From an uncultured delta proteobacterium (GTDB taxonomy: Bacteria; Desulfobacterota; RBG-13-43-22), in assembly GCA_963843145.1 (NCBI GenBank), contig CAWJJC010000028.1:1-64000 (forward strand): a stretch of 64,000 nucleotides of DNA. The letters run 5' to 3'. The stretch's first letter is position 1; every line of letters starts with the position of its first letter. Made by a program: the position numbers and the translations under genes. The notes under the pieces were generated by a model, which ran no database searches, was not told the DNA's origin, and saw nothing but the letters and a program-made list of their open reading frames with translations. Positions 1 through 64,000 of this stretch are shown piece by piece.

Positions 1-1628
1 AGATTCCAGGTACTAATCCTCGTTGGATTGATCGTGGCCACGCTTTGGTCCACCCCTTCCCTCCAGGCCGCCTCCAACGTCAAATTGAGCGGCGTCATGC
101 CTCTCCTTCGGGGACGTTAATTCATTCCAGATCAGTCCGGACGGCCGGTATGCCGTCTTATCTGGCAGATCAGGACACGGTTGGAGTAAATGAGCTTTAC
201 AGCGTCTTGTTAGGAGGGGGGCTCCCCCATTCGATTGGAATCCCCTTCTTCCCTCCGGTAGAACCGTTATTTCGTTTTCGATCAGCCCGGACAGCAGCCG
301 GGTGGTATATGTGGCCAACCAAGATACGGCTATGGTCCCAGAACTTTACAGCGTCCCCATCGGGGGTCCGGCAGCGGCAGTGACCAAGCTTAACGGGGCC
401 GTGGTGGCCGGCGGGAATGTGAGTGCCTACTTTCTGATCAGCCCGGACAGCAGTCGGGTGGTTTATCGGGCCAACCAACAGACGGCATCTGTCGCTGAAT
501 TATACAGCGCCCCCATCGGGGGTCCGGCGGGGTCCGAGGTCAAGCTCAACGGGGCCCTGGTACCCGGCGGGAATGTGACTTTCTTTCAGGTCAGCCCGGA
601 CAGCAGCCGGGTGGTTTATCTGGCCGACCAACAGATGGATAATGTGGTTGAATTGCACAGCGTCCCCATTGGGGTCCGGCGGGGTCTGGAGTCAAGCTCA
701 ACGGGGCCCTGGTGGCCGGCGGGAATGTACTTACCTTTCAGCTCAGTCCGGATAGCAGACGGGTGGTTTATGTGGCCAACCAAGATACGGCTACCGTCAT
801 TGAATTATACAGCGTCCCCATCGGGGTCCGGCGGGGTCCGGGGTCAAGCTCAACGGGGCACTGGTGGCCGGCGGGAATGTGAATGACTTCTTTCAGATCA
901 GCCCGGACAGCAGCCAGGTGGTTTATCGGGCCGACCAACAGACGGATAATGTCACTGAATTGTACAGCGTCCCGATTGGAGGTCCGGCGGCGGCCGGGAT
1001 CAAGATCAACGGGGCCTTGGTGGCCCTCGGGAGTGTTTATAACTTTCAGATCAGCCCGGATAGCAGCCGGGTGGTTTATCGGGCCAACCAACATACGGCT
1101 ACTGTCTTTGAACTTTACAGCGTCCCGATCGGAGGTCCAGCGGCGGCCGGGATCAAGCTCAACGGGGCCTTGGTGGCCCTCGGGAGTGTTTATAACTTTC
1201 AGATCAGCCCGGATAGCAGCCGGGTGGTTTATCGGGCCAACCAAGATACGGCTACTGTCTTTGAACTTTACAGCGTCCCCATCGGGGGGCCGGCGGGGTC
1301 CGGGGTCAAGATCAACGGGGCCCTGGTGGCCCTCGGGAATGTTAATACCTTTCAGTTCAGTCCGGACAGCAGCCGGGTGGTTTATCAGGCCGACCAAGAT
1401 ACGGCGACCGTCTTTGAACTTTACAGCGTCCCGATCGGAGGTCCAGCGGCGGCCGGAATCAAGCTCAACGGGGCCCTGGTGGCCAGCGGAAATGTGGGTC
1501 TTTTTCAGATCAGTCCGGACAACGGTCGGGTACTTTATGTGGCCGACCAGGACACAAACGATGTCTTTGAACTCTATATGACGTCCAATTATTTACTCCA
1601 CTTGCCTCTTATTCTGAGGCAGGGTTAA
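1..1628 (+). CDS. Secreted 10-repeat TolB/PD40-like beta-propeller protein (paralogue 1), 5' end outside the window, several frameshifts
   Basis: Frame 1 from base 1 reads RFQVLILVGLIVATLWSTPSLQAASNVKLSG (signal peptide). ORF pieces 45-383, 302-886 and 864-1628 carry ~51-aa repeats FQISPDSSRVVYxAxQxTxxVxELYSVPIGGPA. Ends YLLHLPLILRQG*. Confidence 0.85.
120..1580 (+). repeat. Intragenic ~153-bp tandem repeat (propeller blades)
   Basis: The unit starting aactttcagatcagcccggatagcagccgggtggtttatcgggccaaccaa at 1041 recurs almost identically at 1194 (period 153). Ten ISPD-type units in the gene. Confidence 0.9.
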
Positions 1629-1692
1629 GGGGACATTAAATCTACACCGACCTGTTTCAAAGGGATTAATTGCTTTAAGGAGAGGAGAGAAG

Positions 1693-3330
1693 ATGATGAG
1701 AAAGGATTGGCGATACCAAGTGTTTTTTGCGATTGCTTTGACAATGATCGCGCTTTGGTCCACCGCTCCCCTCCAGGCCGCCACCAACGTCAAATTGAGC
1801 GGCGTCATGCCCGCCTTCGGGAATATCACCTATTTCCAGATCAGCCCGGATGGCCGGTATGCCGTCTATGTGGCGGATCAGGACCACGGATGGGGTGAAT
1901 GAGCTTTACAGCGTCTTGTTGGAAGGGGGGCCCCCTGTTCGCTTGAATCCCCCACTTCCCATCGGTAGAAACGTCGTTTCCTTGCAGATCAGCCCGGACA
2001 GCAGCCGGGTGGTTTATAGGGCTAACCAAGATACGGCTACTGTCTATGAGCTGTACAGCGTTCCCATTGGAGGACCGGCGGCGACCGGAACCAAACTCAA
2101 CGGTGCCCTGGTGGCCGGTGGGAATGTTGCTCTTTTTCAGATCAGCCCGGACAGCAGCCGAGTGATCTATTACGCCGACCAACAAACGGCTAATGTCTTT
2201 GAGCTGTACAGTGTCCCCCTCGGAGGTCCGGCAGCCGCCGGAATCAAGCTTAACGTAGAGGTGGGGGTCCTCGGGAATATTGACAGCCTCTTTGTGATCA
2301 GCCCGGACAGCAGCCAGGTGGTTTATCAGGCCCATCAACAAAATGCCGTTATCAATGACTTTGAGCTGTACAGCGTCCCCCTTAATGGTCCGGCAACGGC
2401 CGGAATCATCCTCAACGGGGCACTGGGACCCCTCAGGCAGGTATTATTTTCAGATTAGCCCGGACAGCAGCCGGGTGGTTTACCTGGTCGACCAAGAGAC
2501 GGTGAACATCCGTGAGCTTTACAGCGTTCCGATCAAAGGTCCGGCGGCCGTCGGAATCAAGATCAACGGTCATCTGGTGCCCAATGGGATTGTCTACCAT
2601 TATACGATCAGCCCGGATGGCAGCCGGGTGGTTTATACCGCCGACCAGGAGACGAATAATGTTTTTGAGATTTATAGCGTCCCCCTCGGCGGTCCGGCGA
2701 CGGCCGGGATCAAGCTCAACGAGGCCCTGGGGGCCGGCGGGAGCGTTAATGGCGAATTCTTTGATTAGCCCGGACAGCAGCCGGGTGGTCTATCAGCAGT
2801 CGGTTAACGTCTTTGAGATTTACAGCGTCCCCCTCGGAGGTCCGGCGACGGCCGGGATCAAGCTTAACAAAATCCCCGTACTCAACGCAGTTTTGTCCAA
2901 TTTCAAGATCAGCCCGGACAGCACCCAGTTGGTTTATCTCGCCGACCAGGACACGGTTGGGGTTCAAGAGCTCTACAGCGTTCCTCTGACTGGTCCGGCA
3001 GTGGCCGGAATAAAGCTCAACCGGGCACTGGTACCCCCTGGAAATGCGTTTGATTTAAAGATCAAGTTAATCGGAGAGGTGTTCGATTTCAAGATCGCCC
3101 CGGACAGCAGCCGGGTGGCTTATCGCGCCAACCAGGATACGCCCCACGTCCGTGATCTTTACAGCGTCCCCACCAAAGGTCCGGCGGCCGCCGGAATCAA
3201 ACTCAGCGGCCCTCTGGTGACCGACAGGAATGTGTTTGAATATCAGATCAGCCCGGATAGCGGTCGGACGGTCTATATCGCCGACCAGGATACTGCCGGG
3301 GTCATGGAGCTCTATATGACCTCCTTTTCT
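1693..3330 (+). pseudogene. Secreted 10-repeat beta-propeller (paralogue 2), C-terminal tail cut off by ISL3
   Basis: Signal peptide MMRKDWRYQVFFAIALTMIALWSTAPLQA, same repeats across ORF pieces 1693-3366. Homology stops at ELYMTSFS (3330); the tail VYL(P)LLLNQG* resumes at 4731-4762. Confidence 0.8.
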
Positions 3331-4717
3331 GGTTCTTTCGTGAAAAAGTTGGAAACAAGTCAATAACCAACGGAAACCCTCATAAATAGAGGCGAAAATA
3401 AAATGCATCGGATGTGGACCGTATCTGGTATGGTTAATTTGCCGAAAGAACGATGCCAGAGGTCTAATCCGATGCAATTAGAGACTATCACAGAGTTGCT
3501 CCAGATACCAAATTTTAAAGTCAGCCATGTCATCCGAAACGACCAAACCAGTCTCCATTTTTTGCTGAAACCCATGGAGGAAACTCTGCCGGTCTGTTCC
3601 GGGTGTGGTAGCGCCTACCCCCTCAATCGAGTCTACCAGACCGGGCAGGTCATCGTGGAAGATCTGCGCTTTGCTGGGAAGCGGGTGTTCCTTTACGTGC
3701 CGAAGCGAAAAGTCATTTGTATGGAGGACGGCCGTATTCGGGTAGAGGAATTCGATTGGATCCGTGGCCGGTTTACCCAGCGGTTTGCCGATCAGCTCAC
3801 CCGCCTGACGGCCATCACTACCAACCAGGAAGCCGGCTGGTACCTGGGCTTGGATGACGAGGTCGTTTACCGGATAGACCGGCAGAACCTGGAAGCCCAG
3901 GCCCTTTTGAAACTGGATCCCGTCCCGGTCCCGAAGTATATGAGCGTGGACGAAGTGGCTTGGCAGAAATGGCATAAATACGTCACCAACGTGGTCGATA
4001 TTGAACAACGTAAGGTGATTTGGAATCACAACCACCGGGGTAAAGAGGTCCTCTCCAACTTTTATAGGGCCTTGGGACCCCCAGCCTGCCAACAGATCAA
4101 GGGCGTGGCCAGTGACGGGGCTCAGGGATACTTATCGGCCACTCGGGAACATGCCCCCGAGGCCTTGATCGTCTTGGACCATTTTCATGTCAAAAGCTAT
4201 CTCAATGAGGCGGTCAATACCGTCCGCAATGAGGAACTCAAAAAAGCCCGTCGGCAAAACAACAACGAATTATCCCAGATCCTCCATGGCAATCAGCGCT
4301 TCATTCTGCTGCAGAACAAAGTGACCACTAAAAAGCAGAACCTGTTGAGCAAACTGGCGGATCTCAATGAGCCGGTCTACCAAGCGATGCTATTAAAAGA
4401 GCAATTCCTTTCCATCTACCAGGCTGGGAATTGGAAGACGGCCCGGGTCAATCTTCGGGACTGGATCAAGGCCGCCATCCGGTCCAATCTCCCGCCTTTC
4501 GTAGAGCTGGGATACAAGTTTTTCAGGAAGAGACACTATGTCCTGAACTACTTCCGCTTAAAAATAACCACCGCCATCTCGGAGGGGATTAACAACAAGA
4601 TCAAGCGTCTCAAGCGCATGGCTTACGGTTACCGGGACGTTAAATACTTCTTACTCAAGATCCATCAGCATTGTGGACTGCTCAACCCCAGACTTCAAAC
4701 TTAAAGACGAAAGAGGG
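3331..4717 (+). mobile_element. ISL3-family insertion sequence
   Basis: Imperfect terminal IRs ggttctttcgtgaaaaagttggaa (3331) and ttcaaacttaaagacgaaagaggg (to 4717) around one transposase. No clear target duplication seen. Confidence 0.85.
3472..4704 (+). CDS. ISL3-family transposase
   Basis: Zn-finger CSGCG, SVDE, VASDG, LDHFHV and SEGINNKIKRLKRMAYGYRD motifs typical of DDE_Tnp_ISL3. Confidence 0.95.
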   Translation: MQLETITELLQIPNFKVSHVIRNDQTSLHFLLKPMEETLPVCSGCGSAYPLNRVYQTGQVIVEDLRFAGKRVFLYVPKRKVICMEDGRIRVEEFDWIRGRFTQRFADQLTRLTAITTNQEAGWYLGLDDEVVYRIDRQNLEAQALLKLDPVPVPKYMSVDEVAWQKWHKYVTNVVDIEQRKVIWNHNHRGKEVLSNFYRALGPPACQQIKGVASDGAQGYLSATREHAPEALIVLDHFHVKSYLNEAVNTVRNEELKKARRQNNNELSQILHGNQRFILLQNKVTTKKQNLLSKLADLNEPVYQAMLLKEQFLSIYQAGNWKTARVNLRDWIKAAIRSNLPPFVELGYKFFRKRHYVLNYFRLKITTAISEGINNKIKRLKRMAYGYRDVKYFLLKIHQHCGLLNPRLQT

Positions 4718-4856
4718 CATTTTTTTATCTGTTTATCTCCTCTGCTTCTAAATCAGGGCTAATAGGGATATGATCTCTAAGTAATTGAAAACTTTAATTT
4801 AATAATGCTCAATTGGATTAAACAGGCAAGCAATCAAGTTTCAGGAGGAGAAAGTT

Positions 4857-6612
4857 ATGGAAAAACAAGGGGCGATTAATAAAAGGGTTCTGCGATGGGT
4901 TGTAGGGGGTCTTTTTTTGGTTTTAAGCACCTTTCCTGGATGGCGGACCTTCAGGCCGCCGGCGTGGTCGGCACCGGGACTCCGGCCAGTTGCACCCAAT
5001 TAGCGCTCACATCGGCCCTCACCGGCGGCGGAACCGTTACCTTCAACTGCGGCGGGGCGGCGACAATCCTGGTGCTCAGCCGGATGAACATTACCGCGGA
5101 TACGGTTATTGAAGGCGGAGGTGCGATCACCGTCACCGGCGGATTAACCACCGGCCTTGTTTTACGTGATGGGGACCTCGCTGACCTTAAACGACATCAC
5201 GCTTGACGCCGCCTATGCCACGGATGGCGACGGCAGCGCGATTCGGGCCAGCGGACCTTTGACACTGAATAATGTCACCATTCAGAACAGCCAGACCACC
5301 GCTGCCTATTGCGGAGCAGCGATCTGGTCTAACAGTACGGTCAACATTTCCAACAGCACGTTCAACAAAAATACCGGAGGATCCGGTGGCGGGGCGATTT
5401 GCTCTGGATCGATCAATCCCACCACAATCCTGATCACGAATAGCAGCTTCACCAATAATAAAACGGTGGACCCCGTCCTTGGATTTGGCGGCGCGATTTT
5501 GGTAAACAATAATGCCAACTTGACCGTCGTGGACACTAGTTTCACCAGCAACTCGGCGCACTTTGGCGGCGCCCTTGCCGTTCGGCAAGGTGGAACGGCT
5601 ACCCTCCGCACCCAGAACCCCGCCAACAAGGTCCTTTTTCTAACCAACTCCGCCACGGAAGACGGCGGCGCTATCTATAACCAGGGGACACTGTCCATTT
5701 ACCAGGCGGAGTTGAATGCCAACCAGACGCCGCAAAACACACTTCTGGCGGGTTACGGAGGTGGAATCCACAACCAAGGCACCCTCACGCTCCATGACAG
5801 CCTTCTATCGGTAAACTTGGGCCGTTACGGAGGGGGGTTGTTCGTTGGGAACAACCCGAATGCCCAGGCGGAGGTGCAGCGAACAAGATTCGATCTAAAT
5901 TCGGCGGGTTTGTTCGGCGGCGGACTTTACACCAATACCGGTGGCAATGTTACGGTGGCGAACAGTTCCTTCAGGCTTAATAAAGCCGCCAGTGGCGCAG
6001 GAGTGGCGCGTTTCAACGCGCGCCTGGACATTTCCGATTCGTCGATCACCGACAACCAGGCCACCGGGGTCGGCGGCGGATTATATAGCGGAGCCGGACC
6101 GGCCTCCGACCCCACTTTTCTAAGCGCCACCAGTGTGACCATTGGCGGAAACACGGCCGGGGGAAATCTGGGCGGGGGGATTTATACCGCCGGCTACAGC
6201 GTATTTAAGAACCTCACCATCAAAGACAACACCAATGGCCTGTTATAACGATGGAACTTTTGTGACCACCCATTTGGGAAACAGTGTGCTGGATAATCCG
6301 GGGTACACCAATTGTGCCGGCACCGGAACACCGGGGATCAGTCTCGACGGCCATAATCTCTCCACGGACACCAGTTGTGCGGTGGAACAGAACGGCGTGG
6401 TCGTCCAGTTTGGTCCTCGGGAGATCAATGCCAATGGCGTCAATGCAACCCGTTATTACCCGCCTCTGGCCGGAAGCCCGCTGATCAACGCGGCCGCCAA
6501 CTGTCCGACCCTGGATCAGCGCGGCGCTCTGCGTCCGGACACCTGCGACATCGGCGCGGTCGAATACGGAGGATTGGCCTGGAACAATTTTCTACCTCTC
6601 ATCAAGAAATGA
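4857..6612 (+). CDS. Secreted beta-helix adhesin-like protein with choice-of-anchor Q C-terminal domain (frameshifted)
   Basis: RBS aggagg before ATG 4857. N-terminal VVGTGTPASCT...GGTVTFNCG, repeated GGAI/GGGI..N motifs, SPLINAA..CPTLDQRG..R...CDIGAVEY. Ends NNFLPLIKK*. Confidence 0.8.
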
Positions 6613-6664
6613 GGCGCGGCTGAAGGGCCACCATCAATCCGATAAAGGAAAAGAGGGAAAAAAG

Positions 6665-8280
6665 ATGAAGCCCAACCATCTGACCTTCGGAAGAATTGTT
6701 CCCCTTGGTTTCCTGATAGTGATTTTACTATCCGCCTGTCCCTCGATAGCCTCCACCAACCTCAAACTGAGCGGCGCCATGCCGGCCTACGGGGATGTTA
6801 CCGATTTCCTGATAAGCCCGAACGGAAGGGTTGCCGTCTATCAAGCGGACCAAGATTCGGACGGAGTTTTTGAACTCTATGGTGTTCTATTAGGAGGAGG
6901 AAGCCCCGTTCGCCTCAGTTCCCTTCTGGTCACCGGAAAGAGTGTATCCAATTTCGAGATCAGCCCGGACAGTTCCCGAGTGGTTTTTCGGGCAAATCAG
7001 GATACCCAATCCGTGATAGAGCTGTACAGCGTCCCGATCGGAGGACCGGCGACAGCCGTAACCAAGTTGAACGTCCCCCTGCCACTCGGGGGGAGGGCCT
7101 ATGGTAATATCAGCCCGGATAGCCGCCGGGTAATCTATACAGCCGACCACCAGGCCACCGGCGTCTTCGAATTGTTCAGCGTCCCCATCGCGGGGCCGGC
7201 AACAGACGTGATCAAGCTGAACGGCGCCCTGCCCCCAAGCGGCAGGGTGACCTCCTTTGAGATCAGCCCGGATAACAGCCGGGTCCTCTATTTGGCCGAT
7301 CAGGATCAGGCCGGTATCCAAGAATTATACAGCGTTTCACAAGGGGGACCGACAGGGAGCGGGGTGAAGCTCAATGGTAATTTGATCAACGGTGGAAGGA
7401 TAGGCGGTTGGCAGATCAGCCCTGACAGCCGCCGGATCGTCTACCAGGCCGATCAGCAAACCGTCGGCGCCCGTGAGTTGTTCAGTGTTCCCATCGGAGG
7501 ACCGGCGGCTGAGGGCATCAAACTGAACGGCACCCTGGCCCCCGGGGGATATACAGAGGATTTTCAGATTAACGCGGGAAGCACCGTGGTAGTTTACGAT
7601 GCCCGCCAGAACGGCATCCTCGAGCTGTTCAGTATCCCCATCGGAGGACCGACAGGCTCCGAGGTTAAAATTAACGGCGGTGGTAATTTGGATCGTTTCC
7701 GCCTCAGCCCGGATGGGCGTTGGACAATATATATGGCCGACCAACAAACGCCCGGCACACTCGAACTCTTCAGCGTCCCCATTGGAGGGCCGGCGACGTC
7801 AGGGGTTAAACTGAATAGACCCATGGTCCCTGGCGGACATGTATGGTATTTCCTGACCAGTGCGGACAGGAAAGAGGTAGTCTATGTCGCCGATCAGGAC
7901 ATCCCGAGTATTTATGAATTGTATGGTGTCCCCCTGGGGGGACCGGCAGCGTCTGGATTCAAGCTGAACGATATCCTGACCCCTGGTGGTAAGGTGGATA
8001 GTTTTCAGATCGCTCCCAACAGCAACCGGGTAGTCTACTTAGCCGACCAACAAATCCACGGGCTCTCTGAATTATATAGTGTCCCTCTCGGAGGTCCGGC
8101 AGCGGCTGGGATCAAACTCAACGGTACCCTGGCAATGGGCGGGATGTCTCCAGGTTCCAGATCAGCCCGGACAGCGGTCGGGTGGTTTATATCGCCGATC
8201 AGGATACTGCTGGCGTCTCGGAGCTCTATATGACCTCCGATTATTTGCTCCACCTGCCTCTGATCCTGAGGCAGCAATAA
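6665..8280 (+). CDS. Secreted 10-repeat beta-propeller (paralogue 3), one frameshift near 8140
   Basis: 522-aa ORF with signal peptide and the same, more diverged, repeats. The shifted frame continues to ELYMTSDYLLHLPLILRQQ* (stop 8278-8280). Confidence 0.88.
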
Positions 8281-8297
8281 AAAGAAGCGAAAAAAAC

Positions 8298-10436
8298 ATG
8301 GGCCGTTTGATTTATTTATTGATCGTTTGCGGGGTTATGTTGGCAACGCTTGCGCCGATAAACGTGGCGGCCAATACCTACGTCGTGAACAGCATTGCCG
8401 ATGAACCGGATGCCGATTCAGCCGACGGGGTTTGCGCCGGCCCCAGCGGCGGATGTACGCTGCGCGCGGCGGTCATGGAGGCCAATGCCCATCCGGGAGC
8501 GGATTTTATCCTCGTGCCCGCCGGGACTTACGTTTTAACCCGCGTTGGAATCGATGCCAATGCCTCCCGGGGAGACCTGGATATCACCGAAGACCTCACC
8601 ATCCTGGGAATAGGAGGGCCGGTAATCATTGATGCCAACGGCGGTAACACCTTTGATCGGGCCTTTGAGGTTATCTCCGGCTCCCTGACCCTGCAAGACC
8701 TGACCATCCAGAATGGCAACACCACCGGACACGGAGGCGCTATTTATGCCCAAGGCAACCTGTTCCTGACGAACGTGTCGATAATAAACAACACGGCCGC
8801 CTTGAGCGGAGGAGGAATTTACAGCACAGGCTCAATTATCCAGATCGCCTCGAGCCAAATTAAGGGAAACAAGGCCCAGGGCAGTGGCGGCGGGGGAATC
8901 AGCTTGGAGTACATCGGCGTCTCTTTTCCGCAACTCACCATCTCCGGGAGCAGTTTCGTCGGCAATCAGGCCTCAGGGATACTTTCCACCGGTGGCGGCT
9001 TATTAATGTACGGGGTAACCGGCGTCATACAAAACAGCACTTTTCGCAACAATACCGCACAGGGGGATGGCGGAGGTCTGGCCTATATCGGCACCTACAT
9101 CGGGCTGACCCTGAATGTAACCGATTCGCTCTTCGACGGCAACACGGCCGCGGGCAGAGGCGGTGGTTTATATCTTTACGGCCAGACCACGATCCACGCC
9201 AGCCAGGTGGTCAACAATTCCGCTCCGGAGGCCGGTGGTATCTATGCTTTTTACGGAACGCATAGCCTGGATCAGGTCCAAGTGAGCTACAATACGGCCA
9301 CGGGGCAATACTGTGGGGGTATCGAGCTTGACAACGGTAACCTGGATTTGAATCGAGGGCAGGTGGATCACAACACCGCGATCCAATGGGGAGGTGGGCT
9401 TTGCGCCGGCGGTTCGGGAACGATTCACCTCTCCATAACGGACACCAACATTTTTGAAAATAGTGCCGCGCAGGGCGGCGGGATCTGGACGAGTATAGAA
9501 TTTATCGCCCAAACGAGTGCCATCTACAACAACTACGCTTTGACCGGGGGAGGGATCTATGCCACCGGACTCACCACGCTCAAAAACACAACGATCAGCG
9601 GCAACCGGGCCGGGGAGAACGGCGGCGGAATCTTTGCCGACACCACCGCCACCATAAGCATGAACAGCGTGACCCTGGCCGGCAACTGGGCCCGGACGGG
9701 GTTTCCGGCGTCTGGTAACGGCGGGGGCATTTTTGTCGCCAGTCCGGCAACAGCCAACGCCGCCGACACCCTCATCGCTTTGAACTCCAACTCCCTTATT
9801 GCCATCGCCTACAGCGATTGCTTCGGTGCGCTTAACTCAGGCGGATACAATTTCATCAGCTCCAGCAATGGATGCACGATCACGGGAGATCCTACCGGCA
9901 ATCAGGTGGGAGGGACCGGCCTTTCCAGGATCAATCCGCTACTGGGACCGCTACAGAACAATGGCGGCTACACCCTTACACAGGAACTGCTTACCGGCAG
10001 CCCGGCGATCGATGCCGGAAACAACGCTGTCTGTCCCGCAACCGACCAGCGCGGCATAGCGCGTCCCTATGACGGGAAAGGCAGCGGCACCCCCATATGC
10101 GACATCGGCGCCTATGAAGTCGCCGCGCATATAAGCCAAACGCTGCAATTCGGGCCGATTGCCAATAAACTGCGAACCGATTCGCCGTTCATGGTCACGG
10201 CAACGGCCTCCTCGGGCTTACCCGTCGACTTCAGCTCGAATACACCTTCCATTTGCAGCGCCACCAGTGCCCCCCTGGTCGCCGGGGTAAGTTCGGCGAT
10301 GGTAATTTTGAGCAGCGCGGGGATCTGCACCCTTGTAGGGCAGCAGCCTGGCAATTCGACATTTGATCCGGCCCTGGCCGTGACCCAAACATTCGGCGTG
10401 ACGGCCGACTTGTTTCTGCCGCTGATCTTTAAATAG
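8298..10436 (+). CDS. CSLREA-domain beta-helix protein with choice-of-anchor Q and Ig-like tail
   Basis: Signal peptide; YVVNSIADEPD...CTLRAAVMEAN; GDLDI; GGG repeats; LGPLQNNGG...SPAIDAG...DQRG...CDIGAYE. Ends ADLFLPLIFK*. Confidence 0.9.
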   Translation: MGRLIYLLIVCGVMLATLAPINVAANTYVVNSIADEPDADSADGVCAGPSGGCTLRAAVMEANAHPGADFILVPAGTYVLTRVGIDANASRGDLDITEDLTILGIGGPVIIDANGGNTFDRAFEVISGSLTLQDLTIQNGNTTGHGGAIYAQGNLFLTNVSIINNTAALSGGGIYSTGSIIQIASSQIKGNKAQGSGGGGISLEYIGVSFPQLTISGSSFVGNQASGILSTGGGLLMYGVTGVIQNSTFRNNTAQGDGGGLAYIGTYIGLTLNVTDSLFDGNTAAGRGGGLYLYGQTTIHASQVVNNSAPEAGGIYAFYGTHSLDQVQVSYNTATGQYCGGIELDNGNLDLNRGQVDHNTAIQWGGGLCAGGSGTIHLSITDTNIFENSAAQGGGIWTSIEFIAQTSAIYNNYALTGGGIYATGLTTLKNTTISGNRAGENGGGIFADTTATISMNSVTLAGNWARTGFPASGNGGGIFVASPATANAADTLIALNSNSLIAIAYSDCFGALNSGGYNFISSSNGCTITGDPTGNQVGGTGLSRINPLLGPLQNNGGYTLTQELLTGSPAIDAGNNAVCPATDQRGIARPYDGKGSGTPICDIGAYEVAAHISQTLQFGPIANKLRTDSPFMVTATASSGLPVDFSSNTPSICSATSAPLVAGVSSAMVILSSAGICTLVGQQPGNSTFDPALAVTQTFGVTADLFLPLIFK

Positions 10437-10605
10437 GTTTAGATCAATGAGGAAATCCGTCGCATCCTTAAAATTCTTATGATCATATTTTCACTAAATA
10501 TAATGGCTTTTTTATAAAGAAATACTGGGTTCCCCCTATTTTGTTTCAAAAGAGACACCTTTAATATTATTAAATGGGGTAATTCCCTGGGAAGGAGTAA
10601 AAGCG

Positions 10606-11001
10606 ATGAATCGTGAGCAGGTTTATAAAGAAATCGAGGCGATGTTCGGCCTGGTCCCCAGCATGTTCAAATCCATTCCGGAAGCGACGCTGGAATTGGA
10701 ATGGCAGTTATTCAAAAAGGTCCAGTTCGAAGAGGGTCCTATCCCGAATAAATACCGGGAACTGATGGGGGTGGCTATTGCGGCCGTTTCCAAATGTCGC
10801 TATTGTGCTCTTTTTCATACGGAAATTGCCAAGCTTAACGGGGCGACCGAGGCAGAGATCGAGGATGCGATCCATTATGCGAAATCCAGTGCCGGTTGGA
10901 GCACTTATATCAACGGAATGCAGCTCGATTTTGATACCTTTAAAGCCGAGGTGCTGCAAGCCTGTGCCCATGTCCGTTCGAAAACTTCATCTGGGAAGTA
11001 A
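10606..11001 (+). CDS. Carboxymuconolactone decarboxylase / AhpD-like protein
   Basis: KYRELMGVAIAAVSKCRYCALFH..AKLNGATEAEI matches the CMD/AhpD CxxC core. RBS aaggag. Confidence 0.9.
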   Translation: MNREQVYKEIEAMFGLVPSMFKSIPEATLELEWQLFKKVQFEEGPIPNKYRELMGVAIAAVSKCRYCALFHTEIAKLNGATEAEIEDAIHYAKSSAGWSTYINGMQLDFDTFKAEVLQACAHVRSKTSSGK

Positions 11002-11104
11002 AAGGTATTGAAAGGAAAGAACGGCCATGATCAAGGATGCCTAATTTGACGGAGAGGTTTTATTCAAGGGCCAAAGTCGTACTATCCAGCGGTTAGCGGC
11101 ACCT

Positions 11105-11416
11105 ATGGAATTCGTCTTGCTGCTTCTGATCTATGCTCTGAGCATCGCGCTTACCAGTGTCCTGTGGGCGCACCCGGCGCTATTGACCGGTTGCTACGTT
11201 CTCGTCAGCATTCTCACGCTCCTTAAATGGCACACCAGGGCTGACTTGGTCGCCTATGCCGCCGCCGCCGTTCTTGGACCCTTGGGCGAGGCGGTTGCCG
11301 TTCACTATGGCGCCTGGACCTACACGAATTCCAGCCTTCTGATTCCCCTGTGGCTGCCCCTGCTGTGGGGAGTTGCCGGCTTGTTCCTAAGAAGAATAAC
11401 CTGGATTATGAGTTGA
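11105..11416 (+). CDS. Small integral membrane protein (DUF2878-like)
   Basis: Four hydrophobic segments with GPLGE..V..GAWTY...IPLWLPLLWG. Confidence 0.65.
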   Translation: MEFVLLLLIYALSIALTSVLWAHPALLTGCYVLVSILTLLKWHTRADLVAYAAAAVLGPLGEAVAVHYGAWTYTNSSLLIPLWLPLLWGVAGLFLRRITWIMS

Positions 11417-11767
11417 AAACCACTTTCGTAGCTCCCAACCAGACAGCTCTGGAGCAGATCTTGGCTTCGAAGAGTGGCGGGAGGTAACCACCCAAAAACC
11501 ACACCTATCTTAAGGAGGAAATCGTAGTATTTCTGATCTGCTTTATAGAAATACAGGCTTTGCCCTTAAAAAATACACTGTTTACCTTATTGCTCTCTTT
11601 TAATTTTTTGAATAAATTTTCAATAAAATGGGGTAATTTCTACAACAAGGGGATGTTTGCCCCCCCTACTCCCCCAAGTAACTCGTTTGGGGTTATCCCA
11701 AATTTTCAACCCTGATCTCACAAATCTTCACCAAAGCACGCCCGTTTTTAGACTGAAAGGAGAAGCA

Positions 11768-11940
11768 ATGAAGCCAAATCCTATGATTAAATTCCGGTGG
11801 CTCGGTCGATGGCAAGGTCTCCTCCTGCTGGGGACGCTGTTGGCCAGTAATTTTATTTAGTTCCTGTGCAGGCGGCCGGGCTGGTCGGCAACGGCACGCC
11901 GGCGAGTTGCACCGAATCGGCCTTCGATACTGCTTTAAGC
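11768..11940 (+). pseudogene. 5' remnant of a paralogue of the 4857-6612 adhesin
   Basis: RBS and signal peptide, then VQAAGLVGNGTPASCTESAFDTAL, which mirrors LQAAGVVGTGTPASCTQLALTSAL. Homology ends abruptly. Confidence 0.7.
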
Positions 11941-11967
11941 GAAAGAAATATTTCTTAAGGAGCGCTC

Positions 11968-13061
11968 ATGAAAAGGCTGATAGTATGTTGTCTTTTGGTT
12001 TGGGGTATTGCCTATCCGGCAATCGGCGATCAACGGAGCGAAGCCGACACCAACGGGTCCATCCTGGTCAATGGTGTTGAACGCAAATTTGTTTACGCCG
12101 TGTCGACTTATTCTGCGCCGGCAACCGGACGTCCGCTGGTGATTCATCTGCATGGCGATGGCGGCAATATGGGCTTGAGCGCGGCCTGGAAGCAGGCCGT
12201 GCTGAATGATGCGAATGGCGCAGTGTTGCTTTCGGCGCAAGGGCGCAATAACATTCCCGCCGCGGCACCATTGACGTCGGCCTGGCGGTTTCGCATGGAT
12301 GAGGCGGGCGAGCCTATGATGATGTTGATTTTATTGATCAGCTGATCACACAGGCGACCGGCGGCGACACCCTCTTGGCAGCACGGATTGATCCGGACCA
12401 GGTGTATCTCGTGGGCGAATCGCGCGGCGCCGGGTTTGCCTATTTCCTGTACGCCGACCCGCGCACGCGCAACAAGATCCGCGCGATTGTGCCGCATCTC
12501 CGGCACGTTTTACTGCGATGGTGATGCGGGCGCGGGCACGCCGGGCACCCGTCGCGCCGGCAGCGATACAACCTGTGGTGAGGTGAGCGCCTTCGGCTAT
12601 CTGGGGGCCAAAGGCCTCGTTGTTCAGCGCGCCGGGCGTCACCCGCGCCGCGCATATCCTTGATATTCACGGGCAACTTCCGCCGAATGGTAGTGAAGGT
12701 GGGGACACCGCCCCGCCCGCGCTGGATGTCGATTTTGGGTCATCGACGTGGGCGGGCTGGGGCGAGGCGGCGGGGTGCTACACCGTGCAGGTAAGCTCGC
12801 AAACCGAGCAAACGCTGGCCCAGCCGATCGGCGGCAAAACGGTAAAAACCTACGCCTACAGCCAAGCCGAGAGGCGATCTGGCAACGCGGTGCGCCGGCC
12901 TGGATCTGACATTTTATGTGGTGCAAGGCGGCGGACATGTGCCGGGCGGATTTGAGCCGACGGCCTGGTGCTTCCTGAGCACGGTTGGCGGCACACCCAG
13001 CACCAGCGCCTGCCAGCTTCCAAGTCCTCATCGCCTTTACCTGCCGTCGATAAGGCGATAA
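11968..13061 (+). CDS. Secreted alpha/beta hydrolase (PHB depolymerase/esterase-like), multiply frameshifted
   Basis: Signal peptide; PLVIHLHGDGG; RIDPDQVYLVGESRGAG (GxSxG); VVQGGGHVPGG. The last frame ends HRLYLPSIRR* (13029-13061). Confidence 0.75.
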
Positions 13062-13097
13062 GAGCGCTGAGCCGAAATTTTAAGGTTTATAGCTCCA

Positions 13098-13180
13098 TTC
13101 AGGATACTGCCGGTGTCTTGGAGCTCGATATGACTTCTTTTTCTTTTCTCTATCTCCCTCTGATTTTAAATCAGGGATAA
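13098..13180 (+). pseudogene. Orphan 3' end of a beta-propeller paralogue
   Basis: QDTAGVLELDMTSFSFLYLPLILNQG*; DNA closely similar to 3286-3330 joined to 4731-4762. Confidence 0.8.
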
Positions 13181-13192
13181 AAGGAGAAGCGC

Positions 13193-13700
13193 ATGTTGAA
13201 AAATACCTTCTATCGCACCATATTTGTGAAATTAGCAATGTTGGTGTTCACACTGCTGGTGGTTCCCCGCGCACTTGCCGTTACCTTTACCGTCAACAGT
13301 ACCCTCGATCAGCCGGATGACCTGACCATGCTCGGCACTTGCCACACGGCCGAGAACACCTGTACTTTGCGCGCCGCTGTGATGCAGGCGAATAGAACCA
13401 GCGGGGCAGGCGCAACGATCATGGTGCCTTCCGGCATCTATACGCTGAACATCCCGGCGGCGGTCTTGGACGGCGAGGAGAATGGCGACCTGAACCTGAC
13501 GACTCCGACGCCGGTCATGGGTAACCCGGTTATCACCATCATCGGCGCCGGCGCCTCGAGCACCATCATTGACGCGAAACAACTCGACCGCGTGTTCACA
13601 ATTCAGACGGGTCGCACGGCGAGCATCAGCGACGTCACCATCCGCAACGGCTATACCCTCCGGGACGTTGGCGGCGGCATCTACAATAACGGCGGCATAC
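13193..13700 (+). pseudogene. CSLREA-domain protein truncated by IS
   Basis: Signal peptide; FTVNSTLDQPD...CTLRAAVMQAN; GDLNL. Cut after GGGIYNNGGI at the IS left end. Confidence 0.85.
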
Positions 13701-14993
13701 TAAGTGGTTGTCAATAAATTAACTTTACATTAAACTGTATAGCCTTGGTCGAATGGCATAGTTCCATTCGCCATGGAATTTTTCGGGAACAATATTGACC
13801 GTGGCCATTTCCGTGTCACTGACTTTACGGCCGATACGATATTTTCGGCGATCAAGCCGGCAGACCACGGCTAAGCCTTTGGCCGTGGTCGTTTTGGCAA
13901 TAAGCTGGACTATCGTTTCATAGTCGCGCAAAGGTTCCCCGCGCCAGTTAGAGGAGATGAATGAAAGAGGCGGTGTTCCACCTTGTTCCACTTGCTCGTT
14001 CCCGGTGGAAAATGACAAACACCAATGGGTAAATTGAGTTCATCCGCCATTTTTTGCAATTCAAACTTCCAGAGTCGGAGCCTATAGCCGTTGCTGCCTC
14101 CGCTATCGGCGGTAATCAGTAGTTCGGTCGCCTGGGGATACAATCGTCGCCCTTCGTGTCGCCACCAACCCCGGACCGAGGCCACCGCGAAGGCGGCGGT
14201 ATCATGATCGGTACCGACATTGACGAAGCCCCGATTCAAGCCCAGGTCATAAATGCCATAGGGGTAGGCTCGGGGAATGGCCGGATGCGGAAAGTCATGC
14301 CCGTTGACTTGTTCCGTTTCCTTCACTTTACGCCATTGTCGGCCTTTGTTGTCGAAGTTGCCGATCAACTCTTTCTTCTTGGTGTCAACGGAAATGACCG
14401 GGTTTTTAGAAGCCATCGTCCGGCGAACTTTGTTGTTGATATAGCGGAACTGCTCGTCTCGGTCGGGATGATCGTCACCCTCTTCGGTCTTTCGGTTCCC
14501 TTGAAGACTGTAATTCAAGGATCGTAGTAATTGAGCGACCTTTTCATGGCTAATCGGGTGGTCTTGACTGGCCAGTTCCCTGGCGAGCGTCCGAGTGCTT
14601 TTACAGGTCCAACGTAACGGTGATTCCGGATCCCCCCTGGTCAACGGCTCCACCAGGGCTTCCAATTCCTCCGGCAGAGTCGGATCAGCCGATACCAGAC
14701 TGGGTCGGCCGGCACCTTCCCTCCGTACCCGGGTGGTCGGTACCGTTTCGTCCCCCAGTTCGCGCATGCCTTTGGTGATGGTGACGCGAGAGAGCCCGCT
14801 GGCACGACTCACCATAGAAACGCCACCGTGTCCAAGCTGTACCGCCTCGGCAGCTGCGACCAGGCGACGTGATCGCTCGTTGAGATGAGGCCAAATTTGT
14901 GATAGCTTCTGTCTGAGGCATGATTCACTATCCATGCCTAGGAGTATAGCAACTATTAGCTATTTGTAAAGTTAATTTATTGACGCGTCCTTA
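13701..14993 (-). mobile_element. ISAzo13-family insertion sequence
   Basis: Perfect 20-bp inverted core gtcaataaattaactttaca (13710-13729) and tgtaaagttaatttattgac (14965-14984), both ends bounded by TAAG/CTTA. Confidence 0.9.
13725..14935 (-). CDS. ISAzo13-family transposase (frameshift near 13965)
   Basis: GDPESPLRWTCKS, ISVDTKKKELIG, ITADSGGSNG, HFPPGTSKWNKVEHRLF, FHGEWNY. Confidence 0.93.
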
Positions 14994-16261
14994 CCGATCG
15001 ATACTATTAGTCCTGTCTCTTCGGCCACTGGAATGAATTGCGTGGGGGTTACCGAACCAAGATAGGGATTCTGCCAGCGAAGGAGCGCCTCCACACCAGT
15101 GATCGCGTTTGATTTGAAGTCAACTTTTGCCTGATAATGCAAAGAGAGCTCATTGCGCTCAAGGGCTAAACGCAACCTTGTCTCGATCGATAGACGTTCT
15201 AACGATTTTGATTGAATATCTTCGGAGTAGAATTGGTAATTGTTCTTTCCTTCCTCTTTGGCAAGATACATGGCCATATCGGCATTTTTCATCAAGGATT
15301 GCTCATCTTCGGCATCCTTCGGGTACATACAGATGCCGATGCTCGCCGTTATACGGCATTCTTGCCCCATAAGAGTTATGGGTTTAATAATGCGGGTAAG
15401 TATCTTGTGGGCTACTGTGGCGACCTGGCTTGAATCGCTTACCTCCTCGATCAATATAACGAACTCATCTCCTCCCAGACGGGCAACAACATCAACTGCT
15501 CGCAGCGGATGCTTCAACCGCGTGGCGATTTCTTGCAGCAGTTGATCTCCTGCCTCGTGCCCCAAGGTATCATTGATAATCTTGAAGCGATCCAGGTCGA
15601 TGAATAACACGGCGATCTGACGCTGATAACGATGCGCCGCCTGAATGGCGTGGTTCAGCAGTTGGCTGAACATCAAACGGTTGGGCAGTCCCGTCAGGAC
15701 GTCGTGTGTGGCGAGGTACTGAATCTTTTCTCCGGCGCGCTTGCGCTCGGTGACGTCATGTCCGACTCCCTTAAACCCGCAAACCTTGCCTTCCTTGTCG
15801 CGCTTAGGAAAAATGGAAAACTCGGCAGGGGTTACTTTGCCGTCTGTGCGGATAAATTCATAGGGAATATTCTTGGTCGATTCGCCTGTTTTAAAAACCT
15901 GATGGAATAGGTTGAAGACCAAATCCGATTCTTCCTTTTTGATGAAGGATCGAAAATTCAAGCCGGTTAATTCTTTTAGAGAATATCCCAATACATCGGC
16001 GAAAACATAGTTGGAAAAATTAATGTTGCCGGCGAGATCACTCTCAAAATACCATTCCTCCATCTCTTCTATTATGGTTCGATATCTCTCTTCGGACTGG
16101 CGCAGAGCTTCTTCTATTTGCCTGCGCTTGGCAATCTCCGCGAAAAGCTCCTCCGTTGTTTCCAAAACACTCTTTTCGTACACCTCGAGCAGTTGTTCCA
16201 GAGCCGCTATTTGAGACTTGAGAAGCTGATTTTCAACGGCAGCAGGTTCGTCATTCTCCAT
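14994..16261 (-). pseudogene. Coiled-coil-PAS-GGDEF-EAL c-di-GMP protein, EAL truncated by IS
   Basis: PAS; ATHDVLTGLPNR; RAVD I-site; GGDEF. EAL begins (EALLRW..FIPVAEETGLI) and is cut at the IS end. Confidence 0.9.
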
Positions 16262-16285
16262 AGACTTCGTCTCCTTCCGTCGCCT

Positions 16286-17056
16286 TTAGCCAGCGACCTT
16301 TCCCGGGTGCGCGAATACCGTTTTTTCAAAGGGTAATACCGCCAGTTTTATGTTCAGCGACAGGTTTTTGAAAAGATCGGCCGTTTGCCTCGAAATGGAA
16401 GTCTTGAGAAACATGATAATCACAAAGACATCCAGCGAGGGGAGCATTCCGCCAAATCCCATTACCGACTTTATCCCATAGGGAACGACAAATTCTTTCT
16501 GGGCCGGGATATAAGGGCTATCGAGCGCTTCCGGGACAAGAAACACATTATAGGTCTTCTGCTCCATATCCAGCAGGAGCACCGGGTCCGGTTTCACGAC
16601 CGAACGCACGGTCAGTCCCAATTGCTTGATGAGATTTCGCATCATCGGAATTTGGTGCACGACCTCCTCGCTTGGGAGAGGAATCGCCTTATGCCCCTTC
16701 GATGTTCCTCTCAGGTTCCATTCCTGATTTTCTCCGACAGTTCCCAGAAGGGTGAAGCACTTTGTCTCCGGCAAGGGAACGTTTTCTCCGAGCATGTTCA
16801 GGGCGAAGTCTTTAAGTTCATCATCGAGACCTTCGTAGGCCTGGGTCTTGAAAAATCGGATCAGAGAACAGGCCCGCTCACCAGTCTGCCCATCGATCAG
16901 GGTATCGTGCAAGTATCTCACGATCCTGCCCGCCACCTCCTCCATACTTGAAGCCCCGACACCCATGGTCCGCACCGCCCTTCCACATTCTGTAAGCTCC
17001 CGTATGGTAAAATTGGCCATGTCGTAGGTTGTTGGTCCTTCATTCTGATTGCTCAT
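16286..17056 (-). CDS. Hypothetical protein, probable GAF-like sensor partner of the GGDEF gene
   Basis: 256-aa ORF with RBS, 24 bp upstream of the GGDEF gene. FVVPYGIKSVMGFGGML..VFVIIMF resembles GAF C-terminal strands. Confidence 0.6.
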   Translation of the reverse strand: MSNQNEGPTTYDMANFTIRELTECGRAVRTMGVGASSMEEVAGRIVRYLHDTLIDGQTGERACSLIRFFKTQAYEGLDDELKDFALNMLGENVPLPETKCFTLLGTVGENQEWNLRGTSKGHKAIPLPSEEVVHQIPMMRNLIKQLGLTVRSVVKPDPVLLLDMEQKTYNVFLVPEALDSPYIPAQKEFVVPYGIKSVMGFGGMLPSLDVFVIIMFLKTSISRQTADLFKNLSLNIKLAVLPFEKTVFAHPGKVAG

Positions 17057-17178
17057 TTTCTAATGGCTCCTTTCCATCTGCCTAACGTTTAGCATCAGAA
17101 TATTCAGCTAATATTATTGCCACCTAAGCCTTCAGAACAGGTAAATCTTCGATCGCGGTCAGCCAGACCCGGTCAATA

Positions 17179-17511
17179 TCAACGCCAATCCAGAATGTGC
17201 AGCAGATAGACAGTTTCGTCAGATTTCATAGATGACTTGGAGATCCCGCAAAATGCGATTAGGAGATAAGGGCTGATAGCGGCTTCTGTCAATAGATCAA
17301 CCTTTCGTCCAAGAGCGGTGGCGATCTGACGTTCTATTTTGACCATGGCTAAAAGGCTCTTGGGTTTGGCAAACTCAACCAAAAGATCGATATTGCTTTG
17401 GTCGGTTGCTTCTCCACGGGCCACGGACCCGAAGGTCCCGACTCTCTTAATGTCATTTTGCCGACAGATTTCGATTAGCTTTTTCGTGTCAAAAGAAAAG
17501 TTCATCGTCAT
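17179..17511 (-). pseudogene. MNT nucleotidyltransferase antitoxin plus stub of DUF86/HepT toxin (degraded TA pair)
   Basis: FGSVARGEA...SNIDLLVEF...LGRKVDLLT (first catalytic D replaced by N), frameshift, then MKSDETVYLLHILD only. Confidence 0.75.
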
Positions 17512-17825
17512 CGATTAGGTTTTCACCAAGTTTGGCCGTCGTTTTTGAGTTCAAGTTATGAAAACATCTGTATCTTACTAAAATCATTTAAGAAGTCAAC
17601 AAATCATTAATAAATTTCATATAAAGCAGGCCCAAACTCAGAGACTTTTAATGCCTGATAGGCCGGCCCTGCCTCCGGGAAGATTTGAAAACACGGGGGC
17701 CGGGTTAGACCCTATAAGGCCATATGGAAAACCCTTTCGCCAAGACCCGGCGGCACGAAAACCCGATTTCAGACTAACCCCCCCTATTTTGTGGCCCCCC
17801 ACCCGAAGGTGCGAACAATCAAATA

Positions 17826-18318
17826 TTAGTCCAGATCCAGTTTGGCCTTGCACCGATTACAAACCACAACGCCCCGGAAAACTTTATGGCCGCATTCAGG
17901 ACAAATATAGCGTGCTTCTTCGTCCCGAATCCATTTTTCAGTACCAACCGCTCGCCAATACGGAATAGCCCGTAGAATAACCTTTTTGCCGACGGTCATG
18001 GGAAAATGGTCAATGTATTGGCAGGGAAATTCCTCGCACTGATGGCATCCGCTGAAACCTTTTCCCTGGGCGCACTCCCTGATCGTCGCATTGTCGGCAA
18101 TGCATAAATCGTTCATCGGACAAACAGCCATGGCACTTAATATCTTCTACGGAGAGGCTTTCACTATTCGGAAGAGTGCCCTTGCCGGATACTTTTCCCT
18201 GATACAGTTTCACCAACCGCTCTTTGAATTTAAGATTGTTATCCCGGTGGGCCATATAGATAGCACAAACTCCGCAATAAAGGCCGCAAGGGGAAACAAA
18301 ATCCGGATTTATCGTCAT
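17826..18318 (-). CDS. DUF3795 Cys-rich protein (frameshifted)
   Basis: SPCGLYCGVC, CHGC, CRQC, CHQCEEFPC and C-terminal CPECG...CNRC across two ORFs. Confidence 0.8.
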
Positions 18319-18562
18319 AATTGTACTCCTTTCAAAGGGCTTGATCTATCAGTTCCTTGCCGCCCAATTCATCCCAACACTAATTAATTTAAATGCCTCG
18401 AAAATGGCTGCAACTAGGGCGATTAACACGACCGCCAACGCCAGGTACCCACGGTTCGTGTAGCCAAAAACAGATTTCGGGGTAAAGTAAAGAAAGATAA
18501 GCAAAGCCGGTGCCAGAGAAGGGACGAGCAAATGCCTGAGGAATCTTTTCTTTGGCTGGACC

Positions 18563-21298
18563 TTACCATCCTGCTTTAAGAATATGCTCTTTTTCTCTCC
18601 GATCCAGGACCCGGACACAGCTTTCCCAATTGATCTTTTCGACCTTGGCATAACGGATCTCGAAGGGGTGGGATTTCGGCAAGGCGTCGATGATCCTTCT
18701 GGCCTCTTTTTTTTCTCCCAAGGCCACGGCCATCCAGACATCTTCGAGCACATCCGGGATCTGGCCAAAGAGATTGTAAATATCCTTCAGACGGTCGGAC
18801 AGGATTTCATGGACCCGGTCTTCAACTGAATCTTTGTAGCGCAGATTATAAATTTGGACCAGGTCGTGGATTTGGCCGATTCGCTGTATTCGGCCTTTAC
18901 GCTGCTCTAAGCGAGTGGGATTCCAGGGTAGATCCAGGTTGATCAATCTGGCCAGCCGTTGAAGGTTCAGCCCTTCGGAGGCCGCATCGGTACCAAGCAT
19001 CAGACGCAGTTGCCCTCCCATGACCAGGCGTTTGAGTTCGTCCCTGTCCTTGGGAGTCCATACTCCGGCCTTCATAATTCCGGAAGTGCTCGGCCCAGAA
19101 TAGACGGCAATCGGCTCATCGGGTAAAATTTCCGTCATCTGCCCGGCTAACCATTGGATTGAATCCCGATATTGGCTGAAAACAATGCATCCCAGTTTCA
19201 GCCACCCGCGGTCAAGGAGGCAGTGACGAACCACTTCGTATTTCGGGTCCCGTTCCTGGTTGGCTTGCAGCGCCGCAACAAACCGTTCCAGCAGTCGGTA
19301 TTCTTCGCCGGTCATAGCCTTTGAGGCCTGGCTGGAAGCCTGTCCTTCGGCATGATTCTCTTCTTCATCTTCTTCATCCCACTCAATTCTTTCCCAGGAA
19401 TCGAGCATTCGCTGGGCAGTCTGAAGCCCGGCACAGACGGAGCTTCCCATCCGTCTGAGAAGCAAAGTCTTTAAAAAACCTGAGGCTTTTAAGCGCCGTT
19501 CAAGCATCCTGCAAAACTCCTCAGCCAATTCATAGGCCTCTCGAAGGTAGGGTGGCAGGAGGATGGCGTCCCGGTCGGACTCGCCGAGCAGTTCTACCCG
19601 GATGGGTTTAAGATAGGGTTCGTTGGTCTCGGGATCAATCTGATTTTCTAGTTGCTTCCGGGTCCTGCGGACAATCCGGCGGATGAAGGGATTATGGTCC
19701 TCAATAAACCGGGGGAACAACTCCAGAAGCCGGGCCCTGTCCGGCGGGCGAAGGCGCTCAAATCCGTCTCCCGGGACAACAGATTTTTCCTCCGGTAATT
19801 CCAATCTGCCTCGCAATACTTCGAAGTCCCGGTGCTCGGTCTTGGGTGGAAGGGGGTTTCGGATCCACTCCCAAATTTCTGTCTCGTCACTCGGGGTTCT
19901 CCCAATGCCCATCAGCAAACCTAAGGCTTCACCCGATCGGTGCCAAAGACTGTAAGGATTCCCCAGGACTGATTCGTCTCCCCGACCCAACACATCCAAA
20001 AGATCCCAGGCCTCCACCGGACGCAGTTGAACCGGGGTAGCGGTGGCCAAAAGGAGGCTTCGGGTTTTTTCGGCAATTTGATACATAAAATGGAGCAGGT
20101 TGTTCGGATCCGGGGCCTCGCCATCTCGGCCGTCGCCCAGATTTCGGCGTCTGGCCCGATGGGCCTCATCTAGAATCACACAATCGTACTGTATACCAAG
20201 AAGGACCTGGGCGGCTTCCGACTTGCGGGTGATTAAACCGGAAGATATAATACCCACGCGCCGGGGACATTTCCGAATACCCTCAGCCCCCTGCAGGGGA
20301 TGCTCGATCCCGTTTTCATCCACCCATTGCTTTCCGTTCCACACGGCGGAAGGGAATTCAATCAGATCCCGCAATTCCCCCTGCCATTGCCAGGTCAGGG
20401 TCTTGGGGCAGATTACCAAAATGGGTCGTTCACCCGTGAGGGCGATGAGCATGGCCGACATGGCCAGTTGCAGGGTCTTGCCCAGCCCAACCTGATCAGC
20501 CAGCACATAACGGGCTTTGCCCATAGAACCTTGGTGGGCGTCAAAAACCAATTTGACAAAATATTTCTGGTGTTCCCAGAGACCAACCTCTTTACGATAG
20601 ACCGGGGTTTCAATAAAGACCGGGGCTGGGTCGGGGGCCACCTCATCAACCAGTTTTTCCTTCCACCTTTCCAGGCTCCGAATAATAATCCGCTCCGACA
20701 ATCTTCCGACATCCTCCACTACAAAATCCGCCAGAGGAACGGCATAAGGGGAACCCCAAAGGGCGTCGAATTCCTCTTGAACCCACTGAACGGCCTCCGG
20801 TGAAAGATCCTCCCAGATCAACTCGTAGTTCATCTGCCAGGCCGATTTGGATTCGTTGGCGCTCCCCATGAAACAGGTCTTGACCCCATCTGCCAGAGTA
20901 ATAACCCCGGCCTTCCCATGGATTAAACCGAAAGCCTTATCCGGGAGCACCCTGACTTGGAGCTTTCCACTCCGGAGCAGATCGAAGAGTTGCCGAAATC
21001 GTTTTCGAGCTTGCGGCTCTCCCATGCCTTCGAGCAAATCTTCGGGTTTGGATCCGCACCAGGACTGCCTTAACGCCGCCTGGGCGGCCCTGGCGGTTTG
21101 GACATCTGCGAGATTCAGGTCGGAATTACAGACCATGCGGATCGTTTCCTGGATCGATTCCAACTCTTCGCCGGCCACTTCCAGGAGTGATGAACAAAAA
21201 TAGCCGGCGATCCGGTCGTAGGATCTGGCGCCCCGAAGGCGCTCTGATAGCAGAGAGCGATCGAGCCGTTCGCGACGAGATGAAAAGCGGCGAATCAT
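18563..21298 (-). CDS. PLD-like nuclease plus SNF2 helicase (restriction-like anti-phage system)
   Basis: IHGKAG...GSANES (HKD-like), LADQVGLGKT, LDEAH, TATP, TDAASEGLNLQ, DLPWNPTRLEQRKGRIQRIGQ. Confidence 0.93.
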   Translation of the reverse strand: MIRRFSSRRERLDRSLLSERLRGARSYDRIAGYFCSSLLEVAGEELESIQETIRMVCNSDLNLADVQTARAAQAALRQSWCGSKPEDLLEGMGEPQARKRFRQLFDLLRSGKLQVRVLPDKAFGLIHGKAGVITLADGVKTCFMGSANESKSAWQMNYELIWEDLSPEAVQWVQEEFDALWGSPYAVPLADFVVEDVGRLSERIIIRSLERWKEKLVDEVAPDPAPVFIETPVYRKEVGLWEHQKYFVKLVFDAHQGSMGKARYVLADQVGLGKTLQLAMSAMLIALTGERPILVICPKTLTWQWQGELRDLIEFPSAVWNGKQWVDENGIEHPLQGAEGIRKCPRRVGIISSGLITRKSEAAQVLLGIQYDCVILDEAHRARRRNLGDGRDGEAPDPNNLLHFMYQIAEKTRSLLLATATPVQLRPVEAWDLLDVLGRGDESVLGNPYSLWHRSGEALGLLMGIGRTPSDETEIWEWIRNPLPPKTEHRDFEVLRGRLELPEEKSVVPGDGFERLRPPDRARLLELFPRFIEDHNPFIRRIVRRTRKQLENQIDPETNEPYLKPIRVELLGESDRDAILLPPYLREAYELAEEFCRMLERRLKASGFLKTLLLRRMGSSVCAGLQTAQRMLDSWERIEWDEEDEEENHAEGQASSQASKAMTGEEYRLLERFVAALQANQERDPKYEVVRHCLLDRGWLKLGCIVFSQYRDSIQWLAGQMTEILPDEPIAVYSGPSTSGIMKAGVWTPKDRDELKRLVMGGQLRLMLGTDAASEGLNLQRLARLINLDLPWNPTRLEQRKGRIQRIGQIHDLVQIYNLRYKDSVEDRVHEILSDRLKDIYNLFGQIPDVLEDVWMAVALGEKKEARRIIDALPKSHPFEIRYAKVEKINWESCVRVLDRREKEHILKAGW

Positions 21299-21702
21299 TG
21301 GGGTTGGTTAAAATCGGTTGAGAGGTTTTCCTTCACCCCTTTTACAAAGGCGCAGGCATCCTGGTAGGTGTCTTGGGCTACATCTTGGGTAATTTGATGC
21401 CAGGTGGCATAATCCGATCGCTGGCGCAGGTCGAAGGCCCCATGAATCCAACGGGAAAATTCTTTGGGGAAGACCCCTTCTTTTACAAATTCCTTATCGA
21501 AGATGGAAATGGCGCCGCTGTGTTTGGAAGTCTCCTTCCGCTTCACAGTCAGGAGGGCCAGGACGGCATAAAACATAGCATAATAGGACCGGTTGACCGA
21601 GGGCCGGAGTAGGCCTTTCTCCATAAGCACCTTGGCCGCTTCCAGGGACTCATCAGCCTGTTCAAGTCTGTAATTCACGAGAATTCGGGTGTTTTCAGTC
21701 AT
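21295..21702 (-). CDS. HEPN-domain protein (UPF0332-like)
   Basis: NRSYYAMFYAVLALL, SKHSG, LRQRSDY. Confidence 0.9.
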   Translation of the reverse strand: MTENTRILVNYRLEQADESLEAAKVLMEKGLLRPSVNRSYYAMFYAVLALLTVKRKETSKHSGAISIFDKEFVKEGVFPKEFSRWIHGAFDLRQRSDYATWHQITQDVAQDTYQDACAFVKGVKENLSTDFNQPQ

Positions 21703-22022
21703 CAGGCCGCCACCCCCTCCTGCAGGATATTACCAACTAGGGTGCTTTCGGACATGGGGCCGTGTTCAAACTCCTCCTGATCCATGACCACAGTGGTTAT
21801 GACGCGGTCGTTTTCGAAACCGACCTCCCAGGCCATATCCCGTATCCAGCGGTCTATCTCTTGATCCATCTGTTGGAGTACGATGCAGACGTCGAAATCG
21901 GAATCCCAGGCCGCCGTCCCACGGGCTCTTGATCCATAAGCCCAGACGCGCGCGCCGGGAAATCGCTCCCTGATCCGAGCAGTCAATTCCGTTAACACTC
22001 CCTGATCTTCATGGGTCAGCAT
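21702..22022 (-). CDS. Minimal nucleotidyltransferase (MNT)
   Basis: YGSRARG....SDFDV; NILQEGV. Confidence 0.9.
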   Translation of the reverse strand: MLTHEDQGVLTELTARIRERFPGARVWAYGSRARGTAAWDSDFDVCIVLQQMDQEIDRWIRDMAWEVGFENDRVITTVVMDQEEFEHGPMSESTLVGNILQEGVAA

Positions 22023-22048
22023 GACAATCCCCTTTGGCCTCAATATCC

Positions 22049-25000
22049 TTATACATGGTCATTCCGAACGGCGCCTGCCAACAGCCCGGCGGCCTCGGCG
22101 TCTTTTTGCCAATGGTCCAACCCCGAAATTCGGCCCAAGGCCGCCAGGTAGTCCAGGATATGGATGATTTTTTCCCGGCCGGCCCAATAATCCGGGACTT
22201 CCGATTTAAGCCAGTTGAGTCCATCCCGAATCTCCTCGCTCTTGACCACCTGGAACGCGGCAAAGAGAACCTGACGGACCATGGTCTGAGGAAAGCCTTC
22301 CCCGGAAACCATTTTACGGCCAAATTCGGAGGCGGTCTTGAGGCGGGTCTGGTTGGCCTTGTCGGAGTTCAGAAGGTCCGTGTAATCCGTCGTCCCATAT
22401 CCCCGGGCCAGTTCCTGAAAAACCCCGCTGCGATGCTCGCCATGGGATTCCACTTCCAGTCCCTTAAGATAAAACCGTTCCATAGGGGAGAGGCTCTTCC
22501 AGAGGTCTTTTTCGATTCCTCTCGGCACCAGGTGGTCGCAGGCGATCTTGACGGCTTCTCGGATTAATCGGGCGACGGAGTTTTCTTCTCCCGGCCGCCT
22601 GGAACGCATGATTTCTCTGGCCGGGTCGATTTCTTCAATGGGCCTCTCGGTGAGGACCCGCAGGGCCGCCGCATAGGCCGCCAACTGGTAATCGGCATCG
22701 CCGAAATTGGGATCGCTCTCGTCTTCCAGGGCCACCATGGTATCAATCTGCCGCCGCACCTCCTCTTCCATACGACCGACGATTTCGTCAAGAAAGACTG
22801 GATCTTCTTCGATCCTTTTGCGGAGTACGAGCAACACCGTTCCTTGAACATAGTTTCCCTGTTTGAGGGCTGAATCGGTCTCGGTGGCAATACACCAGGC
22901 GGCCGTTACTCGCAACCCGGCAGCCCAGAGGATCATAGCGAGGTCCGCCCAGACCGCGGCATCCTGATGGGTAAACATGACAACTTGAAGGCCGTTGTCC
23001 GGCATATGTTCAACCAGTCGTTTATAGCAGTCGACCATGGATTGCCGAAAAGCTACCGGATCATTTCCCCTTATCGCCAAAGCACGTTTTGAATCAGCGT
23101 ACCATGTTGGAAAAATCTTTAGGATGATTTTTTCATACCAGGCAAGAAAGAATTCAGAGAGTTCGTGGTAGTTAATTGCGTCGGCATAAGGAGGGTCTGT
23201 AATCCAAACATCTAAATATTTTTCTACTTGCTTTCCGTCAATTGTTTTTATTTTTCCCTCACCTGTCAAAGAAATGATAGGGAAACTTAAGACCCATGTT
23301 TTCTCCAGAGCACTTAGGCTTCGAGATCCATAATTGTAAAGGGTATTTAAGGCCTGGTTGCTAAAAGTCTGTTCTGTCTTTTCATTTGCTCCATGTGGAT
23401 GCCATCGACACAACTTCGAATTCCAATCACAATAACGCCCTAAACAAAGTAAAACACTGGCAGAAATGGTTGAGTTTGGTAGAAGGCGATCTATTCTATA
23501 TATCAATAGCCCTGCTATCAACAACTGCCTCGGTGTGAAAAGATGGTGCCAGTAGGTCCAGCCGCGCGTTCGGATTGGCTCATCCGTTTTCGCTCCAGGC
23601 TCAATCCGCCGGCTCGGGATATAGCCCTTGCCCTGCCAGTCAGGAAACCGTTCCTTTAAAAGCGCGAGCACCTTTTCTTCGCGTTTTAAATCGGCTTTGG
23701 ACGGTGCCCGGTAATGCCGGCGCTTCTTCTCCTTCAGTTCCCCGCTTTCCAGCAATAGAGCAAAATTCGGAAGTGCTAGGGCTTGGTCCTTTTTCAGTTC
23801 TTTGACCTCTTGCCCATCGCTTATTTCGTAATAGGTTTCCACCCACCGGATGCAATAAAGCCGCTCCTGGAACACGTCGCCCGGTCGGGGAACCAGATCA
23901 TCGTTTTCCCACATCCTAAGGTTTCGCCGAATAGCTTCAATGGGGTTGAAGGTTTTCCGTCCGGCGGGATCAGGCGCGAGTCTTTGACCGTTCCGCTCTC
24001 ACGGGCCAGACTCCATTTCTTCGTCCGTAACTCCTTCATGGATTTCAATGTCATAACGCCTGTGGGCCGGATCGGGGACCAGTCTGGCAACGGTCCTGGT
24101 CTTCTCTCCAATGACCCAGGACGGTGCCAGGGGAACCATCCAGCCCGACTCAGGGTCCTTCACTTCCACACAGTAGAGGAAGGCATCGGCCCGCCAACCA
24201 TCTTCGTTGTGCTCGATCCCCCAGTCGGTTACCTGGCGGTCCACCGCCTCGAAAATCTCTTTTTGGGCTTTACGGACCTGCTCAGCTACTTTCTTCCCGC
24301 CGCCGACGATGTTCAAGGCCGCCCAGGTCAGGAGGGCCGCCACCGGGCTGAGGTCCGACCCATAGGCATCGCATCCCAACCTGGCCGCCTCAAAAGGCAC
24401 GGAGCCCGCACCGCAGAAGGAATCTCCAACTCGGGGTCGATGACCAAATCGCCTTTGGCCCAGTTCCTGAACCAACTCCGTTAAACTTGAAGCGTCTGTT
24501 CCCAGATGGACATTGATTTCTTCCCAAGCCCCGGGTGAAGGTCCTTCTATCTGTTCGGGCCTGAGGCAGTATTGCAATTTCTCCGAGTACGGCATCCGCT
24601 CAAAAACCATCCTTTGGAGTTCCGCTTTCTCCTCTCTCGACAAGCGACGGTTCAATCGTGGATTTTCAGGGGGTGTCTCCGGATCTAGAAATCGGGATTG
24701 ACCACTCGGGGGCATTTTGCCCAATTCTTCAAGAAGACGGGCTTGTGAAATCGACTTGTTCTTCCGGAGCAGGAGCCCTTCCTCGTCCATGCTCATCAGC
24801 TTCAGAAAGATCTCCCGGTCTCTGACCGGATCATCGGAGGCGGGCAACAAAAGGCCCAGAAGAGTTGCCCGGACCAGCACCAAGGGCTTTCTCCCCCACC
24901 ACTTTCCCAGACCGGTTAAGGTCTGACTATAATTGGCCTTTCGCTCCTTGTAGCTTTCCATGGAAACCTTGCTGACCGGAAACTGGTGCTCCATGAAACA

Positions 25001-25060
25001 CTGGGCGTACTCCAGCGGCTTTTTGGTTGGCGGATCAGCCTTTGATTTCAAACCGGTCAT
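22049..25060 (-). CDS. DUF1156 adenine-specific DNA methyltransferase (frameshifted near 23915-24005)
   Basis: LGKWWGRKPL, DSFCGAGSVPFEA (SAM motif), ITDPPYADAINY (DPPY), VMFTHQ. Confidence 0.9.
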
Positions 25061-25710
25061 TACGATGATCCCTTATCAGCGGAATCGGTCAATGGCCCAT
25101 CGAAAAGGGTCGACTGGTCTGCCCGCCGAAAGAACTCGGGAACGACCGGCTGGTCCGGCGTTCTGGCCGAGACAGGATTTTCCGTGAGGGCGAACCGGAC
25201 GGCCTTCCTCCAGCCTTTCCCGCGATCGTTAACGCCGTGACCGGTCGCAGCGGCGGTCTGGGTATAAAGCCACCAACGTTCTTCCGGATGAAGTCCTTTC
25301 CAGTTGGCCAGGGCAGCCGACATGAGGGCCGGATCCGCGTCCTCGATGGCCCAGGCCAGGAGCACTAACTCTTTGCCAAGTTCCCGACGAATCGGATTAA
25401 CACCCACGTGCCACAGACCCGTCCTCATTCCCAGGTGGCGAAGCCTTTGATTGAATTCCGCCCGCACATCGTCGGCGATAGCGTCCCACTTGGACCTGGC
25501 CAGGTTAACCTTGATCTGGCCGTCGGTGCCGGTTCCGAGAGTCAGGGGACTGGACCCTTTGGCTTCATCCCAGGTAAAGTGCTCACTGATCTGGATCGGC
25601 TGGGTGGAGCCTTTCGGGATGTTTAACAGGAAATGATGACGGCTTTCGGCCGGATCGAAACCGAAGGAGCGCGAAAGGATGTTTTCGTTTGTATTTGCTT
25701 TTTTAGGCAT
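25060..25710 (-). CDS. DUF3780 protein
   Basis: FGFDP, EFNQRL, LGKELVLLAWAIE, PEERWWLY, GWRKA; sits between DUF499 and DUF1156. Confidence 0.9.
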   Translation of the reverse strand: MPKKANTNENILSRSFGFDPAESRHHFLLNIPKGSTQPIQISEHFTWDEAKGSSPLTLGTGTDGQIKVNLARSKWDAIADDVRAEFNQRLRHLGMRTGLWHVGVNPIRRELGKELVLLAWAIEDADPALMSAALANWKGLHPEERWWLYTQTAAATGHGVNDRGKGWRKAVRFALTENPVSARTPDQPVVPEFFRRADQSTLFDGPLTDSADKGSS

Positions 25711-25714
25711 TAAA

Positions 25715-28700
25715 CTACTGCTTGACTTCGCCGGGTTTGATTTCGGTCTTAACAGCGGTTACCAGGTCGAGAAGGTCCTGGCCGGTTTCAAAGAATAGAC
25801 CTTTGCATTCAAGCTTCACCTGGCCTTCAGCTTGAATCTTTCGCAGGGCCTCAAGACCTTCTTCAATCCGGTCCGGGTCAACCTTCTTTTCTTCGAAAGT
25901 AGTCAACTCAATCCATTCCCTCACACCGCCTTCGCCCCCGATGGTCACCGTCAAGCCAATGACTTGGGAATGGTACTTCCTGAGTAAGGCTAAAAACTCG
26001 TAGGTGGCTTTCGTACTCTCCGTCTGCTGCTTTCTTCGCCAGGAGGCCGGAGCAGCCGAGTCCACCTTGACCCCCTCTTCTTCTTCCCAGTTTATGGGCA
26101 TACGCATTATCTCGGACCGAAGGCCTTCTTTTTCGGCGTAGGCAAGAATGAGAGGCGACCCTTTAGGAATGGTGAAGGGACCTTCGTAGGCGGCACCGGC
26201 GACTTGGGGGTCCGAACCGTCAGAGGTATAGCGAATGGGAGCCGGAGGAGCGGCCCGCAATTCCATCTGCTTGTCCCGGTCTTTTTGGTAGATTTTATAT
26301 TTCAAGGTGATCCGGTTGCGCCAGGTGACCGGATCACCCGTTTCGTGGACTCCCCGGGAATCCACCGAAAGGAAGGAGACCTCCAGTTCCTTGGTTCTTA
26401 GAGTCGATCCATCGAGCTTGGCCGAACCTGAGGTTGCCGAAGCCCCTACTTCCCAGTAGACCGTATCTCCGTGAACCGGGGTTATTCGCAGAACGGCTTC
26501 TCCGGTTTCGTCGTTTCGGGACTGCTCCTGGATGAGGATACTGGTTTTGGGCTGAGGGAAGGGGCCTTTATCTACAAAACCGCCTTCTTCCCTCCAGAGA
26601 TCCTGGTGCAGGCATTGTTCCTTGAGGCGGTCCAGGGCATCGGGACGGTGCCATTGCCATTTGGGAAAGGTCGCCGCGCGCCGCTTGATTTCATTCCAAG
26701 GCATGGCCTGTTGGGTGAAGAGACGCTGTTCACATTTTTTTCGAAATGTTTCACCGGCCACGTCATCGGTAAATTTCATTTTTCCGATTAAGAGATCCTG
26801 GACTTGCTGTTCGCCGCTGTACTTGTTCCCCTCGAACTTCATCAGAAAATCGGCGTTGACCAGACCGGATTCAGTGGGATACCAGAGGATAGTGAAGGTT
26901 TCCCGAACCGCGGAATGGAAATTCTGGCGAATGGTATCGTGAAGATTTCCGGCTTGAATCATTTGGGGATCCGAATCAAGGAGTTTCTCGGCTTTGAGTT
27001 CTTCCAGGATATGGTTGATGGCCTTCAGCCTTTTGCCGATATCGATGAGCAGGTCATAATTATTTTTGGTTCCCGTCAAGAAAGAAACCCGGTTTTTCCA
27101 AGTGGCCTGTTCATAAAAGCTCAGGATCTCGGCTCGGAGGCCCGTGCCGGGAAAAGGTTCGGTGATGACTACGGTCACCTTATCCTGCTCGATCTCGATT
27201 TCATCCATGGCCGGGAGGATCTTTACCCGCTGGTAACACCATCCGTTGGTTGGCTTGAAAAGATCCTCGAGACGCTCCCTCAACTCCTTTAGGGCCTGTT
27301 CAAGAATGTAGGTCTTGACCAATGATTCCAGCTTAGCGTTTAAGTTCTGGATATTCTTGAAAAAGAGCTTTCCGTCCCGGGTGCTGTGGAGATACCAGGC
27401 TGCGGTTGAAAATTTCTCAAGCACTTCGTTCTTCAGTCTGGAAAGGTCTCGGCCCGGCTCGCAGAGGTAAGCGATGAGTTCCGGAATCGAAAGACCAAGG
27501 ACAGCATTTTGCACATTGGCCAGGGAGGACACCAGGAGCAGCTTGGCCGTATCTCCGGCGTCCGTATGGCCCAGGTTGGCGTCCATGACTTCGGCCATGG
27601 CCGAACCTTCGGAGGCCACGTCGTGAGCGATGGCGTTATCCAGTGTGCTGTTGATCTGTCCGATCTCGGCCCGGGTTTCCTGATCGTTCAGATCCAGGTC
27701 ATGGGCTGAGATGAGGTAGCGTTGGGAGGCCAGGGCGGTGCTCCAGAGGCGGGCCGATACGATACGCATAAGGCGAATTAATCCGCGCGTCTGCTGAAAA
27801 CCCGGATTTTCCCTGAAGCGCGCGTAAAGATCCCTAATCCCCGGGTGAAAGGGATAAGAGGAGATGATCCTCTGGGCGAAATCTTCGGGGGATTCGCTGG
27901 TAATAGCCATCTGCTTGGCGGCCCGTATGGCCTTGGCATAGCCCTGAGCCACCTCGGAGATTTCCTTTTCCGGGGGAGTCTTTTCAAAAATACGACGCCT
28001 GAGTATATGGTAGAGCTCATCGGAATTGAGCCGAACCGGTTCAAGCGTCATGGCGGTCCGGTGGGTCTCCTTCTCAAAGTCGGACAGGACCGTAGCGATT
28101 TGCGCGCTTCCCTGGTAGTAGGCAGCGGAAAGGTCAGTGATCACCAGACAGACGCGCGCGCAAGCATCCTTGCCGATAGCTATCAAGAGGTTTGAAAGGG
28201 CGGTGGCCGTAACCTTGGCTAGGTTGGAATCTCCTATGGCCTTCGAATGGGCGTTTTCAAAATAGGGTGGCAGCTCGTCGAGCAGCACCAGAACGGTTTC
28301 CCCGGCAAAAAGGTTTTCCCAGGCCTTCTGGCCAGGGGCCTGGAGGGGAGAATAACAGTCTTTGAAATGATTTTTTTTGCCAAGCTGTTCCGCGAGTGTT
28401 CCCCAGAGGCCAAGGGGGGCATCAGACTCCCGCCCCGAAAATCCGATAACTTTCACCGAGGAAAGCTTTTTATCGGCCTTGTAAAAAGCGCCCATAACCC
28501 GGTCACGAAAAGCAGGGTGTTTGGCTAGCAACCCGAGGACCAAGAGGTTATGAGTCTTGCCTCCACCCATGGCCTGCTTGAGCTTAAACACCCCCTGGGC
28601 GCTCTTTCCCTCCATACGCCGGAAAGCCTGCTCCAGGAGGATCTTCATCCCTTCGGTGATATAGTTCTCTTCGAAGAAGGTCTCCGCGTCAATCCGATCC

Positions 28701-28792
28701 TCAATAAGGTCAACGAGATCCAGTACTGTATCGCGTCGCTGGGGGTCAAAGACACTTTCCCGGGGGGTGCAAAGTTCCTTTAAGTGGCGCAT
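25715..28792 (-). CDS. DUF499 ATPase with C-terminal FN3-associated domain
   Basis: LKQAMGGGKTH (Walker A), LLDE, SYPFHP, FQQTRG, RYTSDGSDP. Confidence 0.93.
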   Translation of the reverse strand: MRHLKELCTPRESVFDPQRRDTVLDLVDLIEDRIDAETFFEENYITEGMKILLEQAFRRMEGKSAQGVFKLKQAMGGGKTHNLLVLGLLAKHPAFRDRVMGAFYKADKKLSSVKVIGFSGRESDAPLGLWGTLAEQLGKKNHFKDCYSPLQAPGQKAWENLFAGETVLVLLDELPPYFENAHSKAIGDSNLAKVTATALSNLLIAIGKDACARVCLVITDLSAAYYQGSAQIATVLSDFEKETHRTAMTLEPVRLNSDELYHILRRRIFEKTPPEKEISEVAQGYAKAIRAAKQMAITSESPEDFAQRIISSYPFHPGIRDLYARFRENPGFQQTRGLIRLMRIVSARLWSTALASQRYLISAHDLDLNDQETRAEIGQINSTLDNAIAHDVASEGSAMAEVMDANLGHTDAGDTAKLLLVSSLANVQNAVLGLSIPELIAYLCEPGRDLSRLKNEVLEKFSTAAWYLHSTRDGKLFFKNIQNLNAKLESLVKTYILEQALKELRERLEDLFKPTNGWCYQRVKILPAMDEIEIEQDKVTVVITEPFPGTGLRAEILSFYEQATWKNRVSFLTGTKNNYDLLIDIGKRLKAINHILEELKAEKLLDSDPQMIQAGNLHDTIRQNFHSAVRETFTILWYPTESGLVNADFLMKFEGNKYSGEQQVQDLLIGKMKFTDDVAGETFRKKCEQRLFTQQAMPWNEIKRRAATFPKWQWHRPDALDRLKEQCLHQDLWREEGGFVDKGPFPQPKTSILIQEQSRNDETGEAVLRITPVHGDTVYWEVGASATSGSAKLDGSTLRTKELEVSFLSVDSRGVHETGDPVTWRNRITLKYKIYQKDRDKQMELRAAPPAPIRYTSDGSDPQVAGAAYEGPFTIPKGSPLILAYAEKEGLRSEIMRMPINWEEEEGVKVDSAAPASWRRKQQTESTKATYEFLALLRKYHSQVIGLTVTIGGEGGVREWIELTTFEEKKVDPDRIEEGLEALRKIQAEGQVKLECKGLFFETGQDLLDLVTAVKTEIKPGEVKQ

Positions 28793-28992
28793 GGATTATC
28801 CTTGATCGAAAGTTGTTTAAGGAATGATTTTTTTGAATGCATTGTCTGGTTCAAAGATTTAAGGCTTTGTCAGCGTCTCTATCATAGAATCTTATTGATG
28901 CGGAGATAGATCCTTTCAAGATATGTGTCCAGACGCTTTTCCACCCTGCTATTCACAGTCTGTAACTCCAGCGAATGGCAGGCATAAGCACA

Positions 28993-30693
28993 TCAGATGG
29001 ACCAGGCTTTCAGCGCTACCTTGGCGAGATCAGCCTGTCTCCGGCAAATGGCATCCACATTCCATTCAGTCAAAGCAGCCACCTGGGCAGTCAATTCGTA
29101 GTCATGATCTCTGAAATGCGGTCGTTTTTGTAACCAACCCGCACTTTTCAGGTCGGAATTAGTCTTGTGATGCAGTAGAACCATGTTACCAATACGTTTC
29201 CAGTAGCTATCTGCCTCTTCAGCGGTGAACTGGGGCCAATTACCCTCTGGCTTTCTCGGTAATATATGCTCCAAATTGATGACTTCTTTGTCATCGTTGA
29301 CAATGAACAGGGGACTGGACTCCCCTTTCGCGACCTTCTCAAGTGTCCGCAAATAGTAGCGAGCGAGCGGTCCACTAGAAACAGTTGCAATCTCAAAGGC
29401 TTGGCGGAACCTCTCATCGGAAGGTATAATCTCGTTTAGTTCCTTCTTGATGTCTGATGTATTTGTGATGTCGCCAGTGAACACCCTGTGCGCAGCCTTA
29501 GCCAGAGTCTCTTCTACAGACCCCGATCTGGTACTCGAAGCTATTAGAAGGCGGACACCGAGGGAAATGAGCAGTTCAAAGGCCCGTACCGACTCCTTCG
29601 GCTGGAACTTGTCAGTTATCGATAGCAACAAGGGGCGAAAAGGATGAATGTCAAAGAAGTTGAGGGTTAGAATAGCCGGGCGGATGACGTCAGGATAACC
29701 ACTCCATTTCTCATGGTCACGATAGAAGGTAGCGACGTAAGAAGCAGAGAGGTTTTCTGCCTTCTTGAGAAACGCAACTGCAGACTGCGCCCCCTTCGCA
29801 TTTCGCTGCACTACCTCGTAGACCTCGCCCTTCCTGAGAAAGCCCTGGATGGCCATCAGTGCATGACGAAAGAATGTTACGGTAATATCTTCTTTCTCCT
29901 CTTCTTGAAGGGATTCAAGAGCACCACGCATTGACGACCAAGCGTGCTCCGCCTCTGGCAATCGGTCGCCGGCTTGACTGAAGAGAAAATTCTTAACCAA
30001 GTCGGCTTGTGTTGTTTTAAGTCCACGATCGTTCAAGGTTTCAAACATCTTGTACGCATTACCTCCTGATGGAACCTGCAAGAGGATAACATCGGCACCG
30101 AATTCAACGAAGTTAATCCACTTGTTCAGGATATCGCCGTGAACCTTAACGTCGAAGCCCGCCACGATTGTCTGAATGTATTGGGATATTCCCTTGAACG
30201 CTGCAGTGATCAACTTGTGTGATTTGATTGTTGGCGCAATAAGGGTTGTATGCTGTTCGTCGGAGAGCATGGTACCGAAGAAATCGTTATCAGAGTTATT
30301 CAATCTAAAACGAGGAACAATGGCTCGTTGGTTTCGGTCGGTATGGTACAGGAAGGACTTGACATCCTCTGCAATGATTGCATCTTTCCCTGATAGATAA
30401 CGGCGAATCTGGCATAACAAAATGGTAATCGTGGCAAGACGCTGTTGCCCATCAATTACCTCCAACCTCCCGGAAGAACCGGGGATTGTGACGATTGTAC
30501 CCAGAAAATACACCGACTCGTTGTCGGAGATAGCCTTCGCCAAGTCCTGAAGGAGTGTTTTGACCTCGAGGTCGGTCCATGAGTAGTCCCTCTGGTGGGA
30601 CGGCACGGTCAGCGTGAAGTCTTTGAGGAGCTTACCTATACCAACCTGATCGACTTTGATTGGCGGTTTTTGGGTTCTCATCTGAACCTCCAT
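28993..30693 (-). CDS. DUF262/DUF1524 GmrSD-like type IV restriction protein
   Basis: VPSHQRDYSW, VIDGQQRLAT, FETLNDRG, and HNH-like LEHILP...IGNMVLL...N. Confidence 0.92.
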   Translation of the reverse strand: MEVQMRTQKPPIKVDQVGIGKLLKDFTLTVPSHQRDYSWTDLEVKTLLQDLAKAISDNESVYFLGTIVTIPGSSGRLEVIDGQQRLATITILLCQIRRYLSGKDAIIAEDVKSFLYHTDRNQRAIVPRFRLNNSDNDFFGTMLSDEQHTTLIAPTIKSHKLITAAFKGISQYIQTIVAGFDVKVHGDILNKWINFVEFGADVILLQVPSGGNAYKMFETLNDRGLKTTQADLVKNFLFSQAGDRLPEAEHAWSSMRGALESLQEEEKEDITVTFFRHALMAIQGFLRKGEVYEVVQRNAKGAQSAVAFLKKAENLSASYVATFYRDHEKWSGYPDVIRPAILTLNFFDIHPFRPLLLSITDKFQPKESVRAFELLISLGVRLLIASSTRSGSVEETLAKAAHRVFTGDITNTSDIKKELNEIIPSDERFRQAFEIATVSSGPLARYYLRTLEKVAKGESSPLFIVNDDKEVINLEHILPRKPEGNWPQFTAEEADSYWKRIGNMVLLHHKTNSDLKSAGWLQKRPHFRDHDYELTAQVAALTEWNVDAICRRQADLAKVALKAWSI

Positions 30694-30975
30694 AAAATAG
30701 CATGAGGGGGTCGGTCCATCTTATTCTCTCAAGGCGAATGCGACGTTGCCCCGTGGCACGAGCTTGCTGAGCCGAAGGCCAAGGAGTTACATTGATTTAG
30801 GATGGGCTAGTTGGCAACGCTGTGGCGGCCAGGCACAGACAAAGGCAACATCGCATTTGCGATGAAACGGCGTTACCAACGCGGAGGATCATTCTGAGGC
30901 CGCTTCCTGACCGATTCGGTGCATCCAATAGCTTTGCGCGTTATCATTTTGCCCATATGTTCTCATGCCAGGTCA

Positions 30976-31977
30976 TCACGTTGCCTTCTTCCAAACGAAA
31001 CACCCCTTAGTGTGGCTGCCAATATACGAGAACTCACGGGAGAAACTCTGTCCACATGCCCATGAAGCCAGGTCTAGACTGGCAAACAGGGTATTCGAGA
31101 GGCGGTATTGATCGCTGTTGAAAACTACGATCCCTTCTCCAAAGATATCGGTGGCCTCTCTGGCGTCGATGACAAACCCGTGGTCCTTGTACGAGTAAAC
31201 GAGACGGTGAGCTATAGCCTGGTTATCGCAGTCTTCAGGTATGCTTGCCCTTGCTCGCAGAAGCCGCTCTGCATACTGAAGTGCCGACTCAGCAACTCTT
31301 TCGAAATAACCGAGGGCCTCTATCCGCAGCGATTTGGTGAGATAGTCACTGAACATTCCGCTTGCAGCTGGATAAGTGCCAGTGAGTTGAGCTATATGCT
31401 CGATGGAGTGCTTGAGTGCGAGTGCTGGAATACCACCAAATTGGGGGTCTATGGGGCCGAGTTCGCTCAGGCTCCCCATATGAATTTTGTCTGCCCCACA
31501 ACAAATGAGAGTGGCTGCCGACTTTGCTCGTCTGGGGACCGCTATTTCAAACGTCTTCTTGGTATGCTCGCGGCATAGCTTCGCGATAAGATAAGTGGCT
31601 GAGACATCGCCACCTGTGGAGTTCAGGACTAACAGAATAGATTTGCTTGGATCAGAGTTCGTCAGAGCAGAGTAAATACGGTCGGCGGCGTACCGTGCCA
31701 AGGGATGGTCATCGTAAAGAAGAAGGACGGTGTAATCTGCATGAAGACCACTTTCCCCAACCTCAAAATTCACTTGACGATTAACTATATCATTGATCTG
31801 CTCATCGGATGCTATCGCGGACTCTAAACTGAAAAGCTCCATGAGCGGCGGCGCGGACCTGTCGGGAGACGGGGATGACCTTTGACCATCTGCCTCGGTC
31901 TGGTCAACTGAGTAACTTGGGCTTGAATAAGCCTGACTTTGATTCAGTCTCGCTTTCTCTGCCTTTGCATGAGGCAT
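30976..31977 (-). CDS. SDH-family Clp-fold serine protease
   Basis: LNSTGG, VPRRAKSAATLICCGADKIHMG..SELGPIDPQ, HGFVI. Confidence 0.85.
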   Translation of the reverse strand: MPHAKAEKARLNQSQAYSSPSYSVDQTEADGQRSSPSPDRSAPPLMELFSLESAIASDEQINDIVNRQVNFEVGESGLHADYTVLLLYDDHPLARYAADRIYSALTNSDPSKSILLVLNSTGGDVSATYLIAKLCREHTKKTFEIAVPRRAKSAATLICCGADKIHMGSLSELGPIDPQFGGIPALALKHSIEHIAQLTGTYPAASGMFSDYLTKSLRIEALGYFERVAESALQYAERLLRARASIPEDCDNQAIAHRLVYSYKDHGFVIDAREATDIFGEGIVVFNSDQYRLSNTLFASLDLASWACGQSFSREFSYIGSHTKGCFVWKKAT

Positions 31978-32144
31978 AGTTTACTCCTTGAAAAGCCCAT
32001 TTTGCGCCAACTCCGCCAACCCAACCTAATCAGAGATCCAGGCAAAAATAATTTTACGTAGTCAGACCAGATTCTTGCTCCTTAAATCAAGATATCTTAC
32101 TTATATTATTCAAAATGTCAACTATTCACTTGACTTCAAGGCTT

Positions 32145-32351
32145 TTATCTTCCCTTGAACTGCGGCGGCCTCTTTTCCATCCGGGCGCTCAGGGCCTCGA
32201 AAAAATCCTCACTGCCGAAGGCCTGGTTCAATCCCAGGTTTTCTTGATCCAGGGCCGCGGCAATCTCCGTGATCAGGGGTTGGTGAAAGGCCTGCTTGGC
32301 CAGGCGCAGGGCCAGGGCGGCCCCCTGGGGCGGGACCAGTTGCCGGGCCAT
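32145..32351 (-). pseudogene. C-terminal remnant of an enoyl-CoA hydratase/isomerase
   Basis: ALRLAKQA...SEDFFEALSARMEKRPPQFKGR is a crotonase C-terminus; the N-terminal part is missing. Confidence 0.75.
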
Positions 32352-32358
32352 CCCTATA

Positions 32359-33285
32359 CTATTGACCGCCTATTTCCCATGGACCGCCGGGCTTCCAAAC
32401 AGAATTCGAGATTTCGTTTCGGGAGGCGGATTGGAATACAGGCTCCAGAAATTTAGCCAACGTTTCCAAGACGGTTTCCAGATCTTCCGGTATTGAGGAT
32501 AGGTGATTCTTCCGCAGGAAGCCTGCCCATTGGGTACGCTTGTCAGGTAATTGAGCGAAAGCCGGCGTCAGCGCCGTCGGAAGACCATCCGGAATCGCGG
32601 TCCGTCGGCGCTCAAAGGTTGCCCGGATCGCCGCCACCAGCATTGCAATAGCGAAGGATTTCCGCTGGGCGAGCATATATACGTCAAGGAAGTCGCGCAT
32701 ACGACTGTTATTCGTTCCGAGCTGGACCATGGCCTGGGTCTTTTCGGCGATCACTGTCTCGGGACGGTACGCAAGCAAGCGCGGGCGCGGCAGGTCCAAA
32801 AGGCTGGGATAATCAAGCCACTCGGGCTCGGGAATTGAGGCGTCCCCCAAGCCGACATCCACCTGCAGGCGTATGCGCGCTGATCCTAAGCGGGCCAGAA
32901 GGGTTACCCTTCTTCCGCCATAGAAATCCTCGGGGCGAATGGCGGACACTCGAATCGTGGAGGCTTCGAAGGTTATTCCATCGGGTTCTACCTCGATGGC
33001 ACAGGTTTCTTCGAAAATCTTTGTCAGAGCGTTGTCCGAAAGATCTCCCAAGGCGAGGAGGTCCGCATCCCGGGTAGGCCGGAAGGTCTCTCCCAGCCAG
33101 ACGAGCAAGAGCAGCGCCCCTTTCAATATGAAACGTTTAGAGTGGCGGGATCGGGATAGTCGGTATAGAAATCGCTCAATGGCAAAGCGGGTCAGCACGA
33201 AATTCGAATCCTGGCCCAAGGACTGAGCATGGCGAATCAAACGGACATGCACGGAATGCGGTAAGCCGCTGGCGGCAACACTCAT
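32359..33285 (-). CDS. abiEii: AbiEii/AbiGii nucleotidyltransferase toxin
   Basis: ERFLYRL, FILKGA, RPTRDADL, ETVIAEK, NSRMRDFLD. Confidence 0.9.
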   Translation of the reverse strand: MSVAASGLPHSVHVRLIRHAQSLGQDSNFVLTRFAIERFLYRLSRSRHSKRFILKGALLLLVWLGETFRPTRDADLLALGDLSDNALTKIFEETCAIEVEPDGITFEASTIRVSAIRPEDFYGGRRVTLLARLGSARIRLQVDVGLGDASIPEPEWLDYPSLLDLPRPRLLAYRPETVIAEKTQAMVQLGTNNSRMRDFLDVYMLAQRKSFAIAMLVAAIRATFERRRTAIPDGLPTALTPAFAQLPDKRTQWAGFLRKNHLSSIPEDLETVLETLAKFLEPVFQSASRNEISNSVWKPGGPWEIGGQ

Positions 33286-33887
33286 GCGACCAAAGCCTCC
33301 AGATAGGGCCTCATGACGTGGCGCACACGGCAGATTTGAGCGTAGCGATCCAACTCGTCCATGGTAAATCGCCGCTCTCTCCAGGCTTCACGGAGGGCTT
33401 CAAGGGCCACATCGAGCCCAACCTTATTTCGGTATTTAAAAAGATCGGCCAGAGTCTTGGCGACGCTGTACAATCTCACCAATTGTCCTTCCAGGCGGTG
33501 AACTTCGATTCCGGAAGAGAAGGCTTCTCCGCTGAAGCGAACCACCCGCAACGGAGGATAATTGAGCCGCGGCTGCGGGGCCGAGCGTTCCAATGCCACC
33601 CAGATCTTGGCCGGCAGTTGTGTGCCGATAGCATGAAAGCTCAATACCGAAAGCAGACAAATCACGCCATCCGGGACTGCACGGGAAACGATAGTGAGGG
33701 TGTGGTGCTCAGTGATCGGATGATCCGGGAAGCGGTATTGCCCGCGAGCTATGCGTTCCAGTTCGCCCCGGCGAATTAACCGCGTAAGAAGCTGACTATG
33801 AATCCCCAATCGGATGGCTTCCCGAGCCGTGATGACGCCCATCTGGCGAGCCTGGGCCAACAGTTTTTTACGGTGTGAACCTTCCAT
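33282..33887 (-). CDS. abiEi: AbiEi antitoxin / transcription regulator
   Basis: wHTH LERIARGQY, ICLLSVLSFH, KTLADLFKYRNKVG; 4-bp overlap with the toxin. Confidence 0.9.
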   Translation of the reverse strand: MEGSHRKKLLAQARQMGVITAREAIRLGIHSQLLTRLIRRGELERIARGQYRFPDHPITEHHTLTIVSRAVPDGVICLLSVLSFHAIGTQLPAKIWVALERSAPQPRLNYPPLRVVRFSGEAFSSGIEVHRLEGQLVRLYSVAKTLADLFKYRNKVGLDVALEALREAWRERRFTMDELDRYAQICRVRHVMRPYLEALVA

Positions 33888-33935
33888 GTGTAAAATTATC
33901 TACATTTATATTTAATTGTCAACACTTTCACACAT
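33886..33935 (-). promoter_or_regulatory. abiE promoter framed by an inverted repeat
   Basis: Minus strand TTGACA-N16-GATAAT ending 7 nt before the ATG; IR atgtgtaaaa / tttcacacat. Confidence 0.6.
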
Positions 33936-34506
33936 CAATTCATTTTTGGTATCCGAACGATATCCTGTTATCGCCCCTTGAACTGAAGTCCCCGATCTGA
34001 ATGGGGAAGGAATGTCGATTGGCTTTGGGTATGTGTTTTCGGCTTAGATGCCTCTTTTGGGGGGTAAAAAAGGCACTTTATGGCCTCAAAGGACTGCCCG
34101 AATCAGTATGTTTTAATAAAAATTCATCAATTGGTCCATCTGGTCCGACCCAATGCTGTGTCAGCCACTTCTTGTACTCCCCGTACCGATTGCCCAGGTA
34201 GGACCGATTCGGCAAAAACGCTTCAAATTTAACCAATTCTTAAGATATCCAGCATGAGCATTTATATTCATGCAAGACTATTCTGACGAGTCAATTCTTG
34301 ACATCTTCAATATTTTTAGTAGGATATGGTTATATTTGAAACAATCTCAATTGGGGACGCCCCATTTCGTCACCCTTAAGATGTTTCCTGTATTGGCAAT
34401 TCAGAATAAACAACAGAATAATTTGTTGGCAGCCCAGGCGGTGTATCGCTTCAAGTCCGGGTGCCCGAACCACGACGAACGAATGAACTCAACCCACAGG
34501 GGAGAA

Positions 34507-37500
34507 ATGGCCTACCGCACTCCAGCCGACGTGAAGGAAGAATTCCGCGCCCATCCTCGACGCGCACTCATCCTCACGACCGTCGTCCACGAGAGCCGTG
34601 CGGTGAAAGCTTACCTACGAATCCGGAAATCTGATCGGCGAGAAAGGCGCATTCTACGAGTATGGCCGCTTTTCCGATCCCGCTGGGGATTGGCTTGTCG
34701 TCCATGCCATCACGTCCCAGGGGAACAGCGATGCAGGCCTTGCGCAAGCAAGGCCTTCAGGAGTTTGGAAGCTTCCAGGTGCTGATGTTCGTCGGCGTCG
34801 CCGGGTCGTTGAAGGAAGATATCCCAATCGGCAGCGTCGTCATTGGCGACTACGTCTACAATGGTCACTCCGCGAAGGTGGAAGACACGGAAACACTTGG
34901 CAGGCCTCATAGATTGGTCCCCGCACTAGAGCTTCTGACCGCTGCTCAAGGCCTCATCTACTCTGGATGAGTGGATAGATCTGATACGTGCTCCGGCTGG
35001 AATGGAGCTGCCGAACAAGGCGGACTACCCCTGCGATTTTCCTCCTTCGGCATTCATCAAAGGCATTGTTTCGGCGAGGAGGTGGTTGCTGGTAGACAAG
35101 TCACTCGCGATTCGCCTTGCTTCGTTCTCACTTCAACGACTGTGGCGCTGTCGAGATGGAAGGCTGGGGCGTCATGAACGCCGCACACTATGAGAACACG
35201 CCGGCCATAATCGTGCGCGGCATCTCGGATATGTGTGCCGGAAAGGATCACGCGAAGGACAAGTTGCATCAGCCGATCGCGGCTGCTCATGCCGCCGCGT
35301 TCGCGTTCAGCATTCTTTCGTTTCGGAGCAAGGTGCCGGCGACGGAAGGTCCGGTGTTGGATGGTGAAACGAAGAAGCCGGCAGCCGCGCAGGCCGCTGA
35401 GACTCCACCTCCTGAAGAGCGCCGGGTGGAGTTCGTTTTCAACTTCGAAGGCTCGAAGGACGAATGGTCCGAGGAGAAGGTTGAGGCCGTCGTCGAGCGT
35501 CTCAAGCAGGCGATTGACGACGAGAAGCTGAAGCTGGTTCGCATTGATGTCGGGTCTGTTCGGCTCGTGATGAGCGTCCGCGAGAGTGACCTCGCAGCTA
35601 TGGACTTGGCGAAGCTTCGGGAAGCCGCGTCGGATAGTGGAGTCACCCTCCTTGGCGCGACGCCGTTGGAACTGGTGGGCGAAGCGGAAAAGGCCAAGGA
35701 GGCCTTGGCTGCAGCTTCCGTTGATCTTCTCGCCTGGGAAAAGACACTTCCGAACGGCCGGTGGATGGAGAGACCCGAACAGGAAAGTATCGAAGCCCGC
35801 TTTCAGTCTCAACACTAGCTCAACGGTACTGCTTGGCGAACCGGGCTCAGGCAAGTCGGCCCTTCTTTCGAAGATCGCGTCTGACCTACTTGATCAACGG
35901 TGCTCCCGTGTTCGCTCTGAAAGGCGGACTTCCTTTCGACGGAGGTCCAAACCGAAACCGACTTGCAGCGCGAACTGCAGTTACCGGCTCCACCCAGTGA
36001 TCTCATTCTTCGCCTGGCAGCGCTGCAGCCGGTTTACGTCTTCATTGATCAACTGGATGCGCTTGCAAGCCAACTTGACCTTCGAAGCGGGCGATTGAAC
36101 GTCCTCCTCAACCTGGTCCGTCGCATCGGCAGCGCACCTAACGTTCATGTGCTGCTTTCTGCGCGCACCTTCGAATTCAACCACGATGTTCGACTTCGGG
36201 CAATCGAAGCTGAAGCGGTGACGCTGGCGCTTCCGCCTTGGCATGAGGTGAAAGAGCGGCTCGCCGAATTGGCATCGACCCTGATACCTGGCCCGAGAAA
36301 GCCCGAGATATCGTGCGCATTCCGCAGGCTTTGAAGACTTTCATCGCTCTTGTGGGTTCGGGACGAACTGAGCCCTTCACCACTTATCAAGCGATGCTTG
36401 AGCAGCTCTGGCACGACCGGATTGCTTCAGCCGACGATAGCGAAAGTCTTATCGCGCTCGCCTCAGACCTCGCCGGACAGATGGCGGAGGAAGAGGCTCT
36501 TTGGCTTGCGGCCTCGCGCTTCGACGATCGTTTGAATTCCCTCAAGCGCCTAGAAGCGCTGGGGTTCATTGTTCGGTCGGAAAACAATCTCAGTGTCGCC
36601 TTTAGCCACCAGACGCTCTTCGACTACGTCCTTGCCAGGACCTTCGTTCGAAACGCAGGGCTGCTATCGACGTACGTCCTAGAGCGCCAAGATTCATTAT
36701 TCGTCCGAGCAAAAGTCTGGTCGGCGCTAATTATCTGCGGGAGGCCGAAGTCAGATCCTACGAACGCGAGCTCCTTGAGATTTGGAAGACAAAGGACCTG
36801 CGGCGCCATCTTCGCCTCCTTCTGATCGAATTTCCTCGGCCAAGTGAGTCAGCCACTTGAATTCGAGAGGACGTGCATGGCCGAAGCGCTGAAATCTCCC
36901 GAATTTCGCATGTTCGGACTCAAAGCGATTGGCAGTAGCTCAGGATGGTTCACTCATTTCGCTTCGACAGCTATTCGAGATGCGATGTCAGGCACGGATG
37001 CCGAGGCGGGCCAAGCGTGTAGGATACTTGCACTCAAACTGGAAGACGGATAGCGCGCGGGTCATTCGGCTCATCAGAGAGCGCTGGTTGCCCTCATCCG
37101 GAGAGGGACAGTTATTCGTGGATGGCCATACATGAATGCCCGATTTGGACTGGTGAAGTTGAAGAGATTGCGGTGACTGTCCTTAAGCGCACCCGATCTC
37201 GATATGGCAAGTTGAGCACACCCGCAATGACACTCGCGGTAGAGCAGCCAGAAGTGGCCCTGCGTTTGGTCCGAGCTAAGCTCGACTTACTCCTTGCTGA
37301 GGCGAAAGGCAGGCCGGAGCCGCCGCCCTTTCCCGCGGATGGCACCGAGGACGAGAAGACATCCTGGTATATTGAACATCACCGAACGAAGGAGTTTAAA
37401 GACCTACTCGACGCAACGGAATGGAACGATCTACCATCCCTAGCGGAAGCTGCGCCCGCAACGTTCCTACAATACCTCTGGCCCTGGTACGTCTCCGTCT

Positions 37501-39684
37501 TCTCGGAAATTCTTGCCCGCAAAGACAGGGAAGGGTAAAGCATATCTATCCTGGGCAATACGTTCTCGAAATCGAATTGACGCCTTCTGAGGCTCGATCA
37601 GCGTCACGGGAAAAGCCGGTGATGAGCGCTCTCCAAATCGCGGTCGAGGAACTGGCTGCAAAAGTCGCCGGAAGAATTTATGAAGTGGGCGGAAGAGAAC
37701 TCGAATCTTGAGATCTTGGCTGTCCAACAGCTGATCGCGCATGGGTATAAAGTCGCGGCAGATCAGTTGGCGTCGAAGGCTTTCGAATGGCTTCTTCTCG
37801 ATCACGCCGGTTCCAACTGGGCACTGGCTATGGTCATCGGCGCACGACGATCGATCTCGTGCGGGCGTGTGCGCCACATTGGTCAAAGGAGGAGATCAGT
37901 CGCTTTGAGAAGGCAGTTCTCAGCTATCGTCCTCCAGTTCCAGAACACCTCAAGGAGCCAAAACAGCGCAAGCTGTTCGCAGACTGGTTCGAGCAACCAA
38001 GAAGGATCTCTTCAAGCTGTCGGCATAGAACGACTGGCTCCCGAGAACCGCAAATTGGTGGCTACCGAACAGCGCGCGTTGGGCGACCGATTCGATCGCT
38101 CGATAAGCAGGTTAAAGGCGGGTTGATAGGATCGCCCATGGAAGCTGCCGCGATGTCCAAGGCCAAAGATCGCGACATCCTCAAGATCTTCCGCGAGATC
38201 CCCGACAACACGGATTGGGGTCATCCGACGCATTGGATGCGAGGCGGCAACATTCAACTGTCTCGGGCTTTCGCCGAATTCGCCCGGACTGATCCTGAGC
38301 GAGCAATCCGTCTCATGGAGCAGTTCGAGCCGCTCCAGCAGGAGCGGGCCGCCGGCTATGCGCTCGATGCGATGGCCGACGATGCTCCGAACGATAGTCG
38401 CATCATCGAGGCTCTCCTCGATTTGCACGCTCGCGGATTCCAGGCAGAGGAATTTAGGGACTCAGCCGCACGTGCCATCGAAAAGATCGCAGAAAGAAAG
38501 GCCGACATCGGTGAAGAAGTGATCAACATACTAATGGAGTGGCTGAGTCTTACAGATACCCGCTCTGAGGAGGGAGGAGTGAGGACGAGGACATCGAACT
38601 CACTTCGAGACTCGAAAGATGATGACTTTAAGGAAGGAAGTATTCTTTGGGGTCATGGAACATCTCGTTCCTTCCAGGCGGCAACTTCAACATACTCTCG
38701 GCGCTCGCTTCGATTCTCTTAAACAGGAAGGAATGCAGGTCGAGATCGCTATCTTCGAAATTCTCGATGACCATTTCTCGCGTGAGCGAAATCCAAATAT
38801 ATGGAAGGCGCTCCTCATTAGTCTCGGCAACTCCGGCGGTTCATCGCCGCAGGTAGTGTCAACCTTCCTCCGCAAGTTATTTGATCGCTTCCCTGAAATC
38901 CTTGCAACCCATGAAGCCATCATTTTTCTTGCCCACGCCCAGCAACTGGGACGACCAGCTTGTGTTCGACCTCATCAGCGATTGGCGCAAGTCGGACCAA
39001 GCGTTCTTGCAGCAAGCCTACGGCGAACTTGTCGGCTTGGTTGCCACAGTGAAGGAGAGGACAACTGGCTGCGGGCACGGGACGAGATCATCGCCTCCGG
39101 CACTGAAGACATAAAGATCGGCTTGGCGCATGCCGCTGTGAACATGTGGTCCGATGAGAAGTCTACGGCTGAGTGCAGGCGAAGACGCTGATCGCCTTGC
39201 TAAAGGGGGCGAGCAAAGGACCTTGTCGCGGCGGTGATGGACGTCTTCAGGGTGACCGACGAACTCGCACCTGACGTGTCAACGGTGCGAATTGCTGCGC
39301 GCGCTGGCAGACCCCGGCACGGATATGTCGGCCGCGCCCTCTCATTTCGTGGTGGAGCGCCTTCAGAGCGCTACTCCCGCACGAGGCGGAGCTTATTGCG
39401 ACCATTGCTGAGAAGCTCGTCGCCGCTTGGCGTGGTGAACTTGGAGACATGCGGACTGGAACGGTCAACTGCTGCACCGCAACTAACCGACCTTGCACTT
39501 ACGCTTCATCGGCTTGGGGGAGCGTCGCGTCAGTCCGGCGTCGCCCTCTTCGAGACAATGATCGAAATCGATGCGTATGGTGCGCGAGAGACTCTAGCTG
39601 AGATCGATGGGCGTTTCGGCCCGCACCAGGCAGCACGCACGGCAGCGACTTGCGCGGCGACGCAGGCCTCGCGGTCGACGTTGA
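34507..39684 (+). CDS. Nucleoside phosphorylase (PNP/MTAN)-STAND NTPase, Avs/NLR-like, roughly 1700 aa, heavily frameshifted
   Basis: ALILT..E..AV, MFVGVAGSL, AVEMEGWG, IVRGISD (PNP); LLGEPGSGKS (Walker A); VFIDQLDAL (Walker B); FSHQTLFDY; long helical C-terminal region in successive ORF fragments. Confidence 0.8.
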
Positions 39685-40071
39685 TAAGCAGCCTAACTCT
39701 TTTTTAAGAATTGAATCGGGGATTGAATCGCGGTCGGACCCAATGCCGTTAACTTAACAGAAAGAGCCTGTTTTTGCTATCTTTAATGGTTTCGGGAGCC
39801 AGGGGCAAGGGCTGGGGAACGGGGTATTTGCGAGGACGTCCCCGGCGACGTTTTTCCAGGCCCCGACTTTTTCGGCGATATTCCTGTCGATCCCGAGTGA
39901 AATGACGGCCCGGCTTTATACACACACGGTGCCGGGCACAGGCCTATACAAAGACCTCCCAGATTAGGAGCCAGAGCGGAGGTAATCCCCCGGGGCGAGG
40001 GTCCTCAGGACCTGAGGGTTGGGGATAGAGGAGGAGTGAGTCTGTGACGATGATGGAAATAAACCCAATCA

Positions 40072-40662
40072 GTGGAGTTGAACCGCCTCTGGGAGCCTGT
40101 CAGGCCCTACCTGGCTCGGCAAGTGAGCGAATTGTATGGCCGAGATGATGGCAGTGTCCTCGAAGTAGGCCCTTTTTCCGGGCTGGCGCTGGAACTCGCC
40201 CGCAGAGGCATCGGCGCGTCCTTTCATATGGCCGTGTTTCCCGGCGAAGTTGCAGAGACCTTGAAAGGAGAGGCGCGGGAAATGGGGCTTGAAGACAAGG
40301 TGACCATAGCCGAAAGCGACGACAAACTATCAGGGGTTTCCGCGGAGGCCTTCGACCTAGTCGTTTTCAGGGGGGCTTTCTTTTTCCCGTCCTTTTTCAG
40401 ACCCGACCTGGCGGCAATCTACCGGTCTCTGAAGCCCGGAGGCCTGGCTTTTGTCGGAGGCGGATTCGGATGCCATACCCCAGAGGATGTCATCCGGGGC
40501 ATCGAGATGCGCTCGAAGGGCCTCAACCAAGCTCTGGGCCGGGTCAGGATAACCGAAAGGGACCTGTGGTCGCTCCTCGAAGCGGCCGAACTGAAGAAAA
40601 AGGCGACAATGATTACCGAAGGTGGCTTATGGGTCGTGTTGAGGAGAGGATTTCCTACTTGA
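40072..40662 (+). CDS. Class I SAM-dependent methyltransferase-like protein
   Basis: VLEVGPFSG, FDLVVFRG, IYRSLKPGG. Confidence 0.8.
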   Translation: MELNRLWEPVRPYLARQVSELYGRDDGSVLEVGPFSGLALELARRGIGASFHMAVFPGEVAETLKGEAREMGLEDKVTIAESDDKLSGVSAEAFDLVVFRGAFFFPSFFRPDLAAIYRSLKPGGLAFVGGGFGCHTPEDVIRGIEMRSKGLNQALGRVRITERDLWSLLEAAELKKKATMITEGGLWVVLRRGFPT

Positions 40663-41392
40663 ATGCCTTGATAAGAGACAGGCGATTGTGGGGACGAGCG
40701 TGAAATCCTCCAAGGGGAATGCCCCACCGATAGCGTGAACCCGATCGCCGAGACTGCGGGCTCCGGGTGGCGCTCACATTGGCGCCTTGGGCATCGCCAA
40801 TGCAGCGTTGCCCCCATCGGCTCCACGTCCCGGTGGGATCCGCCGCAATTCGTCACCCACCAGGCCATTGGACACCGGCTGGAGTTTATTCCGCGGATGG
40901 CGGACTCGGGGTGACGCTGTAGGCAGGAAAAACCTTTTCGCCGAGACCCCACGGCCATACCAGATCTGAGGAGTACCCACCCAAAAGGCCGAAGCGTCAA
41001 AAAATAAACAACGGTTCTACTCGTATCATCAGCTTCTGTCTCAATGGGTTTCATAAGTGCCCCCTCGATTATCACTCGGGAACCCATCACGGACCGACAT
41101 CTATTTCCGCTCGGTTGGATAGTTCGCCTGATCCCAATCACTCCAGCCGCCCTTAAGGGCATAGACTTTTTTGAATCCCAGACTGATAAGCTTCCGTGCC
41201 ACACGGACACTGGTGATCTCCTTTAGTCAGGAGCAATAAAGAACAATGGTTTTTCCCTTTTAGATTAAACCTCAAAACACTTGACTTTCCCTGTTAAACC
41301 TGTCCCAAATATCTTTTTGGGCCTTATGGGCAGATAGGGTTTTTAGGGTGTCTGCCCGAGGTCTTTTATACTCCAATCGCAAAAGGTGGCTG

Positions 41393-44194
41393 ATGAAAAA
41401 GAACGTTAATAGCGCCATGATTTTGAGTTTAGTGGTGCTGTCAGTCTTGATTTCTCAAGGTTTGGCCGAGGCTCAGGGGCCGTCGATCTTCGGCGCTCAG
41501 ATGAACAATGCCATCGACGAGGCGGAGGGGCTGTCTCAGGCGTTGGCCGGCGGGGTTTACTGGGTTCGCTTTGATGCCTTCGAGTGGGACCGGATCGAAC
41601 CGGTGCCAACCGTCCCCTCCACCTTTCACTGGGAAAACGTCGATGAAAGCAGCCTCCAACGGGCCAACCAGAACGGACTCAACGTTATTGCCGTGGTCAA
41701 GTACACTCCCGACTGGGCCCAGAAATACCCCGGCTCGGCCTGCGGCCCGGTAAAAAGCAAGGCCTTCGCGGGCTTCGCCGAATTCTTGGCCGCAGTAGTC
41801 AACCGCTACAAAGGATCTCCCTACAACATCAAATACTGGGAGTTGGGTAATGAGATCGATGCCCCGGTCTACTATGAACGGAGCGTTTTCGGCTGCTGGG
41901 GAGATGGGGGTGATCCGTATTTCGGCGGAGAGTACTACGCGCAGATGCTCAAGGCGGCCTACCCGGCCATCAAAGCGGCCGATCCCGAAGCCCAGGTGCT
42001 GCTCGGGGGATTGGTCCTGGACAATCCCAACGAGATCCCTTATACGATCGCTCGCTTCCTCGAAGGGGTGCTTCGGGGCGGCGGGGGTCCATTTTTCGAC
42101 CTGGTAAACTTTCATTCCTACTCCTACTTCACCGGAGTCCCCGGTCTGCTCTATAATCCTAATTGGCCCGGTTCGCCCACTGCCCTTCCTGAAAAAACCG
42201 CTTTTCTTAAAAACATCCTCAACCGTTACGGGTGGGGGAATAAACCGCTGATTAATACCGAGACCGCCCTTTATTGCGATGTCAATAGCGACCCCTGTCT
42301 TGAAACCCAGGCCGTGTTTGTGGCCAAAGCCTACGCCGATGGAATCGCCTTGGGCCTTCAGGGATTGGTCTATTATGCCTTAAAAAGCGAGTGGCGTCTT
42401 ACCGGCCTGCTCCGACCCGACAACACCCCGCGGCCTTCCTACCTGGCCTTTAAGACCGCGGCCGACTTTTTAAGCCGCGCCCGGTATCGGGGTCCGGTCT
42501 CCGGGTACCCGGCCGGGATCTTCGGCCACACCTTCTGGCCTCAGGTGGGAACTTCCATCGAGGTGATCTGGGCAACGGATGGCGCCCCCCAATCCGTTCC
42601 CTTACCCTCCGGGGCCGAGGCCTTCGACCTTTACGGAACCCCCCTTTCGGTTTCCGGAGGCGCGATTACCGTCGATTACGGGCCGGTGTATATTCGAAAA
42701 TTTTATAACACCCTCAATCCGATATCTTCCATGACCTCCTTGCCCCCGGAGTCGCTTTTTACTGTTTCCCTTTCCTGGTCCGGCCAAGGCGCCGGCAGTA
42801 TCTCCAGTTACGACCTCCAGGTTCGGATGGGGCTCGATGGTCAGTGGACCGACCTCCTCCCAGACACTATCCTCACCAGCACTAATTACGACCTGGTTCC
42901 CGGAATTACCTATTACTTCCGTGTCCGGGCAAAGGATATTGATGGAAAGATAGAAGATTGGCCGGTTCAATACAATACTTCTACCTCCGTTGACTTTACC
43001 AAACCTGCTTCCTCGATGGCGGCCTTACCCGCGAATTCTTCGACCAGTATGATCTTGAATTGGTCGGGTTTCGATGCCCTTAGCGGAGTAGCCGGGTACG
43101 ATTTACAAGTGCGGGCGGGAACCGACGGCCAGTGGATCGACCTACTGGTAAACACGACGGCCACCAGCACCACGTACACTGTAACCAATGACACCACCTA
43201 CTATTTTCGTGTCCGTGCCAGAGACGTGGCGGGGAATGTCGAGGATTGGCCCTCGGACTACGATACCTTCACTCTGGTAGACACGGTGGCCCCTACCGGC
43301 AGTTTGGTCATTAATAACGGCGCACGCAGTACGACTTTTGCCGACGTTCAGCTTGCTCTCTCGGGAGAGGATGTCTCCGGAAAGGTTACCCAAATGAGAT
43401 TTTCGAATGAGGGGACCGTCTGGAGTGAATGGGAATCGTATGCCGGCTCGAAAAGCTGGACGCTGACCAGCGGGGATGGTTTAAAGACCGTTTGGGTCCA
43501 ATTCCAAGACGAAGCTGGAAACGTTTCTGTCCCCATCTCCAGCTCGATTACGCTTGACCTGGCCGCCGGGGGAGAATATGCCCTCTCGATTAATCAGGGA
43601 GCGCCCTTTACTAATCAAACCTTAGTTACTCTAACCATCGGTTCCAGGCCATTCACCTCTGAAATGATGGTCAGCAACGACGTAGGGTTTGCCGGGGCCT
43701 ACTGGGAGCCCTATAACAGCCTAAAGCCCTGGCAAATAAAGGGCTTCAAATATTTTGTCAGTCCCAGGGTAGTTTATATTCGATACAAAAATGCGGATGG
43801 AAGTATTTCGAGCAGTTATCAAGATGATATTATATTGGATGTGAATCCGCCGCTGGGCGATGTCCGGATAGTTGCACTAACCGCCAACCGGATCATAATC
43901 TCTGAGCCCGATAGGGGGTACCCCGTGAAATTGCCCAATGTCGGTTATAAAATCTTCCTCCCTGTGATTCAAAACCCTCTCCAGGGAACTTTGGTTAAAT
44001 TGGAATTAACCGCCAGCGACGATGTCAGCGGCGTAGGTCAAATGCTGATCAGTAATAATGCCGACTTCAGCGGGGCCTCTTGGGAGCCCTATAGACCCTT
44101 GAGGGACTGGGGGATGACCGGTTCAACGATTTATGTGAAGTTTAAAGATAATGCCGGGAATATTTCTAAAATTTATTCGGCCTCCAGGCCTTGA
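41393..44194 (+). CDS. Secreted clan GH-A glycoside hydrolase with FN3 and Ig-like repeats
   Basis: Signal peptide; YWELGNEID and LINTE catalytic glutamates; two YYFRVRA FN3 domains; repeated FxDxAGN.S modules; internal YKIFLPVIQN. Confidence 0.85.
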   Translation: MKKNVNSAMILSLVVLSVLISQGLAEAQGPSIFGAQMNNAIDEAEGLSQALAGGVYWVRFDAFEWDRIEPVPTVPSTFHWENVDESSLQRANQNGLNVIAVVKYTPDWAQKYPGSACGPVKSKAFAGFAEFLAAVVNRYKGSPYNIKYWELGNEIDAPVYYERSVFGCWGDGGDPYFGGEYYAQMLKAAYPAIKAADPEAQVLLGGLVLDNPNEIPYTIARFLEGVLRGGGGPFFDLVNFHSYSYFTGVPGLLYNPNWPGSPTALPEKTAFLKNILNRYGWGNKPLINTETALYCDVNSDPCLETQAVFVAKAYADGIALGLQGLVYYALKSEWRLTGLLRPDNTPRPSYLAFKTAADFLSRARYRGPVSGYPAGIFGHTFWPQVGTSIEVIWATDGAPQSVPLPSGAEAFDLYGTPLSVSGGAITVDYGPVYIRKFYNTLNPISSMTSLPPESLFTVSLSWSGQGAGSISSYDLQVRMGLDGQWTDLLPDTILTSTNYDLVPGITYYFRVRAKDIDGKIEDWPVQYNTSTSVDFTKPASSMAALPANSSTSMILNWSGFDALSGVAGYDLQVRAGTDGQWIDLLVNTTATSTTYTVTNDTTYYFRVRARDVAGNVEDWPSDYDTFTLVDTVAPTGSLVINNGARSTTFADVQLALSGEDVSGKVTQMRFSNEGTVWSEWESYAGSKSWTLTSGDGLKTVWVQFQDEAGNVSVPISSSITLDLAAGGEYALSINQGAPFTNQTLVTLTIGSRPFTSEMMVSNDVGFAGAYWEPYNSLKPWQIKGFKYFVSPRVVYIRYKNADGSISSSYQDDIILDVNPPLGDVRIVALTANRIIISEPDRGYPVKLPNVGYKIFLPVIQNPLQGTLVKLELTASDDVSGVGQMLISNNADFSGASWEPYRPLRDWGMTGSTIYVKFKDNAGNISKIYSASRP

Positions 44195-44385
44195 AAATCA
44201 TCAATTTGGTGAAAGCCTCTGGAAAGCGTATTTGAATTTCCCGGCCATTTTATCCCCAGGGTCTTCCCGGTTCGATGGGGAGGTGAATGATTCGGCATGT
44301 TCATGAAAGCCAGCTAACCATACAGCGGATCGATCACCGCTCCCGCTGATGGCCCCGTAGTGTAAGGCCGATAAGTTGAGGAGGA

Positions 44386-44730
44386 CTATAAATCCAGTAC
44401 GAGCCGCAGCCCTTCCTCGATGGAACGCAGTGTTTTGCTCTTCAGGCGGCCGGCTTTTTCAGTGAGGAAACTCCGGTCTACTGTAATGACCTGGGAGACA
44501 TTGGCGACGGAATCCCTCGGCAGGCCGGATTCTGAGGCCGGGATCAATAGATTTCCCGGCGCTTCAGCCAGATGAAGGTTGGAGGTCAGCACGACCGCGA
44601 TGCTGGTTCGGATGCGGCTGCGATTGAACGAATCGGACTGGATGATCACTACCGGTCTTCGGTAACCGGGTTCTGAGGCGCTGGGATCCGGGAGTTGCGC
44701 CCACCAGACCTCTCCCCGCTCCATCACCAC
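44386..44730 (-). CDS. mazF: PemK/MazF toxin
   Basis: RGEVWWA, GYRRPVVIIQSDSFN, SGLPRDSVANVSQ. Confidence 0.93.
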   Translation of the reverse strand: MVMERGEVWWAQLPDPSASEPGYRRPVVIIQSDSFNRSRIRTSIAVVLTSNLHLAEAPGNLLIPASESGLPRDSVANVSQVITVDRSFLTEKAGRLKSKTLRSIEEGLRLVLDL

Positions 44731-44960
44731 TCCTCACGGCTTAATGAGCTGGCCTGTAACTTGCTGATGGCGGAAGGCAAGGAGGAATCTTCCTCCTCGT
44801 AAATGGAATTTAATTTGACTGTTATCTGGCGATCCTGGCGTCTGCTCAGGTATTCGTTAACGGCGGCCGTATAAAGCTGGCTCCGTGACATACCCAAGCG
44901 TTTGGCCAGGGACTCCGCTGATCGAAAAACTTCTTCCGGGATGGAAATCGCTGTTTTCAT
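44724..44960 (-). CDS. RHH antitoxin (ChpI/MazE-like)
   Basis: MKTAISIPEEVF..AE.LAKRLGMSRSQLY; overlaps the toxin start. Confidence 0.9.
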   Translation of the reverse strand: MKTAISIPEEVFRSAESLAKRLGMSRSQLYTAAVNEYLSRRQDRQITVKLNSIYEEEDSSLPSAISKLQASSLSREEW

Positions 44961-44966
44961 AAAATG

Positions 44967-44995
44967 AGTATAACCGTAGTTATACCTTTTGTCAA
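44967..44995 (-). promoter_or_regulatory. Sigma70 promoter with palindromic operator
   Basis: TTGACA-N17-TATACT; palindrome GTATAAC-N4-GTTATAC (44968-44985); ATG follows 6 nt after the -10. Confidence 0.8.
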
Positions 44996-45122
44996 GCTTG
45001 CAAAAGCACGATTTCCGCTGATGTCACAGCATAGATAAGGATTTTCTTGACCGGTCTAAGGCCTCTCATTTAGGATAGTCGTATGTCAGACGTATCCTAA
45101 ACACAATAAAGAATGGGGGTTC

Positions 45123-45261
45123 CGCAAAAAGTCGAAAAGCCAGTCATTGCGACCCTGGACGTGATCCGGGGGAAGCAATCCCCACCTTGACAAGTAGCTG
45201 ATTATTGGGGATTGCTTCGTCGCTTCACTCCTCGCAATGACAGCCTCTGGGACTTTTTGCG
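45123..45261. repeat. REP/MITE-like palindromic element, copy 1
   Basis: Outer IR cgcaaaaagtc/gactttttgcg; inner gtcattgcga..gaagcaatcccc / ggggattgcttcg..tcgcaatgac. Confidence 0.85.
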
Positions 45262-45287
45262 AGTTCATCAAGGATGAGAGGATAAAA

Positions 45288-45539
45288 GTGGCCAAAGGAA
45301 AAATATGCCTTACGATGGATCGGGATTTGATCGAATTCGCGAAGGATTATGCGGAGGAGCAGCGAACCACTGTTTCGGAGATCGTAACTCAATTTGTCCT
45401 TCATTTAAAACGCAAAGGCGAAACGGACCCAACGGATATCATTATCAGGGATCCCCAATTTTGTGAGAGCCTGATGGAAACCATGTCTCGGATCAGGTCC
45501 GGAAAAATGAAGTGGCATCATTACGACGAGATTTTTTAA
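45288..45539 (+). CDS. Small RHH-type antitoxin-like protein without adjacent toxin
   Basis: [29 protein letters not shown]; C-terminal [12 protein letters not shown]. Confidence 0.6.
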
Positions 45540-45543
45540 ATTT

Positions 45544-47547
45544 ATGTACTCAAAAAACGCCTTCCATCTGGTCTCCGATTTCACCCCCCAGGGCGATCAG
45601 CCCCAGGCCATCGAACAACTGGCCACCGGGGTGGAGCAGGGAATAAAACACCAGGTCCTGCTGGGGGTCACCGGGTCGGGAAAGACGTTCACCATGGCGC
45701 AGGTGGTGGCCAAGGTCCAGAAACCTACTTTGATCCTGGCCCCCAACAAGACCCTGGCCGCCCAGCTCTTCGGAGAGTTCAAGTCGTTTTTCCCCGAGAA
45801 TGCCGTAGAGTATTTCGTCAGCTATTACGATTACTACCAACCGGAGGCCTATTTGCCTTCGAGCGACACCTACATTGAAAAAGATTCCTCCATTAACGAG
45901 GAAATCGACAAGATGCGCCACTCGGCCACCCGCTCCCTGCTCACTCGCAGCGACGTGCTGATCGTGGCCAGCGTGTCCTGCATCTACGGACTGGGGTCAC
46001 CGGATGCCTACCAGGACCTGTTGCTGGCTTTGGAAACCGGGCAGGAGATCCCCCGGGATGCCGTTTTGGGCCAATTGGTCTCCATGCTCTACGAACGCAA
46101 CGATATCGACTTTCACCGGGGCACCTTTCGGGTCCGGGGAGACGTGGTGGAGGTCTTTCCTGCTTATGAGGAGGAACGGGCCCTTCGGATTTCTTTTTTT
46201 GGTGATTCCATCGAAAGCCTGTCGATCATTGACCCCCTTCGAGGAAAAACCCAGGAACGCCTGCCGCAGGTCCAGATCTTTCCCAATAGCCATTACGTCA
46301 CCAGCCCGGAGCGCAGGGAGCAGGCTTACCTGGCCATCGAGGCGGAACTTACCGAACGCCTCATCTACTTCCATGAGCACCAGAAATTAATCGAGGCCCA
46401 GCGGATTGGGGAACGGACCCGCTTTGACCTGGAGATGATGAAAGAGTTAGGCTACTGCCACGGTATTGAAAATTATTCCCGTCACCTGACCGGCCGGTTG
46501 GCCGGTCAGCCGCCGCCGACGCTGTTGGAATATTTCCCTCAGGATTTTCTGCTGTTTATTGATGAGAGTCATTTGGCGGTTCCTCAGCTTCAGGGCATGT
46601 ACCGGGGCGACCGTTCCCGCAAACAGACCCTGGTGGAGTACGGGTTTCGGCTGCCCTCGGCCCTGGACAACCGGCCCCTGAATTTTCAGGAATATGAGCA
46701 AATGGTCCGCCAGGTCATTTATGTCTCCGCCACGCCGGCGGAGTACGAAATGCGGCAATCGGGCGGACTGGTGGCGGAGCAGATCATCCGGCCTACCGGT
46801 TTGATGGATCCTCGGATCAGCGTCTTGCCGGCCACGGATCAGGTGGATCACCTGCTGCAGGCTATCAAGAAAAGGGTCGGCCAACAAGAACGGGTGCTGG
46901 TCACCACCCTGACCAAACGTCTGGCCGAAAGCTTGACCGATTATTACCAGGAAAAAGGGATCAAGGTCCGTTACCTGCACTCGGATATCAACACCCTGGA
47001 GCGCATCGAGATATTGCGGGATCTGCGCTTGGGGGAATTCGATGTCTTGGTCGGGATCAATCTGCTCCGGGAAGGGCTGGATTTGCCTGAAGTCAGCCTG
47101 GTGGCCATTTTGGATGCGGACAAGGAAGGCTTTCTGCGTTCGGCCCGGTCTCTGATTCAGACCTGCGGACGGGCGGCCCGGAATCTTTCGGGGGAGGTCT
47201 ATTTTTACGCCGATCAGGTCACCCGGTCCATGCAGGCGGCCATCGAGGAAACCGAAAAGCGGCGGAAACTGCAAAAGGCCTATAACCGGAAGCACCGGAT
47301 AACTCCCACGAGCATCAAGAAGTCCATTCAGGATATCATGGCCTCGGTCTACGAGGCCGACTATTACACCGTACCGGCGGCCAAAGAAGCGCAGGCGGAC
47401 TACGACGATCCGGCCAAGATACCGGCGCTGCTCAAAAAGCTGCAGAAAGAGATGAAGGCTGCGGCCAAGCGTCTGGATTTTGAAGAGGCCGCCGAACTAC
47501 GAGATAAAATTAAGGGGCTGCAGGAGAGGGAGCTTTTATGGAAATAG
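45544..47547 (+). CDS. uvrB: Excinuclease ABC subunit B
   Basis: [49 protein letters not shown] domain. Confidence 0.99.
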
Positions 47548-47567
47548 TCCAAGTCTTTTCCGGATTA

Positions 47568-47675
47568 AATTCGAAATTCGAAGCACGAAATTCGAAACAA
47601 ATCCGAATGTTCAAAATTCAAATGACAAAAATAACTCCTCCTCCCTTGACGGGAGGGGGTTGGAGGATGGGTGGA
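47568..47675. repeat. Short intergenic heptamer-like repeats plus GC hairpin
   Basis: aaattcgaaattcgaagcacgaaattcgaaac; ctcccttgacgggag. Confidence 0.5.
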
Positions 47676-47704
47676 CAGATAACGTTTCGGATTTCGGAGG
47701 CCAA

Positions 47705-49252
47705 ATGATCACTCCATCTACCCTCTGGGCCTTTCTGATAGGGGCCATCCTGGGGATCGTCATTGTGGGTCTGCTGCTCAAGATCCGCCTGACCCAGAAG
47801 GCCGCTGAAGCCATCCAAACCTGCAAATCCGAACTGGCGGTGTTGGAAGAACGGATTCGGGCCAAGGAACTTTCCTATGACCATTTGCTGACCAAGAATC
47901 AGGAAATTGAAAAAGAGATGGAACACCTCCGGGATTCTCTGATTCAAGAAGGGCAGGAGAAGGTGGCGGCCCGCAAGGAACTGGAACAGTTGCCGGAAGT
48001 GAAGAATATCCTTCAGGGCCGGGAAGTCGAGAACCTCGAGTTGCGGGAGGAGATCAGCCGCCTGAAACAGGTGCAGGCCGAACTGGAAACCACGTTGCAT
48101 CAGGAGCGGCTGGCCGTCGAAGAAAAGCTGTCTCTCCTGGAAGAAGCCTCGCATAAAATGAGCGATGCCTTCAAGGCGCTGTCCTCTGAAGCCTTGCGCA
48201 GCAACAATCAACAATTTCTGGATTTGGCCCGGGCCACCCTGGAAAAATTTCAAACCGAGGCCCAGGGGGATCTGGCTCAGCGGCAGAAGGCCGTGGAGAC
48301 CCTGGTCGCTCCCCTGAAGGATACGTTGGATCGATATGCCCAGCAGGTGCAGTCCATGGAGCAGGCCCGGCAGCAGGCCTACGGAAGCTTGAGCCAGCAT
48401 CTTAAGCAGATGGCCGTTACCGAAGAAAAATTGCAGCAGGAGACGGGCAACCTGGTCAAGGCCCTGCGGTCCCCGCAGGTTCGGGGCCGCTGGGGGGAGA
48501 TCACTTTGAAGCGGGTGGCCGAGCTGGCTGGTATGATGGAGCACTGCGATTTCATCGAACAGGAAACTGTGTCCGGCCCGGATGGGAGGCTGCGGCCGGA
48601 TATGGTCATTAAAATGCCCAGCCGCAAATCGGTGGTAGTCGACTCCAAGGCCCCCTTGCAGGCCTATCTCGAATCGCTGGAAGCGCCCACCGAGGAAGAC
48701 CGCCGGGCGAGGCTGCAGGAGCATGCCCGTCAGATTCAGACCCATTTGCAGAAACTATCCGCCAAGGCTTATTGGGACCAGTTTAGCGAGGCCCCGGAAT
48801 TCGTGGTCCTGTTTCTGCCGGGGGAAAATTTTTTCAGCGCCGCCCTGGAGCAGAATCCCCGGCTGATCGAAGAAGGGGTGAACCAGCGGGTCATCCTGGC
48901 TACCCCCACGACCTTGATTGCCCTGCTGCGGGCCATTGCCTATGGCTGGCGCCAGGAGCAACTGGCGGAAAACGCCCAGGCCATCAGCGACCTGGGAAAA
49001 CTGCTCTATGACCGCCTGGCCAAGGTAGCCCGGCATTTCAGCGAGGTGGGCCGGTCCTTGGATAAATGCGTTCACTCCTACAATGAGGCCGTGGGTTCCC
49101 TGGAGACCCGGGTGCTGACCGCGGCCCGTCGGTTCAGGGAGCTAGGGGTCAGCTCCAAGGAGGACCTGCCGGCACTGCAGCCTTCGGAGAAAATCACGCG
49201 GGCTCTGCAGGCGCCGGAATTGAATGGGGACCAGCAATCACCCGATATTTGA
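47705..49252 (+). CDS. rmuC: DNA recombination protein RmuC
   Basis: N-terminal TM, coiled coil, RGRWGEITL, RPDMVI, VVDSKAP, PEFVVLFLPGE, ATPTTLIALL. Confidence 0.96.
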   Translation: MITPSTLWAFLIGAILGIVIVGLLLKIRLTQKAAEAIQTCKSELAVLEERIRAKELSYDHLLTKNQEIEKEMEHLRDSLIQEGQEKVAARKELEQLPEVKNILQGREVENLELREEISRLKQVQAELETTLHQERLAVEEKLSLLEEASHKMSDAFKALSSEALRSNNQQFLDLARATLEKFQTEAQGDLAQRQKAVETLVAPLKDTLDRYAQQVQSMEQARQQAYGSLSQHLKQMAVTEEKLQQETGNLVKALRSPQVRGRWGEITLKRVAELAGMMEHCDFIEQETVSGPDGRLRPDMVIKMPSRKSVVVDSKAPLQAYLESLEAPTEEDRRARLQEHARQIQTHLQKLSAKAYWDQFSEAPEFVVLFLPGENFFSAALEQNPRLIEEGVNQRVILATPTTLIALLRAIAYGWRQEQLAENAQAISDLGKLLYDRLAKVARHFSEVGRSLDKCVHSYNEAVGSLETRVLTAARRFRELGVSSKEDLPALQPSEKITRALQAPELNGDQQSPDI

Positions 49253-49292
49253 ACCCGGCTGGATCCTGTGACCAAGGCTATGAAGCTAACCA

Positions 49293-49381
49293 GGGGATTG
49301 CTTCGCTTCGCTCGCAATGACGGGTAGTGATGAAAACCCTCGGGCTGTCATTGCGAGGAGCGAAGCGACGAAGCAATCCCC
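49293..49381. repeat. REP-like palindromic element, copy 2 (arms in reverse order)
   Basis: ggggattgcttcgcttcgctcgcaatgac ... gtcattgcgaggagcgaagcgacgaagcaatcccc. Confidence 0.85.
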
Positions 49382-49444
49382 CCCCCATTGACGTTGGCTA
49401 CTGAAGTTTATGGAGTGAAACGGAACACTGGATGAGGAGTTCTT

Positions 49445-50101
49445 ATGAACCGGAAACCAATAAAAGGAATGCTATTCATTGTGGGAATTTTTATGGTTGG
49501 GGCCGCCACTCCAATGACGGCCTTGGCTCAAAAACCGCCGACTTCTGAAAACCTGGATGCCAAGGTGGAAAAATTCCTTAAGGGAAACCGGGCGAATTGG
49601 CAGGATTGGAATGTGCCCTACCAGGACGGACAGGCGTTGTACAATCTGATCATCAAAAACAACTATACCAGGGCTTTGGAAATCGGGACCTCTACGGGCC
49701 ATTCCGCCATCTGGATGGCTTGGGCCTTGAGCAAGACCGGAGGCCGTTTAATCACCATTGAAATCGACGAAGGACGTTATAAAACCGCCTTAGAAAACTT
49801 CAAGCAGGCCGGAGTGGAAAGGTTTATTGATGCCCGGCTGGCCGACGCCCATCAACTGGTGAGGCATTTGGAAGGGCCTTTTGATTTCATTTTTTCCGAT
49901 GCCGACAAAGAATGGTACCTCCAGTATTTTAAGGACCTGGATGGGAAGTTGCTAAAAGGCGGCTGCTTCACGGCCCACAACGTCAACCACCCTTTCGGGG
50001 GCATCAAAGAATTTTTGGACTACATCCAAGGCCTGCCCAACTACTTGACCACTATTCAGAGGTCGGCCGGTGCCGGTATTTCCATCAGCTATAAAAAGTG
50101 A
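49445..50101 (+). CDS. O-methyltransferase family protein with N-terminal signal-like segment
   Basis: ALEIGTSTGHS, ITIEID, FDFIFSDADK, AHN. Confidence 0.9.
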   Translation: MNRKPIKGMLFIVGIFMVGAATPMTALAQKPPTSENLDAKVEKFLKGNRANWQDWNVPYQDGQALYNLIIKNNYTRALEIGTSTGHSAIWMAWALSKTGGRLITIEIDEGRYKTALENFKQAGVERFIDARLADAHQLVRHLEGPFDFIFSDADKEWYLQYFKDLDGKLLKGGCFTAHNVNHPFGGIKEFLDYIQGLPNYLTTIQRSAGAGISISYKK

Positions 50102-50254
50102 AATGGAAAATCGGGAATTTTGAACTGGACCATTCCTAATAAAGTCTAGAAAAGCAACGAACTCAACCTCTCCAGCGGATCCCTCCATCCGTCCCCTGTT
50201 GCCAGGGGCCGGAAGTTCCCTTGTTGGTTGTCCTACCCTAAACAGTGCGGGAGA

Positions 50255-52244
50255 TTATCTAATTATTAAGGGAAAATAAACCGGATAAAGCCGTTCCACC
50301 ACGTGCAGCGTCAAGGGGATTTGGGTTGGAGAGCCTCCGGTGTCGGGTGGGTCGGTCACGGTCAGCGTCAATGACCCGGCATAAGAGGCGGGGGACAACT
50401 GGGCGTAATTTAGCGGGGTGATGGTCAAGGTGGAGGGCGTGTTCCCGTTTATTGGAGAGACAGATACCCAGGTTCCTCCTGGTTCTGCCGTCCAGTGGAG
50501 GCTTTGGCCGGTTCCGATGTTTTTGGGCGTCACCTGAACCTGGGCCGGGCTGAGGCGTTGCTGCTGGAGGTCATAGAAAAACGTTACCTGTTTAGGGATA
50601 TTTCCCAAGATGTTGGCCGCCTGTCCGGTCCGGAGATAGGAACCCCTTCCGGTTCCCCACAAGACGCGGGCGTTGGAAGTACCGGGCAGGGTGTAGGCGA
50701 CCAGACCGGTATGGGCCGTGCCGATCACCACCTCCAGGTCCCCGTCCCCATCGATATCGGCCAGGGTGGGGGCCCCCAGGGCGCCGTCCCAATCCTGGCT
50801 GCTGCGGGGTAGATCCACGGCGTGCAGCAATTGGCCCAAGTGGTTCAAGATAATCAACTGGCCGCCCGCGTTGCTGCCCTTCTGGGTCCAGGTGGTGAAA
50901 AGCACCTCGGCTTTTCCGTCGCCGTCCAGGTCCGCCACGACCGGCTCCGAGGCGAAGCGGATAAAGCCTTCCGCCGGGTTGGTTACCTGAAAGGGCCAGT
51001 AGCCGTGCTCGGTGCGGTCCAGCCAGTAAGCATGGACCCGCCCGTCATAGGAGGCGTAAAGGATTTCCTTGAAACCATCTCCATCCAGGTCAACGACCAC
51101 CGGGTTGGGCTGGGCGGTTTCGATGACATTATAATCCTCGGACAGGGGTCCCGCCTGTCCCGTCGGGAATGGGTAGGCTCTCCCAGTTGAAAACGCTTCC
51201 GGACCAGCGGGTTCGGTCCTTATTCAGGATATAAGGCAGTTGATACAGGGAGCGGTAGGGATCGGCGCGGCAGTCATATTGGTTGCCGACAATGATAATC
51301 TCCGGGGTTCCGTCTCCATCCACGTCCGCGAAAGAGGGGGCGCTGTCCGCGAAGTTAGGCCGGGGTTCCAACGGTTCCTCTCCGGCCGTGCAGTTGGCGT
51401 AACCCCGAAGATCGACCGCCTGGCTCAGATGAAAGCCGACCCTGGCCCAGGGTTTATTCTGCCCGCCCACCTGGCCGTAAATCGACGCGGCCCGAAGCGG
51501 GGTCCCGTCCTGGCGATACCCGGCCACGTAATGGGTATCATTGGGACCGATCATTTCCAGTTGGCCGTCCCCATCCAGGTCGGCCAGCCCCACGTTTTCA
51601 TTGAAGCACCCGGCGGCATAGCCGTTGATATCGGAATCCGGCGAAAGTACCGGCCAGCCGGGACGCACCGAGCCATCGGCATTGAGAAGGAACCACTGGT
51701 TGTCCGGCCGGGTGGAGGCGGTCAGGATCTCCAGCGTCCCGTTGCCGTCCACATCGCCCACGGCCAGGCTGCGCAGTTCATTCCCGGGGGTAGGCTGCTG
51801 AGGCCAGCCGGGGCGAGGAGAGCCGTTGGCCTGATAGACCGACAGGTAGCCGCCGCTGTGGGCGGTGACGATTTCCGGGGACTGGTTGCCGTCCAGATCG
51901 GCCACCACCACCCCGGGCCAGCCCCGGCCTCCGCCGGGATTATCCACCACCCAGTGGTTGCTCCCGTCTTCCCCCTTGACCACCACGATCCGGTAGTCGG
52001 TCCAGATGACTTCCATTTTGCCGTCCTTATCCAGGTCGGCCACGGCCGGCGAGGAGTACCACCCGGTCCGGCACCAGGTGGACCGGCAGCCGCCCTTTTG
52101 CCACTTGAGGACCGGAGCGGAGAAAGCGGTGAGTTTTTCAGGTTGAGCCAGGAATAAAATTACGGTTAGACTGAAAACCAGCCCCACCTTGAACATATTC
52201 CGGGAATTTTTATTGAACCTATCCAATATGGAATCAATCGGCAT
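50255..52244 (-). CDS. Secreted FG-GAP repeat protein with BACON-like domain (frameshift near 51140)
   Basis: Repeated ADLDGDGxxE motifs; W+SVSP.NG.TP..LT domain. Ends LYPVYFPLIIR*. Confidence 0.85.
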
Positions 52245-52301
52245 ATCGCCTTAAACCTCCAGGCACGGGTCGGGTTCCCCCGAGGCGTGAAAATGGCAGT
52301 T

Positions 52302-52410
52302 ACCCCGGTCATTGCGAGGAGCAAAGTGACGAAGTAATCCCCCAGTCAGCGCATCATCTTCCCAAACCATAACAAGGGGATTGCTTCGCTTTGCTCGCAA
52401 TGACCGGGGT
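52302..52410. repeat. REP-like palindromic element, copy 3
   Basis: accccggtcattgcgagg ... ctcgcaatgaccggggt. Confidence 0.85.
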
Positions 52411-52800
52411 GTTCGAATTATTTTCATACTAGGTTGACTCGGAAAATGTCCTTGTAACCCCCTCCAATCCGCTCGATCAATTGTACGGTTTACTGTTCAT
52501 CGAGAGCATAAATTGTATGGAAATCAACCCGGTCAAGGATGCAGAGCCATTCCCCGGGAATATTAAAGCAAACAATCCAAGATCCCGATAATCAATAAGA
52601 AAAGGTTTTCAGATTTCAAGAAAAGGGTTCCGATCCCTGGAGTTTTTCTCCATGGTCTTGTTCTGCTATTTGCAAATATCGTGCAACAACTGGAACCGAT
52701 CTTTTACAACTTTAGTTGTTCCAAATCTGGAGTCGGAAACCTATGAAACCATGCCGAACCTTTTCTATTCCGTTCCCGGCGCGGCGGCTGCAGGCATCTC

Positions 52801-52845
52801 TTGACATAACTTCATTATGCATTATAATTATGTATAGAATTATGC
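52801..52845 (+). promoter_or_regulatory. Sigma70 promoter of vapBC
   Basis: TTGACA-N16-TATAAT with three ATTATG repeats overlapping it. Confidence 0.75.
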
Positions 52846-52866
52846 GCATCAAGGGAGGAAACAACC

Positions 52867-53100
52867 ATGCGGGTTACGGCGAATATTCCGGACAGGGTAG
52901 TCCAGGATCTGAAAATTCAGGCTACTAAAGAACGGAAATCGGTGTCTTCCCTGGTTTCTGAATTCATTGAGTACGGCATCAAAGACAAGAAAAAAAAGGC
53001 CGCCAAAGCGAACATAATACAGATGATAGGAAAGGTAAAAATAGACCTGGACACCCTTAAGGTGTTGGACGAAATGAGGTCCGAAGATGACCGGGCTTGA
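52867..53100 (+). CDS. vapB: VapB-like RHH antitoxin
   Basis: MRVTANIPD..LK..A....SVSSLV; overlaps the PIN gene. Confidence 0.8.
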   Translation: MRVTANIPDRVVQDLKIQATKERKSVSSLVSEFIEYGIKDKKKKAAKANIIQMIGKVKIDLDTLKVLDEMRSEDDRA

Positions 53101-53476
53101 TACCGGGTTCTTCGTCAAACTTCTAAAGGGAGACCGTCAGGCCATTAGCCTATTTGAACAGATGGACGAGGATGCCGATCTATGCGTTTCCTGTCTGACG
53201 ATTTTTGAACTGAAAAGGCTTTCCCTCAGAGGGGCGCTGAAAAAAGATGCCGTCAATAAACTCATTGAAAATATACTGTCGCTTTGCCGTATTTCCTGGC
53301 TCGACCACATAGAAATTCATGACTTTGCCGCCGGCCTTTCTCATGGACTAGGAATACCTGCTGTGGATTCGCTGATTTTGGCAGGATTCATATTGAATGG
53401 CTCGGAAACAATCTATACCACCGATTCCCACCTGGAAAAGTACGTCAAAAAGGGTGTCCAGGTCATTAAACTATAA
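53087..53476 (+). CDS. vapC: PIN-domain VapC toxin
   Basis: LDTGFF, TIFEL, DSLILA, YTTD. Confidence 0.9.
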   Translation: MTGLDTGFFVKLLKGDRQAISLFEQMDEDADLCVSCLTIFELKRLSLRGALKKDAVNKLIENILSLCRISWLDHIEIHDFAAGLSHGLGIPAVDSLILAGFILNGSETIYTTDSHLEKYVKKGVQVIKL

Positions 53477-53697
53477 TGGTTGGGGATTATCTTAAATGTT
53501 TTAGGGGGCGCGGGGGGGTACCCCTTCGTCAGCCTGACCGGATGCAAACTGGCCGACAGCGCCGGGACGGAGATTACCTCCACCTGCCAGGCCGGCCTGA
53601 TTCCATCGTGCAGGATAATAGCCCGTGGGAATTTTACCGCCCGCTTATTTTTAAAAAGTAGCAGGTCAGTGAATAAAAGAAGAACTTGCCAGAAGTC

Positions 53698-53795
53698 GTC
53701 ATTGCGACCTTGGACGTGTCCCTCGTGAAGAAATCCCTCAGCGCCAACTAAGTCATTCCTGGGGATTGCTTCGTCGCTTCGCTCCTCGCAATGAC
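53698..53795. repeat. REP-like palindromic element, copy 4
   Basis: gtcattgcgacc ... ggggattgcttcgtcgcttcgctcctcgcaatgac. Confidence 0.8.
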
Positions 53796-53866
53796 AGATT
53801 GGAGGGCTTTTGGCGAAACCAGCAATGGGGATAACCTTCCCAAAAATCCCTTGATGTCATACTTTG

Positions 53867-54277
53867 CTATTTGTTCACCAAGGGGTACTTGGCCTCGACC
53901 CATTCCCACCAGCCGCCTTTCAGGACGGAAACCTGAGTATAGCCATTGTCGATAAATTTTTGCGCTACCCGAGCGCTCGTGGCTTCGGTTGGTCAGGCGC
54001 AGTAAAAGATCAAGGTCTTGTCCTTGGGGTATTTGGCCATCCAGCTTTCCACTTTCCCCGGGTCTTCAATCACCGCTCCCGGGATCTTCTGGTTGCTTTT
54101 TTCCTGATCAAGGTCGGTGCGGACGTCAAGAATGATTACATTTTCTTTCCCCATCATCCCCTTGAGTTCCTGTTTCGTAATTCGCGGAACATCCGCGGCC
54201 CAGGAGGGAATAGCGAAAGCCAGCACGAGGAAGAACGATAAAATCCCAAATCCCGTTTCTCTTCTATTTCTGTTCAT
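53867..54277 (-). CDS. Exported rhodanese-like selenoprotein (CxU; UGA at 53993-53995 read as Sec)
   Basis: ILDVR...KIPGA...LIFYCA-UGA-PTEATSARVAQKFIDNGYTQVSVLKGGWWEW.EAKYPLVNK*: rhodanese homology continues in frame past the UGA. Confidence 0.88.
53962..53976 (-). promoter_or_regulatory. Candidate bacterial SECIS hairpin
   Basis: GCGCU-CGGGU-AGCGC stem-loop starting 16 nt after the UGA. Confidence 0.6.
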
Positions 54278-54549
54278 TTACATTTCTCCTTCCAGATAAG
54301 GATAAGGACTAAAAAGGGAGAAATCAATAGAATTTCTGGTAAAATTTTAATATGCCCCCACCGGTTTGCTGGGTGAAAACCGAAGGTCTTTAAAGAGAAA
54401 AATCAGGTTCGAATTTTTTCCCTGGGCCTAAGGCGCGGTCGGCGAGAAGAGGAAGGGATAAGGATTTTTTCTTTGACGGTCTGTCCGATTAATGTTAATT
54501 ATTTAATTATGTTAGGATTGTTTCCCAGGGAAAAGTGAAAACCGGCCTC

Positions 54550-55414
54550 TTGAAAAAACTGGCAGGGATGGTTTTTTTGATGGTCCTTCCGGCCGCCGGT
54601 TGCGTTTCCAGCGGTTCGATGGTGGCCGATGGGGCCACTGCGCTTTATGAAGGACGTGGCTTCGGCGGTTAGCCGGCAATCGGATCTGGTTCTGGTCCGT
54701 CAGGGTGTTCCTTCCTACTTGATGCTCATCGACGGGATGAGCCAGCGTTACCCGGATAATGCCGCCCTCTTACTGGCCGGAGCCCAGGCCTACTCCTCCT
54801 ACGCGGCTATTTTAGAGGAAAGCGAACAGGGGCGCGCCGTGGCCCTGTATGCCCGGGCCAAGGCCCAGGCCTTGAAAGCCCTGGATTTGCATCCCAGCCT
54901 GAAGGGGTTTCAAGGACAGCCGCTGCGTTTTTTTCAGGAGCAATTGGTTCAAACAACCGGGGAAGACGTGCCTCTGCTTTTTGGGGCGGGCAGCGTCTGG
55001 GGGAGCTGGATCGCCAACAGCCCGGACGGGGTGGAGGCCATGGCCGAGCTGCCCTGGGTGGAGGCGCTCATGGAACGGGTCCTGCAGCTTGATCCCGGTT
55101 ATTACTACGGGGGCGCCCACCTTTTCAAAGGGATTCTCCTGTCCGCCCGGCCGGAGCAGTTCGGCGGGAATTTAAAGAAAGCCAATGAACATTTTCAGGA
55201 AGCGTTGCGTTGGGGTAAGGGCAAGTTTCTGATGACGGAGGTCTACTACGCCCAGTATTACGCCCGGCAGCGGCTGGACCGGGATCTCTTCGAAAAGACG
55301 TTAAAACACGTTCTGGAGACGCCGGTCGATCAGGACCCGGAACTGACTTTGCTAAATACCCTGGCCAAACAGAAAGCCCAAAAGTTACTGGAACAAGTGG
55401 ACGAGTTTTTTTGA
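54550..55414 (+). CDS. TRAP transporter TatT (T-component) lipoprotein, frameshift near 54640
   Basis: Lipobox LPAAGC; A.AY..YA; LDPGYYYGGAH; GG....A.EHF..AL; V.YA.YYA; directly upstream of dctPQM. Confidence 0.85.
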
Positions 55415-55493
55415 GCGGGAAGGGAAAGATTTATAAAAGGTCCGGAGGAGACTGCCGGTTTGAGTTATCGCAAACCCATTGGGAGTTAAGGCC

Positions 55494-56510
55494 GTGAAAA
55501 AAAAATGGAACTTTTTGGGAATGGTTTTTACCGGTTTGTTGCTTTTTTCAGTGGCGTCCGGTGAAGCGGCCGGCGACAAGGTCGTTTTGAAGATCGGCAC
55601 CTTGGCCCCGGAAGGGAGTATCTGGACGAAAGCCTTCCGGGACATCAGTCAGGAATTGGAACAGAAAACCGGCAAACAGGTCAGCCTGCGGGTTTTCCCG
55701 GGTGGTGTCCAAGGCGACGAGGAGGATATGCTCCGCAAGATCAAAGTGGGACAACTCCAGGGAGGCTTTTTTACCGGCGGTGGCCTGGGGCTGATATTCA
55801 AGGATATTAAAATACTGTCCATCCCCTTCCTCTTTGAGAATTACAATGAGGTGGACGCCGTGATGGCCAAGGAGTCCGGTTTTCTGGAAAAGGGTTTCTG
55901 GGATAACGGATATAAAATCATGGGTTGGGGGGAAAACGGATTTATCTATCTCCTGTCCAAAGAGCCGATCAAGAGCGCCGCCGACCTCAAAAAGGGAAAG
56001 GTCTGGATCTGGGAGGATACCGCTATTGGGAAAGCGGTTTTTAAAGAAGTGGGCGTCAATCCGGTTCCCCTGGGTATCCCGGATGTTTTGGTGTCGCTGC
56101 AAACCGGGATGATCGATACGGTCTACGCCTCCCCCCTGGCCGCTATTTCCATGCAGTGGTTTACCCGAGTTTCCTATTTGACCAACCTGCCCCTTTCCTA
56201 TTCGGTGGGGGCCCTGGTCATGCAGAAAACCGCCCTGGACAAAATTCCGACCGCTCAACGGGGCTTGGTGGAGGAGATTTTTAAACGGCACCTGGAGCCC
56301 ATGAAAGGTCTGGTGCGCCAGGAAAACCAGAAGGCCCTGGGGGTGATGACCAAACAGGGAATAAAGATCGTTACCCCCGCAGCCAGGGACACCAAAGAAT
56401 TACGGGCCTCGGTCTTCAAAGCCATGGATTCATTGGGAGAGGAACAATTTTCCAAGAAAACCTTTGAAGAGATTAAGGCCTTCCTAAAAACCATGCGCAA
56501 GGAAAACTGA
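55494..56510 (+). CDS. dctP: TRAP substrate-binding protein
   Basis: LKIGTLAPEGSIW, PGGVQGDE, SLQTGMID. Confidence 0.93.
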   Translation: MKKKWNFLGMVFTGLLLFSVASGEAAGDKVVLKIGTLAPEGSIWTKAFRDISQELEQKTGKQVSLRVFPGGVQGDEEDMLRKIKVGQLQGGFFTGGGLGLIFKDIKILSIPFLFENYNEVDAVMAKESGFLEKGFWDNGYKIMGWGENGFIYLLSKEPIKSAADLKKGKVWIWEDTAIGKAVFKEVGVNPVPLGIPDVLVSLQTGMIDTVYASPLAAISMQWFTRVSYLTNLPLSYSVGALVMQKTALDKIPTAQRGLVEEIFKRHLEPMKGLVRQENQKALGVMTKQGIKIVTPAARDTKELRASVFKAMDSLGEEQFSKKTFEEIKAFLKTMRKEN

Positions 56511-56620
56511 GTTACTGACCTTTCTAAGCTCGGCCAACCTCCTGGATGCCGGATCGAGTCCGGCATGACGAAAAAAAACTGCTCGAAGAACCCTAAAAAC
56601 GATGTTCGATTTGATTTCCC

Positions 56621-57091
56621 ATGTGGCCGCGAATCAACAGCTTTTTAAATAAACTGGAAGAAGTCCTGCTGATATTCCTCCTGGCGTTGATGGTCTTGTT
56701 GGCCTTTCTGCCCATTTTGTTCCGTAACCTTATTGCCATTGGGCTCATCTGGATCGATCCGCTGGTTCGTCATCTGGTCTTATGGGTAGCCCTGCTGGGC
56801 GCTTCCCTGGCCACCCGCCAGGAACGGCATATAAAAATTGACTTGCTCTCCAACTATCTGCCGGCGGCCAAACAACGGTTGGTCCAGGGAGGTTTGGATT
56901 TCCTGTCGGCCCTGGTCTGTTTAAGCCTGGTTTGGCCGGGCATCGAATTCGTCCGGGATGAGGCCCAGGTCGGCAAGTTTCTGATCCTGGGCATCCCGTT
57001 GTGGTTTTCTCAAGCCATCATACCGGTCATGCTGGGCGTTATCGGCGTTCGATTTATATTCGCCGGCTGGCGCCATCTCCGTCACTCCTAA
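56621..57091 (+). CDS. dctQ: TRAP small permease
   Basis: Four TM segments; LW..LLGASLA....HIKID. Confidence 0.92.
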   Translation: MWPRINSFLNKLEEVLLIFLLALMVLLAFLPILFRNLIAIGLIWIDPLVRHLVLWVALLGASLATRQERHIKIDLLSNYLPAAKQRLVQGGLDFLSALVCLSLVWPGIEFVRDEAQVGKFLILGIPLWFSQAIIPVMLGVIGVRFIFAGWRHLRHS

Positions 57092-57102
57092 CGGCCTCCG
57101 GC

Positions 57103-58359
57103 ATGGGATTCGTCTCCACCTTCCTGACCGTCCTGCTGGCCCTGGCCGGCACCCCGCTGTTTATCGTCATCGCCCTCAGCGGACTTATTTTTCTTTACTC
57201 CAGCGGCATCTCTTTTTCCGCGCTGATCATTGAAATCTATAAACTGGCCCATACCCCCATGCTGGTGGCCCTGCCGCTTTTTGCTTTGGCCGGGTATATC
57301 CTGGCGGCCAGTAAAGCAGCCCAGCGCCTGGTCCGGCTTTCGCAGGCCCTGCTGGGTTGGCTGCCCGGAGGACTGGCGATCATCGCGCTGTTTTTTTCGG
57401 CGATTTTTACGGCGCTGACCGGGGCGAGCGGGTTGACGATCGTAGCCCTGGGCGGACTGCTGTTCCCGGCTTTAAAATCACAAGGGTACCCTGAAAAATT
57501 TTCCCTGGGGCTCCTGACCACGTCGGGGACCCTGGGGCTTCTTTTCCCGCCCAGCCTGCCGCTGATTCTCTACGGCGTGGTGGCCCGGACCAGTATTGAC
57601 CAACTTTTTTTGGCCGGCATTCTCCCGGGTCTGGTCATAGTGATCCTCCTTTCGGTTTACAGTTTTTGGAAAGGTCTTCGGTCGGGCGCCGTCCGGCACC
57701 GATTCACCCTGCGGGAAGTAGGGCAGGCCCTCCGGGACTCGATTTGGGAAATCCCTTTACCGCTGGTGGTCCTGGGCGGCATTTACAGCGGGTTGGTAGC
57801 TATCAGTGAGGCCGCGGCCCTGACCGTGTTGTACATTTTGATCGTGGAGGTGGGAGTCTATCGGGACGTGAAAATAAAAGAACTCCCGCCGATCATTCTG
57901 AAAAGTACCATCTTGGTCGGAGGGATCCTGATTATCCTCGGGGTTTCCTTCGGGTTAACCAACACCTTGATCAATGCAGAGATCCCCATGAAGGTTCTGG
58001 ATTTTCTAAAAGGACATGTGGAAAGTCCCCTGGCCTTTCTGGTCTGGATGAATCTTTTCCTGTTAGGGGCCGGATGCCTGTTGGGATTGTTTCCGGCCCT
58101 GACGATCCTGGTCCCTCTAATTCTTCCCGTGGCCCAGGCCTACGATATCCATCCGGTCCATTTGGGGATTATCCTTTTGACCAACCTGGAAATCGGCGCT
58201 TCCTTGCCGCCGGTGGGGATCAACCTGTTTGTTTCCAGTATGCGCTTCGAACGGCCGGTCCTGGATCTCTATAAGGCCTCCATCCCCTTTATTATCATCT
58301 TACTGCTGGCCCTGATTATTATCACCTACTGGTCGTGGTTGAGTCTGGCCTTCCTTTAG
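57103..58359 (+). CDS. dctM: TRAP large permease
   Basis: ALPLF.LAG, GTLGLLFPPS, LFLAGILPG, PVHLGII, PPVGINLFV. Confidence 0.95.
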   Translation: MGFVSTFLTVLLALAGTPLFIVIALSGLIFLYSSGISFSALIIEIYKLAHTPMLVALPLFALAGYILAASKAAQRLVRLSQALLGWLPGGLAIIALFFSAIFTALTGASGLTIVALGGLLFPALKSQGYPEKFSLGLLTTSGTLGLLFPPSLPLILYGVVARTSIDQLFLAGILPGLVIVILLSVYSFWKGLRSGAVRHRFTLREVGQALRDSIWEIPLPLVVLGGIYSGLVAISEAAALTVLYILIVEVGVYRDVKIKELPPIILKSTILVGGILIILGVSFGLTNTLINAEIPMKVLDFLKGHVESPLAFLVWMNLFLLGAGCLLGLFPALTILVPLILPVAQAYDIHPVHLGIILLTNLEIGASLPPVGINLFVSSMRFERPVLDLYKASIPFIIILLLALIIITYWSWLSLAFL

Positions 58360-58402
58360 CTGATGGATATCTTTTAACGAAGGATTGGGGGAGGAACCCC
58401 TG

Positions 58403-59183
58403 ATGGAACCCGAAAAACAGGCAGCCGACTGGATCCTGCAATCCCAGCGTCTGGTGGTTTTTACCGGCGCCGGGTTGAGCACCGAATCGGGCATTCCGGA
58501 TTTCCGCAGTCCCGGCGGGGTCTGGAGCCGGTACAATCCGGCCGATTTTGATTTTCAGAACTTTCTGGCCAGGGAAGCCAGTCGGGAAAAATACTGGCAG
58601 ATGGCTACGGAAATGTATGCCTCGATCCGGGAAGCCCGGCCGAACGCCGCACACCGGGCCATTTATGAACTGGACCGATTGGGAAAGCTCGACGTCGTCA
58701 TTACCCAGAATATTGACGGCCTCCATGAAAGGGCCGGCCTTGAATCGGAAAAAATCATCGAACTGCACGGCACGGCGCTCCATGTTTCCTGCCTGAATTG
58801 CGGCAAAAGATATAACCGTGAAGAAATCCAGGGTCGAATCAAAGCAGGGATCCAAAGCCCCGGCCTGCGACGACTGCCAAGGACCGCTAAAACCAGCCAC
58901 TATCTCCTTCGGACAGGCCATGCCGGAGCGGGAGACCCGGGAAGCTTATCGACGATCAGCCGCCTCCGACCTTTTTATCGTCATAGGTTCTTCCCTGGTG
59001 GTGCAACCGGCCGCCTCCCTGCCGCTGGCGGCCAAACGGGGCGGCGCCCGCCTGGTGATTATCAACCGGGATCCGACCCCTTACGATGATCTGGCGGACC
59101 TGGTTATCCCGGGCCAGGCAGGACGGATCCTGCCCGCGATTCTGGAACGGGTTAAAGAGGGGATAAAAAAGAAAGGAAATTAG
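58403..59183 (+). CDS. cobB: Sir2-family NAD-dependent deacylase (frameshift near 58860)
   Basis: TGAGLSTESGIPDFR, ITQNIDGLH, ELHG, IGSSLVVQPAA, IIN. Confidence 0.92.
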
Positions 59184-59252
59184 GAAACGTACCAAGGCCT
59201 GGGTAAATAAGTCTTTTTTGCTTCCATCTTCCATCTTCCGCTTCCCCTCTCT

Positions 59253-61089
59253 CTAGTCGTGCCTCTCTTTCTTTTTATGGTCCTTGTCGCCGGGTTCCAT
59301 TTTTTTCAGGTAGTCCCGGGCCACCGTATTCCGGGGATTCAGACGACTCGCCTCCTGGAAATAAGAGCGGGCCTGCCTGAAATTTTTCTTGCGCAGGTAA
59401 ACGATGCCGATGTTGGTCAGCACTTCGTCCTGGTAGGGGGGGGGACAAGGCCCGGCACCACTCCAGGTGTTGAATGGCCAGGTCGTAATTGCCTTGGATG
59501 AGATGGATATAGCCGAGGTTGAAATAGGCCTCCGGAATCCGGTTATTGATATTCAGCGCTCGTTGGTATTCCTGAATGGCGGCCGGGTACTGCTGTTTTT
59601 GTGTTAATAGACGTCCCAATTGAAAATGGACTTCAAAATTTTGGGGCGCCTGGACCGCGGCCTGTTCCAATAGGGTCTGGGCCTGATCCATATCGGTCTT
59701 CCACAGGGCTTTAGCCTGCTGAAGCAATTGTTCCGCCTGAGAGGGAGATTGAATCCCGTTAGTTCCCTGGGATGTGGCGTTCAAAGGGGATGAAGGAGGA
59801 ATGGTCGGGGCGGTTAGCGGTCCTGCCGGAGTCGATCCGACGGTCGTCTTTTGAGGAGCCGCTGGCGGGCTGGCGGAGGGAATCAAATTGCCTCCCGGAT
59901 TATTGACCAGCCGGATGATCACCAGGATCAGCGCCAGGATAAGGGCGAAAAAAATGGATCCGATCAGTATGATTTTGGGGCCGGATTTTGGGCCTTTGAT
60001 ATCAGGTTCCGGCTCTTTTTCTGGGACGGTAGCGGGCCTGGAAAGCGGCTTTTCCTGAACGGGAGAACTGGGCGGGGAAAGGGGCTGAGTCTTTTCCGGA
60101 CTGATTGACTCGGATGGAGCCGATAAGGCCTGGGGACCAGGAACGCTTTCCTGAATCGGCGGTTTCTCGGGTCCTTCGTCGGACAGAGGTCGAGGGGGGA
60201 GCGGTTCGATTTTATGGTCTACCAGGGTGGTGGATCCCTCGCCCGATCCCAGGGGCTGGAAGGCCGTTAAGGCATCCAGCATTTCCTGCGGGGTTTGATA
60301 ACGCCTGGCCGGATCTTTGGCCATGGCCTTGGTGCAGATGATTCCCAGCTCCTCGGGTATATGGGGATTGATCAGTTTCGGAAAGGTCGGGTTCTGTTGC
60401 ACCACCTGTTGGACGATGGTGGCGGTCGATTCGCCATCAAAGGGTTTTTCCCCGGTCAACACCCGGTAAAGCAGAGTCCCCACGGAAAAAATGTCCGAAC
60501 GGATATCCCCTCGTTGGCCTAAGATGGCTTCCGGGGACATATAAAAAGGACTGCCGGCCCCTGTTAGGGCCACGGTAGCGGCCATGGAAGGGATCTTGAC
60601 TTGGCCAAAATCGGTAATCTTGATCCGTCCGTTCCGTTGAATTAAGATATTGGCCGGTTTCAGGTTCCGATGAATGATGTTTTTCTCATAAGCGGCCTGG
60701 AGAGCGGATAACACCTGGCGGAAGAGCGGCAGGGCCGTTTCCAGCGGCAGGGCCCCCTGCTCATTGAGCAAATCGTCCAGGGACTTGCCCAGGACAAATT
60801 CCGTGCAGATATAGCGAAAGCTTTCGGTTTCTCCAACTTCCAAAACAGCGGCCACCTGGGGATGCTCCAGCTCTCGGAGTGCCCGGGCTTCCTCGAAAAA
60901 AGGCTTTTCCGCCTCTTCAGGGATTTCGCCGGGGTCTCCGGTGGATTTCAGAAACAGCTTCAGAGTGACGGTTTGTTGATTTGTTGTATCCGTGGCCCGG
61001 TAAACGAACCCCAGGGGCCCTCGGCCTATAAACTCGGTGATCTGGTAGTGTTCAAAAGCCTGACCAACCAGTTCGAAAGGAATAAACAT
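59253..61089 (-). CDS. Hanks-type Ser/Thr kinase-like protein, Pro-rich linker, TM, C-terminal TPRs (frameshift near 59440)
   Basis: IGRGPLGFVY, HRNLKPANIL, DFG, YMSPE, SDIFSVG; AYFNLG TPRs. Confidence 0.9.
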
Positions 61090-61210
61090 GCGATCCTCTT
61101 GTAAGATTATTAGAAATCCCTCCCCGCCTCCCTTTTCAAAAGGGGGGGATTAGTCGCATCGTTATCTTAAATCAAAGGAAAGGCCGCTCCGCGCTTAGCG
61201 CTCCGCGTTT

Positions 61211-61942
61211 TTATTTTTGCGTTCCTACGGGCCGGGCGTTTTTAAGCATGGAGATTGGCTTGGCCATTTCTAAAATATGGGCATGAAGAGGTTCCAGTAG
61301 GGATCCGGGAAGGCCCATCATCAGATGGCAGGCATCAATAGCTGACTTGATCCGGCAGCCCAAACCCAAAAAGGTCACATTGGGCTGCCCTTCCAGAAGC
61401 GGCCAGGCGGTGATGTCGGCGCAGCCGCCCAAAGCCCCGCCGGATTGGGGCAGCTCCTGGCGACCGCCCTTTTCATAGTTCAAGGCATAGAGTAGCCACA
61501 TAACCTGCTCGCTGCTGGCGGTAAAGACTACGACCTCCGGAAGGCCGGCAAAGGCCTTCAAGGGGGCGATGAGCACCGACTGGGTTTTTCCTTTGGGGAG
61601 GTAAGTGGATTTCAGCAGGGTTTCGGCGGAGGCTTCTTCCGTCGCAAAAAGGCCAACCCCATATTTTTCCAGCACCCCGTCATCCAAGAAGGCCTCGATC
61701 TCCTCTTCCATCCCCAGGACCGAGGTGCCCAGCTTGCAGCCCAACTGCTCTTTTCTTAAGAGCAGCGTGCGGCCCTCACCAGCCAGGACCAGGGCCTGGC
61801 AATAGCTTTTCAAATTATCCGGACAAAAAGGAATTCCAGACGGCGTTTCTTCTCCTTCCCGGAAAAGGGTGATCCCCACCGGGGCATATTGGAGTTCCAG
61901 ATGTTCGATCAGATCTTGGGAAATGGATTTCAAATCGGCCAA
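61211..61942 (-). CDS. DUF169 protein
   Basis: L.L.Y.PVGI, YCQ, C..G..VLG, APL, P.VVV, C.D, LGCR. Confidence 0.85.
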   Translation of the reverse strand: MADLKSISQDLIEHLELQYAPVGITLFREGEETPSGIPFCPDNLKSYCQALVLAGEGRTLLLRKEQLGCKLGTSVLGMEEEIEAFLDDGVLEKYGVGLFATEEASAETLLKSTYLPKGKTQSVLIAPLKAFAGLPEVVVFTASSEQVMWLLYALNYEKGGRQELPQSGGALGGCADITAWPLLEGQPNVTFLGLGCRIKSAIDACHLMMGLPGSLLEPLHAHILEMAKPISMLKNARPVGTQK

Positions 61943-62007
61943 GGCAATTTCCTCCCGCAGGGTTTTTCGATCTTTATCACACCTTGGCCGATCAAAGCAA
62001 ATATCTT

Positions 62008-62836
62008 TTAGGTAAAGAGTAGCCGGGAAAGAATGGCCAGCGACTCCTGGAGTTCATCCGGGCTGAAAAGTTCCAGGGTGACCCATTTTCGGTATCCGGA
62101 CTCCTTTAAAAAGGCCAACCACTTTTGAAGACGTTCCACCGGCAGGTGCGTCAGACTCAGGTGTTCATCGTACCCGCTGACACCATGCAGATGGATCTCC
62201 TGAATCTGCCCGTCGTATTCCCGGAGCTGGTCCAGCACTGTTTCCCGACCCAGGAGCAGGTGGCCCAGATCGAGGCATAACCGGCAAAGGCTTTCCTTTA
62301 AAAAAGGTTCCAGGAAGCGGGGGGAATAGTTGATATTTTCCACCAGCAACGCTTCCGGAGAAGGCCAAACGGCCTTAAGCGCTTTTAAAGCCTCGCCTGC
62401 CCTTATGCTCCACCCGGTCCAATCTCCGGGGGGGTGTCTCGACTTAAAGTAGAAGTCTGGGACCGGAACCAAAGTCGGAGGTGAAAAGGGCAGGTGAAGG
62501 ATAAAATGTGCGGGGTCCAGGTCTTCCAGTCGGCCGCAGATCTCACGGATTGTTTTGACGGACTCGCCTTGGAGGTTTTTGTCCGTCGAGGCCGGTTCCA
62601 GGGAGGCCGGCAGATGGACTGTGAAACCAATCCCTTCCCCGGCGCCGATTTTTTTTAGTTCACGGATCTCCTCGGCCGTGGGCAGATTATGCAGGTCCGG
62701 GGTCCGGAAGAGGACGATCTCCACATAATCAACCAGAGGGGATAATCGCCGAACGTTCTCCAATAAATTCTCCCCAAAAACCATGGAGGTCGTCCCAATT
62801 TTAAATGGGAAATCATAAGGTCTTCTTCTTTCGCAT
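62008..62836 (-). CDS. cbiR: TIM-barrel AP-endonuclease-2 family protein, cobamide-remodelling phosphodiesterase CbiR-like
   Basis: Frame extends upstream to FPFKIGTTS...NVRRL; VEIVLF; TVHLP; VEN; CLDLGH; IHLHG; DEH; TLE. Start probably frameshifted. Confidence 0.7.
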
Positions 62837-62937
62837 CAGTTAATATAGATTGCCAAGTGGGTTTCTGACAAGGATAATAGAATATGAACCATTTGCCTAC
62901 AACCGCTATTTTGATCGGTTAGATAAAAGGCCTTCCC

Positions 62938-63204
62938 GTGAGTGACGAATTCCTTTTGGATCAACTCGAAGCGCTGGCCCATAAGCTGGGGATCAAGGTT
63001 CGCTACGAGATCGTAAACCTGGAAGAATCGTCCAGTGCGGGAGGGCTCTGTCGTTTGAAAGGGGAATATGTTTTGATTATCCACGCCCTGGCGACGGTGA
63101 AGGAGAAAATAGAAATCATGGTCGGGGTGCTGACGCGGTTTCCTCTCGGGGACATCTATATCAGGCCGGTGATTAGGGAACTGCTGGATGGAACTAAAGA
63201 ATGA
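62938..63204 (+). CDS. Small hypothetical protein
   Basis: LE.LA.KLGI.VRYE...GGLCRLKG..LII; coherent 88-aa ORF. Confidence 0.7.
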   Translation: MSDEFLLDQLEALAHKLGIKVRYEIVNLEESSSAGGLCRLKGEYVLIIHALATVKEKIEIMVGVLTRFPLGDIYIRPVIRELLDGTKE

Positions 63205-63371
63205 CGGCGGTTGCTCTTCCTCCCGTCTTTGGCCGTTTTGAACCCGGTTTTCTCCTTGACAGTTTCCCGTGGATTCCCTTAACTTACAGCTAAGGGCCTA
63301 ACTATTCGATAGGCCATTTGGTTTTTCGGCAGAAGAGGGCACTGGACGTAAATACTTTTTCAGGAGAGATT

Positions 63372-64000
63372 ATGAAGCGTGGGATGATTGGGGTAATCGG
63401 GTTACTTTTCCTTTGGGCCATGAGTGTTCCCGCGGCCTGGGGCGATGCCACGGTGGAGACTTTTTTTAAAACCGGTGGAATAAAGGGAATGGGGGCCGCC
63501 GAGGGAATGATGACTCATCGAATTCAAGGTGAAAAAAAATGGGATTCCAACAACCTAAAATTCACCGGGGCTTTTCTTTCCAAACTGGCGGGGGAGACGG
63601 AAACGGTTACCATCACCCGGGTGGATAAGGCCTTGACCTGGGCCCTGGATACCAAAAAGAGGACCTATACCGAGACCCCGATCCAGCCTCTAAAGAGGCC
63701 GGCTGCCGAGCGACCACAACGGGAGGAGAAACCGGAAAAGTCAACGGCTCGAATCACCCGATCGGAGTTTTCGGTCAAAAAGACCGGGGCCTCCGAAACC
63801 ATCAATGGTTTTTCTTGCGAGGAATATCTGGTCACCTGGCTGCTGGAAATGGAGGACCTGGAGACCAAGGCCAAGTCCCGCAGTACCATGACGACCAACC
63901 TCTGGACGACCCCGGAGACAGCCACCATCAAGAAGGTCCAGGCCGAGGAACAACGGTTTAACCGCGCACTGGCCAAACTGCTGGGCAGTGAAATTTCCAC
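63372..64000 (+). CDS. Secreted protein (DUF4412-like), runs off the window end
   Basis: RBS aggaga; MKRGMIGVIGLLFLWAMSVPAAWG signal peptide; KKTGASETINGFSCEEY; open to base 64000 and so absent from the ORF track. Confidence 0.75.
   Translation, partial: MKRGMIGVIGLLFLWAMSVPAAWGDATVETFFKTGGIKGMGAAEGMMTHRIQGEKKWDSNNLKFTGAFLSKLAGETETVTITRVDKALTWALDTKKRTYTETPIQPLKRPAAERPQREEKPEKSTARITRSEFSVKKTGASETINGFSCEEYLVTWLLEMEDLETKAKSRSTMTTNLWTTPETATIKKVQAEEQRFNRALAKLLGSEIS

Follow-up and report, generated by a model that had tools for sequence, protein, structure and literature searches.

The window analysed here, a 64,000-nucleotide stretch of DNA from an uncultured member of the Desulfobacterota (the former 'delta-proteobacteria'), raises the question of why exported proteins of unrelated fold should end in the same short peptide and what that peptide does. 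A first-pass annotation had listed nine copies of this tail, and all nine translate as described (Table 1). Copy 2 reads VYL-LCF followed by a stop in one frame and ..SPLLLNQG followed by two stops in another, and thus is one base short of VYLPLLLNQG. The protein ending in copy 1 has an intact paralogue of 547 amino acids with the same tail (host genome, C27:130535-132178). The only Pfam matches of the protein with the internal copy were fn3 and, weakly, CbhB and OmpL47, and its paralogue (C17:125613-127004) ends in ..FWFPLIRKTTP. The orthologues of the FG-GAP protein are intact, with 664 to 733 amino acids, and the tail is kept in four related genomes; four genomes of the genus have it as ..VYFPLIIR and a second genus has ..IHLPLVLR, the identity being 79 to 93%. 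The carriers had been labelled propellers, beta-helices, an FG-GAP protein, an esterase and a glycoside hydrolase; the first three labels stood, while no Pfam match confirmed the last two. The Pfam search also returned no family for the fragments of the gene at 11968-13180, including that at 11968-12342.

Table 1. Copies of the C-terminal tail and their carrier genes in the window (complete tails are followed directly by a stop codon)
Feature	Position	Strand	Basis or remark
Tail copy 1, YLLHLPLILRQG	1590-1628	+	Translation; ends a PD40 propeller fragment (ORF 864-1628, PD40 Pfam match)
ISL3-family transposase	3403-4704	+	Pfam DDE_Tnp_ISL3, E 1.7e-59; between PD40 gene fragments and tail copy 2
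Tail copy 2, degraded remnant	4731-4762	+	Three-frame translation; just 3' of the ISL3 transposase gene
Beta-helix (Chlam_PMP repeat) gene, two frames	5157-6612	+	Choice-of-anchor Q match 6445-6567, then tail copy 3
Tail copy 3, NNFLPLIKK	6583-6612	+	Translation
PD40 propeller gene, signal peptide	6665-8280	+	One frameshift near 8140; ends in tail copy 4
Tail copy 4, YLLHLPLILRQQ	8242-8280	+	Translation; in reach only past the frameshift near 8140
Beta-helix protein, signal peptide MGRLIYLLIVCGVMLATLAPINVAANT	8301-10436	+	Choice-of-anchor Q domain 9933-10121; ends in tail copy 5
Tail copy 5, DLFLPLIFK	10407-10436	+	Translation
Fragmented exported gene	11968-13180	+	Signal-peptide-like start at 11968; tail copies 6 and 7 in different frames
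Tail copy 6, HRLYLPSIRR	13029-13061	+	Translation
Tail copy 7, FLYLPLILNQG	13145-13180	+	Translation
Exported fn3-containing protein, 948 aa	41348-44194	+	Tail-like YKIFLPVIQN internal at 43946-43975; the 73 residues beyond form an OmpL47-like domain
FG-GAP protein, signal peptide, frameshifted	50255-52244	-	Ends in tail copy 9
Tail copy 9, LYPVYFPLIIR	50255-50290	-	Translation

The window begins at a contig end, and the region is repeat-rich and frameshifted. Carriers at 864-1628, 5157-6612, 6665-8280, 11968-13180 and 50255-52244 are frameshifted or truncated. Transposases of the ISL3 and ISAzo13 families occur in the window, and duplicated mobile-element-like genes occur on contig C15, in the tail islands.

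The host genome (G000; 97.9% complete, estimated contamination 6.9%) was scanned as a greedy set of 4686 ORFs with the core pattern [YFWH][LMF]P[LIM][ILVM]. Among 143 occurrences, the core lay 2 to 5 residues from the C-terminus in 41 ORFs, versus about 1.9 expected from the internal rate; 99 of the remaining matches were at least 15 residues from the C-terminus and 3 were at 8 to 10 residues. Two positions outside the search pattern were also conserved: position -3 was L or I in 32 of the 41 tails, and position +4 was R or K in 33 and the last residue in 26, any residues after it being mostly N, Q, S or G. Within the core, positions -1 and +1 were each L in 37 tails. The resulting consensus, [LI]-[YF]-L-P-L-[IV]-x-[RK], stands 0 to 3 residues ahead of the stop, and its conserved part spans about 8 residues. 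The 38 distinct tail DNA segments used all four proline codons (9, 14, 11 and 4 times) and six leucine codons, so the conservation is at the level of the peptide, and the tail is a genuine C-terminal protein tag. It was found on 14 of the 32 contigs, including the four largest, and on one contig together with a Desulfobacterota-type uvrB gene. The GC content of the tail genes is only slightly higher than that of the rest (0.564 versus 0.547) and their GC3 does not differ (p = 0.27), which argues against recent import. At least one match (C5:39187-40785, ending in ..FLPLIQEIYL), which we take from its N-terminus to be YjeF-like, is probably cytoplasmic, in keeping with the two or so chance hits expected.

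Carriers of the tail are exported proteins of unrelated folds, namely choice-of-anchor Q beta-helices, PD40, LamG, DUF7948/SBBP, DUF4394, metallophosphoesterase and FG-GAP proteins. A crude predictor found signal-peptide-like N-termini in 18 of the 41 tail ORFs of the host versus 700 of the 4645 others (odds ratio 4.4, p = 1e-5), which bears out the earlier proposal that a shared tail is enriched on otherwise unrelated secreted proteins; a recognisable signal peptide was absent from the other 23, and several ORFs were split across frames. In Chloroflexota, where loci were picked around tail matches, 20 of 25 tail ORFs had such N-termini, versus 30 of 207 neighbouring ORFs. By eye, signal-peptide-like starts in the window lie at 1693, 6665, about 8301, 11968, 13193, 41348 and 52244. 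Five of ten scanned carriers matched the choice-of-anchor Q model NF041518 (27 to 89 bits, cut-off 25), with the match ending 13 to 16 residues from the C-terminus; this membership applies to the beta-helix carriers and not to the tail as such, and the host genome has 22 matches in total. Among the listed homologues of the beta-helix C-terminus, 66 of 120 ended in the tail. Others ended in signals that by eye were PEP-CTERM-like (P0111) or IPTL-like (L043 and L100), in membrane helices or in dockerin-like repeats, and none of those listed was seen to combine the tail with a second anchor. The tail fills the place that is held by known C-terminal sorting signals in other lineages. AlphaFold2 modelled the beta-helix of one carrier with pLDDT above 90, but the last 21 residues (572-592) scored below 50 and lacked secondary structure; the tail is thus predicted to be exposed and flexible, and the model gave no support to its proposed role as a beta-strand.

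Across genomes, we counted matches to a strict DNA pattern, with a reversed-pattern control given in brackets. The host genus had 37 (1) matches in G000, 23 (0) in G517, 10 (2) in G518 and 6 (1) in G169, and G519 of genus g202 had 11 (3). The 13 genomes of a fourth genus, g2, had 0 to 4 matches versus 1 to 6 in the control, and the remaining genomes of the 301-genome Desulfobacterota sample had at most 6, with mostly similar controls. Within the host family the tail is common to three genera, in seven genomes and on many unrelated protein families; the host had been called deltaproteobacterial, which is right, and it is not a one-genome oddity. In Chloroflexota, where such tails had been said to be common, enrichment was found in part of the phylum (G303, 22 (0); G413, 21 (2); G329, 17 (1); G431, 15 (0); G514, 14 (0); G381, 13 (0)), and the distribution was patchy, with at least 8 strict matches in only 10 of 201 sampled genomes. 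We infer that gene transfer accounts for the occurrence in two phyla.

The first-pass annotation had proposed an export or attachment machine as the reader of the tail, and no co-occurring gene for one was found. Clustering of the neighbours of the 41 tail genes in the host yielded signalling paralogues and Liv-type ABC operons only, the latter numbering about 27 in the genome with 6 near tails, and no reader. Two membrane proteins of the islands were not conserved in other tail-bearing genomes. Around the Chloroflexota tail loci no non-carrier neighbour recurred except a generic ABC-2 transporter in two genomes, and no obvious machine was seen to have been co-transferred between the phyla. 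Desulfobacterota are double-membraned. Chloroflexota are regarded as single-membraned in the introduction of PMC13319060, and a transfer between such cells and double-membraned ones is easier to explain if the tail needs no dedicated machine. Sortase (PF04203) is present in 141 of the 201 Chloroflexota, and gave no match in the host genome or in the tail-rich Chloroflexota G303 and G381. Within the host family, exosortase (PF09721) occurs in 2 of the 7 genomes with the tail and in 3 of 14 genomes without it. The tail is independent of both enzymes.

On balance, we favour the reading that the tail is a new kind of C-terminal tag, without a helix, that retains or sorts unrelated Sec-exported proteins and has moved between phyla. 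Such a tag would most likely act after export, as an exposed flexible end bound by a candidate envelope component, possibly with cleavage or attachment; both the sorting or retention role and a dedicated reader are inferences. The tag would be typical of a subset of Chloroflexota, from which it would have crossed on carrier genes into the three-genus clade of one Desulfobacterota family. The fragmented carriers of the host may mean that the tag is decaying there, or may reflect assembly indel errors. We tentatively raise the possibility that this is the first sorting signal of about 8 residues and without a helix on Sec-exported bacterial proteins, and with it a new kind of machine and portability between the envelopes of Chloroflexota and Desulfobacterota. 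If so, the split within the host family, with 7 tail-bearing genomes and 14 of the tail-free genus (13 checked), would point directly to the reader gene.

It is unlikely, though conceivable, that the tail is an autonomous anchor, a hydrophobic, proline-kinked and basic-ended peptide that would partition unaided into the cytoplasmic membrane's outer leaflet and keep exported proteins cell-associated with no machine at all. The failure to find a co-occurring machine is in its favour, as is the predicted flexible and unpacked state of the tail in the AlphaFold2 model. The tag also persists, and perhaps works, in Chloroflexota and the Desulfobacterota clade alike, whose main shared envelope structure is expected to be the cytoplasmic membrane. 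Crabrolin and temporin A, both membrane-active peptides, start with the heptad FLPLILR or FLPLIGR, and literature matches to these strings were papers on these two peptides only. A generic hydrophobic anchor should drift, however, and L-P-L is almost invariant in both phyla; by interfacial hydrophobicity scales, 7 to 8 residues would partition only weakly into membranes, and so sharply patchy a distribution more typically marks systems that rely on a specific partner.

We regard it as quite improbable that the tail has no part in localisation and is instead a mobile module (against proteolysis, for oligomerisation, or as a mark of secretion competence or quality control) or a decaying vestige of horizontally acquired genes. 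The many fragmented or frameshifted carriers of the host, the transposases in the tail islands and the lack of a reader among the genes searched would agree with this; however, the tail is retained in intact orthologues of two genera and by many unrelated families in seven genomes, homologues have known sorting signals in the same place, the signal-peptide link is strong in intact genes (20 of 25), and the GC and GC3 values speak against a vestige of recent import. A degenerate signal of a known enzyme, such as a sortase reading LP.., an exosortase or an archaeosortase, is very improbable and largely refuted: the L-P dipeptide is reminiscent of LPXTG, and a sortase domain is fused to the beta-helix C-terminus in some Anaerolineales homologues (P0095 with its PF04203 match; L033, L045 and L053 with their terminal ..LTLITC.. 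sequences), but sortase is absent from the three genomes named above, exosortase does not track the tail, and the tail has neither a membrane helix nor T-G. An artefact or DNA-level element (a motif recurring in 3' DNA, or an error of assembly or binning), which the contig-end position, the repeats and frameshifts of the window and the estimated contamination might suggest, is refuted by the synonymous codon variation, the spread over contigs and beside uvrB, and the tails in six more genomes from that family.

The view that the tail matches no characterised signal was upheld, in that the last 15 residues of ten carriers had no Pfam or NCBIfam match at E <= 0.01, a search in which so short a peptide may escape HMMER scoring, and a literature search found no publication naming it. 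The preferred reading, a helix-less tag, resembles LPXTG and sortase in that Sec-exported surface proteins differing widely in fold carry a C-terminal signal with L-P and a basic end. The core of the tail is instead [YF]-L-P-L-[IV], with no T-G after L-P-x in the logo of all 41 tails, and since only 2 to 5 residues follow the core in every one there is no room for an LPXTG-type membrane helix. PEP-CTERM with exosortase, IPTL-CTERM, MYXO-CTERM and GlyGly-CTERM occupy the same slot after choice-of-anchor domains, and signals of the PEP-CTERM type, which polytopic membrane enzymes read, comprise a motif, a membrane helix and an Arg-rich end. The tail, at about 8 residues, has no PEP motif, helix or Arg-rich end and shows no co-occurrence with exosortase, so that its separation from LPXTG and PEP-CTERM in the first reading was correct. 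The type IX secretion (T9SS) CTD likewise marks the C-terminus of functionally diverse Sec substrates without a membrane helix, but it is a folded domain of roughly 70 to 100 residues in Bacteroidota; the tail is too short for one, and T9SS CTD models had no Pfam or NCBIfam match in ten carriers (E <= 0.01).

The beta-signal of outer membrane proteins, recognised by BAM, is also a short hydrophobic C-terminal peptide, with a terminal aromatic residue and alternating hydrophobics on beta-barrels. The tail, in contrast, ends in R, K, N, Q or G and not in an aromatic residue, as had been noted, its hydrophobics are contiguous around the proline, and its carriers have soluble folds. A type I secretion signal was considered and rejected, because its substrates have no signal peptide and signal-peptide-like N-termini were found on 18 of 41 host and 20 of 25 Chloroflexota tail ORFs. 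KDEL and PTS1 (SKL) are very short C-terminal peptides of eukaryotes by which one receptor recognises unrelated cargo; they offer a functional analogy only, with another kingdom, other compartments and other sequences, and no evidence of homology to the tail or of a receptor for it. In Sulfolobus AmyA, as described in the portions of PMC5023256 on this enzyme, a bipartite C-terminal motif of a hydrophobic stretch and charged residues holds the secreted enzyme on the membrane, and deletion of the charged end releases it. That motif differs in being archaeal and, as presented in those portions, in having 18 hydrophobic residues, a membrane-spanning length, without a conserved L-P-L core (PMC5023256).

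In the window, which spans the first 64 kb of contig C28 of the host genome, translation confirmed all nine tails listed in the first-pass annotation. In the whole host genome (G000; 5.35 Mb, 32 contigs), a greedy, non-overlapping set of 4686 open reading frames (ORFs) of at least 100 residues contained 143 occurrences of the core [YFWH][LMF]P[LIM][ILVM]. The core ended 2 to 5 residues from the C terminus in 41 of these (26, 7, 5, and 3 cases at 2, 3, 4, and 5 residues, respectively), compared with approximately 1.9 expected from the internal rate, while 3 lay 8 to 10 residues and 99 at least 15 residues from the C terminus. Conservation extended outside the search pattern: position -3 from the proline was L or I in 32 of the 41 tails, position +4 was R or K in 33, and position +4 stood directly before the stop codon in 26. 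Thus, the consensus is [LI]-[YF]-L-P-L-[IV]-x-[RK]-stop, which some tails extend by one to three small polar residues. Of the 32 contigs, 14 carried tail genes, the largest contig among them. Compared with other genes, the 41 tail genes had a slightly higher GC content (0.564 versus 0.547), and GC3 did not differ (p = 0.27).

Ten full-length carriers, that is, proteins ending in the tail, were scanned against two family libraries, and the tail itself was covered by no model in either. Some were right-handed beta-helices that had both Chlam_PMP repeats and a choice-of-anchor Q domain (NF041518), and others were PD40 propellers; the rest were a LamG plus beta-helix protein, a DUF7948/SBBP propeller, a DUF4394/DUF6923 protein, and a metallophosphoesterase. 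The window added one FG-GAP and one fn3 protein. The enrichment among signal-peptide proteins expected in the first-pass annotation was borne out by a crude, hydrophobicity-based test (signal peptide without later membrane helices), which 18 of the 41 tail ORFs passed versus 700 of the 4645 other ORFs of G000 (odds ratio 4.4, p = 1e-5); many of the 23 signal-negative tail ORFs were N-terminally truncated fragments. At 18 Chloroflexota loci, chosen around tail matches, genes were long and intact, and 20 of 25 tail ORFs passed the same test versus 30 of 207 neighboring ORFs; three more combined a signal peptide with what was scored as a later helix. An AlphaFold2 model of a 592-residue beta-helix carrier, built from a 38-sequence alignment, had a mean pLDDT of 87 (above 90 in the helix), while residues 528-553 and 572-592 scored below 50 and were without secondary structure, so that no packing of the tail on the fold is predicted. 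The 948-aa fn3 protein carries the tail-like YKIFLPVIQN internally, followed by a 73-residue OmpL47-like domain (35 bits, below the cutoff of 40). A paralogue on contig C17 ends shortly after the motif; the fn3 protein may have gained a domain downstream of what was once its tail.

The first 13.8 kb of the window form an island of tail genes, in which PD40 and beta-helix genes are broken by frameshifts, with one transposase gene (ISL3) within it and another (ISAzo13) at its boundary. The FG-GAP gene is also frameshifted in the window and intact in four relatives. A split SecA-sized gene in the sister genome G169 makes indel errors in the assemblies a live alternative to true decay. Islands elsewhere in G000 (contig C15) contain duplicated mobile-element-like genes, and G169 has homologous tail genes in another chromosomal context. 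A block of approximately 15 kb occurs on two contigs of G000, with a tail-bearing beta-helix gene (589/592 aa), a Liv-type ABC operon, and oxidoreductase genes; it may be a real duplication or assembly redundancy (estimated contamination, 6.9%). The window also contains an anti-phage gene set, in which the DUF1156 gene has one in-frame stop with the frame unchanged beyond it.

Coordinates of features in the window and in other contigs
Feature	Location	Strand	Detail
ISL3-family transposase	window 3403-4704		inside tail-gene island
ISAzo13-family transposase	window 13910-14935		edge of tail-gene island
PAS-GGDEF-EAL protein	window 14972-16261		
Anti-phage gene set	window 18563-28792	minus	
Phospholipase-D/helicase protein	within 18563-28792	minus	NF042964, full length
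DUF1156 protein	within 18563-28792	minus	NF042963; in-frame stop at 23999-24001
DUF499 protein	within 18563-28792	minus	NF042962
AbiEii toxin-family gene	window 32359-33285		
fn3 protein, internal motif and OmpL47-like domain	window 43946-44194		
UvrB	window 45544-47544		
TRAP transporter	window 55479-58359		DctP, DctM
Ser/Thr kinase with TPR repeats	window 59275-61089		
Duplicated block	G000:C12:1-20000 and C26:3600-20800		
Proline-less end	G031 C98:6602-6787		..EVYLLLLSSD
Proline-less end	G031 C180:9179-9337		..NNLFLLLL
Proline-less end	G031 C82:48006-48077		..SVWLLLGE

The deltaproteobacterial host guessed in the first-pass annotation holds, since the UvrB of the window shares 80-87% identity with NCBI entries named Deltaproteobacteria, Desulfobacterota, or Thermodesulfobacteriota bacterium. 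To compare genomes, we counted a strict DNA pattern, [YF]-[LF]-P-[LF]-[IVM]-x-[KNSRHQ]-stop, with the reversed pattern as the control (in brackets). Matches in the host genus g1 numbered 37 (1) in G000, 6 (1) in G169, 23 (0) in G517, and 10 (2) in G518, and all six in G169 were genuine tails on reading. The rest of a phylum sample of 301 genomes from 98 families, G000 included, gave at most 6 matches each with mostly similar controls; G078 with 5 (1) and G180 and G246 with 5 (2) could have a few real copies. Within the host family, genus g202 gave 11 (3) in G519 and 3 (1) in G520, genus g201 was ambiguous by count (7 (6) in G516), and genus g2 gave 0-4 (1-6) in the 13 of 14 genomes counted. 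A second, independent check used choice-of-anchor Q proteins (NF041518) with a complete C terminus, which ended in the tail in 6 of 10 cases in g1 without G000, 3 of 3 in g201, 5 of 5 in g202 (one a variant), and 0 of 5 in g2. All seven genomes of the three tail-bearing genera had the domain, compared with only 3 of 14 in g2. The intact FG-GAP orthologues of G169, G518, G517, and G519 (664-733 residues, 79-93% identity to the window protein) retained the end ..VYFPLIIR or ..IHLPLVLR, and the sole g2 homologue (39% identity) had a different end. A search of the family for the metallophosphoesterase carrier found only distant paralogues, making this protein uninformative on the gain of the tail. 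In the tail-free g2 genome G031, three choice-of-anchor Q proteins have short, proline-less hydrophobic ends, which may represent a variant tail invisible to the search pattern.

Strict matches were also found in Chloroflexota, with 22 (0) in Brevefilum, 14 (0) in Promineifilaceae, 13 (0) in Leptofilum, 13 (2) in a Chloroflexia, 12 (4) in Caldilineaceae, and 7 (1) in an Anaerolineae; one genome each of Ardenticatenia and Thermomicrobiales showed no enrichment, and Litorilinea had only 3 matches. Of 201 evenly sampled Chloroflexota genomes, 10 had at least 8 matches with controls of at most 2, six more had 5-6, and 133 had none; the three unpublished genomes in this sample were all without the tail. 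Five genomes from Planctomycetes, Cyanobacteria, Acidobacteriota, Actinomycetota, and Bipolaricaulota were at the background level. A 0.7-Mb genome labeled Gammaproteobacteria (G305, locus L032) had 3 matches (control, 0), one on a 3.4-kb contig; it could be a further recipient lineage or contain mis-binned DNA from Chloroflexota. One tail consensus is common to two unrelated phyla, and the top five species-representative matches of the G000 beta-helix were Chloroflexota records; on these sequence comparisons, the distribution points to gene transfer. Such a transfer would not be recent, because the tail genes are near-native in composition and the tail is common to three genera.

When the last 213 residues of a beta-helix carrier were searched against a large protein collection, 66 of the best 120 matches ended in the tail by pattern count, and further variants outside this count were seen by eye (e.g., A replacing P in P0004, P0043, and P0080). 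The tail-less matches ended, as named by eye, in a PEP-CTERM-like signal (P0111, from a cyanobacterium), dockerin-like repeats, membrane helices, or nothing beyond the choice-of-anchor Q domain. At 80 loci from species-representative genomes, 13 of which run out before the stop codon, the pattern found 11 tails: 10 in Chloroflexota-labeled records (Leptofilum, Promineifilaceae, Caldilineaceae, Brevefilum, Litorilinea, Ardenticatenia, and Anaerolineales) and one on the 3.4-kb contig labeled Gammaproteobacteria. Variant tails were seen by eye at four more Chloroflexota loci (L021, L025, L049, and L055), and IPTL-like ends, also by eye, on homologues from gammaproteobacterial and betaproteobacterial records (L043 and L100). 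"Choice-of-anchor" is the NCBI label for domains adjoining interchangeable C-terminal sorting signals, and the swapped ends fit this meaning. In Anaerolineales/Chloroflexota records, a sortase domain is fused to the C terminus of beta-helix homologues (P0095, PF04203), an unusual pairing of surface-protein scaffold and sorting enzyme, and loci L033, L045, and L053 have ends of the ..LTLITC.. type.

Co-occurring families, which the first-pass annotation had suggested as a lead, were looked for around the tail genes and yielded no recurrent non-carrier gene of interest. In G000, 445 ORFs lay no more than 8 kb from one of the 41 tail genes, and the recurrent non-carrier families among them were signaling paralogues and Liv-type ABC operons; as the latter number approximately 27 per genome, the six near tails carry little weight. 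Among 382 ORFs at 50 Chloroflexota loci, only one neighbor was shared, a generic ABC-2 transporter next to tail genes of two genomes, and tail genes of the tail-rich G381 were flanked by gap/pgk and other housekeeping genes. None of the Pfam-annotated island proteins looked machine-like (a secreted TPR protein, FG-GAP, DcrB-like, and Lcl_C-domain proteins, and an AMP-binding enzyme). Two island membrane proteins were rejected after comparison across 21 family genomes: besides G000, matches were limited to one tail-free genome for the DcrB-like protein and to part of G169 for a 202-aa protein. Sortase, present in 141 of the 201 Chloroflexota, was not found in G000 (97.9% complete) or in the tail-rich Chloroflexota genomes G303 and G381 and is thus rejected as the reader, as is exosortase, found in 2 of 7 tail-bearing versus 3 of 14 tail-free family genomes.

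With slightly better than even confidence, we regard the tail as a C-terminal sorting or anchoring signal with a dedicated reader in the envelope. Judged by its position, cargo, and association with export, it would act after export as a retention or sorting tag, and a specific protein would recognize it. The near-invariance of the L-P-L core across phyla favors such recognition over mere greasiness and speaks against the main rival, a self-sufficient interfacial membrane anchor. That rival is unlikely but has three points in its favor: no machine was found in G000 or the Chloroflexota neighborhoods, the tag occurs in both Chloroflexota and Desulfobacterota envelopes, and FLPLILR and FLPLIGR also start the membrane-active peptides crabrolin and temporin A, whose papers alone matched these two strings. 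Another or vestigial role is rather doubtful, a shade more so than the membrane anchor. It is very improbable that known sorting enzymes read the tail, given the three genomes in which no sortase was found and an exosortase that does not track it. Weakest, and close to negligible, is an artefact; the 38 distinct tail DNA segments use all four proline codons (9, 14, 11, and 4 times) and six leucine codons, a synonymous spread that indicates selection on the peptide rather than on a DNA motif.

In the excerpts of the literature available to us, the tail peptide strings matched only animal antimicrobial peptides and unrelated entries, and those on Chloroflexota, sorting signals, choice-of-anchor, sortase, and monoderms did not name the tail; likewise, it is absent from the available part of an account of the multilayered Litorilinea envelope (PMC13319060). 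The tag would help to predict localization in abundant environmental lineages and could double as a very small display tag. The narrow Desulfobacterota clade offers a natural experiment of close relatives with versus without the tag, in which a reader, if one exists, would be traceable by subtraction. There is a fair chance that the mechanism is of a new kind. Protein retention on multilayered Chloroflexota envelopes is poorly understood. In PDZ-type binding, a free carboxylate is recognized in a fixed register, and the tolerance of the tail for extensions of one to three residues argues against recognition of this type. To our knowledge, no prokaryotic C-terminal sorting signal has been characterized that does without both a folded domain and a membrane helix. 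Marking dozens of exported proteins per genome with a conserved tag of eight residues would be a new means of labeling surface proteins.
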